From: a virus | Taxonomy: Duplodnaviria; Heunggongvirae; Uroviricota; Caudoviricetes | Length of the DNA: 16,744 nucleotides | IMG/VR virus record: IMGVR_UViG_2617270976_000015 | Location: 1-16,744 of that record | Direction: 5' to 3' (one strand) | Shown here: positions 1-16,744 of the stretch, piece after piece | How the letters are laid out: the number at the start of each line of letters is the position of its first letter | Position numbering within the stretch: the stretch's first letter is position 1 | Notes under the pieces: generated by a model | What the model saw: only the letters and a program-made list of their open reading frames with translations | What the model was told of the DNA's origin: nothing | Database searches by the model: none | Position numbers and translations under genes: made by a program

Positions 1-276
1 TTACCGACTGCGGCCTGAGTTTTTTAAGTGACGTAAAATCGTGTTGAGGCCAACGCCCATAATGCGGGCTGTTGCCCGGCATCCAACGCCATTCATGGCC
101 ATATCAATGATTTTCTGGTGCGTACCGGGTTGAGAAGCGGTGTAAGTGAACTGCAGTTGCCATGTTTTACGGCAGTGAGAGCAGAGATAGCGCTGATGTC
201 CGGCGGTGCTTTTGCCGTTACGCACCACCCCGTCAGTAGCTGAACAGGAGGGACAGCTGATAGAAACAGAAGCCAC
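1..276 (-). CDS. insA: IS1 InsA (transposition regulator / N-terminal part of the InsAB transposase)
   Basis: The 91-aa translation [43 protein letters not shown]... matches IS1 InsA as I recall it; GTG start at 276, stop at 1-3. Confidence 0.9.
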
Positions 277-331
277 TGGAGCACCTCAAAAACACCATCA
301 TACACTAAATCAGTAAGTTGGCAGCATCACC
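1..331 (-). mobile_element. IS1 insertion sequence, partial (continues beyond the left edge of the window); terminal inverted repeat ends at 331
   Basis: Minus strand at 309-331 reads GGTGATGCTGCCAACTTACTGAT, the IS1 terminal repeat as I recall it; insA lies immediately inside. The element is cut by the window edge, so insB is not visible. Confidence 0.9.
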
Positions 332-1601
332 GGCTATCCAGTGCGGTAATGCGCTCCTGGTGCGATTCTGTATTCAGTCGCAGCGCGAGATCGTTACCCG
401 AAAGCTGATAAACATCTTCACCCGGTTCCAGCAAGGGTGACAGCCAGTGAGAAAGTTTTTGCTTGTATTGAATCCGCAGCATGATGCCATAGTTCTTAAC
501 CAGCATTTCCATGCCAGGGATGCGTAAATAACAAAGCGCAGACCAGGGGGCATCACGCAACGCGCGATTCAGGGCGCGAACATTTGGCAGATGAACCACC
601 GGGTCCACATACGCAAGCCGCTGAATGCGTCTGACTACCGCTCTCTGACGGGTTGCCAGTACAGCCATATAATTGACAATAAAAGAGAATACCAGATAAC
701 TGGAGGAGGTTATGGTCAGCTGCGTGGTATAGCCAGGATAAATGGGAATGTAATTTTGATAGCTGTGGATGCTGATCATCAACACGACCGCCCAGAGCAG
801 CGAAATCAGCTTATAACCATAGCGCATCGCTCCCCACATCATCAGGGGCAGCAATAATGACAAGGTATAATTGGTGCTAAAAATTGTGCTTTTTTCATTT
901 AACGGCATGCATAACAGCAACAATAAAGCACCTAATGCCAGTAGCCAGAGCGCGAACTCTTTTTTGGTGACTTTGGCATCAACCTGCTGTTTTAATTGCG
1001 AATAATAGCTACGTAAATAAAATGGATTTCGCACTACCCGAATGATGAAGTAGCACAGCGGGACACCGATCAGATTACCCACCAGTAAGGCCTGATAATT
1101 GATTAAAGTCCCGAGGTTAAAAGGCATGACACCGACCAGATTTTCTCTGCTCGCCAGTAATCCTACAAATGCAGCAAACTGGAAAAGTATCAGAAACAGC
1201 GTTGCAGGAAACACAATCTGCCAGAATATACGCTGGGAAATTAAACGGGTATCACCATGTGAAACGTTGTTACGCCGGGGAGTAAAGACCCTGTAACCGC
1301 CCCAACAGAGAATGATAATGATAATAAAATTAGCCGTTAATGATAGCGTTTCGTAAAAACCCAGCTCTGCATATTTGCGGACAAAAATCCCTAAGGCGAT
1401 CCCTGGCAATGCCGCCCAGCTGAAAAACATCATCATGCTGATCATCAGTGCCAGAGGCAGATAAAAGAGAAAAACCTCACCGGAAGAAATATGCGCGAAA
1501 GTATTAATGTGGGCGAAAATGGGCAAGATTAAAGAAGGCAGGAACAGCGGAAGCCCCCACCATTTATCACGTATTTTTATATAAGTTGCATTCAGTTTCA
1601 T
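327..1601 (-). pseudogene. pdeF: MASE1-type integral-membrane sensor fused to the start of a degenerate GGDEF domain (PdeF/YfgF-like c-di-GMP phosphodiesterase), 3' end truncated by the IS1 insertion
   Basis: 424-aa ORF with many predicted TM helices, then DPVVHLPNVRALNRAL, which resembles the start of a GGDEF domain. The reading frame runs across the IS1 junction at 331 and stops at a TGA inside the IS1 terminal repeat (327-329), so the distal GGDEF/EAL portion is missing. The pdeF name rests on domain order plus the neighbouring yfgG/H/I-like genes, from memory. Confidence 0.6.
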
Positions 1602-1952
1602 AGATGCTCAGCAGAATCCCCCACATCCTGAAGGAGGTGTATTCAGACAGGCATCCCACCTGACTTCGAATGATGATTATTCATCACTATAGAGAGCATT
1701 GATTCTAAGTGTCATATGAAAGTACCAATTGATATATATCAAACAAAATAACCCTGATTAATGAATTATTACGTTTATCATGTTAATTCATCATTATTAC
1801 ATCATCATTGTAAATAATTAAATTAACTTCCATAACATTAAAATATGTATCCACTGACGCTTTTTTACATAACGAAGAATTGACCATTTTGTCCTGTTGT
1901 GCCTTAATGTAAGTACCGTCCACAGCGTGGGACATACTTCAAGGAACCTTTT

Positions 1953-2144
1953 GTGAGTCAGGCAACCAGTATGCGAAAACGACACCGATTTAACAGTCGC
2001 ATGACCCGTATCGTACTGCTCATCAGCTTTATCTTCTTCTTTGGCCGTTTTATCTACTCGTCCGTCGGTGCCTGGCAGCACCATCAGAGCAAAAAAGAAG
2101 CTCAGCAATCCACACTCTCCGTCGAATCACCGGTACAACGTTAG
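1953..2144 (+). CDS. yfgG: small single-pass membrane protein (63 aa; YfgG-like)
   Basis: GTG start at 1953 with AAGGA 7 nt upstream (in-frame ATG at 1971). Basic N-terminus followed by hydrophobic helix IVLLISFIFFFGRFIY. Size and position next to the pdeF-like gene match my recollection of yfgG. Confidence 0.5.
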   Translation: MSQATSMRKRHRFNSRMTRIVLLISFIFFFGRFIYSSVGAWQHHQSKKEAQQSTLSVESPVQR

Positions 2145-2457
2145 CGGTTACCTTCTCCACTTTCACAGAACATAACGGCACTTCGCTGTCGGATGCTTTT
2201 GCTGTTTGGGATTATCAAAGCGGCAGATATTCTTTCATCTTAAATTTTACGTCTTTATCCTGACTGATGTTTATCCTGTTTGGCTGCGAAATAAATATAA
2301 AATTAATATATATGTTGTAATGATATATTTTTATAAATTATTCCCTGCGTGAATTTTAATAAATTTAATCTATCCCTTTATACGCAATACATTTACTTTC
2401 CTCTTTTGATGATCTTAAATGTCTTATTTTTCGTAATGTGTATAACAAGGAATAGTG

Positions 2458-2973
2458 ATGAAATTTAAAAAATGTCTTCTGCCTGTGGCAATGTTAGCGT
2501 CATTCACTCTGGCAGGATGCCAGTCAAATGCTGACGATCATGCTGCCGATGTTTATCAAACCGATCAACTGAATACCAAACAAGAAACTAAAACCGTTAA
2601 TATTATTTCCATTCTTCCCGCAAAAGTTGCCGTAGACAACTCCCAAAATAAACGGAACGCACAAGCCTTCGGCGCGCTTATTGGCGCAGTCGCTGGCGGT
2701 GTTATCGGCCACAACGTCGGGTCTGGCAGCAATTCCGGAACGACGGCAGGTGCAGTTGGCGGCGGAGCTGTAGGCGCGGCAGCGGGTTCTATGGTGAATG
2801 ATAAAACCTTAGTGGAAGGTGTTTCTTTAACCTATAAGGAAGGCACCAAAGTGTATACCTCTACCCAGGTGGGTAAAGAGTGCCAGTTTACGACAGGTTT
2901 AGCCGTTGTTATTACCACGACGTATAACGAAACGCGTATTCAGCCAAATACCAAATGTCCTGAAAAGAGCTAA
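2458..2973 (+). CDS. yfgH: glycine-zipper lipoprotein (YfgH-like; YcfJ paralogue type)
   Basis: ATG at 2458 with AAGGA 6 nt upstream (the track ORF begins at GTG 2455). Signal peptide with lipobox LAGC; Gly/Ala zipper GALIGAVAGGVIGHNVG...GAVGGGAVGAAAGS. Confidence 0.7.
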   Translation: MKFKKCLLPVAMLASFTLAGCQSNADDHAADVYQTDQLNTKQETKTVNIISILPAKVAVDNSQNKRNAQAFGALIGAVAGGVIGHNVGSGSNSGTTAGAVGGGAVGAAAGSMVNDKTLVEGVSLTYKEGTKVYTSTQVGKECQFTTGLAVVITTTYNETRIQPNTKCPEKS

Positions 2974-2988
2974 TAATCAGGAGGAGTC

Positions 2989-3528
2989 ATGAAGAAAGTT
3001 TTTCTTTGCGCCATCTTAGCCTCCTTAAGCTATCCGGCTATCGCCTCATCATTGCAGGATCAACTCTCTGCTGTCGCAGAAGCGGAACAGCAAGGTAAAA
3101 ATGAAGAGCAAAGGCAGCATGACGAATGGGTCGCGGAGCGCAACAGGGAAATCCAGCAAGAGAAGCAACGTCGCGCAAATGCCCAGGCCGCCGCTAACAA
3201 AAGAGCGGCAACGGCAGCGGCAAATAAGAAAGCTCGTCAGGATAAACTGGACGCCGAAGCCTCTGCGGACAAAAAACGCGATCAAAGTTATGAAGATGAG
3301 CTACGCAGCTTAGAGATTCAGAAACAAAAACTGGCGCTGGCGAAAGAAGAAGCCCGCGTTAAGCGAGAAAACGAATTTATCGATCAGGAACTGAAGCACA
3401 AAGCTGCGCAAACCGATGTGGTGCAATCTGAAGCTGACGCCAACAGAAATATGACTGAAGGCGGTCGCGATCTGATGAAAAGCGTGGGCAAAGCAGAAGA
3501 GAACAAATCGGACAGCTGGTTTAATTAA
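2989..3528 (+). CDS. yfgI: secreted charged coiled-coil protein (YfgI-like)
   Basis: Strong AGGAGG 4 nt upstream of ATG 2989; N-terminal signal peptide MKKVFLCAILASLSYPAIA; Glu/Lys/Ala/Gln-rich helical body. Gene symbol is from recollection of the K-12 yfgF-yfgI locus. Confidence 0.65.
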   Translation: MKKVFLCAILASLSYPAIASSLQDQLSAVAEAEQQGKNEEQRQHDEWVAERNREIQQEKQRRANAQAAANKRAATAAANKKARQDKLDAEASADKKRDQSYEDELRSLEIQKQKLALAKEEARVKRENEFIDQELKHKAAQTDVVQSEADANRNMTEGGRDLMKSVGKAEENKSDSWFN

Positions 3529-3566
3529 TCGATGTTAGTAACTTCAATCCTATAATTCTTGAAGAT

Positions 3567-3599
3567 AAAAAACCCTCTGTAGTAACAGAGGGTTTTGTT
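3567..3599. terminator. bidirectional rho-independent terminator at the host/prophage junction
   Basis: Perfect 8-bp stem CCCTCTGT (3573-3580) / ACAGAGGG (3585-3592) with 4-nt loop, flanked by an A-run (3567-3572) and TTTTGTT (3593-3599). Confidence 0.75.
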
Positions 3600-3745
3600 C
3601 ATTCATAGTGCAGGGTCAAATCATTCCCACTCAATTATTTACGATAACCATAACCAATTGAGTGATAACATTTTTCCAAATCTCAATTTTTCCCGTACCG
3701 TTTTATATACCGTCACCGGAAATCAGTACCGTGAAAAATGCCATG

Positions 3746-4228
3746 CTATCTGGTCAGGGTGTCGTACTGTTTTTCGCAGACTCTTCCGGCTTCGGATGCC
3801 CGGTCAGCATACTCTGCCAGTTGTCTATTTCTCTCGAGAGATTTGCTGAACACGTCGGAAAGCAAAACTCCGGTGTCTGCGGCTGACGACCCAGCGCCGA
3901 CAATGGCGTTATAGTGCCTGAGCTGCTCACGGATGGCAACGAGCTGTTGCTGCAACCGGCCAGCGCGAGCGGCAGCATCAAGAGCATCATTGCGCGCCTG
4001 GTCGATCCTCTGCTGCGCTTCACGTTCATTAGTCACTTTCTCCTGTTCGTAGTGCTGACGAACTATCTCATCTTCAGCTTTGCGGTCTTTCTTCGCCTGC
4101 GCATACCCGGCATCGTACTGACGACTGCCGTGTGCATTCCAGGCTACAACTCCTGATATGACCAGAACAGCAAGCATCGCCATGATAACCAACTGTTTCC
4201 AGTATGCTTTTGCGAATGCCCAGATCAT
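3746..4228 (-). CDS. Rz-like i-spanin
   Basis: N-terminal TM helix followed by a charged coiled-coil body; directly after the endolysin gene (start ATG overlaps the endolysin stop at 4225-4228); contains the embedded Rz1-like ORF. Confidence 0.7.
3754..4029 (-). CDS. Rz1-like o-spanin lipoprotein embedded in the +1 frame of Rz
   Basis: Track ORF lies entirely inside Rz in another frame; signal peptide with lipobox LALAGCS and a Pro/Ser-rich mature part. The true start may be the internal Met at about 3990. Confidence 0.6.
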   Translation of the reverse strand: MNVKRSRGSTRRAMMLLMLPLALAGCSNSSLPSVSSSGTITPLSALGRQPQTPEFCFPTCSANLSREIDNWQSMLTGHPKPEESAKNSTTP

Positions 4229-4854
4229 ACCGCCAGCACCTTACTGGCAGTGATGTACCGCGCGCGCCGGTCGTCGATGCCGTTCCGGCCACCATTGATA
4301 ATCAGAGTTACACGTGCAATATCGCCGGTATACTTCATGCATCCTTTGCTGGCGAAGAACCACGCCGCGCTACGAGCCGCATATTCGTCCTGCGCCAGCA
4401 GTTCAGGGCTCTCCAGCAGGTCAACCTTCAGGCCGTTTCCGCAATCACGATAGTTATTCAAACCGGTAATCTGGATAAGTCCGCGCCCTCGGTAATTCCA
4501 GCCATCACCAGGGGCATTGTTCCCCATGCGTTTGCTGTACACCAGATTGGCGATCGCACGCTGGCGCTCCAGAGGCAGAGACTTCTCATATGCTTTTCGT
4601 CCCAGCGTGCTGGCCTGGTCCGGCGTGATGCGTCCGGCACGGATAAACCCGGACAGTCCATTAACGCTGTAGTTGAAGTTTTCCTGTAACCGGGTAAATC
4701 CTCCGGACTCATGCCCGACCTGCGCGATAAACATCGCCTGGTCATCTGGTTTGATAATGCCAAACTCATTCATGGCAGCAGTGATATGCAGAAACCAGCG
4801 TGCGGCCAGCGCCTCGCTAATACCAGCAGCTCGCTGGAATTGTTTAATCTCCAT
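4225..4854 (-). CDS. endolysin, glycoside hydrolase family 19 (class I chitinase-like) type
   Basis: Start chosen at the internal ATG 4854 ([20 protein letters not shown]...) with GAGGT upstream; the longer track ORF (to 5019) would overlap the upstream gene. Motif [22 protein letters not shown] is recalled as the GH19 phage-lysin signature. Confidence 0.8.
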
Positions 4855-5152
4855 GTTTAGACCTCGATACTTTGAAAATTTGAACGACGTTACCGCGCGT
4901 TTTAATAACCGCAGCGAGCATGACAGCGTTGATAATGACCTCAGATAAATCCACAGCCATTGGCGTGCGTAACCAGATTGCATAGGCGACACGAACAGGA
5001 ATACTGGCCGCAGCAACAATCAGGAAATAAGCAAGCCACCCTCCCCATCTTCGGTGTTGTGACCCGTTACGCCGGAATGTGACAACGCGAATTGCTATGC
5101 CAGTACAAATAACTGCATTGGTGATAAGAAAAAAAAGCTCATACGTTGCCAT
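4844..5152 (-). CDS. holin-like / lysis-associated membrane protein (about 3 TM)
   Basis: 102-aa hydrophobic protein; GGGAGA RBS; start overlaps the upstream holin stop and its stop overlaps the endolysin start (translational coupling typical of lysis cassettes). Confidence 0.55.
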
Positions 5153-5543
5153 CGTCTTTTCTCCCCGGAATTAACTCACGTGGATTATCGGAACGGTGAT
5201 AGAGCCAGATGCCAATTCGTACTGCGACGATTGCTGACACGAATGCGCCAGCAGAGAAAACAACCCCTTTCTCGAAAGAGTCCTGCGTGATAGTAGGGAT
5301 CAGGCTAGCTACGCCTATAAGAATTGATGCTGCTGGTTTGTAGAAAAGAAGCCCACAGAGAAAGCTAAGCATCGACAAGAGTACGCGACGACTAATTGGG
5401 TACTCCACCGCAGAGGTAACAAAAATCACCGCTCCTGACAAAGACCCCAACGCTACTTCTGGAGGTACTCCTGCTATCACCGCAGCTAGAGAACCAAGAC
5501 TAAGCCATTGATTTAATGTTTCACTGGTTAGTTGAACTGACAT
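5139..5543 (-). CDS. holin-like membrane protein with possible dual start (GTG 5552 / ATG 5543)
   Basis: 3-4 predicted TM helices; first gene of the lysis cassette; N-terminus M-V-S-M gives two in-frame starts as in dual-start holin/antiholin genes; GGTGG upstream of ATG 5543. Confidence 0.6.
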   Translation of the reverse strand: MSVQLTSETLNQWLSLGSLAAVIAGVPPEVALGSLSGAVIFVTSAVEYPISRRVLLSMLSFLCGLLFYKPAASILIGVASLIPTITQDSFEKGVVFSAGAFVSAIVAVRIGIWLYHRSDNPRELIPGRKDDGNV

Positions 5544-5958
5544 AGAAACCACCGTTTACTGTGCATAAAGACCCACCTTAGTTGGTGAGTCCATCATACA
5601 CAATTAATACATATATGGTTTAATTGAAATCCCCAAAAACATTCTGAATAGGTGAGGTGTTTTCTGGCTCCATAGCTATGACGTGGCTTTTGATGCCTAA
5701 CTTTATAAGGTGCCACGACAATGTGATAGGTACATAGGATTCAGTTACCAATGCAAAGCTTTGTGTGTCTCAGTTTTGTCTCATGCCAACCCAGTAGAAT
5801 CAATCTACTTAATCTCTCTGCAGTGAATATTTTGTTTGCACGCAATTGCACATGATGAACTGGCGCTTATGATAATTTCTGACGGTGATCTGATGGGAGT
5901 GAAAGTGCGGCTATCTGATGATACAATGCTCTTCAAAATAAACAGTTAGGTGATTTTT

Positions 5959-7002
5959 ATGTTGGTCAAAGATGCGCTAAAAAGGGATAACAATAACCTT
6001 GACTTAATACGTATTTTTTGTGCAATTTCTGTAATATTTGCCCATTCATATTATCTTGCAAATTCTGATGGAGCCCAGGAGCCGGTTCAGTCTGTTTTCA
6101 CATTTACATATACTGGTTCCATTGCTGTAAAAATATTTTTCTTTATTAGCGGAATGCTTGTAACTAATAGTTTATTAACAACGCGAAACATACCACACTT
6201 TATTTCATCTAGATTTTTTAGAATATTCCCCGCATTCATTTTTGTTTTATTATTCGCGACATTCATTGTTGGACCATTACTTACAACGCATTCAATGACA
6301 TCTTATTTAAAAGATACGCTGACGTACAGCTATCTATTTAAAAGCTCATATTTGGATATGCAATTTTTTCTTCCTGGTGTTTTTGAGGAAAATATATATA
6401 AAAGCTCAGTTAATGGTTCTTTATGGACAATACCATATGAAGTTGCATCTTATGTCGTGCTCCTAGCATGCTACATGATAACTCAGAGCAGAGGAAGAAT
6501 AATGCCTAGCATCATATGCTTATCAATAATAGCGCTTCCAGTATTGGGATGGAACAAATTAATTTTTATAAATAACGATAATGCAGATGTGTTTTTAATG
6601 GCTCCATGCTTTGCTCTTGGCGCATTGTATGCTATAAACAAGGACAAAATATACATTTCACTACATGCACCAATAGGATTTGCAATATTATATAATTTTG
6701 TGTCAGAACCAACACTCAAGCATATGCTTTTTTATTTTTGCGCATGTACATTTTTCGTATATTTATCAACAACAAAAATAATAAAATCAATAAGAATAAA
6801 ACATGATGTATCATATGGCGTTTACTTGTGGGGCTTTTTAATACAGCAGATAACATTCAGGTTATTACCTGATATAAATCTGTACTTAAATCAAGTTTTA
6901 TGCATAGCACTATCACTTATTGCTGGACTGATATCATTTATTGCGATAGAAAAACCAGCAATGGATATTGGGAAAAAGATATCAAACAAATTCAGATATT
7001 AG
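5959..7002 (+). CDS. acyltransferase family 3 integral membrane protein (Oac/OafA-like O-antigen acetyltransferase, membrane domain only)
   Basis: ATG 5959 with AGGTGA 7 nt upstream (track ORF starts at GTG 5950). About 10 TM helices; N-terminal RIFCAISVIFAHS resembles the conserved Arg/His motif of AT3 acyltransferases. Extremely AT-rich codon usage, which looks horizontally acquired. Confidence 0.75.
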   Translation: MLVKDALKRDNNNLDLIRIFCAISVIFAHSYYLANSDGAQEPVQSVFTFTYTGSIAVKIFFFISGMLVTNSLLTTRNIPHFISSRFFRIFPAFIFVLLFATFIVGPLLTTHSMTSYLKDTLTYSYLFKSSYLDMQFFLPGVFEENIYKSSVNGSLWTIPYEVASYVVLLACYMITQSRGRIMPSIICLSIIALPVLGWNKLIFINNDNADVFLMAPCFALGALYAINKDKIYISLHAPIGFAILYNFVSEPTLKHMLFYFCACTFFVYLSTTKIIKSIRIKHDVSYGVYLWGFLIQQITFRLLPDINLYLNQVLCIALSLIAGLISFIAIEKPAMDIGKKISNKFRY

Positions 7003-7004
7003 AT

Positions 7005-7030
7005 AAAAAGGGGCTTTCAGCCCCTTTTTT
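7005..7030. terminator. bidirectional rho-independent terminator between the convergent acyltransferase and beta-helix genes
   Basis: AAAAAGGGGCT-TTC-AGCCCCTTTTTTTT: GC stem 7010-7015 / 7019-7024 flanked by an A-run and a T-run. Confidence 0.8.
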
Positions 7031-8014
7031 TTACGTGGTAGTTGCGGATACCTTCCATTCACCAGTTGATACGTATGTCCACTTCCACGGTCCGGTAGAA
7101 ACCGGACCAAGCAATTCCCACTTGGTGCCAAACGGGAAATTAGTTGTATCTCCCGTGGGTGGTGATACTGATAGAACCGTTATATATCCTGACTCAAGTC
7201 TGCATAATGCAGTCCATGATGAGTTTCCGGTTATACTATAGGTGCCGCCTGAATCAACCTTGTTGATCCAGCTCTGCCCACTCCCCCATCTAATAGAATC
7301 AGTGGTGTTGTCGGGAATTACCGCACCATTAAAATTTGCAGTTGCATCATTAAGATATATGTATTTGCTAGATGAGACTCCAGAGTAACCAGAAAAATGA
7401 GATGAAACCAATGAGATGAAACACGATTCCAGAGATACAGCTTCAACTCCTCCATCATGATGATTAACCACTCTAAATGCAGTTACGTTAATTCGACTAC
7501 CATTTATATCAAATATTTTACCAGTGCCTTCTTCGCTTCCGCATCCAGATAGATTTACTCCAGTACAATCTTTAAATTTATAGCCAGTACCATTAACGAA
7601 GTCAGCAGCCAAACAAGTCAGGCTGCTATATGTAATGTTATTAAAATCATATGCAACACCTGAACATGTTTTCACATAAATATTCTTTAAATTATATGTG
7701 GTTCCACCTGCTTCGATTTTAACTCCAGTAACGACATCCTGAATAGTAATGTTTTCCCATGTCTGCAACCAGCTATCACTAGTGCGATAACCGGTTTTCA
7801 CCCTATGAATATACAGGTCCTGAAGGCGCACATTGTAACTGATAGCGCTATATATCCCGTAATCACAAGGATTGGGCGCAGTATTTAGAATACTCAATCC
7901 AATTATTCTGGTGCTTCTTGTTTGTTTCCCGCTTAAATCACCTGATGTGTCACTATCCATATCTACCGCAACAATAAAGTCTTTGGAGAAGCTGTGTGGT
8001 ACACCCTGCCACAT
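7031..8014 (-). CDS. right-handed beta-helix (pectate-lyase-fold) protein resembling a tailspike/depolymerase receptor-binding domain; possibly a remnant
   Basis: Ser/Thr/Gly/Asn-rich sequence with repetitive short beta-strand motifs (for example NLKNIYVKTCSGVAYDFNNITYSS, GTGKIFDINGSRINV). No signal peptide, weak RBS; its frame is open for only 17 codons upstream of the Met and overlaps the upstream ORF. Confidence 0.45.
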   Translation of the reverse strand: MWQGVPHSFSKDFIVAVDMDSDTSGDLSGKQTRSTRIIGLSILNTAPNPCDYGIYSAISYNVRLQDLYIHRVKTGYRTSDSWLQTWENITIQDVVTGVKIEAGGTTYNLKNIYVKTCSGVAYDFNNITYSSLTCLAADFVNGTGYKFKDCTGVNLSGCGSEEGTGKIFDINGSRINVTAFRVVNHHDGGVEAVSLESCFISLVSSHFSGYSGVSSSKYIYLNDATANFNGAVIPDNTTDSIRWGSGQSWINKVDSGGTYSITGNSSWTALCRLESGYITVLSVSPPTGDTTNFPFGTKWELLGPVSTGPWKWTYVSTGEWKVSATTT

Positions 8015-8382
8015 GCGATCCGGAACGGTTTTAATATCGTTACGCGCTGTTTTGCAGCATCCAGTTCAATCGACAATTTTTCCAACTGCTCTTTATGCTT
8101 TTTATATTCCTGATATGCGTGCCAGGACTGACCTTTGCGCACACTATCAGTAATATCAGTAATCTGTTCTGGTGTTAGCGTGGTCAGTGGCTGTGCTGGG
8201 AAAATCAGCACTTTCCCGGAATCCCAATCAAAACCAGCGTGAATTGACTGAACCTCAACTGAGGGTGTTGAACCAATGCTGCCAGGCGAATAAACAACGA
8301 TCGTTACATCCATATCGCGACGATGGCTGTGGTTGTTGGACAAAATACGATTCACCAACTCAGAAAATTTGGAGAATTTCAT
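7963..8382 (-). CDS. hypothetical phage protein (139 aa) with C-terminal coiled-coil; may be the N-terminal part of a frameshifted tailspike-like gene
   Basis: ORF with ATG at 8382; 52-nt overlap in a different frame with the beta-helix ORF. No motif I recognise. Confidence 0.4.
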   Translation of the reverse strand: MKFSKFSELVNRILSNNHSHRRDMDVTIVVYSPGSIGSTPSVEVQSIHAGFDWDSGKVLIFPAQPLTTLTPEQITDITDSVRKGQSWHAYQEYKKHKEQLEKLSIELDAAKQRVTILKPFRIACGRVYHTASPKTLLLR

Positions 8383-8390
8383 GCGGAGCC

Positions 8391-8801
8391 TCAGTATGTA
8401 AAATAGACAGTTGCCACGCCGTTATAGTGATCAAACGATACGGCATTTACTTCATAGCTGGCGGGGAGCTTCGATCCGAGAACGTATCCGGGCCACTTTT
8501 TCCATGGAATTTCTCTGCGCTCACTATCGCCATATACCGTACATCCCAGTGAGCCTACAGCTTCACCAGAACGTGTGCCGCACGTTATGAATCCAAGATT
8601 TTGCTTACTGGCCTTAATAGCGATCGATGGAGTACTAACCGATGCATTGGCTGCTCTATTCGCCTGTTGGCTTGCAATAGCTGCGGAATTAGCAGCTGCA
8701 ACAGCAGCAGTGGTCGCGGCGGTAGAGGCAACAATAGCTGCTGAAGCATGCACTTGTTGGATATTCACCAACAATGCCGCCACAAAAATCATCTTCTTCA
8801 C
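8391..8801 (-). CDS. secreted protein of unknown function (signal peptide, Ala-rich linker, C-terminal domain with two Cys)
   Basis: GTG start at 8801 with AAGGAG 7 nt upstream, overlapping the upstream stop (GTGA). N-terminus MKKMIFVAALLVNIQQVHA looks like a Sec signal peptide. Confidence 0.55.
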   Translation of the reverse strand: MKKMIFVAALLVNIQQVHASAAIVASTAATTAAVAAANSAAIASQQANRAANASVSTPSIAIKASKQNLGFITCGTRSGEAVGSLGCTVYGDSERREIPWKKWPGYVLGSKLPASYEVNAVSFDHYNGVATVYFTY

Positions 8802-9442
8802 TTGTCAGCTCCTTTGCGAATCTGTTCCGCCCATTCTTCAAGGGATTTCTCCGCATATTCACCGGACAGGCCATCAATCGGGTGCGGTTCATTAGCCAAC
8901 TCTTCTTTCGCTGACAGAATCATGCGCGTAACGTCGAAAACTTCACGTAAAGACTTATTGATAAATCCGTGATTGAACGCAGCAGCAAGACGGCTTGCGG
9001 TATAGTTAATCCCCTCGTTGCGAGCCTCCGCCCGAATTTCAGCCGTGAAGGCGTCGGTTGCTGACATAGACAGTGCTGATTTAGCATCAAACATGAGCGA
9101 CGCTGCGGGATTGATTGACTTCTCCTCTGGAGAAATACCGCTCATTGCAAATTGGTTTATCATGCGTTCAACCACTTCACGCAATGCCGCATTCTCCGCC
9201 GCCAGCGCCGAAAACTTCTCGTGTGCCAACTTAACAGCTGCATCAGCCTGCTTAATTGACTCAATCGCTTTCTGCTGGTCTTCGGCCATCGCATTAGCAC
9301 GCACCAGTTGCACTTCCAGTTGCGTTGCCAAATCGCTGATCAGCTTTGCCACACTGCGCATATCAACGGCACCACATTCTGCTTTCAGTTCCGAAGCCAT
9401 CTCATGCCCGGCGGCAACTAACCCTTTGATATTACTTTCCAT
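8798..9442 (-). CDS. hypothetical cytoplasmic helical protein (214 aa), nin-position gene
   Basis: ATG 9442 with GAGGG RBS; predicted helical with Ala/Glu/Lys-rich coiled-coil-like segments; no Cys-rich zinc-finger as in lambda Q. Confidence 0.5.
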   Translation of the reverse strand: MESNIKGLVAAGHEMASELKAECGAVDMRSVAKLISDLATQLEVQLVRANAMAEDQQKAIESIKQADAAVKLAHEKFSALAAENAALREVVERMINQFAMSGISPEEKSINPAASLMFDAKSALSMSATDAFTAEIRAEARNEGINYTASRLAAAFNHGFINKSLREVFDVTRMILSAKEELANEPHPIDGLSGEYAEKSLEEWAEQIRKGADK

Positions 9443-9503
9443 CTTTACCCTCGCTTATCCACATAACTTATTGATTGCATTGATAACTAAAAAGATCGTC
9501 GAT

Positions 9504-9848
9504 TCAGAACTCTTCGATGTTCCAGCCACCACCTGCTTTCTTTGGTTTAACCGTTACCCCGATGATTCGGAACGGATACTGATCTGCGGCGACTTTGGTT
9601 TTCACCCTGGCGTCGTCGGTCCAGAAACCTTTCACTTCGTGCAGTTCCATCTCGCCGGTGGCGAGCATCACAGCAAAATCGGGCGTATAGAACGTGTTGT
9701 CAGCTAACCGCAGCTTGATACCCTCAAATCGATACCAGACGATTTCTCCTGCACGTTTACGCAACTCAAGGTGCTGGCAATACGCAGATTCTGTTTTGTT
9801 CATCTGGCCTGTTTTGAGTCGACCAAGAGCCTGTATCTGTTTTCTCAT
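9504..9848 (-). CDS. small PD-(D/E)XK-motif protein (DUF1064-like), putative nuclease
   Basis: ATG 9848; motifs YTPDFAV and ELHEVKG fit a PD...(D/E)xK nuclease core; position just after the replication genes. Family name is from memory. Confidence 0.5.
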   Translation of the reverse strand: MRKQIQALGRLKTGQMNKTESAYCQHLELRKRAGEIVWYRFEGIKLRLADNTFYTPDFAVMLATGEMELHEVKGFWTDDARVKTKVAADQYPFRIIGVTVKPKKAGGGWNIEEF

Positions 9849-9851
9849 AAT

Positions 9852-9929
9852 TTACCCCTGAGGTAATTAAAAACCACATAAGACACGAAATCAATATGGT
9901 TTAGAATATTTTGTTACCCAGCAGGTAAC
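9852..9929 (-). promoter_or_regulatory. operator-promoter-operator unit: two TTACC-N5-GGTAA palindromes (9852-9866, 9913-9929) flanking a leftward -35 TTGATT / -10 TTTAAT
   Basis: Both palindromes match the operator consensus found at the repressor gene perfectly; their centres are 62 bp apart, the same spacing as the pL-like pair at 12957-13033. The -35/-10 reading is approximate. Confidence 0.5.
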
Positions 9930-9965
9930 TATCAAGGCGTAAAAAAATGCGCTATCGCGCTGGTA

Positions 9966-10766
9966 TTACTTGATAAATCCTGCCGCCTTTCCCCGCCTGT
10001 ATTCCTCCATCAGCCACTGTGCCGGTGTTATTCCCCCCAATGTGGCGGCGTTAGGCATACACCCGAAACTTCGCCCTGGTGGATGGTAAACGTCTCTCCC
10101 TGTGTCCGGAGGCGTACTCATGGGTTCTGGCTTTGCCTGTATGCTGATCACCGGATCGGGTATCTGCTGTCCGGAAGCTACCTTTTTCGCCCAATCATCG
10201 AGCAGCCTGCGCGCGTGTTTCTCAACCTCAATCTCGCTAAACTGGCGCTGATACATTGCACGGCGGGTATCACATACGACCCAGTACATAACCGGATGTC
10301 GCCACGGGAATCTTTCGGGACCACCAGGATATAAACTTTTTTCCTTGCTGTACCGGTGAAACTCCGCCATCACATCGTCAATGGTGACGCCAAGAACCAT
10401 CTTGCTGTCTTTACACCACTTGATGAATTGCCCTGGCGACGGCCAGAACGGAGATTCACTGGCGCGGGCGTGGCGCATACCAGCAGAAACCTGTTCACGG
10501 GTTCGGATCCCCCCTTCGGCAAACGCAGCAATCCACTGCTGTTTTGCAGCAACTTCCTGCTCTGGAGTCTTCAGGTTGGTTACTACTGCCGCCGGAAACA
10601 GTTGTTTCAGCTGTTTGAAAAGGGCATCAACAAGCCTCTCTGCTGACATGTTCACCACATTGTCATTGTTGACGTACTGATGCTCATAACCTGACATGCG
10701 AGAAAGGGCTTCTCCGTCACGGTTTTGTATCGCGGTAAAAACGTTGTTCACAAGAAATCCTCCCAC
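9966..10766 (-). CDS. lambda P-like replication protein (DnaB helicase loader)
   Basis: Conserved block WIAAFAEGGIRTREQVSAGMRHARASESPFWPSPGQFIKWC parallels lambda P (…NGITTMEQVNAGMRVARRQNRPFLPSPGQFVAWC) as I recall it. Start taken as the GTG at 10766, overlapping the O-like stop; the start is uncertain. Confidence 0.8.
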   Translation of the reverse strand: MGGFLVNNVFTAIQNRDGEALSRMSGYEHQYVNNDNVVNMSAERLVDALFKQLKQLFPAAVVTNLKTPEQEVAAKQQWIAAFAEGGIRTREQVSAGMRHARASESPFWPSPGQFIKWCKDSKMVLGVTIDDVMAEFHRYSKEKSLYPGGPERFPWRHPVMYWVVCDTRRAMYQRQFSEIEVEKHARRLLDDWAKKVASGQQIPDPVISIQAKPEPMSTPPDTGRDVYHPPGRSFGCMPNAATLGGITPAQWLMEEYRRGKAAGFIK

Positions 10767-11563
10767 GCTTCAGGGCTGTTCCAGTGCGGAACGTTGTTAT
10801 CAGGTAATGTTGATTGCTTCTGTCTGCTAATCTGCAGCCGCCTTGCCAGCTTCTGCTCCCACTGTGCCTGATGGTATGCCTTACCCTCAGCCATCCAGTA
10901 AATTCTGAACTCTGCAAGCTCCTGTGCCGTTGGCAGACTGTCCAGGTAGATCCCCTGCAATGAGCTTTTCCGAAGAAAGTCATCTGATGGCTGCCATTGT
11001 TCATGCATGACAAATTTGCCTAATTGCCCTGGCCCACCAGGAGGAACAAAGTTATTCATCACGGCGTTGTTTGCGCCGGGGTCATGAGGCACAGAATCCC
11101 CGCTTTTTGTCCTGCTCTCCCTCTCTTGGTTAAATGACTGGTTATATGACTGGTTCTGGATCCCGTTTTTGGGATCATTCAACATCCCGTTTTTGGGATC
11201 ATTCAACATCCCGTTTTTGGGTATATTCCCGTTTTCGGTAACATTACCGTTTTCGGGTTCATTACCCCCTTCCCGGTTGCCTTTAATGTTTCCGTTTTTG
11301 GTTATATTAAGAGAGAAAACCCGCACTCTTTTCGTCGCACCCTTTCTCTCTCCGGTATCTGAAATAAGCCCCATTTTCATGAGCGATATAAGCCCGGCCT
11401 GCACGGTTTTTTTATTCAGGCAAGTGTCTTTAACGAGGCGTTCTATGCTGGGGTAGCAGAGGTTATATTCATCGGCTCTGTCAGCCATCGAGAGCAGTAT
11501 GAGCTTTAATGACGAGCTACCTGGATCTGTCTCCCAGGCCCAATCTGTTGCATGTCTGCTCAT
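10748..11563 (-). CDS. lambda O-like replication initiator (N-terminal HTH domain, internal repeat/iteron-encoding linker, C-terminal domain)
   Basis: ATG 11563 with GGAG RBS; N-terminal LKLILLSMADRADEYNLCYPSIERLVKDTCLNKKTVQAGLISLMKMGLI looks like a helix-turn-helix; the mid-gene tandem repeats encode NGMLNDPKNGMLNDPKNG; placed directly before the P-like gene. Confidence 0.7.
   Translation of the reverse strand: MSRHATDWAWETDPGSSSLKLILLSMADRADEYNLCYPSIERLVKDTCLNKKTVQAGLISLMKMGLISDTGERKGATKRVRVFSLNITKNGNIKGNREGGNEPENGNVTENGNIPKNGMLNDPKNGMLNDPKNGIQNQSYNQSFNQERESRTKSGDSVPHDPGANNAVMNNFVPPGGPGQLGKFVMHEQWQPSDDFLRKSSLQGIYLDSLPTAQELAEFRIYWMAEGKAYHQAQWEQKLARRLQISRQKQSTLPDNNVPHWNSPEAWEDFL
11161..11308. 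repeat. array of about 7 direct repeats (18-24 bp, core CCGTTTT(T)GG) inside the O-like gene; candidate replication-origin iterons
   Basis: Two perfect 24-bp units TCCCGTTTTTGGGATCATTCAACA at 11161-11184 and 11185-11208, then degenerate units to about 11308; a 10-bp direct repeat ATGACTGGTT x2 follows at 11133-11154. Confidence 0.65.
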
Positions 11564-11578
11564 GATTAATCTCCGCTA

Positions 11579-11779
11579 TCAGCTTGAATGTTGTGGGGAG
11601 GAATTAATCATGATCTGCTTAATCTCTGCCCTGATGCGACGGTTTGATTCCATAGTGCACTCAACACAGTGTCCGTTGTAAACCCAGCGTTCACTGTCAT
11701 GTCCGTGCTTACATGGTTTTCCGGTGTAGTAGCGTTTAAGTCCGCGCTTTGCGGCATCAATACGTGTAATAATTTCCAT
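11579..11779 (-). CDS. small zinc-ribbon-like protein at the cII position
   Basis: Cys/His cluster GKPCKHGHDSERWVYNGHCVEC; stop is 15 nt upstream of the O-like start. Start ambiguous: ATG 11779 chosen; the track ORF extends to a TTG at 11842. Confidence 0.4.
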   Translation of the reverse strand: MEIITRIDAAKRGLKRYYTGKPCKHGHDSERWVYNGHCVECTMESNRRIRAEIKQIMINSSPQHSS

Positions 11780-11888
11780 GGTAAGCCCTGTTATTAGTAT
11801 TGGGATTACGGTCATTTTGTGCTGACACAAAAAAAAGATCAACCAGATTTGGTTTTTTATTACCTTTGAGGTACGAATAGATATGAAA

Positions 11889-11908
11889 AGACCGCCGGAT
11901 GGCGGTCT
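11889..11908 (-). terminator. GC-rich hairpin after the cro-like gene (tR1-position terminator candidate)
   Basis: Perfect 8-bp stem AGACCGCC / GGCGGTCT with a 4-nt loop, 22 nt after the cro-like stop; followed on the minus strand by UUUCAUAUCUAUU, a weak U-tract. Confidence 0.4.
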
Positions 11909-11929
11909 ACAGAGGGTTGTGGATGGATA

Positions 11930-12160
11930 TCATGAGTAGAAGAAGTATGCCAGTTCTGCTTTTGAGCGCAGCCATTGTCTTGTTTTACAGGCTTTAAAAA
12001 GCCCATTCATCAATACTTTACCTGGCATTTTGCGCTTACCTGTTAAGTGAGTCTGGATATAATGACTCGTCGTTCCGGCTTCCTGTGCGAAGGCTTCACG
12101 CTCATCCGGAGTAAGTGCAAGCCAGTGCTTTTTGAAATCGAAATGTCCGTTATCGCTCAT
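11930..12160 (-). CDS. Cro-like small HTH regulator
   Basis: 76-aa protein divergent from the repressor gene across a 154-bp operator region; segment EAFAQEAGTTSHYIQTHLTGKRK resembles the Cro/CI-type HTH pattern; first gene of the cro - cII-position - O - P series. Confidence 0.5.
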   Translation of the reverse strand: MSDNGHFDFKKHWLALTPDEREAFAQEAGTTSHYIQTHLTGKRKMPGKVLMNGLFKACKTRQWLRSKAELAYFFYS

Positions 12161-12314
12161 AGCTATTGCCTGATATTTATTTCAGATAATAAATATTCAC
12201 CCATAAGGTAACAAAAATCAAGGATAGTTACCTGTGGGGTGCATTTACCTATTGGGTAATATTGCTTTAAATTGAATCATCTACTGATTCATATATGAGG
12301 CGATTTTCCAGAAA
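12161..12314. promoter_or_regulatory. divergent promoter/operator region (OR-like) between the cro-like and repressor genes
   Basis: Contains TCACC-cataa-GGTAA (12197-12211), half-site GTTACC (12227-12232) and perfect TTACC-tattg-GGTAA (12245-12259); AT-rich promoter-like sequence on both strands. Confidence 0.6.
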
Positions 12315-12899
12315 ATGAAAAGTATCCAGGACGTCCGCAGGCAAAATCTCAACGACTTGATCGACCGTGAATTCAATGGTGTTCAGACGCGGATGGCTGA
12401 AAAACTTGGAACTCAGGCAAATCTGGTAAACCGCTGGGCTCTTGGCAAGAAGGTTATCGGCGACCAGGTTGCGCGAAAAATTGAAGCTGCCGCCAATAAA
12501 CCCCGTAACTGGCTTGATATCGATCGCTCGCTTTCTCAGGAAGGTTTTCAGCCTGTCGGCCCAAGCGACATTGGTCAGCTGGCGGCTCACAACCTGGAAC
12601 GCTGGATGAGCGAAAGCCGCGACCTTTCAACACAGGGAAAACTTCACCGCGCATCCGGCGTCGCCCAGGTGACAATCAGCCGCCTGTTAAACAATGAGGT
12701 CAGCGTTTCCATTTCCACCCTGGAGAATGTTGCATCTGCATTCGGGCGTCACGGATATGAACTACTGATTCACCCGCACGACCCTGCAACTATCAACTAT
12801 GACCGCTCGCGCTACGCATTGTTACCTGAAACCGAGAAAGCAAAGATCGAAAGTTACATTGAATTTGTCATCAACCAGAACGAAAAAAACAAACAATAA
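12315..12899 (+). CDS. prophage repressor (CI-like function), HTH protein without a recognisable S24 autopeptidase domain
   Basis: N-terminal HTH-like segment GVQTRMAEKLGTQANLVNRWALGKK and a second HTH-like segment ASGVAQVTISRLLNNEVSVSISTLENVASAF; divergent from the cro-like gene; flanked by the palindromic operators; I do not see the Ser/Lys motifs of LexA/CI-type C-terminal domains. Confidence 0.65.
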   Translation: MKSIQDVRRQNLNDLIDREFNGVQTRMAEKLGTQANLVNRWALGKKVIGDQVARKIEAAANKPRNWLDIDRSLSQEGFQPVGPSDIGQLAAHNLERWMSESRDLSTQGKLHRASGVAQVTISRLLNNEVSVSISTLENVASAFGRHGYELLIHPHDPATINYDRSRYALLPETEKAKIESYIEFVINQNEKNKQ

Positions 12900-12919
12900 A
12901 ATAATACTTTTCAGTAAGT

Positions 12920-12943
12920 AAGCCGCCTTCTGGTGGCTTTTTT
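12920..12943 (+). terminator. rho-independent terminator after the repressor gene
   Basis: Stem AAGCCGCC / GGTGGCTT (one G-U pair) with loop TTCT, followed by TTTTTT. Confidence 0.65.
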
Positions 12944-12956
12944 ATTGCCTATACTA

Positions 12957-13033
12957 TTACCTAATGGGTAATTTTTTTAACTCATATCTATTGACACCAA
13001 ACCAAATACGCATAATTATTACCTCAACGGTAA
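12957..13033 (+). promoter_or_regulatory. pL-like early promoter flanked by two operators (TTACC-taatg-GGTAA 12957-12971; TTACC-tcaac-GGTAA 13019-13033), -35 TTGACA at 12991-12996
   Basis: Two perfect 15-bp palindromes 62 bp apart bracketing a consensus -35 hexamer and an AT-rich -10 region, directly upstream of the first early ORF (13053). Confidence 0.6.
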
Positions 13034-13052
13034 CAGACCGAGGTAACAAGTT

Positions 13053-13205
13053 ATGCAGTGGAAAATCATCAACGGTTGGTACTGCGTTACTGCATGCGGA
13101 TTCATGAGCTGGAAGTTCCGCACCTTACAGGAAGGCATTAAGTGGGCTTTCGTCAGCAAAGAAGCTCGCGATGTGGCCAACGATAACGAGATATGGGAGG
13201 GCTGA
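13053..13205 (+). CDS. small Trp-rich protein (50 aa), first gene of the pL-like operon
   Basis: Not in the ORF track (under 60 aa). ATG 13053 with GAGGT 8 nt upstream; stop TGA immediately precedes the next gene's ATG; translation MQWKIINGWYCVTACGFMSWKFRTLQEGIKWAFVSKEARDVANDNEIWEG. Confidence 0.45.
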   Translation: MQWKIINGWYCVTACGFMSWKFRTLQEGIKWAFVSKEARDVANDNEIWEG

Positions 13206-13207
13206 TA

Positions 13208-13507
13208 ATGAACGTTAATCAGCAGAAAAATCTTCAAAAAATCATGCTGGTATTCGACAAGGACTACCGCCTGTCAGAACAGCTATATGACCGACAAGTT
13301 GAACTGATTGAGAGCATCCGACTTCATCAAATGTCCTCAACTTTTGACGCTGTAACAGGCAAAGGAGTTCGCCAGGAAGTGCTGGAGGCAGCTAAAGACA
13401 GCCCTGAGTTCGAAGAACTTATGGATGCCTACCGGCGCGAGGCAATGGCAATTATCGCCCGCTGGGATCTGGCGGATCAGCTTGATGGACAGAGGGACGC
13501 GGCATGA
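13208..13507 (+). CDS. hypothetical early protein (about 99 aa) in the position occupied by gam in lambda
   Basis: ATG 13208 with GGGAGG 8 nt upstream (track ORF starts at 13193); acidic helical protein; stop overlaps the start of the exonuclease gene (ATGA). Confidence 0.5.
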   Translation: MNVNQQKNLQKIMLVFDKDYRLSEQLYDRQVELIESIRLHQMSSTFDAVTGKGVRQEVLEAAKDSPEFEELMDAYRREAMAIIARWDLADQLDGQRDAA

Positions 13508-14325
13508 ATCCGGGAATTTATTTCGATATCAGCAACGAAGACTACCACGCCGGTGACGGCGTGAGTAAGTCGCAACTGGACATGGTTGCCAAGAATCCGG
13601 CGCTTCTTAAATGGGTTCAGGCAGCACCAGAAGACGAAGAGAAAAAGTCTGCACTGGCTATGGGAACCGCATTGCACTGTCTGCTTCTGGAGCCTGGAGA
13701 GTTCGACAAACGCTTCATTGTTTCACCGAAATTCGATCGTCGGACGAAACAAGGTAAAGCTGACGAAGAGGCATTTCTTCGTGATGTGGCGGATATGGGG
13801 ATTACGGTACTTGATGCCGAGCAGTGGCGGAAACTGGAGCTGATGCGTGATAGCGCAATAGCTCATCCGGCGGCACGCTGGATGTTGGAAGCACCTGGTT
13901 ACTGCGAAGCATCAATGTACTGGAACGATGAAGAGACGGGTGAGTTGTGCCGAATTCGTCCAGACAAATGGCTGAACGAGCACAACGTGATCGTCGACGT
14001 GAAAAAGGTTGCAGATATTGACCGTTTTGCACGCCACATCGAGGAATTCCGCTACCACGTGCAGGACGCAATGTACCGCGAAGGCGCAATGAGGGTTACT
14101 GGTCAGCCGCATGGTTTTTTCTTTCTTGCCGTGAGCGAAAGCATTGATTGTGGTCGGTATCCGGTACGCGTGTTCGAGCTGGATGCGCCAGATGTCGATG
14201 CCGGGCACGCTCTGTTCCGCCGGGATCTGAATACCTATCACGAATGCCGCATCAACGATGAATGGGGCGGAGTGGAAATTATTAAACGCCCTGACTGGGC
14301 ACGTAAACAGGATATGTACGTATGA
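13504..14325 (+). CDS. PD-(D/E)XK-family recombination exonuclease (exonuclease VIII-like / DUF3799-type), partner of the annealing protein
   Basis: Motif region RIRPDKW...IVDVKK fits a D...(D/E)xK nuclease core; translationally coupled to the downstream Bet/RecT-like gene. Does not resemble lambda Exo as I recall it. Confidence 0.6.
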   Translation: MNPGIYFDISNEDYHAGDGVSKSQLDMVAKNPALLKWVQAAPEDEEKKSALAMGTALHCLLLEPGEFDKRFIVSPKFDRRTKQGKADEEAFLRDVADMGITVLDAEQWRKLELMRDSAIAHPAARWMLEAPGYCEASMYWNDEETGELCRIRPDKWLNEHNVIVDVKKVADIDRFARHIEEFRYHVQDAMYREGAMRVTGQPHGFFFLAVSESIDCGRYPVRVFELDAPDVDAGHALFRRDLNTYHECRINDEWGGVEIIKRPDWARKQDMYV

Positions 14326-15203
14326 GCAATGATATCGCAATCACATCACAACCAGGCGCAACTGTAGGCACTGCTGCGGCAATATTCAGCCCCGAGGGCA
14401 TGAATCAACTGGTTCGTTTCGCGGAGTTGATGTCACAAAGCAAAGCGACTGTACCGAAACATCTTGAAGGCAAACCTGCCGATTGTCTGGCGGTGACCAT
14501 GCAGGCGGCACAGTGGGGAATGAACCCTTTCGCCGTGGCGCAGAAAACGCATGTGGTAAACGGAACGTTAGGCTACGAAGCACAGTTGGTAAACGCGGTC
14601 GTATCCTCTTCCAGCCTGCTAGCGACACGCCTGAATTATCGCTGGAGCGGTGACTGGTCGAATGTTAACGGCAAAACAGATAAATCACCGAATCTGACGG
14701 TAACTGTGTCAGCAGTTCTTAAAGGAGAAGCAGAACCCCGTGAGCTTACCATCAGTATGGCGCAAGCCGGAGTGCGTAACTCTCCATTGTGGGAACAGGA
14801 TCCGCGTCAGCAACTTGCCTATCTTTGCACGAAACGATGGGCTCGCCTGCACGCTCCTGATGTACTTCTCGGTGTTTACACACCAGACGAATTACAGGAA
14901 ACGGCACCGCGCGTTGAGCGAGACATTACTCCGCAAACGACCACTGCTGCGGGAATGAACAGTCTGATCAACGCTAAACCAGCGAAAAAGCCTGATGAGC
15001 AAACGCGTAAAGCGGATAGCCGTGATCCAGAAGAAATGCTGATGGCCTTTACCAGCGCAGCGATGAATTACAGCACTGTCTCCGAACTGGATAAGGCTTA
15101 CAAATACATTGCACAAAAACTTTCAGATGATGACGAACTGCTGGCAAAAGCCACCGACGTTTACAGCGTTCGTCGGGAAGAATTAAACGAAACATCTATG
15201 TAA
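14322..15203 (+). CDS. single-strand annealing protein of the Bet/RecT (Red-beta) family
   Basis: Segments ADCLAVTMQAAQWGMNPF and ETAPRVERDITPQTT parallel lambda Bet (DAQFIALLIVANQYGLNPW, TAERQPERDITPVNDET) as I recall it. Confidence 0.75.
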   Translation: MSNDIAITSQPGATVGTAAAIFSPEGMNQLVRFAELMSQSKATVPKHLEGKPADCLAVTMQAAQWGMNPFAVAQKTHVVNGTLGYEAQLVNAVVSSSSLLATRLNYRWSGDWSNVNGKTDKSPNLTVTVSAVLKGEAEPRELTISMAQAGVRNSPLWEQDPRQQLAYLCTKRWARLHAPDVLLGVYTPDELQETAPRVERDITPQTTTAAGMNSLINAKPAKKPDEQTRKADSRDPEEMLMAFTSAAMNYSTVSELDKAYKYIAQKLSDDDELLAKATDVYSVRREELNETSM

Positions 15204-15252
15204 CCACCACCGCGGCGCCACGCGCGCCGCACTGCAACCAAGAGAGGTATTT

Positions 15253-15501
15253 ATGAAAGGTGCATTAGGTAAGAAGGAACTCCTGGCGGTGGTGCCACTG
15301 TCATGGAGCACTATCGACCGTATGGAGCGCGCAGGGGAATTTCCTAAACGCTGGTATATCACCGATAAACGCTGCGCATGGAACCGTGATGAAGTTGAGC
15401 GTTGGCTTGATGAACGTCAGGCAGCAAGCCCGGCAGAGTTCCAGGGTAAAAAACCTCCTGTTCAGCAACGTGTATATCGTCCCGTGAGCAACGCGGCATG
15501 A
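15253..15501 (+). CDS. AlpA-family HTH DNA-binding protein (prophage regulatory / excisionase-like)
   Basis: 82 aa; pattern LSWSTIDRMERAGEFPKRWYITDKRCAWNRDEVERWL matches the AlpA/Xis-type winged-helix signature (STIYR...G.FP......W...EV..W); AGAGAGG RBS. Confidence 0.65.
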   Translation: MKGALGKKELLAVVPLSWSTIDRMERAGEFPKRWYITDKRCAWNRDEVERWLDERQAASPAEFQGKKPPVQQRVYRPVSNAA

Positions 15502-15610
15502 GTGTGCTGCTAAGGCACTGGAGCAAATGGTCAGGATGGTACTTATTCCTGGCCTCTGTTTCAGCATGGCTTTATCTGCTGGCATTAATTTTCAGAGAGG
15601 GTTGGATTAA

Positions 15611-15910
15611 GTGAGAAAGTTAAGCCGACTTGAAAAATATCACATGAACAAGGTTTCAATGCGCAGTCCGTCAAAGATTGTCGCCGTTACTCCTGCGGCG
15701 ATAGAGATCGAAAAACGCGCGATTGAAAGAGAGAAAAAAGGGCAGTTCCGCATTGCCGCTCACCTTTGGCTTCAGTGTATGGATGTTGCTTCTGGTGATG
15801 TTGAGCGTGCAAGGATCGCGGTTCGCAGGGACCAATGTATCACAAAAGGTAACGGCCTTCGCCGTGGCGACTATAGCGGCATAGGATGTTGTGGGGTGGT
15901 TTATGACTAA
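15611..15910 (+). CDS. PerC-like small transcriptional regulator (start uncertain: GTG 15611, ATG 15644 or ATG 15659)
   Basis: Core RIAAHLWLQCMDVASGDVERARIAVRRDQC resembles the PerC-family pattern; recollection-based. Confidence 0.4.
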   Translation: MRKLSRLEKYHMNKVSMRSPSKIVAVTPAAIEIEKRAIEREKKGQFRIAAHLWLQCMDVASGDVERARIAVRRDQCITKGNGLRRGDYSGIGCCGVVYD

Positions 15911-16553
15911 GAAATACACACTAATCTATGCAGATCCCCCCTGGGTATACCGGGACAAAGCCGCAGATGGTAATCGCGGTGCCGGTTTTAAATATCCGGT
16001 TATGAGTGTGCTGGATATCTGCCGCCTTCCTGTGTGGGATTTGGCCGATGAAAACTGTCTGTTGGCCATGTGGTGGGTGCCAACACAACCACTCGAAGCA
16101 CTAAAAGTTGTTGAAGCCTGGGGATTCCGTCTGATGACCATGAAGGGCTTCACGTGGATAAAATGTGGTAGTCGACAACCAGATAAACTGGTTATGGGTA
16201 TGGGACACATGACTCGCGGCAATAGTGAAGATTGCCTGTTTGCGGTAAAGGGAAAACTACCTACGCGCATTAATGCAGGGATCGTTCAGTCATTTACCGC
16301 ACCGCGGCTTGAGCATTCAAGAAAACCAGATATCGTTCGTGAAAAACTTGTGCAATTGTTAGGCGATGTTTCTCGCATTGAACTGTTCGCCCGCCAGTCG
16401 TCTCATGGCTTCGATGTTTGGGGTAATCAGTGCGAAGACCCGGCCGTGCAACTACACCCAGGATACGCGTTGGATATTGGCGGATTAACAAATTCATTCA
16501 GCAATGCTCCGCTGTCACCAACAGACAACCAGGGGCGGGAGCGTGCAGCATGA
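15903..16553 (+). CDS. MT-A70 family DNA N6-adenine methyltransferase
   Basis: N-terminal YADPPW (the DPPW catalytic motif) right after the ATG at 15903 (track ORF starts at GTG 15891); about 216 aa, the usual size for phage MT-A70 methylases. Confidence 0.8.
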   Translation: MTKKYTLIYADPPWVYRDKAADGNRGAGFKYPVMSVLDICRLPVWDLADENCLLAMWWVPTQPLEALKVVEAWGFRLMTMKGFTWIKCGSRQPDKLVMGMGHMTRGNSEDCLFAVKGKLPTRINAGIVQSFTAPRLEHSRKPDIVREKLVQLLGDVSRIELFARQSSHGFDVWGNQCEDPAVQLHPGYALDIGGLTNSFSNAPLSPTDNQGRERAA

Positions 16554-16744
16554 ACAGGGCATCACCAGCAGATTTAAGGAAATGCCTTGAAACTGCAAAC
16601 ATGCTTGCACACAGCGGGATCAGGTTTGTTCCTGTTCCCGCTGTCACTGATGCTGAATTTGCAACACTGTCAGCAATATTCGCAGACAAAATTGAATCAC
16701 TGGCAGCAGAAGCCGAGATGGAAGAAAATCAGCAGAATAATTAA
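16550..16744 (+). CDS. hypothetical small acidic phage protein
   Basis: ATG 16550 overlaps the methyltransferase stop (ATGA); 64 aa, ends with a TAA at the window edge; the longer track ORF from 16430 lies inside the methyltransferase gene in another frame. Confidence 0.45.
   Translation: MNRASPADLRKCLETANMLAHSGIRFVPVPAVTDAEFATLSAIFADKIESLAAEAEMEENQQNN

Follow-up and report, generated by a model that had tools for sequence, protein, structure and literature searches.

Disruption of the c-di-GMP phosphodiesterase gene pdeF by IS1 in Escherichia coli 2-316-03_S4_C2

The stretch of DNA analysed here (IMG/VR record IMGVR_UViG_2617270976_000015, 16,744 nt, hereafter the window) opens inside an insertion sequence, and the reading frame of a membrane sensor protein runs directly into the end of that element. 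Which gene is interrupted, by what event, and which of its activities would be lost? A preliminary description, made from the sequence alone, took the frame to belong to a pdeF/yfgF-like c-di-GMP signalling gene that enters an IS1 terminal repeat and stops at a TGA within it. We find the junction of this 424-aa frame to be correct to the base and the gene to be pdeF itself, on the strength of a perfect match to K-12 and conserved synteny with yfgG-yfgH-yfgI. In the reading that we hold with high confidence, IS1 transposed into the chromosomal pdeF gene of the phylogroup-A, ST10 strain E. coli 2-316-03_S4_C2, between nt 1270 and 1271 of the gene and in the orientation of the gene.

The junction of pdeF with IS1

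At 100% identity, the window matches contig JNQT01000014.1 of the NCBI assembly GCA_000704325.1 of E. coli 2-316-03_S4_C2, and likewise a contig of the Logan assembly of SRR1186598. The strain has been tabulated as phylogroup A, ONT:H10, ST10 and aatA/aap-positive (PMC8923075), and the phylogroup A/ST10 assignment fits the K-12-identical flanks (3304/3304 nt over window 332-3635). Read on the minus strand, window 1601 to 332 equals nt 1-1270 of K-12 MG1655 pdeF without a mismatch (1270/1270, 100% identity). Divergence from K-12 pdeF starts precisely at nt 1271; the breakpoint that was to be sought by alignment to full-length PdeF is thereby fixed between window positions 331 and 332. The element stands in the same orientation as pdeF, and the frame crosses from one into the other: codon 424 is a hybrid CGG, made of the final pdeF base and the first two bases of IS1, which replaces His with Arg and is followed by TGA. 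The resulting open reading frame (327-1601, minus strand) encodes PdeF residues 1-423 plus Arg, cutting a protein of 747 aa at 57% of its full length (Table 1).

Table 1. Features of the window, in order of position
Feature	Window position	Strand	Basis or remark
IS1, left (IRL-proximal) 331 nt	1-331	(-)	element entered at the insA stop codon, where the window starts
insA, complete, 91 aa	1-276	(-)	Pfam Zn_ribbon_InsA PF03811, E=1.3e-21; HTH_Tnp_IS1 PF12759, E=4.7e-31
IS1 left terminal inverted repeat, 23-mer GGTGATGCTGCCAACTTACTGAT	309-331	(-)	read directly
TGA stop	327-329	(-)	nt 3-5 of IS1, within its terminal repeat
pdeF (yfgF) nt 1-1270	332-1601	(-)	PdeF residues 1-423 and first base of codon 424
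Predicted 9-bp target-site copy, TGGATAGCC in pdeF sense	332-340	(-)	expected from IS1 behaviour, if the insertion was simple
Degenerate GGDEF-like domain, cut: residues 330-423 of ~330-466	333-614	(-)	BLASTP mapping to PdeR
SGNDL motif, residues 401-405, retained	387-401	(-)	inside the GGDEF-like domain
MASE1 membrane sensor domain, complete, residues 15-320	642-1559	(-)	Pfam E=1.1e-71, profile 1-299 of 299
Lys-Lys-Glu motif, residues 213-215, retained	957-965	(-)	inside MASE1
pdeF promoter, intact	1702-1742	(-)	FNR box TTGATATATATCAA at 1729-1742; -10 TAGAAT at 1702-1707
50-aa ORF between pdeF and yfgG, in AT-rich sequence	1783-1935	(-)	RefSeq hypothetical protein WP_000017552.1; no domain on record
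17-bp overlap of K-12 and phage homology, AATCATTCCCACTCAAT	3619-3635		looks like an att core
phiV10-like (epsilon15-type) prophage	3619-16744		72% coverage and 94.5% identity to Escherichia phage phiV10
Prophage lysis cassette	~3746-5552	(-)	two holins, GH19 endolysin, DUF2514 Rz-like gene
Acyl_transf_3 gene	~5950-7002	(+)	possibly an O-antigen acetylase
327-aa ORF	7031-8014	(-)	candidate for what related prophages list as 'tail fiber domain-containing protein'

IS1 is an element of about 768 bp in which the insB'/DDE transposase follows insA via a -1 frameshift, and its insertion duplicates 8-9 bp of the target. The 331 nt seen here differ at one position (99.7% identity) from a copy in E. 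coli C21, listed in RefSeq as 'IS1-like element IS1A family transposase', and their InsA has a zinc ribbon at its N-terminus and an HTH at its C-terminus. The 23-mer at the pdeF boundary also bounds the annotated IS1 copies of C21 and of E. coli ET82, and the parent contig runs 171 nt further into the element, reaching the start of the DDE_Tnp_IS1 reading frame. With the IS1A-type elements of E. coli and Shigella it thus shares the terminal repeat, a complete insA with both domains and the start of the DDE frame; it differs from known IS1 in extent, with only the left 331 nt within the window and 502 nt in total on the contig.

The junction is reproduced base for base in the NCBI and Logan assemblies, which come from different assemblers yet may go back to one common read set. 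Since it falls exactly at the terminal nucleotide of IS1 and is identical in both, chance or misassembly is very unlikely as its source. A chimera formed at the repeat, with pdeF intact in the organism, might be entertained for a contig that terminates within a multicopy element and for two assemblies of possibly shared origin. However, the break coincides with the outermost base of the IS1 inverted repeat, which is where transposition would put it, and two different assemblers arrive at it; moreover, two separate pdeF halves are annotated for this assembly and no intact copy was found for it, and closed genomes show IS1 elsewhere in pdeF. We therefore regard a chimera as extremely improbable. 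The nt 1270 junction itself is absent from the 5426 complete E. coli genomes searched, and the lone match at 100% coverage among them, in ET82, proved to be an IS1 at another pdeF position.

If IS1 inserted in the simple way, the far side should read ATCAATAAGTTGGAGTCATTACC (the IS1 IRR), then TGGATAGCC (the 9-bp duplication), then ATCTCAAGCAATTTCG (pdeF nt 1271 onward) and then ppx. Both the NCBI and the Logan contig end inside IS1, as is usual for draft contigs at multicopy repeats. The displaced 3' portion, which the preliminary description proposed to look for outside the window, was found in the same assembly: KDY19002.1, a 311-aa 'EAL domain protein', equals PdeF 437-747 residue for residue. 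The genome of 2-316-03_S4_C2 therefore still contains the 3' half of pdeF (codons 437-747 at least) elsewhere, which fits a simple insertion, with up to 38 nt of pdeF sequence (nt 1271-1308) possibly missing. The 424-aa product is likewise on record for this strain, as KDY19668.1, 'MASE1 family protein'. Contig look-up with 311-aa and 313-aa C-terminal fragments returned only the frameshift, nonsense or other IS alleles of other strains, and an exact look-up of ten edge-truncated products, predicted for 8- and 9-bp duplications, found none of them in the collection.

An IS1-mediated rearrangement, whether by deletion next to the element or by inversion or translocation between two copies of IS1, would leave the 3' half somewhere other than directly behind this element. 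The contigs end in IS1, so the junction on its far side lies outside them, and the halves of the gene fall on separate contigs, their protein accessions differing by 666. Moreover, the sequence past the pdeF IS1 of ET82 does not resume where pdeF should, which suggests that sequence next to the element was deleted in that strain, and IS1-associated deletions do occur at this gene. Against this, draft contigs always break at multicopy IS1, so a simple insertion also predicts separate contigs, and given the reading frame identical to PdeF 437-747 in the same assembly, no more than those 38 nt could be missing. We consider a rearrangement quite unlikely; in either event the functional outcome is equal, as contiguous pdeF is lost.

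Domains of PdeF and the surrounding locus

Intact K-12 PdeF (YfgF, b2503; 747 aa) carries Pfam MASE1 at residues 15-320 and EAL at 498-730 (E=5.7e-71). Compared with it, the allele described here is identical in the first 1270 nt, in the promoter and in yfgG-yfgH-yfgI, and lacks residues 424-747. As the preliminary description had anticipated, the catalytic C-terminal part is lost: the whole EAL domain, the sole catalytic part of the protein, is gone, including the EIL motif at 526 and DDFGTGY at 646. Pfam finds MASE1 as the single domain of the 424-aa product, which has zero EAL matches and matches zero NCBIfam phosphodiesterase models (intact PdeF matches 15 NCBIfam models, none of which reaches its curated cut-off). 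Because the EAL domain is absent from this product, the locus is a disrupted pdeF allele and not a functional member of the PdeF/YfgF family. A naturally short isoform was considered and rejected; among the cluster members that were read and are not labelled partial, the length is 747 aa, with the exception of a 692-aa E. marmotae protein and a mislabelled 589-aa Shigella entry. Orthologues ending naturally near residue 424, or a failure of the protein to align to MASE1-GGDEF-EAL proteins, would have spoken against a truncation; neither was seen.

The region between MASE1 and EAL deserves a finer account. The earlier statement that the product holds the membrane domain and only the start of a GGDEF-like domain stands for the former, with MASE1 complete, but understates the latter: 94 of about 137 GGDEF-like residues are kept, about two-thirds of the domain and including the SGNDL motif, and the last third is gone. 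We set the bounds of this domain by BLASTP, in which PdeF 317-734 aligns to PdeR 224-648 in one stretch (E=7e-32), so that the Pfam GGDEF domain of PdeR (237-390) maps to PdeF 330-466; NCBIfam GGDEF-EAL models align to PdeF from residue ~287-317. The Pfam GGDEF model itself gives no score on intact PdeF, nor on residues 319-508 alone even at E<=10, and a PDB sequence search gave non-significant matches only, the best relevant one being MorA (E=1.1). SGNDL in place of GGDEF in PdeF has been tabulated twice (PMC3484386 and PMC11327459), and YfgF has been reported to combine an inactive GGDEF domain with an EAL domain that is an active phosphodiesterase (PMC3718329). Because PdeF has a degenerate GGDEF-like domain without catalytic function (PMC3718329), the activity lost would be that of a phosphodiesterase and not of a cyclase.

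Upstream, the locus is undisturbed. The promoter, of the class II FNR-dependent type, has elements that fit the published E. coli yfgF promoter (PMC3718329) in a region 100% identical to K-12; expression from the FNR-dependent yfgF promoter was found to be maximal without oxygen (PMC3718329). The conserved yfgG-yfgH-yfgI block is likewise 100% identical to K-12. The intergenic region between pdeF and yfgG also holds a 50-aa reading frame. On the other side, the transcription unit ends with pdeF and ppx runs convergently, so the insertion should leave downstream genes unaffected.

Given the intact promoter and start codon, and a complete MASE1 domain with the required Lys-Lys-Glu motif, the allele could be one that separates functions: the MASE1 stump would be made, inserted into the membrane and retain a c-di-GMP-independent dampening of aspartate chemotaxis, with only the phosphodiesterase lost. 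The MASE1 effect has been found to be independent of phosphodiesterase activity, and the E. coli YfgF acts as its Salmonella counterpart does (PMC3718329). That effect, however, has been shown only for the over-expressed full-length protein and depended on its continuous expression from a plasmid in the presence of oxygen (PMC3718329), and a GGDEF-like domain cut at two-thirds likely misfolds, which would mark the stump for degradation. Retention of this function is accordingly unlikely in our estimate.

Beyond yfgI, a phiV10-like prophage stands where K-12 has guaA. Homology to K-12 reaches 3635, 15 nt into the 3' end of guaA, and phage homology begins at 3619; the overlap of 17 bp looks like an att core, which places the integration of the prophage at the guaA 3' end. 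The lysis cassette adjoins this attachment site, and the acyltransferase gene lies beside the 327-aa reading frame.

pdeF disruption in other E. coli genomes

Across the complete E. coli genomes, 49 of 5426 carry an IS1 of the same orientation in or beside pdeF, and their differing match spans imply many distinct IS1 positions. Many of the 49 are clonal, and a group of pig and pork isolates has one common site. Several other complete genomes have an IS3 in pdeF; in the laboratory strain XL10-Gold, an IS1 lies beside the gene. Two strains with IS1 in pdeF in the same orientation illustrate sites that differ from that of the window. C21 shows a clean 9-bp duplication, AACGGCTAA, at nt 264-272, and ET82 has its element at nt 1679, an IS1 that differs from that of the window at 17 of 331 positions and is thus a different variant. 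In both strains, the pdeF parts flanking IS1 are annotated by RefSeq as pseudogene fragments.

Other public assemblies carry further kinds of pdeF lesion, namely W432* (TGG to TGA; loci L013, L016 and L017), Q415* (L007), 1-nt indels (L006, L009 and L010) and a 14-nt gap (L008). In two more, the start of the contig is not pdeF sequence, which then begins at nt 231 (L018) or nt 1302 (L021); these contig starts are presumably the ends of other IS elements. C-terminal fragments of PdeF form a cluster of 758 distinct members. In Shigella and pathogenic E. coli, genes of c-di-GMP turnover have been reported to be cut by IS elements or premature stops, with the fragments sometimes expressed (PMC11327459). 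The pdeF of S. flexneri 2457T (S2699) is tabulated there without a mutation note (PMC11327459), whereas here the disrupted gene belongs to a commensal or EAEC-like ST10 strain.

These numbers do not single out pdeF as an IS1 hotspot. At about 12 chromosomal IS1 matches to a genome, and for a target of 2.2 kb in a genome taken as 5 Mb, random insertion predicts ~29 genomes, the same order of magnitude as the 49 observed. We find no evidence of a hotspot, or of selection at pdeF, that would raise the rate above that of random IS1 insertion into a dispensable gene. A more adventurous proposal is a natural domain split: an FNR-driven MASE1 module would stay in the membrane with its c-di-GMP-independent effect on aspartate taxis, a free cytoplasmic EAL fragment might arise whose phosphodiesterase is uncoupled from MASE1 sensing, and recurrent pdeF disruption would be a selected rewiring and not neutral decay. 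The EAL fragment might then start at ATG codon 435 or 437, by low-level read-out from IS1, and the recurrent alleles of gut E. coli (IS1, IS3, W432*, Q415*) would reflect selection. We rate this proposal as very improbable.

Expected consequences for c-di-GMP signalling

In the favoured reading of an IS1 transposition into pdeF, translation from the intact FNR-dependent promoter and the native start would end at residue 423 plus Arg, and the 3' half would sit beyond IS1, with a 9-bp target duplication in between. Polarity is a classical trait of IS1 insertions, so the downstream EAL fragment is probably expressed at a low level. Because the sole catalytic activity of PdeF resides in the EAL domain, we infer from the sequence that 2-316-03_S4_C2 would be without PdeF c-di-GMP phosphodiesterase activity.

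Studies of yfgF mutants indicate what such a loss could look like. Deletion of yfgF in CFT073 raised adherence to bladder cells, an effect reversed by an exogenous phosphodiesterase (PMC3484386), and lowered biofilm in no-salt LB (PMC3484386). In APEC with yfgF repressed, c-di-GMP, biofilm and adhesion went up, and H2O2 resistance went down (PMC12419081). The published effects are modest and strain-dependent, and the biofilm phenotypes are inconsistent between strains. For 2-316-03_S4_C2, we would expect a modest rise in c-di-GMP-dependent traits such as adherence and biofilm, together with lower peroxide resistance, mainly under the anaerobic or microaerobic conditions in which pdeF is expressed. 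The phenotype may even be negligible, because E. coli has many other phosphodiesterases.

The event is an ordinary IS1 pseudogenisation of a well-characterised, dispensable signalling gene, of a kind that recurs in the pdeF of other E. coli strains, and it has little importance beyond the annotation of the strain. The allele is already in GenBank, annotated there as two unrelated proteins; KDY19668.1 and KDY19002.1 are to be read as one IS1-disrupted pseudogene, and work on c-di-GMP, biofilm or adherence should treat 2-316-03_S4_C2 as PdeF-deficient. More broadly, pdeF gathers independent null mutations across many E. coli lineages, in keeping with the plasticity known for the set of c-di-GMP enzymes.

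Follow-up and report, generated by a model that had tools for sequence, protein, structure and literature searches.

Organization of the locus

The window, namely the whole stretch of 16,744 nucleotides that was analysed, is 100% identical to JNQT01000014.1, a draft-assembly contig that ends in an IS1 and is unbroken from guaA to pdeF. An IS1 occupies positions 1-331, inside pdeF, and the host flank that follows (pdeF', yfgG, yfgH and yfgI) matches annotated E. coli genomes at 100% identity, with Pfam families in agreement. The preliminary description, which had named yfgG/H/I and placed a defective prophage beside yfgI, was correct in both respects, as phage DNA abuts yfgI directly. It was also right about the strands: the repressor and a RecET-like operon are on the plus strand, and the cro-like gene, the 66-aa ORF and the O-like, P-family, nin-like and lysis genes are on the minus strand (Table 1). 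The 66-aa ORF, in the “cII position”, gives no Pfam match and has nothing cII-like, while iteron-like tandem repeats at 11127-11266, inside the replication initiator gene, represent a putative origin. The nin-like and lysis genes, previously taken as contiguous, are separated by a tailspike fragment and by an acyltransferase gene that had been omitted. Terminase, portal, capsid and tail-tube genes are all absent from the window, and the earlier statement that morphogenesis genes are lacking thus holds except for the tailspike 3' fragment.

Table 1. Features of the prophage and its left border (positions in the window)
Feature	Position	Strand	Evidence and remarks
Host guaA/yfgI convergent terminator stem-loop	3569..3596	.	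Terminator scan; outside the prophage, bacterial side of attR
attR core ATTGAGTGGGAATGATT	3619..3635	-	17 bp; duplicates last guaA codons and stop
Rz-like i-spanin, 160 aa, DUF2514	3746..4228	-	Pfam E=1.5e-42; full length, 89% aa identical to phiV10 p30
Rz1-like o-spanin lipoprotein ORF, 91 aa	3754..4029	-	LAGC lipobox (translation); embedded in Rz; 93% aa identical to phiV10 p30a
Endolysin, glycoside hydrolase family 19, 209 aa	4225..4854	-	PF00182; full length, 89% identical to phiV10 p29
Holin, Phage_holin_3_7, 102 aa	4844..5152	-	Pfam E=5e-27; full length vs phiV10 p28
Second holin-like membrane protein, Phage_holin_8, 134 aa	5139..5543	-	Pfam; 91% identical to phiV10 p27
Acyltransferase-3 family gene, phiV10 oac position	5959..7002	+	Pfam PF01757 E=8.6e-26
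Tailspike 3' fragment, ~337 codons, part of receptor-binding domain	7031..8043	-	98.6% nt identity to VE-T9 tailspike
Deletion junction	8043..8044	.	Homology switch; ~25 kb missing
Truncated nin-region gene, 139-aa ORF	7963..8382	-	PHROG 6026 matches residues 1-113 only
nin-region ORF, 136 aa	8391..8801	-	PHROG (phrog_8805)
nin-region ORF, 214 aa, phrog_614	8798..9442	-	Counterpart of phiV10 p46
DUF1064 protein, 114 aa	9504..9848	-	PHROG label Holliday junction resolvase; 97% identical to phiV10 p45
lambda-P-family replication protein, 261 aa	9966..10751	-	PF06992 E=2.4e-56; 99% identical to phiV10 p44
Replication initiator, HTH_36 + DnaT, 271 aa	10748..11563	-	Pfam; 97% identical to phiV10 p43
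66-aa Cys/His-rich ORF, “cII position”	11579..11779	-	phiV10 p42 homologue, phrog_1081
Terminator-like stem-loop	11889..11908	-	Directly after cro-like gene; phiV10 annotates a terminator at the equivalent place
Cro-like regulator, 76 aa	11930..12160	-	100% aa identical to phiV10 p41; phrog_35 transcriptional repressor
Divergent control region	12161..12314	.	Operator-like inverted repeats 12195-12261; promoter-like site 12214-12186, - strand; consensus matches only
Prophage repressor, 194 aa, HTH domains	12315..12899	+	Pfam; 100% aa identical to phiV10 p40
Two small leftward-operon ORFs, 50 aa and 99 aa	13053..13507	+	Homologues of phiV10 p39, p38
PD-(D/E)XK (DUF3799) exonuclease, RecE-like, 273 aa	13504..14325	+	Pfam
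RecT-family single-strand annealing protein, 293 aa	14322..15203	+	Pfam; 100% identical to RecT of intact E. coli 2015C-4944 prophage
AlpA-family protein, 82 aa, putative excisionase or regulator	15253..15501	+	PF05930; PHROG 66 excisionase and transcriptional regulator; 100% identical to phiV10 p36
orf38, PerC, MT-A70, DUF1382 block	15498..16744	+	Integrase, attL and guaA just outside window
PerC-family regulator	15659-15910	+	
MT-A70 DNA methyltransferase	15903-16553	+	
DUF1382 protein	16550-16744	+	

Attachment sites and the native ends of the prophage

The prophage does not end at position 16744 but extends past the right edge of the window, where the integrase had been expected. In JNQT01000014.1 the full-length integrase gene (418 aa, 99% identical to phiV10 Int), attL (core at positions 179-195 of the contig sequence L005) and the guaA 3' end come immediately next, giving a size of about 14.6 kb, from 3619 to about 1.46 kb beyond the edge. 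The comparison with an uninterrupted site that had been recommended, here the empty site of K-12, yields the att core at 3619-3635, and a four-way alignment of K-12 attB, the attR of the window, the attL of the contig and phiV10 attP (NC_007804) displays an exact exchange of arms. This 17-mer and the guaA target are both published, the former as the core of attP in phiV10, epsilon15 and ZX5 (PMC9782041). The left prophage boundary is the start of this core, 3619, and not 3567 as formerly given. The terminator noticed at the yfgI border does separate yfgI from the phage; its stem-loop is native host terminator DNA, since the identical sequence is present at the empty K-12 site, where the host sequence matches up to the att core.

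In the phiV10 map, the tail fibre gene (+) and oac (-) are followed by two holin genes, endolysin, Rz/Rz1, attP, int and the leftward early operon, then by the repressor, cro, O, P and the nin-like region, and so on to terS. Int-mediated site-specific recombination between an attP located between Rz and int and the 17-bp core at the guaA 3' end would therefore leave int at the guaA end of the prophage and the tail-fibre/oac/lysis block at the yfgI end. The intact prophage of E. coli EC0026B, at the same site, has this order from yfgI inwards (Rz, endolysin and holins, acyltransferase, tail fibre, Bro, structural genes). As attP lies between Rz and int in the phiV10/epsilon15 family, the position of Rz/Rz1 beside attR and yfgI is the native, undamaged end of the prophage.

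These data bear on the explanation first offered for the element, a prophage of lambda gene order that had lost its late region (terminase to tail, normally past Rz) from the yfgI end, perhaps by way of IS1. The arrangement of the repressor on one strand and of cro, O, P, nin and lysis genes on the other does resemble lambda, head and tail genes are absent from the window, and an IS1 is present at its left end. However, an intact attR core stands directly after Rz, the Rz-att end is shared with phiV10 and EC0026B, no Q homologue was found among the element genes by Pfam and PHROG searches, the repressor is without an S24 domain, int and the leftward operon are transcribed in opposite directions, and truncated genes mark a deletion in the interior of the element, with the IS1 3.3 kb outside the prophage. 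Truncation of a lambda-type prophage is thus already contradicted and has a very low probability.

The internal deletion

The loss is located at 8043/8044, where homology changes without overlap from the tailspike of a P22-like prophage of E. coli VE-T9 to a nin gene of the 2015C-4944 prophage. On one side, the tailspike fragment has lost the N-terminal ~268 codons of the 605-aa VE-T9 reference; on the other, the 139-aa ORF consists of the first ~113 codons (8044-8382) of a 261-aa gene, fused out of frame to tailspike DNA. In phiV10 and in the intact relatives the morphogenesis genes are flanked by the nin-like region on one side and by the tail fibre gene on the other, and the genes missing here (the remaining nin-like genes, terS, terL, portal, protease, capsid, tail and ejection genes, the Bro anti-repressor and the 5' part of the tailspike gene) are present in phiV10 and in two intact prophages (L004, that of 2015C-4944, and L010). 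The particle-building genes were lost by a single internal deletion and not by truncation of an end. We suggest that one illegitimate-recombination event deleted about 25 kb, so that a nin-region gene broken in its middle now runs into mid-tailspike sequence; lost with these 25 kb were the rest of the nin-like genes, the terminase, portal and capsid genes, those for tail and ejection, and the Bro-type anti-repressor. The part of IS1, earlier held not to be determinable from the window, can be settled from these data, because the IS1 lies inside pdeF, at a distance of 7.7 kb, and the junction itself is free of IS sequence: IS1 is not involved in the deletion.

An assembly chimera at 8043/8044, the strain really carrying an intact Uetakevirus prophage and perhaps also a P22-like prophage as the source of the oac/tailspike segment, would account for a draft contig ending in IS1 and for the 98.6% identity of that segment to a P22-like prophage module. 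Such an artefact is hardly to be expected here: misjoins arise at shared repeats, whereas the two sides of the junction have no more than 3 bp of microhomology in common; the segment's other boundary is at the native oac position beside the holin genes, as in relatives, and the contig is continuous from guaA to pdeF. It is similarly improbable that we are dealing with a phage satellite or PICI-like island, natively devoid of structural genes and mobilised by a helper Uetakevirus, even if the element's size, its int, AlpA-like protein, own replication module and two att sites are satellite-like in content. Against such an origin, the retained genes outside the oac/tailspike segment are collinear with phiV10 or intact-prophage counterparts (67-100% aa identity), a single junction visibly truncates two genes, Pfam and PHROG searches found no capsid-redirection or small-terminase gene, and the junction is missing from all 5426 complete E. 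coli genomes searched, which argues against a spreading lineage.

The element is best regarded, with a probability of about 0.9, as a cryptic prophage of a Uetakevirus (a phiV10/epsilon15-like podovirus) that entered at guaA and was gutted by one internal deletion of about 25 kb, an assignment drawn from the early, lysis and integration modules, as the structural module is absent, and with P and nin-like genes that are also common to lambdoid Stx phages. The retained regions are 94-97% identical in nucleotide comparison to phiV10 and its relatives. The exception is the oac/tailspike segment (5748-8043), closest to a P22-like prophage and not to any sequenced Uetakevirus. Its position, and the presence of other acyltransferase and tail-fibre genes at that place in relatives, suggest that it was already part of the ancestral phage. 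The N-terminus of the full-length VE-T9 tailspike matches the head-binding domains of the Sf6 and P22 tailspikes in the PDB, and the fragment is 47.6% aa identical to Kuttervirus tail proteins. The acyltransferase gene (GC 30-33%), which has the position and orientation of phiV10 oac and whose product is 27-30% aa identical to phage acetyltransferases, including Sf6 Oac (~27%), encodes a putative O-antigen O-acetyltransferase, a lysogenic conversion function by which the remnant may modify the O antigen.

Immunity and the lysis cassette

As first described, the lysis cassette (two holins, endolysin, Rz and Rz1) is apparently intact, its genes being full length with respect to phiV10. In the related ZX5, overexpression of the repressor lowered the transcripts of holin and endolysin by more than 99.9%, and an anti-repressor was proposed to counteract it (PMC9782041). 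With a repressor identical to that of phiV10, the remnant probably still confers phiV10-type immunity, and with its virion genes gone it would be unable to make particles. Since the repressor has no self-cleaving domain (no S24 peptidase domain by Pfam) and the anti-repressor is deleted, the remnant is likely stuck in the repressed state; the loss of the anti-repressor and of all genes from the nin-like region to the tail fibre argues for a silent lysis cassette, which, if the remnant is repressed, would be a passenger and not an active liability. Consensus promoter scans performed no better than on shuffled sequence.

It could also be asked whether selection has kept the remnant, with the acyltransferase, the immunity and possibly a repressor-controlled lysis cassette being useful to the host. 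Every retained gene is full length relative to its counterpart in phiV10, 2015C-4944 or AST205, as domestication would predict, but a recent deletion would leave intact genes too. The three strains with similar remnants (see below) were found through their resemblance to the window and are a biased sample, and the head module is present in 518 genomes as compared to 540 with the attR of the window, so that remnants are a small minority. Domestication is therefore unlikely.

Comparison with known systems

Lambdoid defective prophages of K-12 include Rac, DLP12 and Qin. The element resembles lambda and this group in its divergent switch of repressor and cro, in its lambda-P-family protein, nin-like genes and holin-endolysin-Rz/Rz1 cassette, and in having lost morphogenesis genes. 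Unlike lambda, it lacks Q and an S24 domain in the repressor, and its integrase is of the P4 type and targets guaA. Moreover, attP here separates int from Rz, whereas in lambda it separates int from the tail genes, and the gene order of the prophage is thus permuted with respect to lambda; the lambda order formerly assigned to it is in fact of the phiV10/epsilon15 type. The convergent tailspike/acyltransferase module is shared with Sf6 and with the P22-like prophage of VE-T9 (at argW), while the rest of the element is not like the serotype-converting P22-like phages, and only the C-terminal 337 tailspike codons are left.

The closest system is phiV10, with which ZX5, phiv142-3, TL-2011b and the O157 typing phages 9 and 10 are grouped (Uetakevirus phiV10). 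Besides the attP core, guaA target, repressor and Cro, the O, P, DUF1064, PD-(D/E)XK exonuclease, AlpA, PerC, MT-A70 and DUF1382 products are 97-100% identical (RecT 74%), and the lysis cassette has the same order with 80-93% aa identity. In both, an acyltransferase gene lies between tail fibre and holins in the same orientation, although the acyltransferase and the receptor-binding part of the tailspike are unrelated to those of phiV10. The exonuclease and RecT are two separate genes in the window and one fused ORF in the phiV10 annotation, and the window lacks the ~25 kb that begins in the nin-like region and ends in mid-tailspike, and with it every virion gene and the Bro anti-repressor. 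Comparable defective Uetakevirus prophages, at guaA/yfgI and with the same att, occur in E. coli AST205, FG31-1 and AF56; all three have kept int, the immunity region and the lysis cassette and are devoid of head genes. Their deletion end points differ from that of the window: in AST205 and AF56, P' meets the tail fibre, and in FG31-1 it is O' that meets a DUF551..terS remnant. Their acyltransferase/tail-fibre alleles differ as well. A defective prophage of the phiV10/epsilon15 family at its usual E. coli chromosomal site is known biology, and the present element is an ordinary case of it.

Gene Content and Affinity of the Element

The element inserted between yfgI and guaA is placed by its sequence in the phiV10/epsilon15 family (Uetakevirus), with att core, integrase, gene order and the nucleotide identity of the retained modules all in agreement. 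In a phage-collection search, positions 3500–16744 showed 94–97% nucleotide identity over 56–74% of their length to phiV10, ZX5, phiv142-3, TL-2011b and the O157 typing phages 9 and 10, all of them Uetakeviruses, that is, epsilon15-like podoviruses, and 76–81% identity to relatives from Enterobacter and Salmonella. The phiV10 alignment covers 72% of this interval at 94.5%, a value that is not a whole-genome identity, since about 25 kb of the phiV10 genome are absent here.

The phage genes on the – strand are those for Rz (DUF2514), inside which an Rz1 lipoprotein ORF is nested, for a GH19 endolysin and for two holin-family proteins, together with four nin-like ORFs, a lambda-P-family protein (Phage_lambda_P, E=2.4e-56), an HTH_36/DnaT initiator, a 66-aa ORF and a Cro-like gene. 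The + strand carries a repressor with two HTH domains and a leftward operon encoding a PD-(D/E)XK nuclease, RecT, AlpA-like, PerC, an MT-A70 methylase and DUF1382. The window contains no gene for a terminase, portal or capsid protein. The preliminary description, which listed the early, replication and lysis modules and noted that morphogenesis genes were missing, was right in this core, but it overlooked an acyltransferase gene and the 3' fragment of a tailspike gene, both located between the nin-like genes and the holins.

The retained genes are all full length (tblastn against phiV10 and the prophages of 2015C-4944 and AST205). The repressor, Cro, orf50, AlpA and PerC are 100% identical to phiV10 at the amino acid level, the P protein 99%, the methylase 98% and the initiator 97%, and the lysis proteins are 80–93% identical to their phiV10 counterparts. 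The interval between cro and the repressor gene contains operator-like inverted repeats, and terminator-like hairpins are found 3' of both genes, matching the places of the terminators annotated in phiV10. The initiator gene holds iteron-like tandem repeats.

Features of the window and of adjoining or related sequences. Positions are those of the window unless L005 (the locus from source contig JNQT01000014.1; window position = 18383 minus L005 position) or phiV10 is named.
Feature	Position	Strand	Remarks
IS1 end	1–331		insA ORF 1–276 on – strand; 99–99.7% identity to annotated IS1 copies
pdeF remnant	327–1601	–	IS1-interrupted; 423–424 of 747 codons left
50-aa ORF	1783–1935		hypothetical protein WP_000017552.1 in RefSeq genomes
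yfgG	1953–2144		
yfgH	2455–2973		
yfgI	2989–3528		
Host terminator hairpin	3569–3596		
attR core	3619–3635		17-mer
Acyltransferase-3 gene	5959–7002	+	GC 30–33%
Tailspike 3' fragment	7031–8043	–	337 codons
Truncated nin-region ORF	7963–8382		139 aa
nin-region ORF	8391–8801		136 aa; phrog_8805 (unknown function)
Iteron-like repeats	11127–11266		in initiator gene
ORF at "cII position"	11579–11779	–	66 aa; phrog_1081
PD-(D/E)XK nuclease and RecT genes	13504–15203	+	273 aa and 293 aa; separate, overlapping
Integrase gene	L005 386–1642		418 aa
Phage hairpin	L005 ~236–270; phiV10 ~26780–26813		
attL core	L005 179–195		
attP core	phiV10 26720–26736		single copy

The nuclease and RecT are likewise encoded by separate genes in E. 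coli prophages, while the phiV10 record has a single fused RecE/RecT ORF of 586 aa annotated. RecT is only 74% identical to that of phiV10, against 100% for that of the 2015C-4944 prophage, and this contrast indicates module exchange inside the leftward operon. The ORF at the "cII position" encodes a Cys/His-rich product, rather than a cII-like HTH protein, with a weak likeness to endonuclease VII-type zinc-binding regions (E=5.6e-4). The 136-aa nin-region product has a hydrophobic, signal-peptide-like N-terminus and an Ala-rich stretch; it is not found in phiV10 and occurs in the 2015C-4944 prophage at 83% amino acid identity.

Attachment Sites and Boundaries

The att core is the 17-mer ATTGAGTGGGAATGATT, present in the window (attR) and again at the guaA stop codon in the source contig (attL), so that the element sits at the guaA 3' end and its insertion regenerates the guaA stop codon. 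The same sequence occurs in phiV10 between Rz and int, and when K-12 attB (from the uninterrupted yfgI-guaA site), the window attR, the contig attL and phiV10 attP are aligned together, the arms exchange exactly around it. The attP cores of phiV10, epsilon15 and ZX5 are identical to it, and integration at the guaA 3' end has been demonstrated (PMC9782041). A search for int beyond the right edge had been suggested, and a full-length gene does lie directly past it: its product is a P4-type tyrosine integrase adjoining attP, with 412 of 415 residues identical to phiV10 Int. The element thus extends from 3619 to about window-equivalent 18204, i.e., ~14.6 kb compared with 39.1 kb for phiV10.

The bidirectional terminator that had been taken to close the prophage on the yfgI side exists as a stem-loop, but it is host DNA, namely the native guaA/yfgI terminator, also present in K-12. 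A near-copy of this hairpin is carried by the phage beside attP, on the int side, with identical stems (AACCCTCTGT...ACAGAGGGTT) and a difference in the loop alone; on integration guaA therefore regains its last codons as well as a terminator.

Loss of the Morphogenesis Genes by Internal Deletion

Since attP lies between Rz and int, an integrated prophage of this family natively ends with Rz beside attR. In E. coli EC0026B, an intact prophage occupies the same site in the order yfgI, Rz, endolysin, holin, holin, acyltransferase, tail fibre, Bro and structural genes, and positions 332–5516 of the window (pdeF through the lysis cassette to mid-holin) are 96.9% identical to this locus. Both EC0026B and the phiV10 order contradict a truncation after Rz, as had been supposed; from the EC0026B order, the structural genes natively fill the interval from the nin-like region to the tail fibre gene.

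It is here, at 8043/8044, that the homology changes. Positions 5748–8043 match the acyltransferase-tailspike module of a P22-like prophage of E. coli VE-T9 at 98.6%, and from 8044 on the window matches the nin region of the intact Uetakevirus prophage of E. coli 2015C-4944. In a base-by-base comparison the switch is abrupt: the two sequences have at most 3 bp in common there, and no IS sequence is present. On one side, a nin-region gene (261 aa) is cut after ~113 codons and runs out of frame into tailspike DNA, giving a 139-aa ORF that PHROG 6026 matches at residues 1–113 only; on the other, the tailspike has lost ~268 N-terminal codons. The fragment itself matches no family in Pfam or PHROGs, and its identity derives from the 98.6% nucleotide match to the annotated VE-T9 tailspike, the full-length form of which has an Sf6/P22 head-binding domain at residues 4–124, matching Sf6/P22 structures.

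As both genes flanking 8043/8044 are truncated and the homology switches abruptly at this point, the loss is traced to a single illegitimate deletion of roughly 25 kb. With it went the remaining nin-like genes, terS and terL, the entire virion module, the gene for the Bro anti-repressor and the 5' portion of the tailspike gene. A part played by the IS1 copy had also been considered and is rejected, because the junction has no IS and IS1 lies 7.7 kb from it and 3.3 kb outside the prophage.

An assembly chimera at 8043/8044 was likewise considered and rejected, as were a satellite or PICI and a Shigella thrW/argW-type converting phage, the latter for its att and int.

The Acyltransferase-Tailspike Module

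The acyltransferase has the same position as phiV10 oac but is a different protein, at most 27–30% identical to phage acetyltransferases. The phiV10 oac product acetylates the O antigen and acts in superinfection immunity (phiV10 annotation; PMC9782041), and by analogy the enzyme encoded here may act on the O antigen of its host. The module is rare, being present in 1 of 5426 complete E. coli genomes.

The VE-T9 counterpart (20001–22296 of its locus, L003) belongs to a prophage at argW; a cassette for receptor binding and O-antigen modification is thus common to two unrelated podovirus families.

Immunity, Repression and the Lysis Cassette

The remnant occupies its family's att site and cannot encode a virion. 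Its immunity proteins (repressor and Cro) are identical to those of phiV10, so it probably confers phiV10-type immunity. Such immunity and a possible change of the O antigen could bear on serotyping and on how well phiV10-type reporter or therapeutic phages can be used. In the relative ZX5, overexpression of the repressor reduced holin and endolysin transcripts by >99.9%, and a counteracting anti-repressor has been proposed (PMC9782041). Because Bro has been deleted and the repressor has no S24 domain, the remnant is probably locked in repression, with a silent lysis cassette.

Conversely, though less probably, the lysis genes could have become coupled to the early rightward operon, which after the deletion lies ~2.5 kb upstream of them on their own strand, and de-repression could then lyse the cell without particles. 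A consensus scan of the – strand found no promoter-like site within 400 bp upstream of the holins; the promoter and terminator scans performed no better than on shuffled sequence and cannot settle how the cassette is transcribed. With its att sites, both intact, Int, replication genes and RecET-like pair, the element is also a reservoir of modules that recombination could pass to infecting relatives. Immunity, O-antigen change and such a reservoir would not be surprising in a cryptic prophage.

Host Flank and Source Contig

One end of draft contig JNQT01000014.1 (assembly GCA_000704325.1) matches the whole window at 100.000% identity. Several annotated E. coli chromosomes agree with the host flank of the window (333–3616) at 100% identity, which confirms the earlier identification of yfgG, yfgH and yfgI. 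Rfam and tRNA scans of the window gave no match.

The source contig ends at IS1 inside pdeF. IS1 or another IS is also found in or beside pdeF in several E. coli genomes sharing the identical flank; the pdeF region may be an IS hotspot. In strain AF56 IS1 is inserted into the 50-aa ORF between pdeF and yfgG. In E. coli mip270_04 two genes with DUF262 domains (5741–8329 of locus L008) lie downstream of yfgI, with neither guaA nor a Uetakevirus prophage there, and the yfgI-guaA interval therefore also takes other inserted islands.

Distribution and Other Remnants

Among 5426 complete E. coli genomes, 540 have the Uetakevirus attR junction beside yfgI, and in 518 the phiV10 portal-to-capsid segment is covered to 80% or more, so that most occupants of the site are probably complete and remnants a small minority, an estimate that is rough because the counts are not paired within individual genomes. 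The 8043/8044 junction occurs in none of them (0/5426), nor was its 30-nt sequence found by exact search in a set of one genome per species, where E. coli/Shigella presumably contribute one or few genomes.

Three further remnants, in AST205, FG31-1 and AF56, each have a different internal deletion. A broader scenario, which we regard as improbable, is that the guaA Uetakevirus prophages are repeatedly trimmed by independent internal deletions to a domesticated island of ~12–15 kb, in which the O-antigen acyltransferase, homo-immunity, int/att and a repressor-controlled lysis cassette would be kept either through a benefit to the host or through excision, replication and rescue or packaging by an infecting relative.

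Comparison With phiV10 and Lambda

The phiV10 map runs from terS, terL, portal, capsid, tail and ejection genes through Bro, the tail fibre gene (+) and oac (–) to the membrane protein, holin, endolysin, Rz/Rz1, a terminator and integrase (+); it continues with the leftward operon (DUF1382, methylase, PerC, AlpA, RecE/T, two small ORFs and repressor) and then with cro, p42, initiator, P, DUF1064 and nin-like genes back to terS. All retained genes of the window are collinear with this map, the oac/tailspike segment excepted, and the series tail fibre, conversion gene, two holins, GH19 endolysin, Rz/Rz1, attP and int is that of phiV10 and of the EC0026B prophage.

An organization following lambda, as initially proposed, does not hold. 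Instead of the lambda late order (Q, S, R, Rz, terminase/head/tail, attR), Rz is directly followed by attR, both here and in intact relatives, which have no structural genes after Rz, and Pfam and PHROG searches of the window found no Q-like protein. The repressor shows HTH domains only, with no S24 domain found, in contrast to lambda-type CI with its RecA-stimulated S24 self-cleavage domain, and int is placed and oriented differently. The early region does have lambdoid affinities in its P protein, nin-like genes and divergent switch, and, as in the lambda O/P-type module, iterons lie inside the initiator gene, yet the initiator is of the HTH_36/DnaT type and not lambda O.

The description as a defective prophage stands: the element is phage-derived and retains attL and attR, the tailspike is truncated, and the epsilon15-type virion module (terminase, portal, capsid and tail) is deleted at 8043/8044, which makes the element a remnant of a Uetakevirus member and not a functional member. 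The main value of the analysis is thus a correction of annotation, to the phiV10/epsilon15 family and to a loss from inside and not from the end; as a deletion derivative the element is new, but its kind is well known.

Follow-up and report, generated by a model that had tools for sequence, protein, structure and literature searches.

The DNA analysed here (16,744 nucleotides, referred to below as the window) carries three open reading frames between a P-like replication gene and the lysis cassette, and these encode proteins of 114, 214 and 136 amino acids (Table 1). In a preliminary description the three genes were regarded as uncharacterised and as occupying the place where a lambdoid phage would have its late antiterminator gene Q. 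The first of these statements stands only in part: database matches place all three proteins in catalogued phage families, and it is the functions of the 214-aa and 136-aa proteins that the matches leave unassigned. Likewise, the three reading frames are real, but they are not all that precedes the lysis cassette: a fourth open reading frame (8382-7963), a truncated tailspike gene and, on the opposite strand, an acyltransferase gene also lie there.

Table 1. Features of the three-gene region and of related parts of the window
Feature	Coordinates	Strand	Basis or remark
Tailspike gene, 3' half (receptor-binding part; head-binding part absent)	7031..8043	-	Sequence identity
139-aa fusion ORF	7963..8382	-	First ~113 residues from a DUF4752-type early gene, last ~26 from tailspike DNA past the junction
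Deletion junction, overlap ≤3 bp	8041..8043		Joins early-right region to mid-tailspike gene
136-aa protein, predicted Sec-exported, GTG start	8391..8801	-	Signal peptide, Ala-rich linker, C-terminal domain
214-aa modular coiled-coil protein, P22 EaE family, ATG start	8798..9442	-	Orthologue of phiV10 gp46 'eae-like'
114-aa DUF1064 protein, ATG start	9504..9848	-	Pfam, PHROG, synteny
Proximal operator palindrome, ATTACC-N5-GGTAAA	9851..9867		Overlaps ribosome-binding site of the 114-aa gene
Promoter-like pair TTGATT-17-TTTAAT, conserved	9894-9866	-	Read by eye; abuts proximal palindrome
Promoter-like pair TTGATA-16-CAAAAT	9935-9908	-	Scan; distal palindrome inside spacer
Distal operator palindrome, GTTACC-N5-GGTAAC	9913..9929		Motif count, conservation, epsilon15 annotation
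Terminator-like hairpin, GCGC-GATA-GCGC + T7	9941..9960	-	Directly 3' of P-gene stop codon
Prophage repressor, intact	12315..12899	+	E 4e-42 to SPC32H repressor, PDB 5D50

Products of the three genes

The 114-aa protein matched the Pfam family DUF1064 (PF06356) with 31.3 bits, against a curated gathering cut-off of 24.7 (E 2.9e-7), and phrog_190, 'Holliday junction resolvase' (E 7e-43). DUF1064 is a predicted PD-(D/E)XK nuclease family; fold recognition connects it with families for which T7 endonuclease I and TnsA served as models (PMC1189080). The catalytic motif of the protein reads YTPDF...HEVKG (D57, E71 and K73 by residue count), and E20 may supply the first acidic residue. T7 endonuclease I is likewise a small PD-(D/E)XK nuclease, and the YTPDF...E-x-K-G stretch of the 114-aa protein aligns with it; this alignment, over the catalytic PD...E-x-K stretch, is weak (E 0.2), so that the similarity is marginal, and the dimer-swapped architecture and the junction specificity are features of the T7 enzyme. 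The motif residues presumably correspond to those numbered in T7 endonuclease I. Together these matches place the 114-aa protein among the small PD-(D/E)XK nucleases resembling T7 endonuclease I, and so bear out the nuclease motif given in the preliminary description. The gene is under purifying selection (dN/dS 0.02-0.08) and its product is a probable Holliday-junction resolvase of the phage.

The 214-aa protein is 67% identical to gp46 of phiV10, and its residues 128-211 align with residues 81-162 of P22 EaE at 40% identity (E 9e-19). A tblastn search returned P22 eaE, ES18 gp43, several genes annotated as 'EaE protein' and Stx-converting phages. More than 7,600 homologues exist, one of them, in another assembly, 100% identical, and the PHROG match of the protein has an E-value of 1e-58. 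Residues ~86-127 form a hypervariable cassette between near-invariant flanks; at least 10 unrelated central cassettes are exchanged among the alleles. Over its conserved C-terminal part the gene has a dN/dS of about 0.12. The protein thus belongs, by sequence, to the EaE family as one of its mosaic members. No nucleic-acid-binding domain was recognisable in it by Pfam searches at E≤0.01 or at E≤1, and neither its family nor that of the 136-aa protein gave anything useful in the PDB by sequence or profile search. The AF2 model is all-helical and of low confidence (pLDDT 52.0, 24 sequences), too poor for use as a fold query.

HK446 gp27 (Oad2) appears to be a distant relative of the 214-aa protein: in a single comparison, 146 aligned residues were 25% identical (E 1e-5). 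This similarity covers residues 14-145, that is the N-terminal and coiled-coil part with its ATDAF motif, and not the C-terminal EaE domain; the C-terminal domain of Oad2 is unlike that of the 214-aa protein. P22 EaE, HK446 gp27 and the 214-aa protein have in common an ATDAFLAE-RAQ motif, a coiled coil ending in AAENAGL and a QxRKG tail, and the HK446 gp27 N-terminus is present in some alleles of the 214-aa family (P0087, P0142). The P22 and HK446 genes, however, belong to the early-left accessory/recombination region, whereas the EaE-like gene of the window follows the replication genes. Oad2, the one protein for which this activity is known, binds and blocks the OLD nuclease of P2, and an HK75 homologue 54% identical to Oad2 was insufficient to inhibit OLD defence (bioRxiv 10.64898/2026.07.10.737580). 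To carry the anti-OLD function over from Oad2 to the 214-aa protein would be speculative; by analogy with this distant relative, the binding partner of the 214-aa protein is most likely a protein of the host or of a defence system.

In its general build the protein also resembles lambda Ea22, with a short N-terminal part, a coiled coil, a variable C-terminal domain and a basic-Gly tail, and the mosaicism described for Ea22 (PMC7093339, PMC10834534) is of a similar kind to that of the 214-aa family. Some close homologues are labelled 'ead/Ea22-like' by NCBI, and some allelic variants with other cassettes carry Ead_Ea22 (PF13935). The 214-aa protein itself gave no match to PF13935 at E≤1 and no similarity to lambda Ea22 (BLASTP E 7.4), and hhalign of its family against phiV10 gp48, Tyrion gp49 and lambda Ea22 returned a probability of 0.3%. 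In view of this negative profile comparison with genuine Ead/Ea22 proteins the label was dropped for the present allele.

The 136-aa protein begins with MKK, a hydrophobic core and VHA|S, has 17 Ala in residues 20-58 and ends in a C-terminal domain some 70 residues long, in which C74 and C87 are family-invariant (alignments A1 and A6). Both cysteines and the signal-peptide-like N-terminus are found in every family member, even at 35-50% identity. The export signals show this to be a protein predicted to leave the cytoplasm by Sec, and its C-terminal domain is probably disulfide-bonded. The Ala-rich stretch was also considered as a second membrane helix (19-residue Kyte-Doolittle mean 1.53); distant family members are without the stretch, and it is more likely that the signal peptide is cleaved off and that the stretch behind it serves as a linker. 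The match to phrog_8805 is full-length (residues 1-136, E 3.2e-81), one source names the protein 'Prophage exported protein', another assembly encodes a protein 99% identical to it, and dN/dS is 0.21-0.26. No match was obtained in Pfam, NCBIfam, PADLOC or the PDB; further matches of heterogeneous Pfam content (Ig, DUF11, Big_3_5) over short stretches were set aside as composition or beta-repeat noise. The AF2 model (20-sequence alignment) has a pLDDT of 48.2 and is of too low a confidence to serve as a fold query.

The 136-aa gene was not found in any sequenced Uetakevirus isolate. It occurs also in Mu-like, lambdoid and P1-like phages and in isolates that are probably virulent (Av-05 and 45-kb phages), and its family extends over at least five phage backbones. 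A 218-aa gene near a distant 136-aa homologue was examined as a candidate EaE relative, and the comparison was negative. In the window, the 214-aa stop codon and the GTG start of the 136-aa gene overlap in the sequence GTGA, with AAGGAG as ribosome-binding site 8 nt upstream. This overlap, together with the signal peptide and the alanine content, supports the earlier proposal of a translationally coupled secreted protein with an Ala-rich linker.

Control region upstream of the 114-aa gene

The P gene is followed by a terminator-like hairpin with a computed RNA fold of -8.4 kcal/mol (z = -2.6). Among six Uetakevirus relatives the loop is variable but stem and T-run never change, and the corresponding phiV10 hairpin is annotated as a putative rho-independent terminator. 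The stem has only 4 bp, which is below the length for the terminator consensus scan.

Beyond the hairpin lie two palindromes of the form TTACC-N5-GGTAA. The window has 7 copies of this motif where 0.29 would be expected, and they are found at OR, at OL and before the 114-aa gene. In the relatives the half-sites are invariant and the spacer is variable, and the equivalent epsilon15 site is annotated in GenBank as 'protein_bind: repressor'. The two palindromes stand 62 bp apart, centre to centre, as do the pair at OL, and the order of elements at OL (12929-13034) also matches: terminator, palindrome, minus-35, minus-10, palindrome. Of the two promoter-like pairs in Table 1, the one that abuts the proximal palindrome has a TATTGA core that is invariant in the six relatives. 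Its conserved minus-10 candidate TTTAAT is without the usual A at position 2, and the start site is uncertain.

These features suggest that the candidate promoter at 9851-9935 is repressor-controlled, and the repressor-controlled promoter proposed in the preliminary description was thereby upheld at sequence level. The repressor gene of the window is intact. Its product is homologous to the SPC32H repressor, which acts as a tetramer on palindromic DNA (PMC9638917), and by analogy the window repressor is presumed to bind the palindromes before the three genes.

Prophage layout and the deletion

The best DNA matches of the window by megablast were to phiV10, ZX5, PAS61, TL-2011b, SPN1S and related phages, and the prophage is integrated between yfgI and guaA. 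Gene content, gene order, guaA-side integration, the repressor and the repressor palindromes are those of Uetakevirus. Sequence comparison therefore identifies the window as a defective phiV10/epsilon15-like (Uetakevirus) prophage and not as a phage of lambda layout. The virion genes that define morphotype are among those deleted from it.

In intact relatives the P gene is followed by the terminator, the repressor-controlled promoter, the resolvase gene, the EaE-like gene, variable small genes, a gene for a 112-aa regulator and terS; after terS come the virion genes, the tailspike gene, an O-antigen gene and the lysis genes. The order from P through DUF1064 and the eae-like gene on to the regulator and terS was found in phiV10, E. 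coli 2015C-4944, BUCT554, Tyrion, SPN1S and epsilon15, with a RuvC-type resolvase in the corresponding slot of Tyrion (Pfam RuvC, 25.0 vs 22.2 bits) and epsilon15. The 214-aa orthologue adjoins the resolvase gene in five of the six Uetakevirus genomes compared, and the BUCT554 orthologue is without the N-terminal module. The early-right regions of phiV10 (gp44 P, gp45 DUF1064, gp46 eae-like) and of epsilon15 (gp43 resolvase, gp44 Eae-like) thus represent a genus-level backbone in common with the window, comprising P, the terminator, two repressor palindromes, the resolvase and the EaE-like gene, at about 94-96% DNA identity in the parts common to the window and phiV10. The window differs from both phages in the central cassette of its EaE-like gene, in having the additional gene for the 136-aa exported protein, and in lacking all DNA from the DUF4752-type gene as far as mid-tailspike; where epsilon15 has a RuvC-type resolvase, the window has DUF1064.

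The loss can be located precisely. By megablast, tailspike and acyltransferase sequence (H77) matches window positions 6950-8043, whereas DUF4752-type genes (H81-H86) match positions 8041-8150, with matches ending at 8041/8044. The junction is identical in assembly GCA_000704325.1. The 139-aa ORF is a fusion across it, and its match to phrog_6026 is confined to residues 1-113. The tailspike remnant is 98.5% identical to the 3' part of a 605-aa 'phage head-binding domain-containing protein' of E. coli VE-T9, and 46% identical to Salmonella phage tail proteins. As read from these matches, a deletion of about 24 kb took away the candidate late-control region and nearly all virion genes, and brought the lysis genes beside the three early genes. 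The lysis genes stand near P because this sequence has been lost at 8041-8043.

Late control and the accessory genes

It follows that the expectation of Q between P and the lysis genes does not apply, since this type of phage never has a lambda-style Q there. The lambdoid layout assumed in the preliminary description fails for the same genomes: the lysis genes of phiV10 lie beyond the tailspike gene and oac, and in phiV10/epsilon15-type phages generally they close the late region, behind the tailspike and O-antigen genes. A Q-type location is not seen in the intact relatives, where further early genes, terS and virion genes, and not lysis genes, follow. The observation that no Q-like protein is encoded was correct in itself: none of the three proteins matched a Pfam Q family at E≤0.01 (nor the 214-aa protein at E≤1), and the Cys-rich zinc pattern is absent, with one Cys each in the 114-aa and 214-aa proteins and two in the 136-aa protein. 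Lambdoid phages have rap/ninG or rusA after the replication genes, and the window resembles the lambda nin region in having a putative recombination-junction nuclease after the replication genes and then small accessory genes. It differs in having no Q and no qut/PR'/tR' arrangement, and in what appears to be a repressor-controlled promoter of its own for the operon, against N-type antitermination in lambda.

The 214-aa protein had been put forward as the candidate for a divergent late regulator. Such a late activator or antiterminator in place of Q would fit a gene that is so constant a neighbour of the resolvase gene, and no other regulator is recognisable downstream of P in the window. It is nevertheless very improbable. 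The relatives of the protein lie in early-left accessory regions of P22 (eaE) and HK446, with further matches in Stx-converting phages and ES18. P22 and the Stx phages carry late regulators of their own. No domain for binding DNA or RNA is recognisable in the protein, and it matches none of the Q families; its centre is exchanged among unrelated cassettes, unlike a core regulator, and one orthologue lacks an entire module. In the intact relatives, moreover, the gene is separated from terS by 2.5-3.5 kb and several genes, and it is the conserved 112-aa regulator that stands directly before terS. Less credible still is that the three open reading frames are chance frames or decayed pseudogenes of a dead prophage. 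The prophage is defective, with about 24 kb missing, a truncated tailspike gene and a fusion ORF, but all three genes are full-length relative to their orthologues with no frameshifts or premature stops seen, and their strong PHROG matches and dN/dS values well below 1 argue against decay. The genes may still be silent and useless in the present host.

The preliminary description also raised the possibility of a moron pair. The 214-aa and 136-aa genes do look like accessory cargo, and a module expressed from the prophage to protect the lysogen by exclusion or defence would suit a predicted exported protein whose gene moves between phage types and is coupled to its partner by an identical GTGA overlap in each of two phage backbones. 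Expression in the lysogen is where this idea falters. The pair belongs to an operon with two repressor palindromes at its promoter, and neither reading of the sequence nor a promoter/terminator scan disclosed a promoter or terminator specific to the pair, so that it should be silent in the lysogen. PADLOC gave no match for the 114-aa or 136-aa protein and one marginal coiled-coil match for the 214-aa protein (E 0.017, 11.9 bits), none of them convincing; the 136-aa gene occurs without an EaE-type partner in Mu-like prophages and other phages, and its presence in probably virulent isolates points to a role in lytic growth. A lysogen-protecting module is therefore unlikely.

The reading preferred here, to which we give a probability of roughly three in four, is that the three open reading frames stand at the head of an early operon under separate control in a defective Uetakevirus prophage, and that none of them is a late regulator. 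Transcription from the replication genes would meet the short terminator after P and restart at the promoter flanked by two repressor palindromes, as sequence and conservation suggest; the operon would be silent in the lysogen and be switched on early after derepression. The 114-aa nuclease would then resolve branched replication or recombination intermediates, the 214-aa protein would bind a host or defence protein, as Oad2 does OLD, and the 136-aa protein, exported by Sec to the periplasm, would act on the envelope through its C-terminal domain. In intact relatives the operon continues via the variable small genes to the conserved 112-aa regulator with its Cys-rich tail (gp55 in phiV10), where late control is proposed to reside; a terminator, a further two palindromes and terS follow. 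The deletion removed this whole stretch here and left the three early genes adjoining the tailspike remnant and the lysis cassette. The 'missing Q' is then an artefact of reading a deleted epsilon15/phiV10-type prophage with the lambda layout, and no new late-control mechanism is needed for the window.

For the 136-aa protein, superinfection exclusion or protection of the envelope in lytic growth is the leading guess. A more tentative proposal, rather improbable as it stands, is that the 214-aa and 136-aa proteins work as a pair in counter-defence and exclusion across two compartments, switched on at derepression, with a cytoplasmic EaE/Oad2-type inhibitor and a periplasmic disulfide-bonded protein. 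If so, the swappable central cassette of the 214-aa protein would set which host immune protein is blocked, and a periplasmic family that had gone unstudied would block superinfection or protect the envelope. The 136-aa family is small, spread over its several backbones and without a Pfam model. The mosaic EaE-like family is large and includes one distant member with a proven anti-defence role, and its cassettes are well suited to tests of specificity.

Gene order and deletion in a Uetakevirus-type prophage

DNA searches matched the region to the podoviruses phiV10, ZX5, PAS61, TL-2011b and SPN1S of the genus Uetakevirus, and the prophage is integrated between yfgI and guaA. Intact gene order was taken from phiV10, the E. 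coli 2015C-4944 prophage, BUCT554, Tyrion, SPN1S and epsilon15, and a single order is kept in all six. The repressor, a divergent cro-like gene, a small gene and the O-like and P-like replication genes are followed by a short intergenic region, a resolvase and an EaE-like gene; then come variable small genes (Ead/Ea22, DUF551, DUF4752, ASCH), a 112-aa ‘transcriptional regulator’, terS, terL, portal and the remaining virion genes, and lastly the tailspike, an O-antigen-modifying gene on the opposite strand, holins, endolysin, spanins and the integrase. The lysis cassette therefore lies at the distal end of the late genes, past the virion genes and tailspike, and not downstream of the replication genes. 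The preliminary description had expected a lambda-like layout, with Q between the P-like gene and the lysis cassette; this expectation fails, so that its interpretation is right only in part. What stands is the lack of a Q gene, the repressor-controlled promoter and the view of the 214-aa/136-aa pair as accessory cargo. All three genes are new members of families already catalogued, and the phage genus itself is well known.

The 114-aa, 214-aa and 136-aa ORFs are all genuine genes. Their PHROG profile E-values are 7e-43, 1e-58 and 3e-81, respectively, and dN/dS against orthologues is 0.02–0.08 for the 114-aa gene, ∼0.12 for the conserved C-terminal part of the 214-aa gene and 0.21–0.26 for the 136-aa gene. 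The 214-aa stop and 136-aa start share the sequence GTGA, with AAGGAG 8 nt upstream, and the proposed translational coupling of these genes is therefore real. Residue composition revealed no Cys-rich motif in any of the three proteins, and none matched any Q family of Pfam at E ≤ 0.01 (nor did the 214-aa protein at E ≤ 1), in keeping with the earlier reading that no Q is recognisable.

Immediately before terS, every intact relative has a gene for a 102–112-aa protein of phrog_536 (‘transcriptional regulator’). The phiV10 protein has a basic N-terminal part, with a weak match to a LexA-regulated ribbon-helix-helix-type protein (E 0.05), and a Cys-rich tail, CGKCG...CPCNGDSQC. This is the kind of Cys-rich protein sought in the preliminary description, and it belongs to the deleted segment; late control probably resides with this regulator. 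On the 3′ side of its gene, a GC-rich terminator is followed by two tandem palindromes, which directly adjoin what is probably the true start codon of terS. Annotation of phiV10 and the 2015C-4944 prophage places the terS start upstream of these elements. A conserved peptide, M(M)P-x-x-PKT-x-KRKSTQ, begins just past the palindromes, and the annotated start is therefore probably ∼26 codons too early.

Matches of the window to a DUF4752-type early gene end at 8041, and those to a tailspike-plus-acyltransferase module start at 8043 and extend leftwards; the ORF across this junction is thus a fusion product. The module shares 98.5% identity with one in a P22-like prophage of E. coli VE-T9, which indicates that a receptor-binding and O-antigen-modification module was swapped between two podovirus groups. 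It occupies 5950–8043, comprising the 3′ half of the tailspike gene and the adjoining acyltransferase gene, and the VE-T9 prophage sits at argW. Intact genomes measure 38.7–41.8 kb vs ∼14.5 kb left in the window, which suggests that roughly 24 kb is missing. The same defective prophage is present in GCA_000704325.1 (contig JNQT01000014.1), fusion ORF and truncated tailspike included, so the structure is not an assembly error of one record; either the deletion was inherited or the window derives from the GCA_000704325.1 genome itself. The prophage is dead, and its intact repressor probably keeps the three genes silent. At the window's edge (1–1601), an IS1 copy (InsA ORF 1–276) cuts off pdeF, leaving a 424-residue remnant ORF (327–1601) vs the intact 2,244-bp pdeF of strain AST205.

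Coordinates of the genes, control elements and junction features (window positions unless a locus is named)
Feature	Position	Strand	Remarks
114-aa ORF	9848-9504	minus	ATG start, Shine-Dalgarno present
214-aa ORF	9442-8798	minus	ATG start, Shine-Dalgarno present
136-aa ORF	8801-8391	minus	GTG start, Shine-Dalgarno present
Terminator-like hairpin	9960-9941	minus	GCGC-N4-GCGC, then T7
Distal palindrome	9929-9913		GTTACC-N5-GGTAAC
Candidate promoter	9894-9866	minus	TTGATT-17-TTTAAT, conserved
Proximal palindrome	9867-9851		ATTACC-N5-GGTAAA; overlaps ribosome-binding site of 114-aa gene
TTACC-N5-GGTAA copies	9852-9866, 9914-9928, 11860-11874, 12197-12211, 12245-12259, 12957-12971, 13019-13033
Fusion ORF	8382-7963	minus	phrog_6026 spans first 113 residues only
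Tailspike remnant ORF	8014-7031	minus	C-terminal 327 residues of ∼605-aa tailspike
terS start region (loci from relatives)	L002 6708-6790; L018 40-125; L010 8425-8470		outside window, in part deleted from its prophage

The control region and its repressor palindromes

The control region was taken as the interval from the P stop codon (9966) to the 114-aa start (9848), read on the minus strand. In six relatives the hairpin stem, T-run, palindrome half-sites and a TATTGA sequence are invariant, and the loop and N5 spacers vary. The elements are arranged as at the leftward early promoter (terminator, palindrome, TTGACA, 17 nt, AATTAT, palindrome), both having a 62-bp palindrome spacing. A promoter scan returned TTGATA-16-CAAAAT only, and conservation does not extend to its −35 element; the conserved candidate departs from the canonical −10 sequence. 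The motif TTACC-N5-GGTAA occurs seven times in the window vs 0.29 expected, with copies between the repressor and cro-like genes (12197–12259), ahead of the leftward early genes (12957–13033) and after the cro terminator. In the epsilon15 GenBank record the equivalent site (35906–35922) is annotated ‘protein_bind: repressor’; indeed, a search with the motif retrieves all such annotated sites of epsilon15. Moreover, an intact repressor is encoded in the window; its homologue of solved structure, the SPC32H repressor (E 4e-42 to PDB 5D50), is a tetramer on palindromic DNA (PMC9638917). Taken together, palindrome enrichment and conservation, the epsilon15 annotation and the intact repressor homologue indicate that the proposed repressor-controlled promoter is well founded. 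Such control is already known for the phiV10/epsilon15 group.

Whole-genome counts of the motif are 14 in phiV10 and 15 in epsilon15, vs ∼0.6 expected. All phiV10 copies are intergenic, as are all epsilon15 copies but one (11654–11668, inside a virion gene). They head transcription units: terS, the head genes, a Bro-N (antirepressor-like) gene, the tailspike, the holin/O-antigen divergent region, int, the small gene after cro and the resolvase; several are annotated as repressor sites in the epsilon15 record. The pattern suggests that nearly every operon of these phages is repressed directly, through many sites, in loose analogy to the stoperators of mycobacteriophage L5. The palindrome between oac and the holin gene of phiV10 is missing from the window.

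The three encoded proteins

The 114-aa protein scores above cut-off with Pfam DUF1064, for which a 2005 study predicted a PD-(D/E)XK nuclease (PMC1189080), and also matches phrog_190 (‘Holliday junction resolvase’). Alignment of its YTPDF...HEVKG stretch with the T7 endonuclease I active site is marginal (E 0.2), and the best functional evidence is its position behind the control region. In Tyrion and epsilon15 the same conserved region precedes a RuvC-family resolvase instead of DUF1064, which is a non-orthologous replacement in one slot. We infer that the 114-aa protein is the phage's junction-resolving nuclease.

The 214-aa protein is the orthologue of phiV10 gp46 (‘eae-like’, 67% identity), is 100% identical to a database protein and has > 7,600 relatives. 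In an alignment of 26 sequences, residues 1–85 and 128–214 are near-invariant and flank a central cassette of ∼40 residues found in at least 10 unrelated forms; at the nucleotide level the cassette is saturated, and the flanks differ at 1–13% of synonymous sites. Residues 128–211 share 40% identity with the C-terminal domain of P22 EaE (E 9e-19), and residues 14–145 share 25% with HK446 gp27 (E 1e-5), the N-terminus of which is present in some alleles. HK446 gp27 is Oad2, which binds the P2 OLD nuclease and blocks OLD toxicity and defence, and its authors point out a relation to P22 EaE (bioRxiv 10.64898/2026.07.10.737580, July 2026 preprint). The NCBI label ‘ead/Ea22-like’ for this allele was rejected: PF13935 was not matched, BLASTP showed no similarity to lambda Ea22, and hhalign gave a probability of 0.3%.

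The preliminary description had named this protein as the candidate late regulator. In P22 and HK446 its relatives belong to the early-left accessory region, and further matches came from Stx-converting phages. P22 and Stx phages carry late regulators of their own, and this distribution therefore argues against a Q-like role. By analogy, the protein would most likely bind a host or defence protein, with the cassette setting specificity. EaE-like alleles ending in RKGADK precede the 136-aa gene in every neighbourhood checked; other allele tails are GGNQ, GVQS and GSSQ. The G-A-D-K-stop codons hold the ribosome-binding site and GTG start of the 136-aa gene, and this tail therefore marks a recombination joint.

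The 136-aa protein begins with a predicted, typical Sec signal peptide (MKK, hydrophobic core, VHA|S), followed by an Ala-rich linker (17 Ala in residues 20–58) and a domain of ∼70 residues; one source names it ‘Prophage exported protein’. It had no match in Pfam, NCBIfam, PADLOC or PDB. By k-mer search, close relatives amounted to only 56 clusters, from Escherichia, Salmonella, Shigella and Citrobacter; exhaustive HMMER and profile searching enlarged the family to 106 clusters (109–159 aa). The signal peptide is present in all members and the linker missing in many; G70, T73, C74, G75, C87, P104, Y116, D124 and a C-terminal T-x-Y-F-x-Y are invariant.

The gene is mobile among phage types. In the Uetakevirus prophage type its coupled partner is an EaE-type gene whose product ends in GADK, and in a lambdoid-looking prophage it follows, at the same joint, another gene with an EaE C-terminal domain. 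In Mu-like prophages it lies uncoupled in the early region; elsewhere it is accompanied by genes resembling hot, humD and phd/doc, a context that appears P1-like. It also occurs in ∼45-kb phages and the 121-kb phage Av-05, and in no sequenced Uetakevirus isolate. That the operon is repressed and that probably virulent phages also have the gene suggests an envelope function in lytic growth, superinfection exclusion being the leading guess.

Other features of the replication region

The first gene after the cro terminator (11908–11889) and a single palindrome is a 66-aa ORF (11579–11779, minus strand) of the epsilon15 gp40/phiV10 gp42 family. It had no Pfam match and contains a Cys/His cluster, CKHGH...CVEC; the product could be a small zinc-binding regulator. 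Within the O-like replication gene, TGGGATCATTCAACATCCCGTTTTTGGG occurs twice in tandem at 11170–11213, with 24 bp between the copies, and the protein has repeated NGN/PKNGMLND units there. These copies resemble iterons, which would place an origin inside the initiator gene, the arrangement known from lambda.

Follow-up and report, generated by a model that had tools for sequence, protein, structure and literature searches.

A Conserved Pair of Predicted Rep Operators Brackets a Candidate Third Early Promoter in a Defective Uetakevirus Prophage

The closest described counterpart of the locus presented here is the Rep/Ant genetic switch of phage SPC32H, reportedly characterized by Kim & Ryu in 2013 and Kim et al. 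in 2016 (PDB 5D50 and 5D4Z). The genome record of epsilon15 (AY150271.2), said to be that of Kropinski et al. 2007, labels the sequence ATTACC-N5-GGTAAT as a protein_bind feature, "repressor." With the P1 C1 operators and the mycobacteriophage L5 gp71 stoperators, one immunity repressor has many sites before and between transcription units, and later functions are therefore silenced directly. We describe here the Rep operators and candidate promoters in a window of 16,744 nucleotides, which is the whole stretch of viral DNA analyzed (positions 1 to 16,744 of IMG/VR record IMGVR_UViG_2617270976_000015).

Prophage Type and Repressor

The window holds what is left of a phiV10/TL-2011b-like (Uetakevirus) prophage, a defective remnant of ~16 kb, and is not a lambdoid phage. 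Positions 9286 to 14000 share 97% nucleotide identity with phiV10, PAS61, and phiv142-3, and the gene order matches that of Uetakevirus members, running on one arm from rep to the recET-like genes and on the other from the cro-like gene through the p42, DnaT-like, and P genes to a pair of operator sites and a resolvase-like gene. About 20 kb is deleted from the remnant, comprising a p55-like regulator, the terminase, the head and tail genes, ant, and the tailspike N terminus. The window lacks the ant, p55, terminase, capsid, and tail genes, tblastn searches of it with phiV10 p24 and SPC32H Ant gave zero matches, and the open reading frame at 7031 to 8014 is the C-terminal half only of the tailspike. 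Since ant falls within the deleted segment, the window is read as a defective Uetakevirus member. The source draft assembly and a single short contig of reads gave the only matches to the deletion junction, with none in complete E. coli genomes or phage records. No known RNA families were found in the window.

The repressor gene is as follows.

12315..12899, + strand: rep, encoding a 194-aa repressor with N-terminal DNA-binding, middle HTH_3-like, and C-terminal domains

Rep is homologous over its full length to SPC32H Rep (residues 1 to 190 matched to PDB 5D50_A, E = 4e-42; 42% identity) and is 100% identical to the repressors of ZX5 and phiV10. SPC32H Rep is described as combining DNA binding by its N-terminal domain with dimerisation through the middle domain and with tetramerisation and Ant binding through the C-terminal one. 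The NLVNRW recognition helix of its N-terminal domain is invariant (alignment A3). The initial annotation had placed the switch in a lambdoid frame, which gives way here to an SPC32H-type Rep without a peptidase domain. The locus does resemble the lambda CI system at OL and OR in its palindromic operators over divergent and leftward early promoters, its multiple sites, its oligomeric repressor, and a repressor gene transcribed in the direction of the leftward operon. Rep, however, has no S24 peptidase (autocleavage) domain, Pfam giving HTH-type domains only, and its relatives are inactivated by an antirepressor. The locus further differs from lambda in having more operator-bearing candidate promoters beyond PL and PR, and phiV10 has no annotated N- or Q-type antiterminator (none among 64 phiV10 or 52 SPC32H features, by annotation only).

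Overexpression of the ZX5 repressor abolished free phage and lowered holin and endolysin transcripts by 99.97 to 99.99% (PMC9782041), in a paper that defines no operators. Secondary accounts, PMC9986798 among them, describe Rep on DNA as a tetramer in which the N-terminal domain pairs come from different dimers.

Operator Copies and the PL, PR, and P2 Promoters

Five perfect copies of TTACC-N5-GGTAA occur in the whole window (9852-9866, 9914-9928, 12245-12259, 12957-12971, and 13019-13033) against 0.01 expected, and this number was reached in 0 of 200 shuffles. The copy at 9914-9928 has the 17-bp form GTTACC-N5-GGTAAC at 9913-9929. Together with two one-mismatch copies (11860-11874 and 12197-12211), the total with at most one mismatch is 7 against 0.29 expected, and a scan of the remainder of the window gave zero further perfect or one-mismatch sites. 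In the same shuffle test, the complete phiV10 genome has 8 sites against 0.04 expected and the SPC32H genome 10 against 0.00. The initial annotation had placed the perfect and one-mismatch palindromes correctly, as a recount confirmed; the 62-bp centre-to-centre spacing that it gave for the 9852/9914 and 12957/13019 pairs is likewise correct, and the motif is enriched over shuffled sequence in the window, phiV10, and SPC32H alike. Its "half-site" at 12227-12232 is real but is actually the left half of a full site with two mismatches at 12228-12242. The assignment of the palindrome to the repressor is supported by Rep homology, the epsilon15 annotation, and comparative data, and these sequence comparisons make TTACC-N5-GGTAA the operator of the SPC32H-type repressor, Rep, found in epsilon15/phiV10-like temperate podoviruses.

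As a covariation test, the operators at all three places were inspected in loci of Rep relatives with altered recognition helices (NLVSRW, NLISRW, and NLINRW). All carry TTACC-N5-GGTAA, and because every Rep lineage has the same half-site, the test of protein-operator covariation is uninformative.

The features around rep are as follows.

11814..11842, − strand: candidate promoter P2, TTGATC-17-CAAAAT, read from sequence and serving the p42, DnaT-like, and P genes
11860..11874, unstranded: TTACCTTTGAGGTAC, a site with one mismatch that precedes the candidate P2 −35 by 17 nt, just past the cro-like terminator
11889..11908, − strand: intrinsic terminator after the cro-like gene (−15 kcal/mol, z = −4.9)
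11930..12160, − strand: cro-like gene (PHROG 35, transcriptional repressor)
12197..12211, unstranded: OR one-mismatch site TCACCCATAAGGTAA, within the core of the rightward-equivalent promoter PR
12228..12242, unstranded: degenerate middle OR site with 2 mismatches, which includes the earlier half-site
12245..12259, unstranded: perfect OR site adjoining the rep promoter region
12920..12945, + strand: terminator after rep (−19.1 kcal/mol)
12957..12971, unstranded: PL upstream operator, perfect motif
12991..13019, + strand: PL core promoter, TTGACA-17-AATTAT, whose final −10 T also opens the downstream operator
13019..13033, unstranded: PL downstream operator, perfect motif

The 12228-12242 site lies 17 bp from the 12245 site, matching the middle OR site of epsilon15, and the P2 candidate is also found in epsilon15 and SPC32H. 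SPC32H has TTACC-N5-GGTAA sites at OL, at OR, and at the same third place as the window, with 62-bp spacing. The window differs in that its OR consists of one perfect, one one-mismatch, and one two-mismatch site, its PL has two sites rather than three, and the antirepressor gene is missing.

The Site Pair after the P-Like Gene

The third place, which we call P3, contains the following features.

9504..9848, − strand: DUF1064 gene, first of the P3 unit (PHROG 190, "Holliday junction resolvase")
9852..9866, unstranded: P3 downstream operator TTACCCCTGAGGTAA, spanning the last −10 base, the predicted start, and the DUF1064 Shine-Dalgarno sequence
9866..9871, − strand: P3 candidate −10 TTTAAT, spacer of 17, assigned from the alignment
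9889..9894, − strand: P3 candidate −35 TTGATT, inside the invariant TATTGA and 19 nt after the upstream operator, as at PL
9914..9928, unstranded: P3 upstream operator TTACCCAGCAGGTAA, with its centre 62 bp from that of the downstream operator
9941..9960, − strand: weak intrinsic terminator behind the P-like gene, GCGC-GATA-GCGC followed by seven T (−7.4 kcal/mol, z = −1.6)
9966..10766, − strand: lambda-P-like replication gene, last of the preceding unit

The pair at 9852-9866 and 9914-9928 probably brackets a third early promoter that would be shut in the lysogen, and not a late-promoter substitute. PL and P3 have a common geometry, in which an operator is followed by 19 nt, a −35, 17 nt, and a −10 whose last T opens the second operator, and this supports the leftward promoter-like core that the initial annotation had placed between the two sites. 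Against the sigma-70 hexamers, the P3 core matches at 4/6 (TTGATT) and 5/6 (TTTAAT) with a 17-nt spacer, the usual A at position 2 of the −10 is missing, and the core is not called by a consensus scan. The predicted start would leave a leader of only ~11 nt with the Shine-Dalgarno sequence at its extreme 5′ end. The gap between the operators is 47 bp, short for a protein-bridged loop. The terminator is annotated in phiV10, and its stem is kept among relatives while the loop varies. Two other candidate promoters were rejected, namely, a plus-strand AAGACA-16-TAGAAT at 9880-9907, whose TAGAAT is missing in epsilon15, SPC32H, and BUCT711, and, as the main promoter, a minus-strand TTGATA-16-CAAAAT with the upstream operator in its spacer, whose −35 is unconserved even among phiV10-type phages. 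An A-rich AAAAT block 3′ of the P3 upstream operator is conserved.

The pair had been described as unexpected. It is, however, present in all relatives examined, with identical 62-bp spacing in phiV10, TL-2011b, ZX5, Tyrion, BUCT554, epsilon15, SPC32H, Klebsiella BUCT711, and a Cronobacter prophage, and it persists though Rep identity drops to about 40%. One of its sites is already marked as repressor binding in the epsilon15 record, where the feature at 35906-35922, between replication and resolvase genes, is the orthologue of window 9914-9928; that record marks four sites only and leaves the 62-bp downstream partner, the OR sites, and the promoter unannotated. The P3 pair is thus a real and conserved element, ordinary for the Uetakevirus-type family and partly annotated before. 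The gene just downstream of it alternates among relatives between DUF1064 and RuvC-like.

In alignment A1, the invariant columns are the terminator stem and T-run, the half-sites of both operators, TATTGA, and TGG/AAT of the −10 region, and the operator spacers vary while the half-sites stay fixed. When 85 modules were placed by the terminator alone, as an unbiased anchor, the upstream site was perfect in 85/85 and the downstream site in 84/85, with spacer entropy of up to 1.6 bits. Diversifying selection on the spacers may account for this variation, but a mosaic junction carrying old polymorphism would do so equally well. Three other lineages carry, at the same place, a tandem site pair inside a TTGACA/TTGCAA-17-AATTAT/AATGAT promoter. 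In 596 Gb of species-representative genomes, the pair at exactly 62 bp was found 22 times. Fourteen of these are in Enterobacterales, most in loci with a detected Rep homologue; eight isolated pairs lie in unrelated phyla, by chance or for other reasons. These eight, and the shortness of the motif, are what might be cited for a chance recurrence of a functionless AT-rich palindrome, a reading that we give almost no credence and that is already contradicted by the shuffle tests, the positional conservation, and the invariant half-sites beside scrambled spacers. The comparative data argue strongly that the P3 pair is functional.

Rep on the pair could instead act only as a roadblock, with no promoter between the sites, blocking polymerase that arrives from PR or P2 behind the weak terminator, as stoperators do, and allowing read-through once Rep is gone. 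Such a function would suit the weakness of the terminator directly upstream, the −10 candidate without A at position 2, and the very short leader. We consider it unlikely, since the invariant TATTGA falls exactly at the PL −35 position, the −10 region is also invariant, and at this place other lineages carry sites embedded in a clear TTGACA-17-AATTAT promoter. It is decidedly unlikely that the pair serves mainly as an architectural anchor, with long-range Rep looping to OR (2.3 kb) and PL (3.1 kb) stabilising PR/PL repression, in the manner of the lambda OL-OR loop, and local control being secondary. A Rep tetramer with two DNA-binding pairs, as in the secondary accounts above, and operator clusters at fairly constant distances from rep across 80 loci are compatible with an anchor, but the pair always lies close against a promoter-like core and where the next gene starts, the sites lie inside the promoter in other lineages, and similar sites stand ahead of distant units such as the terminase and head genes.

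The initial annotation had the pair control a promoter standing in for a Q-dependent late promoter, in front of a block leading to the lysis genes, and a lysis cassette does lie ~4 kb beyond the P3 pair on the same strand. This reading is highly improbable. The lysis genes are near the P3 block because of the ~20-kb deletion, which removed the genes listed above and left only the C-terminal half of the tailspike at 7031-8014, so that the adjacency is a deletion product. The oac gene lies between the block and the lysis genes on the opposite strand, the lysis cassette comes with a conserved promoter region of its own, no Q is annotated in phiV10 or SPC32H, and the lysis genes come after the tailspike and oac genes, not after the nin-like block. 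The gene order of intact relatives already contradicts a late-promoter position: there the pair heads an early resolvase/Eae/Ead block that ends at a regulator gene ahead of the terminase, and additional Rep sites precede the terminase, head, tailspike, and lysis units.

Proposed Regulation by Rep

The sites with their statistics and conservation, the geometry common to PL and P3, and Rep homology are shown above, and from them we infer Rep binding at the P3 sites, activity of the P3 promoter, and the bridging of both sites by one tetramer. With P3 as a third early promoter, the early-right arm would consist of short units, each opening with a terminator and then its own promoter, and an antitermination system was not found. 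PR would transcribe the cro-like gene; P2, the p42, DnaT-like, and P-like genes; and P3, the DUF1064 resolvase-like gene, an Eae-like gene, and the following genes. In the lysogen, a single Rep tetramer with two DNA-binding pairs would most likely sit on both P3 sites, which are 62 bp or ~six helical turns apart. Rep at the downstream site would mask the ribosome-binding site as well as the start point and the edge of the −10, so that RNA polymerase would be excluded, and the upstream site would contribute cooperativity. Bound Rep would also halt transcripts leaking past the 9941..9960 terminator; because that terminator is weak, read-through may account for most of the expression of the downstream genes.

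More tentatively, Rep could act as gatekeeper for the whole genome instead of standing at the head of a cascade, with nearly every unit consisting of a terminator-insulated promoter and a Rep site and with late genes silenced directly, without N/Q-type antitermination; we hold this to be possible but somewhat doubtful. The units concerned may be PL, PR, P2, P3, the terminase/late operon, the head operon, the ant/tailspike region, and the lysis cassette. In the terminase unit, as at PL and P3, the last −10 T is the first operator base, and the 62-bp brackets at PL and P3 may correspond to the two DNA-binding pairs that a single Rep tetramer carries. The P1 C1 and L5 gp71 systems are alike in having one immunity repressor with sites scattered across the genome, but their proteins are unrelated to Rep and bind in a different way to sites that lack symmetry, whereas Rep sites are palindromic and often paired at 62 bp or 17-18 bp. 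A genome-wide Rep operator map had no precedent in the literature searched, the key primary papers being outside its reach.

The locus is framed correctly as an epsilon15-type Rep switch and not a lambda-type one, and its "third operator unit" is a conserved family module. The resulting map of Rep-controlled promoters PL, PR, P2, and P3 (candidate) is testable in a common prophage type and points to a way in which a repressor tetramer with two DNA-binding pairs could fit paired operators. The remnant keeps an intact rep gene and its sites and should therefore still make its host immune to phiV10-like phages, a group with uses in O157 detection and engineering. Prophages of this type are common in E. 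coli, Salmonella, Klebsiella, Citrobacter, and Cronobacter.

A phiV10-like prophage remnant

The element in the window is a prophage remnant of ~16 kb. Positions 9286-14000 share 97% identity with phiV10, vB_EcoP_PAS61, phiv142-3, and ZX5, temperate podoviruses of the genus Uetakevirus (epsilon15-like phages), and the window's plus strand is their "leftward" direction. The lysis cassette, morons, and MASE1 gene match phage TL-2011b. On the source contig, the entire prophage, about 16 kb, runs from the integrase to the lysis genes and morons and includes or adjoins the following features:

1-276, IS1 insA, at the left end of the window
327-1601, MASE1-domain membrane protein gene, cargo gene common to TL-2011b
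2455-2973, TraT/glycine-zipper lipoprotein gene, cargo gene common to TL-2011b
2989-3528, DUF5384 gene, cargo gene common to TL-2011b
minus strand, cro-like gene, p42, DnaT-like initiator, lambda-P-like gene, and DUF1064 gene
12315-12899, plus strand, rep, with the recombination operon also on the plus strand

The DUF1064 protein is grouped with Holliday junction resolvases (PHROGs). Of a 631-aa tail protein (tailspike), the open reading frame at 7031-8014 corresponds to the C-terminal half alone, and no homologue of Ant, the p55-like regulator, terminase, capsid, or tail-fibre N-terminus was found in the window. In the initial annotation, the operator pair after the P-like gene suggested a repressor-run promoter in the place of the late promoter, leading to the lysis genes. 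The lysis genes lie near the "nin-position" genes because of a deletion, and an O-acetyltransferase gene on the opposite strand sits between the two groups; both facts contradict the late-promoter reading, which we consider very improbable. The deletion junction lies near 8014-8040, where a nin-region reading frame (7963-8382) runs into the tailspike half. Apart from the source draft assembly (JNQT01000014.1), the junction turned up only in a single short read contig, and it was absent from all complete E. coli genomes and phage records searched. Within the DnaT-like initiator gene, three adjoining tandem-repeat arrays at 11127-11266 (periods of 12, 24, and 18 bp; the 24-bp unit in 2.6 copies at 100%) look like origin iterons, by analogy with the lambda O gene.

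The operator motif and its repressor

A motif search of the window recovered perfect TTACC-N5-GGTAA sites at 9852, 9914, 12245, 12957, and 13019 and one-mismatch sites at 11860 and 12197, in agreement with every operator coordinate of the initial annotation. Its "half-site" at 12227-12232 forms part of a two-mismatch full site (12228-12242), and 17 bp separate this site from the one at 12245, the spacing of two adjacent OR sites in epsilon15. The centre-to-centre distance is 62 bp both in the PL pair (12957-12971 and 13019-13033) and in the pair after the P-like gene, termed P3 (9852-9866 and 9914-9928). Enrichment over shuffled sequence, proposed earlier as a check, was clear: five perfect sites were observed versus 0.01 expected, a number reached in 0 of 200 dinucleotide-preserving shuffles, and perfect and one-mismatch sites together number 7 versus 0.29. 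Chance recurrence of the palindrome is contradicted by these statistics and by the conserved position and half-sites, leaving it next to no probability.

The initial annotation had also named motif density in unrelated sequence as a test. A search of 596 Gb of species-representative genomes gave 22 occurrences of the exact 62-bp pair, 14 of them in Enterobacterales. The other 8 are single occurrences in unrelated phyla, and no Rep lies near them. Most Enterobacterales pairs have a Rep homologue (38-75% identity) in the locus by tblastn; in the retrieved stretches, none was detected at the Klebsiella pneumoniae, Ca. Erwinia dacicola, and second Pseudocitrobacter pair loci. The cores of the Enterobacterales pairs are recognisable as PL type or P3 type, and where one retrieved stretch holds two pairs, they lie 3.0-3.3 kb apart, like those of the window. 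That the P3 pair serves as a looping anchor for OR and PL is improbable.

Domain searches of the 194-aa Rep found HTH-type domains only and no S24 peptidase domain. Rep aligns over its full length with the Salmonella phage SPC32H repressor (PDB 5D50; E = 4e-42) and is 100% identical to the phiV10 and ZX5 repressors, the latter encoded by ZX5 ORF21. Overexpression of the ZX5 repressor left no free phage and lowered holin and endolysin transcripts by 99.97-99.99%, in a study that gives no operator definition (PMC9782041). According to secondary accounts, including PMC9986798, SPC32H Rep binds DNA as a tetramer, the N-terminal domains paired on a palindrome belong to different dimers, and a tetrameric antirepressor dismantles the tetramer.

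In GenBank, the epsilon15 record (AY150271.2) gives four ATTACC-N5-GGTAAT sites the label "repressor, lysogeny", and three of these lie in the PL region. The fourth (35906-35922), between the replication and resolvase genes, is the orthologue of window 9914-9928; the epsilon15 sequence also contains the partner of this site, 62 bp downstream, as well as the OR sites, all unannotated. The third place, earlier called unexpected, was partly annotated before in epsilon15, and it is conserved in relatives. The same half-sites accompany Rep proteins down to about 40% identity (records L006, L007, L008, L090-L093, and L095-L113) in Escherichia, Salmonella, Klebsiella, Citrobacter, Cronobacter, Serratia, and other hosts. 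Sequence comparison identifies TTACC-N5-GGTAA as the predicted operator of the epsilon15/phiV10 family. The half-sites are unchanged in all Rep lineages compared, those with NLVSRW and NLISRW helices among them, and so offer no variation for a protein-operator covariation test. The Rep family seems not to have diversified in operator specificity, which bears on how heteroimmunity arises in it, if it does.

The unit after the P-like gene

The P3 pair is also found at 62 bp in phiV10, TL-2011b, ZX5, Tyrion, BUCT554, epsilon15, SPC32H, Klebsiella phage BUCT711, and a Cronobacter prophage, with Rep identity down to 42%; the first gene after it encodes DUF1064 or a RuvC-like resolvase, varying by relative. 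Columns fixed in a nine-sequence alignment include the terminator stem GCGC...GCGC with its T-run, the half-sites of both operators, an AAAAT block, TATTGA, and the TGG and AAT of the -10 region, while the operator spacers vary. Circularity was avoided by finding the module via the terminator alone in the window, the phage records, and 80 IMG/VR contigs with an identical Rep. The upstream site was perfect in 85/85 modules, at a constant offset, and the downstream site in 84/85. The third unit is real and functional-looking, a standard epsilon15/phiV10-family module that here lies in a defective prophage.

Among 68 distinct phiV10-type modules, half-site entropy was 0 to 0.01 bits. The upstream spacer (9919-9923) took 26 different 5-mers, with 1.1-1.6 bits at four of five positions; at third codon positions, the neighbouring P and DUF1064 genes had entropies of 0.10 and 0.43 bits, respectively. 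In phages with identical Rep, the 11 nt before the upstream operator (9929-9939) likewise vary much more than the synonymous sites in the genes on either side, and PL has the same pattern of fixed half-sites and variable spacer. Either diversifying selection or a mosaic junction with old polymorphism could account for this variability.

PL consists of an operator, 19 nt, TTGACA, 17 nt, and AATTAT, and its second operator starts with the T that ends the -10. P3 has an operator, 19 nt, TTGATT, 17 nt, and TTTAAT, with the same operator/-10 overlap, and a cTATTGA block is common to both. From this shared order, overlap, and block, the candidate promoter P3 is classed as a PL-type module. Its -10 is without the usual A at position 2, its predicted leader is only about 11 nt and starts at a Shine-Dalgarno sequence inside the operator, and a consensus promoter scan did not call it. 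A pure roadblock, with Rep bound to a pair that has no promoter, is unlikely, though the least so of the alternatives. Three other lineages carry two sites 18 bp apart at the same place:

L091 (3337-3369), L092 (3206-3238), and L093 (3721-3753), tandem pairs of a food-metagenome phage, a gut-metagenome prophage, and a Serratia prophage

These tandem pairs sit within an unambiguous promoter (TTGACA/TTGCAA-17-AATTAT/AATGAT), one site in the spacer and the other at -10/+1. They support P3 as a promoter and are an alternative solution to the 62-bp bracket.

Terminators divide the early-right arm, strong after the cro-like gene (-15 kcal/mol) and weak after P (-7.4 kcal/mol), and each unit would have its own promoter: PR, P2, or P3. 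The PR core contains the 12197 site; the imperfect 11860 site lies 17 nt upstream of the -35 of the P2 candidate (TTGATC-17-CAAAAT, 11842-11814); and the P3 candidate is flanked by two perfect sites. One Rep tetramer most likely fills both P3 sites; it would keep polymerase off the -10 and the start site and would also halt leak-through from upstream.

Sites before late units of intact relatives

In phiV10 and SPC32H, further perfect or one-mismatch sites precede the terminase small-subunit gene, head operon, and lysis cassette, and others lie in the ant/tailspike intergenic region and near int:

phiV10: 87-101, 3252-3266, 20497-20511, 20877-20891, 24692-24706, 26870-26884
SPC32H: 12-26, 3175-3189, 20013-20027, 24782-24796, 26960-26974

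Ant is probably LexA-controlled; the one feature pointing to this here is a CTGT-N8-ACAG box adjoining ant in both phages. The phiV10 terminase small-subunit site reads TGgTACTAT followed directly by TACCACAACGGTAA, an extended -10 abutting the operator. These positions suggest direct repressor control of late units in intact relatives. The earlier proposal that the repressor acts directly on late transcription could be right for the family, though the sites concerned were deleted from the window. The lysis-cassette site (window 5641-5655, minus strand) is degenerate, TCACCTATTCAGAAT versus TCACCTATCGGGTAA in phiV10, and the lysis promoter retains its extended -10 region (TGTGTATGAT in the window, TGTGTATAAT in phiV10).

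An ATRTGGTT box is repeated in promoter regions, on the transcribed strand, and phiV10 has 7 copies versus 2.9 expected; positions in phiV10 and the window are as follows:

phiV10: 3311, 20924, 24742, 33138, 35119
window: 9872-9879 (minus strand), 5613-5620

The box may be a site for a phage activator, e.g., the p55-like regulator (PHROG 536). In the head and tail-fibre promoters, ATRTGGTT is followed after 5 nt by GGTAAT(A/G)AAT.

Follow-up and report, generated by a model that had tools for sequence, protein, structure and literature searches.

The window, that is, the whole stretch of 16,744 nucleotides that was analysed, carries on its minus strand a 271-amino-acid initiator gene (10748..11563), whose product combines an N-terminal HTH_36 winged helix, a linker encoded by repeats, and a DnaT-C-like domain. 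The gene immediately downstream (9966..10766, minus strand) overlaps the end of the initiator gene and encodes a lambda P-type helicase loader, as indicated by matches to Pfam Phage_lambda_P (PF06992, E = 2.4e-56) and PHROG 109 'P-like helicase loader' (E = 2e-91) and by the same naming in relatives. In one relative, PGAP placed the start of the loader gene at a position equivalent to ~10751. Upstream of the initiator gene, on the same strand, lie a small ORF and the gene for a 76-residue cro-like repressor (11930-12160, minus strand), the latter assigned through PHROG 35 'transcriptional repressor' and the phiV10 annotation. Divergent from the cro-like gene, a plus-strand gene (12315-12899) encodes a putative prophage repressor of 194 amino acids with two HTH regions, one YdaS-like (aa 21-61) and one of the HTH_3 type (aa 106-147). 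A consensus scan, the output of which was at chance level, marked a promoter-like site at 12214-12186 and a terminator-like hairpin at 11908-11889, both on the minus strand. Transcription from this upstream early region (11889..12214, same strand) would traverse the repeats. No tRNA genes were found in the window.

phiV10 and further epsilon15-like podoviruses match the region at 96-99% identity, and in a near-identical genome the phiV10-like prophage is flanked by an integrase gene and guaA. Of 5426 complete E. coli genomes, 422 (~8%) carry the initiator gene. The initiator/P module was also detected, at 96% identity, near the end of the 138-kb record of Escherichia phage BP9 (PP488543.1, 134380-136276), which is classed as a lytic Vequintavirus, yet carries a module of temperate-phage type; it is also present in the 115-kb unannotated record of phage PH444 (PP350014.1). 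Both records look like chimeric or contaminated assemblies.

The domain structure of the initiator was determined by profile searches and structure prediction. Pfam identified HTH_36 at aa 18-67 (E = 1.8e-10) and the DnaT DNA-binding domain at aa 184-252 (E = 1.2e-15), and the whole protein matched PHROG 1032 'replication initiation protein' (E = 1e-108). The C-domain matched the DnaT C-domains in the PDB (4ou6, 2ru8, and 6aep) at E values of ~1e-20. The N-terminal DNA-binding domain (aa 1-85; 11309..11563, minus strand), the presumed reader of the iterons, was modeled by AlphaFold2 as a winged helix (pLDDT 88.7) with the topology H-H-b-H-H followed by a beta-hairpin wing. A Foldseek search of this model against the PDB returned generic winged-helix regulators (TM ~0.6) and no specific replication initiator.

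The initial annotation had called this protein O-like. Its layout is indeed that of lambda O, and a lambda P homologue follows it, but membership in the lambda O family did not hold, as the initiator matched neither Pfam Phage_rep_O nor TIGR01610, the latter of which recognizes lambda O itself at E = 5e-39. A BLASTP comparison of the initiator with lambda O found nothing, and hhalign aligned the N-domain profile with the lambda O N-domain at a weak probability of 13%; we do not claim demonstrated homology of the N-domain to lambda O on these results. PHROGs 678 and 345 were matched by both N-domains at overlapping profile positions, and HTH_36 has been assigned to the lambda O N-terminus by HHpred (Brezellec et al., PMC5509034). 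The two initiators thus appear to be only remotely linked.

The initiator is widely listed in databases as 'primosomal protein I / DnaT', and even the name 'pyocin large subunit' occurs. The names 'DnaT' and 'primosomal protein I' are misnomers, since just the C-terminal 70-85 residues resemble DnaT. We rejected full-length DnaT identity, as the NCBIfam DnaT equivalog NF002770 scored 85 bits against a cutoff of 201 and matched at profile positions 86-169 only. Database searches with the 90-residue N-domain retrieved mostly truncated fragments, and those with the full-length protein retrieved only near-identical E. coli proteins. Many family proteins in the databases (P0001-P0005, P0010, P0026, and P0032) are truncated or frameshifted at the repeat array, and one of them, P0005, reads the iterons as ...NPKTVMLPKTGIYPKTG. 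Assembly breaks, sequencing errors, or pseudogenes in this place may account for the pattern.

Between the coding regions for the N-domain and the C-domain, the initiator gene contains an array of direct repeats. The sense (minus) strand at 11160-11304 holds six exact copies of the core CCRAAAACGG and one decayed copy. Read on the plus strand as CCGTTTTYGG, the core occurs six times in the window, on this one strand only and entirely within 11163-11301. The chance expectation from shuffled sequences is 0.07, and none of 200 shuffles reached six copies. The tandem repeats that the initial annotation had noticed in the middle of the O-like gene are real, far above chance, and unique in the window. 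In gene order, the cores are spaced 45, 18, 18, 24, and 24 bp apart, and the decayed copy lies inside the 45-bp gap.

The array opens with a promoter-proximal iteron (11289..11304; sense TAACCAAAAACGGAAA), from which the next exact core is 45 bp away. The decayed iteron follows at approximately 11265..11277 (sense ACCGGGAAGGGGG); in close relatives, no other stretch of the array is as polymorphic. Next come two iterons spaced 18 bp apart (11244-11259 and 11226-11241; span 11226..11259), which share the core CCGAAAACGG and have weaker dyad arms. The array ends with three iterons at 24-bp spacing (11208-11223, 11184-11199, and 11160-11175; span 11160..11223), two of which are the perfect dyad ATCCCAAAAACGGGAT, while the third is TACCCAAAAACGGGAT; all of these elements are on the minus strand. 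The best two copies form a 16-bp palindrome, and the full 16-mer had no further match at up to 3 mismatches across the 16.7-kb window. Internal dyad symmetry, as expected of sites for an initiator dimer, takes the form ATCCC-N6-GGGAT, which is perfect in two copies, near-perfect in a third, and weaker in the distal copies.

At 11160-11221, Tandem Repeats Finder counted 2.6 perfect copies of the 24-mer ATCCCGTTTTTGGGATCATTCAAC, its top-scoring array in the window (score 124), and at 11211-11266 it counted 3.1 copies of an 18-mer with 78% matches. Two perfect 24-bp repeats and about five degenerate repeats of 18-20 bp had been proposed at the outset. The perfect copies are present, but the 24-bp sub-array has three cores; the further repeats also exist, at a spacing of exactly 18 bp. 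Every repeat period in the window is a multiple of 3, and the translation ...PENGNVTENGNIPKNGMLNDPKNGMLNDPKNG... bears out the earlier description of a repetitive NGMLNDPK-type linker. Three GATC (Dam) sites fall within 45 bp at 11158-11201, because GGGATC is part of the proximal iterons; effects of methylation or SeqA on the candidate origin are conceivable.

Directly past the last iteron, the minus strand carries 12-mer repeats at 11120..11156 (GAACCAGTCATAT / AACCAGTCATTT / AACCAAGAGAGG), a candidate unwinding element, after which the sense strand becomes purine-rich. Tandem Repeats Finder reported 2.4 copies of the 12-mer TGGTTAAATGAC at 11127-11155, with exact copies at 11132-11143 and 11144-11155. 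What had been annotated as a pair of 10-bp direct repeats at 11133-11154 is thus a genuine repeat with a different unit and copy number. The extent given for the whole feature (11133-11308) was right in location, and the actual span is ~11120-11309. The flank of the iterons is 57-60% AT, against a window background of 54%, its duplex stability lies ~1 sd off the mean, and its sense strand is 58% purine. By AT content and duplex stability, a classic strongly AT-rich unwinding element is not evident beside the iterons of the window. No DnaA box was found within 1.6 kb of the repeats.

A comparison of repeat number in related prophages had been recommended, and the number does vary. The architecture of the window is shared by 53 of 80 near-identical viral contigs; in the rest, the number of cores ranges from ~3 to 9 and that of the 12-mers from 1 to 3. 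Array variants in E. coli chromosomes differ by -24, +18, +24, and +36 bp, and the initiator proteins of relatives range from 263 to 311 amino acids. A comparison of 44 distinct haplotypes belonging to the same type as the window, from which one divergent 816-nt allele was left out, showed polymorphism at 1 of 60 core positions vs 8 of 54 positions elsewhere in the array. Variation is concentrated in the decayed copy, at gene positions 290-300. Polymorphism at third codon positions was no lower in the 16-mers (5/30) than in the rest of the gene (39/242), and the depletion concerns the 10-nt cores as a whole only. The choice of Asn codons was set aside as evidence: AAC is used in 6 of 6 cases in the cores, compared with 12 AAC and 8 AAT elsewhere (Fisher p = 0.13).

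We surveyed 80 species-level genomes (one per species) that encode the N-domain, scanning them with an N-domain alignment. At least two sense-strand cores were present within 420 nt past the N-domain in 71 of the 80 loci. The core density in this interval was 0.0087 per nt vs 0.00008 outside it, an enrichment of ~100-fold, on one strand only; this figure is optimistic, as the core pattern was written after the survey loci had been seen, whereas the argument from reading frames is independent of that choice. Cores occurred in at least two reading frames in 53 of the 80 loci and in all three frames in 10, because the repeats there have 17-bp and 13-bp periods, with distal copies 17 bp apart. The same DNA motif is consequently translated as NSPKNG, TVPKTEQ, or SQKRN in different relatives, which indicates that the DNA, not the peptide, is under constraint. 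Since the periods in the window are all multiples of 3, the argument from frame independence rests on the relatives. Frame-independent conservation is the strongest argument for the selection that presumably acts on the DNA. Across variants, the flanks of the core showed dyad symmetry at 1.60 of 3 positions vs 1.16 under a null of shuffled pairings (z = 7.6, with independence overstated by kinship).

Several arrangements recur among the surveyed loci. Loci L095, L111, L112, L116, L117, L125, and others carry 17-bp distal iterons (gene positions ~280-400) that pass through three frames per protein; L112 has 10 cores distributed across all three frames. Acinetobacter loci (L114, L119, L127, L132, L135, L140, and similar ones; gene positions ~340-440) have 22-bp repeats AGTCCCAACAATTCCATGAAAG in place of the 24-bp iterons. 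In this sub-family, the right half-site is altered, and the array closes with one full dyad, GTCCCAACGTTGGGAC, followed by GAATC 12/13-mers.

The flanking repeats are conserved as well. Past the last iteron, 65 of the 80 family loci have 2-3 copies of A-GAAYC-T-A-N-C-A-A-W-R at 12- or 13-bp spacing, and the AACCAGTCATWT 12-mers represent this element in the window. A spacing of 13 bp, which shifts the reading frame, occurs at least once in 48 loci. The flanks lead to an expectation of ~0.01 pairs of GAAYC 12/13-mers per equal length. In many relatives, a clear A-rich tract (70-78% AT) lies past the 12/13-mers.

We observed the array and the N-domain to be exchanged together among phages. The initiator of Edwardsiella phage GF-2 (NC_026611 34168-35010, corresponding to L003 1501-2343) is a mosaic, in which the N-domain and the iterons are of the window type and the C-domain is that of lambda O. 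The same N-domain is recognizable at 52% identity over aa 1-139, the gene contains a 24-bp repeat in 2.8 copies that includes ATCCCAAAATTGGGAT, and the C-terminal 144 residues are 62% identical to residues 156-299 of lambda O. The junction lies immediately past the 12/13-mer repeats, at the same place as the lambda origin and the annotated recombination points of lambda. Conversely, in the Uetakeviruses SPN1S and Tyrion, a different N-domain precedes the DnaT-like C-domain, and the motif is absent. Even in distant phages the repeats are inherited along with the N-domain, and they are missing where another domain has taken its place.

These features point to the repeats as the replication origin of a phiV10/epsilon15-like (Uetakevirus) E. 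coli prophage, lying within its initiator gene as ori-lambda does, and we regard this reading as very probable. The gene layout, the dyad half-sites, the co-inheritance with the N-domain, and the presence of the motif in several frames all argue for the iterons and candidate origin proposed in the initial annotation. For lambdoid and P22-like phages, origins are routinely inferred from repeats of this intragenic kind (PMC8022706). In the searchable literature, we found no description of the candidate origin and no binding or origin-firing experiments on the phiV10/epsilon15 phage group.

A mechanism of initiation can be outlined by analogy with lambda, our own observations being those of sequence anatomy and conservation; the general mechanism has been reviewed (PMC5043065). 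Derepression would start leftward early transcription, through which the initiator and the P-like loader would be expressed and the origin traversed. Dimers of the winged-helix N-domain would bind the six or seven 16-bp palindromic A-tract iterons (11160-11304) and wrap the DNA, and the resulting stress would open the adjacent 12-mer region (11120-11156). The DnaT-C-like C-domain may then recruit the P-DnaB complex or hold the opened strand, leading to the loading of the host helicase. The repetitive ...PKNGMLND... peptide would be a by-product of the DNA sites, serving as a flexible linker between the domains.

The same sites could have a mainly regulatory role as initiator-binding sequences, in autoregulation of the operon, in copy control or handcuffing, or in incompatibility or exclusion, with replication starting elsewhere in the prophage. 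Such a role would also agree with the dyad symmetry, the inheritance of the repeats together with the N-domain, and their conservation irrespective of frame, plasmid iterons have control functions as well (PMC5043065), and the flank in the window is not clearly AT-rich, which leaves room for an origin elsewhere. We nevertheless consider a primarily regulatory array unlikely. Neither a second cluster nor a single copy of the motif is present elsewhere in the 16.7-kb window, the early promoter region included; the position is exactly that of ori-lambda, with the GF-2 junction located where the lambda origin falls; and the iterons adjoin a conserved set of 12/13-mers resembling the unwinding elements of oriC and RK2.

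Against the reading as an origin, perfect 24-bp copies and copy-number polymorphism are also expected from replication slippage in a tolerant linker, and the array could in principle be just that: a slippage-prone, low-complexity, Asn/Gly/Pro-rich linker that has no function as DNA. The variation from ~3 to 9 copies among near-identical prophages, with proteins of 263 to 311 amino acids, the perfect 24-bp copies, which resemble recent duplications, and the frame-preserving periods of the window all agree with this explanation. Periods of 17 and 13 bp, with two or three frames in use, are inexplicable as a protein-level repeat, though, and a linker without function as DNA is very unlikely also in that the dyad symmetry survives substitutions in the flanks, the 100-fold enrichment of the motif is confined to one position and one strand, and the cores are less polymorphic than the remaining array. 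An action at the RNA level, in which AUCCC-loop-GGGAU hairpins in the mRNA or antisense terminator-like hairpins tune the translation or transcription of the initiator, seems highly improbable. Each dyad could form a 5-bp hairpin, and the consensus scan marked two terminator-like hairpins on the plus strand (11170-11189 and 11194-11213), but the stems are very short, and such matches arise automatically from neighbouring half-sites (GGGAT...ATCCC) next to a T-run; they are probably a by-product of the iterons. Their number in the region (4, compared with 1.8 +/- 1.4 in shuffles) is near expectation, the distal copies keep the core without the dyad arms, and the co-inheritance with a DNA-binding domain would be left unexplained.

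Taking the repeats as an origin, we tentatively suggest, as a possibility to which we give somewhat less than even weight, that the window belongs to a large family of phage origins that has so far gone undescribed and whose members occur in prophages of Enterobacterales, Vibrio, Pseudoalteromonas, Acinetobacter, Marinomonas, and some non-gamma Proteobacteria. Such a family would follow a fixed, frame-independent grammar within the initiator gene, consisting, in this order, of distal iterons at 17/18 bp, proximal 16-bp palindromes at 24 bp, and two or three GAAYC 12/13-mers. The 12/13-mers, not general AT-richness, might then be the sequence-specific element for unwinding or strand capture, comparable to the 13-mers of oriC and RK2, and the module might couple to at least three C-domains (DnaT-C, lambda-O-C, and others). 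Only the frame-independent grammar across the family and the conserved 12/13-mers are mildly novel, and conceptually the system makes no advance past the lambda paradigm. Its practical value would lie in predicting, to the nucleotide, the origin of a prophage type carried by ~8% of complete E. coli genomes, including phiV10, which is in use as an O157:H7 reporter phage, and in an annotation rule for the origins of related prophages, proceeding from the HTH_36 initiator domain to CCxAAAAxGG dyads and on to GAAYC 12/13-mers. The motif kept across frames would also be a clear case in nature of a protein linker whose sequence is dictated by a DNA site.

Iteron-containing plasmid origins (RK2, F, P1, R6K, and pPS10) and the 13-mers of oriC resemble the locus in that multiple initiator sites stand beside short direct repeats of 12/13 nt, the expected place of strand opening (PMC5043065). 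Plasmid iterons differ in binding Rep monomers, in being non-dyad and helically phased, and in usually lying beside DnaA boxes outside the rep gene, whereas the sites in the window are dyads at 18/24-bp spacing inside the gene, with the nearest DnaA-box match at 9455. We did not assign the locus to the iteron-type plasmid origins for these reasons; the dyad sites and the lack of nearby DnaA boxes fit the lambda type better than the plasmid type. With E. coli DnaT, the initiator shares homology to the ssDNA-binding C-domain over its C-terminal 70-85 residues, and its N-terminal two-thirds are unrelated.

A closer counterpart is DopC/DopE, an O/P-like pair that was domesticated in the chromosomes of Cellvibrionales and some Oceanospirillales (Brezellec et al. 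2017, PMC5509034). Both pairs consist of an HTH_36 + DnaT-C protein followed by a Phage_lambda_P protein, and the pair in the window looks like the phage-type counterpart of this helicase-loading pair. According to the published report, dopC lacks iterons and does not act as an origin, although DopC shares the architecture and the P-like partner (PMC5509034). The window gene, in contrast to dopC as published, is located in a prophage by guaA and contains a full iteron array. We accordingly excluded it from the domesticated type, which is chromosomal, non-prophage, and iteron-free. The reported loss of iterons upon domestication fits a role of the iterons in the replication of mobile elements, and the window gene looks like the phage-type ancestor state of DopC.

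The nearest known system is ori-lambda, equivalents of which are the origins in gene 18 of P22 and phage L (PMC8022706). As the initial annotation had stated, the iterons of lambda likewise lie inside O: four are annotated in the middle of the gene, ATCCCTCAAAACGAGGGAT and variants, spaced 20, 24, and 23 bp apart. The window has six or seven iterons at 18/24-bp spacing, compared with four at 20-24 bp in lambda, and each iteron is 16 bp long, compared with 18-19 bp, with a spacer 3 bp shorter. The initiators differ in that the window protein lacks a Phage_rep_O/TIGR01610 match and has a DnaT-C-like C-domain in place of that of lambda O, and the flank in the window consists of 12-mer repeats and is not strongly AT-rich. 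In both systems, the iterons lie within the gene of the initiator itself, separating the regions for the DNA-binding N-domain and the C-domain, and are dyads with ATCCC/GGGAT half-sites around a central A-run on the sense strand. A lambda P homologue comes next, and the array belongs to an early operon downstream of a cro-like gene. This lambda-like arrangement is expected and no surprise, and it extends to the exchange of the N-domain and the iterons as one module.

Follow-up and report, generated by a model that had tools for sequence, protein, structure and literature searches.

How can a phage repressor that lacks a recognizable autocleavage domain be released from its operators after DNA damage? 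This question is raised by a 194-amino acid (aa) protein encoded within a stretch of viral DNA of 16,744 nucleotides, referred to as the window. The original prediction described the protein as a repressor with an N-terminal helix-turn-helix (HTH), a second HTH-like segment and no S24 peptidase features, assigned it to the Gifsy type, and proposed that it is inactivated by a small LexA-controlled antirepressor encoded elsewhere. We conclude, with a probability of about 85%, that it is the immunity repressor of a phiV10/epsilon15-like podovirus and the orthologue of SPC32H Rep, a repressor inactivated by the antirepressor Ant, and that this copy has been orphaned by a deletion. The open reading frame (ORF), rep, is intact, with an ATG start, 194 codons and a stop, and the gene call of the source assembly agrees (194 aa at 5116-5700 of contig record L011). 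Compared with phiV10, ZX5 and strain AST205, rep differs at 12-16 nucleotides, every one of them synonymous, which indicates a real gene under strong purifying selection. The gene and its parts are as follows.

12315-12899, + strand: rep, 194-aa immunity repressor, assigned by homology to PDB 5D50_A and identity to phiV10 gp40 and ZX5 ORF21
Rep residues ~1-75: N-terminal HTH DNA-binding domain
Rep residues ~96-155: second HTH_3-like domain
Rep residues after the second HTH_3-like domain: C-terminal tetramerisation and Ant-binding segment, by homology
12920-12939, + strand: intrinsic terminator 3' of rep, an 8-bp stem (5 GC pairs) followed by a T-run

Both predicted HTH segments are recovered by Pfam, the second as an HTH_3 match at residues 106-147 (E 1.2e-9, in two stretches) and the first as a weaker YdaS/DUF739-type HTH at residues 21-61, where the YdaS match falls below the cut-off. 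The region upstream of rep carries a poorly placed ribosome-binding site (GAGG, 14 nt upstream of the ATG), and a sigma-70 scan of 12260-12314 gave no convincing promoter. A terminator is annotated in the phiV10 record at the position equivalent to 12920-12939. Residues 106-192 also show a sub-threshold NCBIfam match to RstR, the repressor of CTXphi (E 7.7e-4; score 19.7 bits, cut-off 80). RstR is likewise inactivated by an antirepressor, and a distant relationship between the two proteins is possible on the basis of this match.

The identity of the protein was established by similarity searches. Using phmmer, Rep was aligned end to end with the chain named 'Repressor' in PDB entry 5D50 (5D50_A; residues 1-190 against 2-197, E 4e-42), and a PDB sequence search matched residues 89-190 to 5D4Z (E 4e-20). 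The former structure is the Rep-Ant complex of Salmonella phage SPC32H (Kim & Ryu 2013; Kim et al. 2016) and the latter a C-terminal fragment of the same Rep, so that the full-length homology includes the part responsible for tetramerisation and Ant binding. A tblastn search of 50,697 phage records returned 36 full-length homologues, all from the genus Uetakevirus, of which 13 are 100% identical at the aa level, including phiV10 gp40 and vB_EcoP_ZX5 (ZX5) ORF21. ORF43 of phiv142-3 shows the same complete identity, and the immunity regions of phiV10, ZX5 and phiv142-3 are ~98% identical to that of the window at the nucleotide level. The Reps of SPC32H and epsilon15 share 42% aa identity with the window protein. 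For SPC32H, identity peaks N-terminally (52% over residues 1-75, with the motif NLVNRW conserved) and is only 30-46% in the middle and C-terminal parts. Overexpression of ZX5 ORF21 lowered endolysin transcripts by 99.99% and holin transcripts by 99.97% and abolished free phage (PMC9782041). The repressor protein, its operators, the antirepressor and the LexA control are already described for Uetakevirus, and the identical repressor is already present in several sequenced phages.

The genomic setting of rep is that of SPC32H-type Reps: it lies in an immunity region between recET and the replication genes, diverges from a cro-like gene and is accompanied by palindromic operators over early promoters. 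The motif TTACC-N5-GGTAA occurs 16 times in the window at up to 2 mismatches (5.5 expected; 0 of 200 shuffles contained as many), and its 5 exact copies are all intergenic and located in the early region. The operator sites and the elements next to them are listed below.

9852-9866 and 9914-9928: second operator pair with 62-bp spacing, flanked by the lambda-P-like replication gene and DUF1064
11860-11874: single operator-like site, TTACC-N5-GGTAC, located between the cro terminator and the start of the 66-aa phrog_1081 gene
11889-11908, - strand: cro terminator
11930-12160, - strand: cro-like regulator, 76 aa, divergent from rep (phrog_35 transcriptional repressor, E 5.6e-13; syntenic with phiV10 p41)
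12214-12209 (-35) and 12191-12186 (-10), - strand: rightward (cro) promoter predicted by the sigma-70 scan
12197-12211: OR site 1, TCACC-N5-GGTAA, between rep and the cro-like gene
12228-12242: OR site 2, degenerate, between rep and the cro-like gene
12245-12259: OR site 3, perfect TTACC-N5-GGTAA, between rep and the cro-like gene
12957-12971 and 13019-13033, + strand: OL/PL, two perfect operators 62 bp apart centre to centre, just after the rep terminator
12991 (-35) to 13019 (end of -10): predicted PL, near-consensus TTGACA-17-AATTAT, bracketed by the OL operators

OR site 1 overlaps the -35 element and the spacer of the predicted cro promoter, and the OR spacing of 17 and 30/31 bp is common to the window, phiV10, ZX5, SPC32H and epsilon15. 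The same four phages contain the 62-bp operator pairs, and these sites are labeled as repressor binding sites in the RefSeq record of epsilon15. Motif statistics, position and the epsilon15 annotation together lead us to infer that the TTACC-N5-GGTAA palindromes are the Rep operators. By analogy with the published tetramer model, each 62-bp pair may be bridged by a single Rep tetramer. PL is predicted to drive the leftward early operon that starts at 13053 and encodes RecE, RecT, an Xis-like protein, a PerC-like protein and a methylase. The single site at 11860-11874 has counterparts at 33112 in phiV10 and 14207 in ZX5. The phrog_1081 gene next to it occupies the cII position (11579-11842, - strand); its likely start is the ATG at 11779, yielding a 66-aa product rich in Cys and His (C-x-H-G-H ... 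C-x-x-C). The recE-like (273 aa) and recT (293 aa) genes at 13504-15203 are separate and overlapping, as in ZX5; phiV10 is annotated with a single fused RecE-RecT ORF, and the alignment of the window with phiV10 has a gap at 14599-14778.

The antirepressor half of the circuit is described for SPC32H, as summarised in three later papers. In the review PMC7380047, which cites Kim & Ryu 2013, LexA self-cleavage leads to production of an antirepressor that inhibits the repressor through protein-protein contact. SPC32H Rep binds DNA as a tetramer in which the partners of each DNA-binding pair belong to separate dimers, and this tetramer is broken when tetrameric Ant binds two Rep dimers (PMC9638917). 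Tetramerisation and Ant binding are both mediated by the C-terminal domain of Rep, whose tetramerisation fold is p53-like (PMC9986798). SPC32H Ant has 86 aa, and its counterpart in phiV10 is gp24 (85 aa, annotated as hypothetical), which matches 5D50_E, 'Anti-repressor protein', with an E of 3e-46. The neighboring gp23, annotated as a Bro-N 'antirepressor', was rejected as the SPC32H Ant homologue, its match to 5D50_E being limited to 32 aa at E 0.34. Ant homologues accompany the full-length Rep in 35 of those 36 phage records, the exception being BP9, a 138-kb record. Of 5426 complete E. coli genomes surveyed, 537 contain rep and 529 contain ant together with its promoter; the two are typically separated by 27-29 kb. 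Ant is 84-88% identical between E. coli and Salmonella phages (88% between SPC32H and the intact E. coli relatives), whereas their Reps share only 42%.

In intact relatives ant adjoins the tailspike gene, and a perfect LexA box, CTGT-N8-ACAG, starts 37 nt upstream of its start codon in phiV10, ZX5, SPC32H, epsilon15, Tyrion and BUCT554, with conserved arms and a variable spacer; in two Klebsiella phages the box has 1 mismatch. Whole-genome scans of phiV10, SPC32H and ZX5 with a position weight matrix (PWM) identified this box as a single outlier (25.6-27.9 bits, with the next site at ≤11.8). Rep, Ant and the single LexA box thus travel tightly together, so that copies without ant are easy to recognize. 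A non-cleavable repressor induced through a small LexA-controlled antirepressor, as originally proposed, is supported by this co-occurrence and by homology to the characterized SPC32H system.

Several further features of these relatives should be noted. The Bro-N protein ZX5 ORF4 (ZX5 1078-1773, - strand) has a C-terminal domain that shares 44% identity with SPC32H-type Ant across 72 aa (E 3e-16). In phiV10 (19551-20230, - strand) a frameshift distributes the equivalent domain over gp23 and gp22. These phages thus encode two Ant-domain proteins, and only the small one is preceded by a LexA box. A Rep-type operator, TTACC-N5-GGTAA, is located ~45 bp upstream of the ant LexA box in every relative examined, with additional copies before the terminase, lysis and integrase genes. 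The ant-tailspike intergenic sites are located at:

~20877 in phiV10 (record L001)
~20013 in record L003
~2423 in ZX5 (record L004)
300-316 in record L005

Based on these positions, Rep may directly control many promoters, possibly including that of ant.

No LexA box could be found in the window. An exact CTGT-N8-ACAG is absent, copies with 1 mismatch occur at chance level (5 observed, 5.3 expected), and the best site in a scan with a 20-nt SOS-box PWM, an approximate matrix trained on boxes from the literature, scores 10.4 bits (median best of shuffled sequences, 10.7; weakest training box, 13.4). The prediction that the window holds no convincing LexA box is thereby confirmed. The proposal that the antirepressor lies elsewhere stands for the intact relatives, and at this locus its loss by deletion is the better description: tblastn with phiV10 Ant and Bro gave nothing in the window (E>3) or in 18 kb of the source contig, and the segment that would encode them has been deleted. 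The cognate ant and its LexA box, present in the lineage, are therefore absent here, an absence that bears on the completeness of the circuit and not on the identity of the protein.

The structure of the locus is consistent with this loss. The window is 100% identical to contig JNQT01000014.1 (GCA_000704325.1), and its left ~3.5 kb are host chromosome, comprising an IS1 end, a truncated pdeF, yfgG, yfgH and yfgI, as judged from the annotated E. coli locus, Pfam matches and the genes called on the source contig. The IS1 end (1-331) abuts pdeF (327-1601), whose remaining ORF of 424 aa retains only the MASE1 sensor domain, so that this c-di-GMP phosphodiesterase appears to have been truncated by the IS1 insertion. 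The IS1 part is also the reason why every E. coli genome matched the window. The prophage begins next to yfgI at an att core identical to the attP/attB reported for phiV10, epsilon15 and ZX5, which integrate at the guaA 3' end (PMC9782041). From there rightward it encodes Rz, endolysin, two holin-like proteins, an O-acetyltransferase, a tailspike fragment and several early genes, followed by DUF1064, lambda-P-like and DnaT-like initiator genes, the 66-aa gene, the cro-like gene, rep and two small genes, and finally recE-like, recT, AlpA-like, PerC-like and MT-A70 methylase genes. The integrase is located directly beyond the right end of the window. Scans of the window for tRNA genes and Rfam families were negative. 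What remains of the prophage is a ~14-kb stretch lying between guaA/int and yfgI, while phiV10, ZX5 and phiv142-3 are complete, inducible phages of ~39 kb that contain ant. The features marking its end and the deletion are:

3619-3635, - strand: att core ATTGAGTGGGAATGATT, exact match, prophage end next to yfgI
7031-8044 (ORF 7031-8014), - strand: remnant encoding the tailspike C-terminus, joined to an early gene at ~8041-8044
7963-8382: early gene phrog_6026, fused to the tailspike remnant

In an alignment with phiV10, 3619-5623 (lysis cassette) and 8798-16744 (early region) are covered, with no match between 5623 and 8798. Homology to phrog_6026 ends at ~8041-8044 (positions 342-345 of the 7700-8400 query), which marks the deletion junction. 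On its other side, ORF 7031-8014 had no phage-family match; its closest relatives, at 46% identity across 325 aa, are Ackermannviridae tail proteins from Salmonella phages, which identifies it as the C-terminal, receptor-binding part of a tailspike. The two junction points are ~25 kb apart in intact relatives, where the intervening segment holds the rest of the early genes, the genes for terminase, every virion protein and the Bro-N protein, ant preceded by the LexA box, and the tailspike gene's 5' part. As ant was removed by this deletion, the window Rep is orphaned. None of the complete E. coli genomes contains the junction. In strain AST205 the site is occupied by a remnant with its own, different deletion, in which a full tail-fibre gene is joined to a truncated P gene, again without ant. 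The virion genes and ant are gone from both of these independently deleted remnants, whereas rep, cro, the genes for replication, recET, xis and int survive in each, together with the lysis cassette and an O-antigen acetyltransferase gene. At the nucleotide level, neither the O-acetyltransferase gene (5950-7002) nor the tailspike fragment of the window is matched in phiV10, no complete E. coli genome matches the fragment, and both regions differ from those of ZX5 and phiv142-3 as well. Judged from these comparisons, 5623-8043 looks like a mosaic receptor-binding and serotype-conversion module.

Three other accounts of the protein itself have to be weighed against an Ant-regulated immunity repressor. 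RecA-stimulated self-cleavage through a cryptic or highly divergent catalytic domain would make Rep resemble lambda cI, P22 C2 and LexA. The features held in common with these proteins are an N-terminal HTH, a divergent cro-type partner and multipartite operators; those setting them apart from Rep are an S24 domain, an Ala-Gly site and a Ser/Lys dyad region. Pfam gave no Peptidase_S24 match at E≤1 for the whole protein and none even at E≤10 for residues 82-194 searched alone, in line with the original reading, and neither Ala-Gly nor Cys-Gly dipeptides, the linker cleavage sites of S24-type repressors, occur anywhere in Rep. The whole C-terminal half aligns with the non-peptidase fold of 5D4Z, a helical HTH-plus-tetramerisation fragment, leaving no space for a β-rich S24 domain of ~120 aa, and the lineage retains a dedicated LexA-controlled Ant, so that self-cleavage is scarcely credible. 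Equally hard to sustain is the view that rep encodes an HTH antitoxin or other housekeeping regulator. Some records use the names 'VapI antidote', given to rep in one of them, and 'TreR-like', and NCBIfam returns weak matches to the HTH regions of HigA, HipB and TreR, all far below cut-offs. Against this, rep and a cro-like gene diverge within an early region of lambda-like layout, where palindromic operators cover PR and PL. The gene has no toxin partner next to it and encodes an orthologue of a biochemically proven repressor, and the identical ZX5 protein silences lytic genes (PMC9782041). The assignment to the Gifsy type, although very improbable as well, captures the regulatory logic. That logic is shared by the Gifsy systems with the CI/Tum pair of phage 186 and the CB/AntC pair of N15. 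GfoR, GtgR and GfhR of Gifsy-1, -2 and -3 are non-cleavable repressors inactivated through binding of a LexA-controlled antirepressor encoded outside the immunity region (PMC3121763), and the N-terminal HTH of Rep has its sub-cut-off Pfam match to the YdaS family, which originates from the Rac immunity region. However, BLASTP against RacR and DicA, both counted by Lemire et al. 2011 among the GfoR/GtgR group (PMC3121763), gave chance alignments only (E>4). Members of that group are short (~135-160 aa) and homologous to the N-terminal domain of lambda cI. Gifsy repressors are single-domain proteins of ~136 aa (PMC3121763) that act as dimers and form A2B2 complexes, while Rep is a three-part protein of 194 aa from a podovirus genome and belongs to the SPC32H Rep family, whose tetramer is dismantled by tetrameric Ant (PMC9638917). 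In sequence family and architecture the Gifsy repressors are thus unrelated to Rep, and the epsilon15/SPC32H type (Uetakevirus) replaces the Gifsy label.

A further alternative concerns the state of the locus rather than the nature of the protein, namely that the remnant is still SOS-inducible because Rep is inactivated in trans, either by Ant of a co-resident or superinfecting Uetakevirus or by a Bro-N/Ant-domain fusion, comparable to the crosstalk of Gifsy and Fels prophages. The strong conservation of Ant relative to Rep would favor this, as would the presence of two rep or two ant copies in some E. coli genomes. Trans-acting antirepressors are documented in Salmonella (PMC3121763), and ZX5 ORF4, with its Ant-like C-terminal domain, lowered lysogeny when overexpressed in a test as 'anti-repressor' (PMC9782041). 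The window and the 18 kb of source contig contain no Ant or Bro homologue, and we consider inducibility in trans unlikely, if less so than the three accounts above. It would modify the main explanation without replacing it.

An Ant-regulated immunity repressor, orphaned by deletion, suggests the following model. The N-terminal HTH domains of a Rep tetramer would, by homology, bind the 15-bp TTACC-N5-GGTAA palindromes and occupy OR over the cro promoter, the 62-bp pairs around PL and a third early promoter, and further promoters. As Rep has no S24 domain of the LexA/cI type, its self-cleavage could not be triggered by RecA, and the SOS signal would reach it indirectly, through LexA and then Ant, unlike in lambda cI, P22 C2 and LexA itself. 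In intact phages, DNA damage would lead to cleavage of host LexA, thus freeing the sole LexA box of the phage genome and allowing expression of the ~85-aa ant beside the tailspike gene. Tetrameric Ant would then bind the Rep C-terminal domains and split the tetramer into dimers that leave the DNA. In the window copy, Rep would be an orphaned lock that only Ant supplied in trans could inactivate.

Non-cleavage and Ant sensitivity would carry over to the window protein by analogy with its 42%-identical SPC32H homologue. The two share full-length homology and domain order, synteny of the immunity region and the operator motif with its spacings, and the LexA box of intact E. coli relatives is at the same -37 position as in SPC32H. 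They differ in their middle and C-terminal parts and in that SPC32H retains its ant partner; the experimental record for the E. coli protein consists of the ZX5 overexpression. With ant deleted, the window copy of rep is predicted to be non-inducible. Orphaned Rep most likely silences the surviving replication, recET and lysis genes and most likely confers immunity to homoimmune phages. One could speculate that Rep was retained by selection and not by accident, making the remnant a domesticated immunity and serotype-conversion island, perhaps even a satellite that a helper Uetakevirus, co-resident or incoming, derepresses in trans through its near-identical Ant during the SOS response; we regard this as improbable.

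The only local novelty is the loss of ant from a prophage remnant, a common prophage fate, and beyond correct annotation the importance of the locus is little. Annotation should call the gene an Ant-regulated immunity repressor of the SPC32H/phiV10 type instead of 'VapI antidote' or a generic HTH protein, and should mark the locus as a defective Uetakevirus remnant lacking ant. Phages of the phiV10 type are used for O157 typing and for reporter-phage detection. The strain carrying this remnant is probably immune to them, and no phage release would be expected from the locus upon SOS induction.
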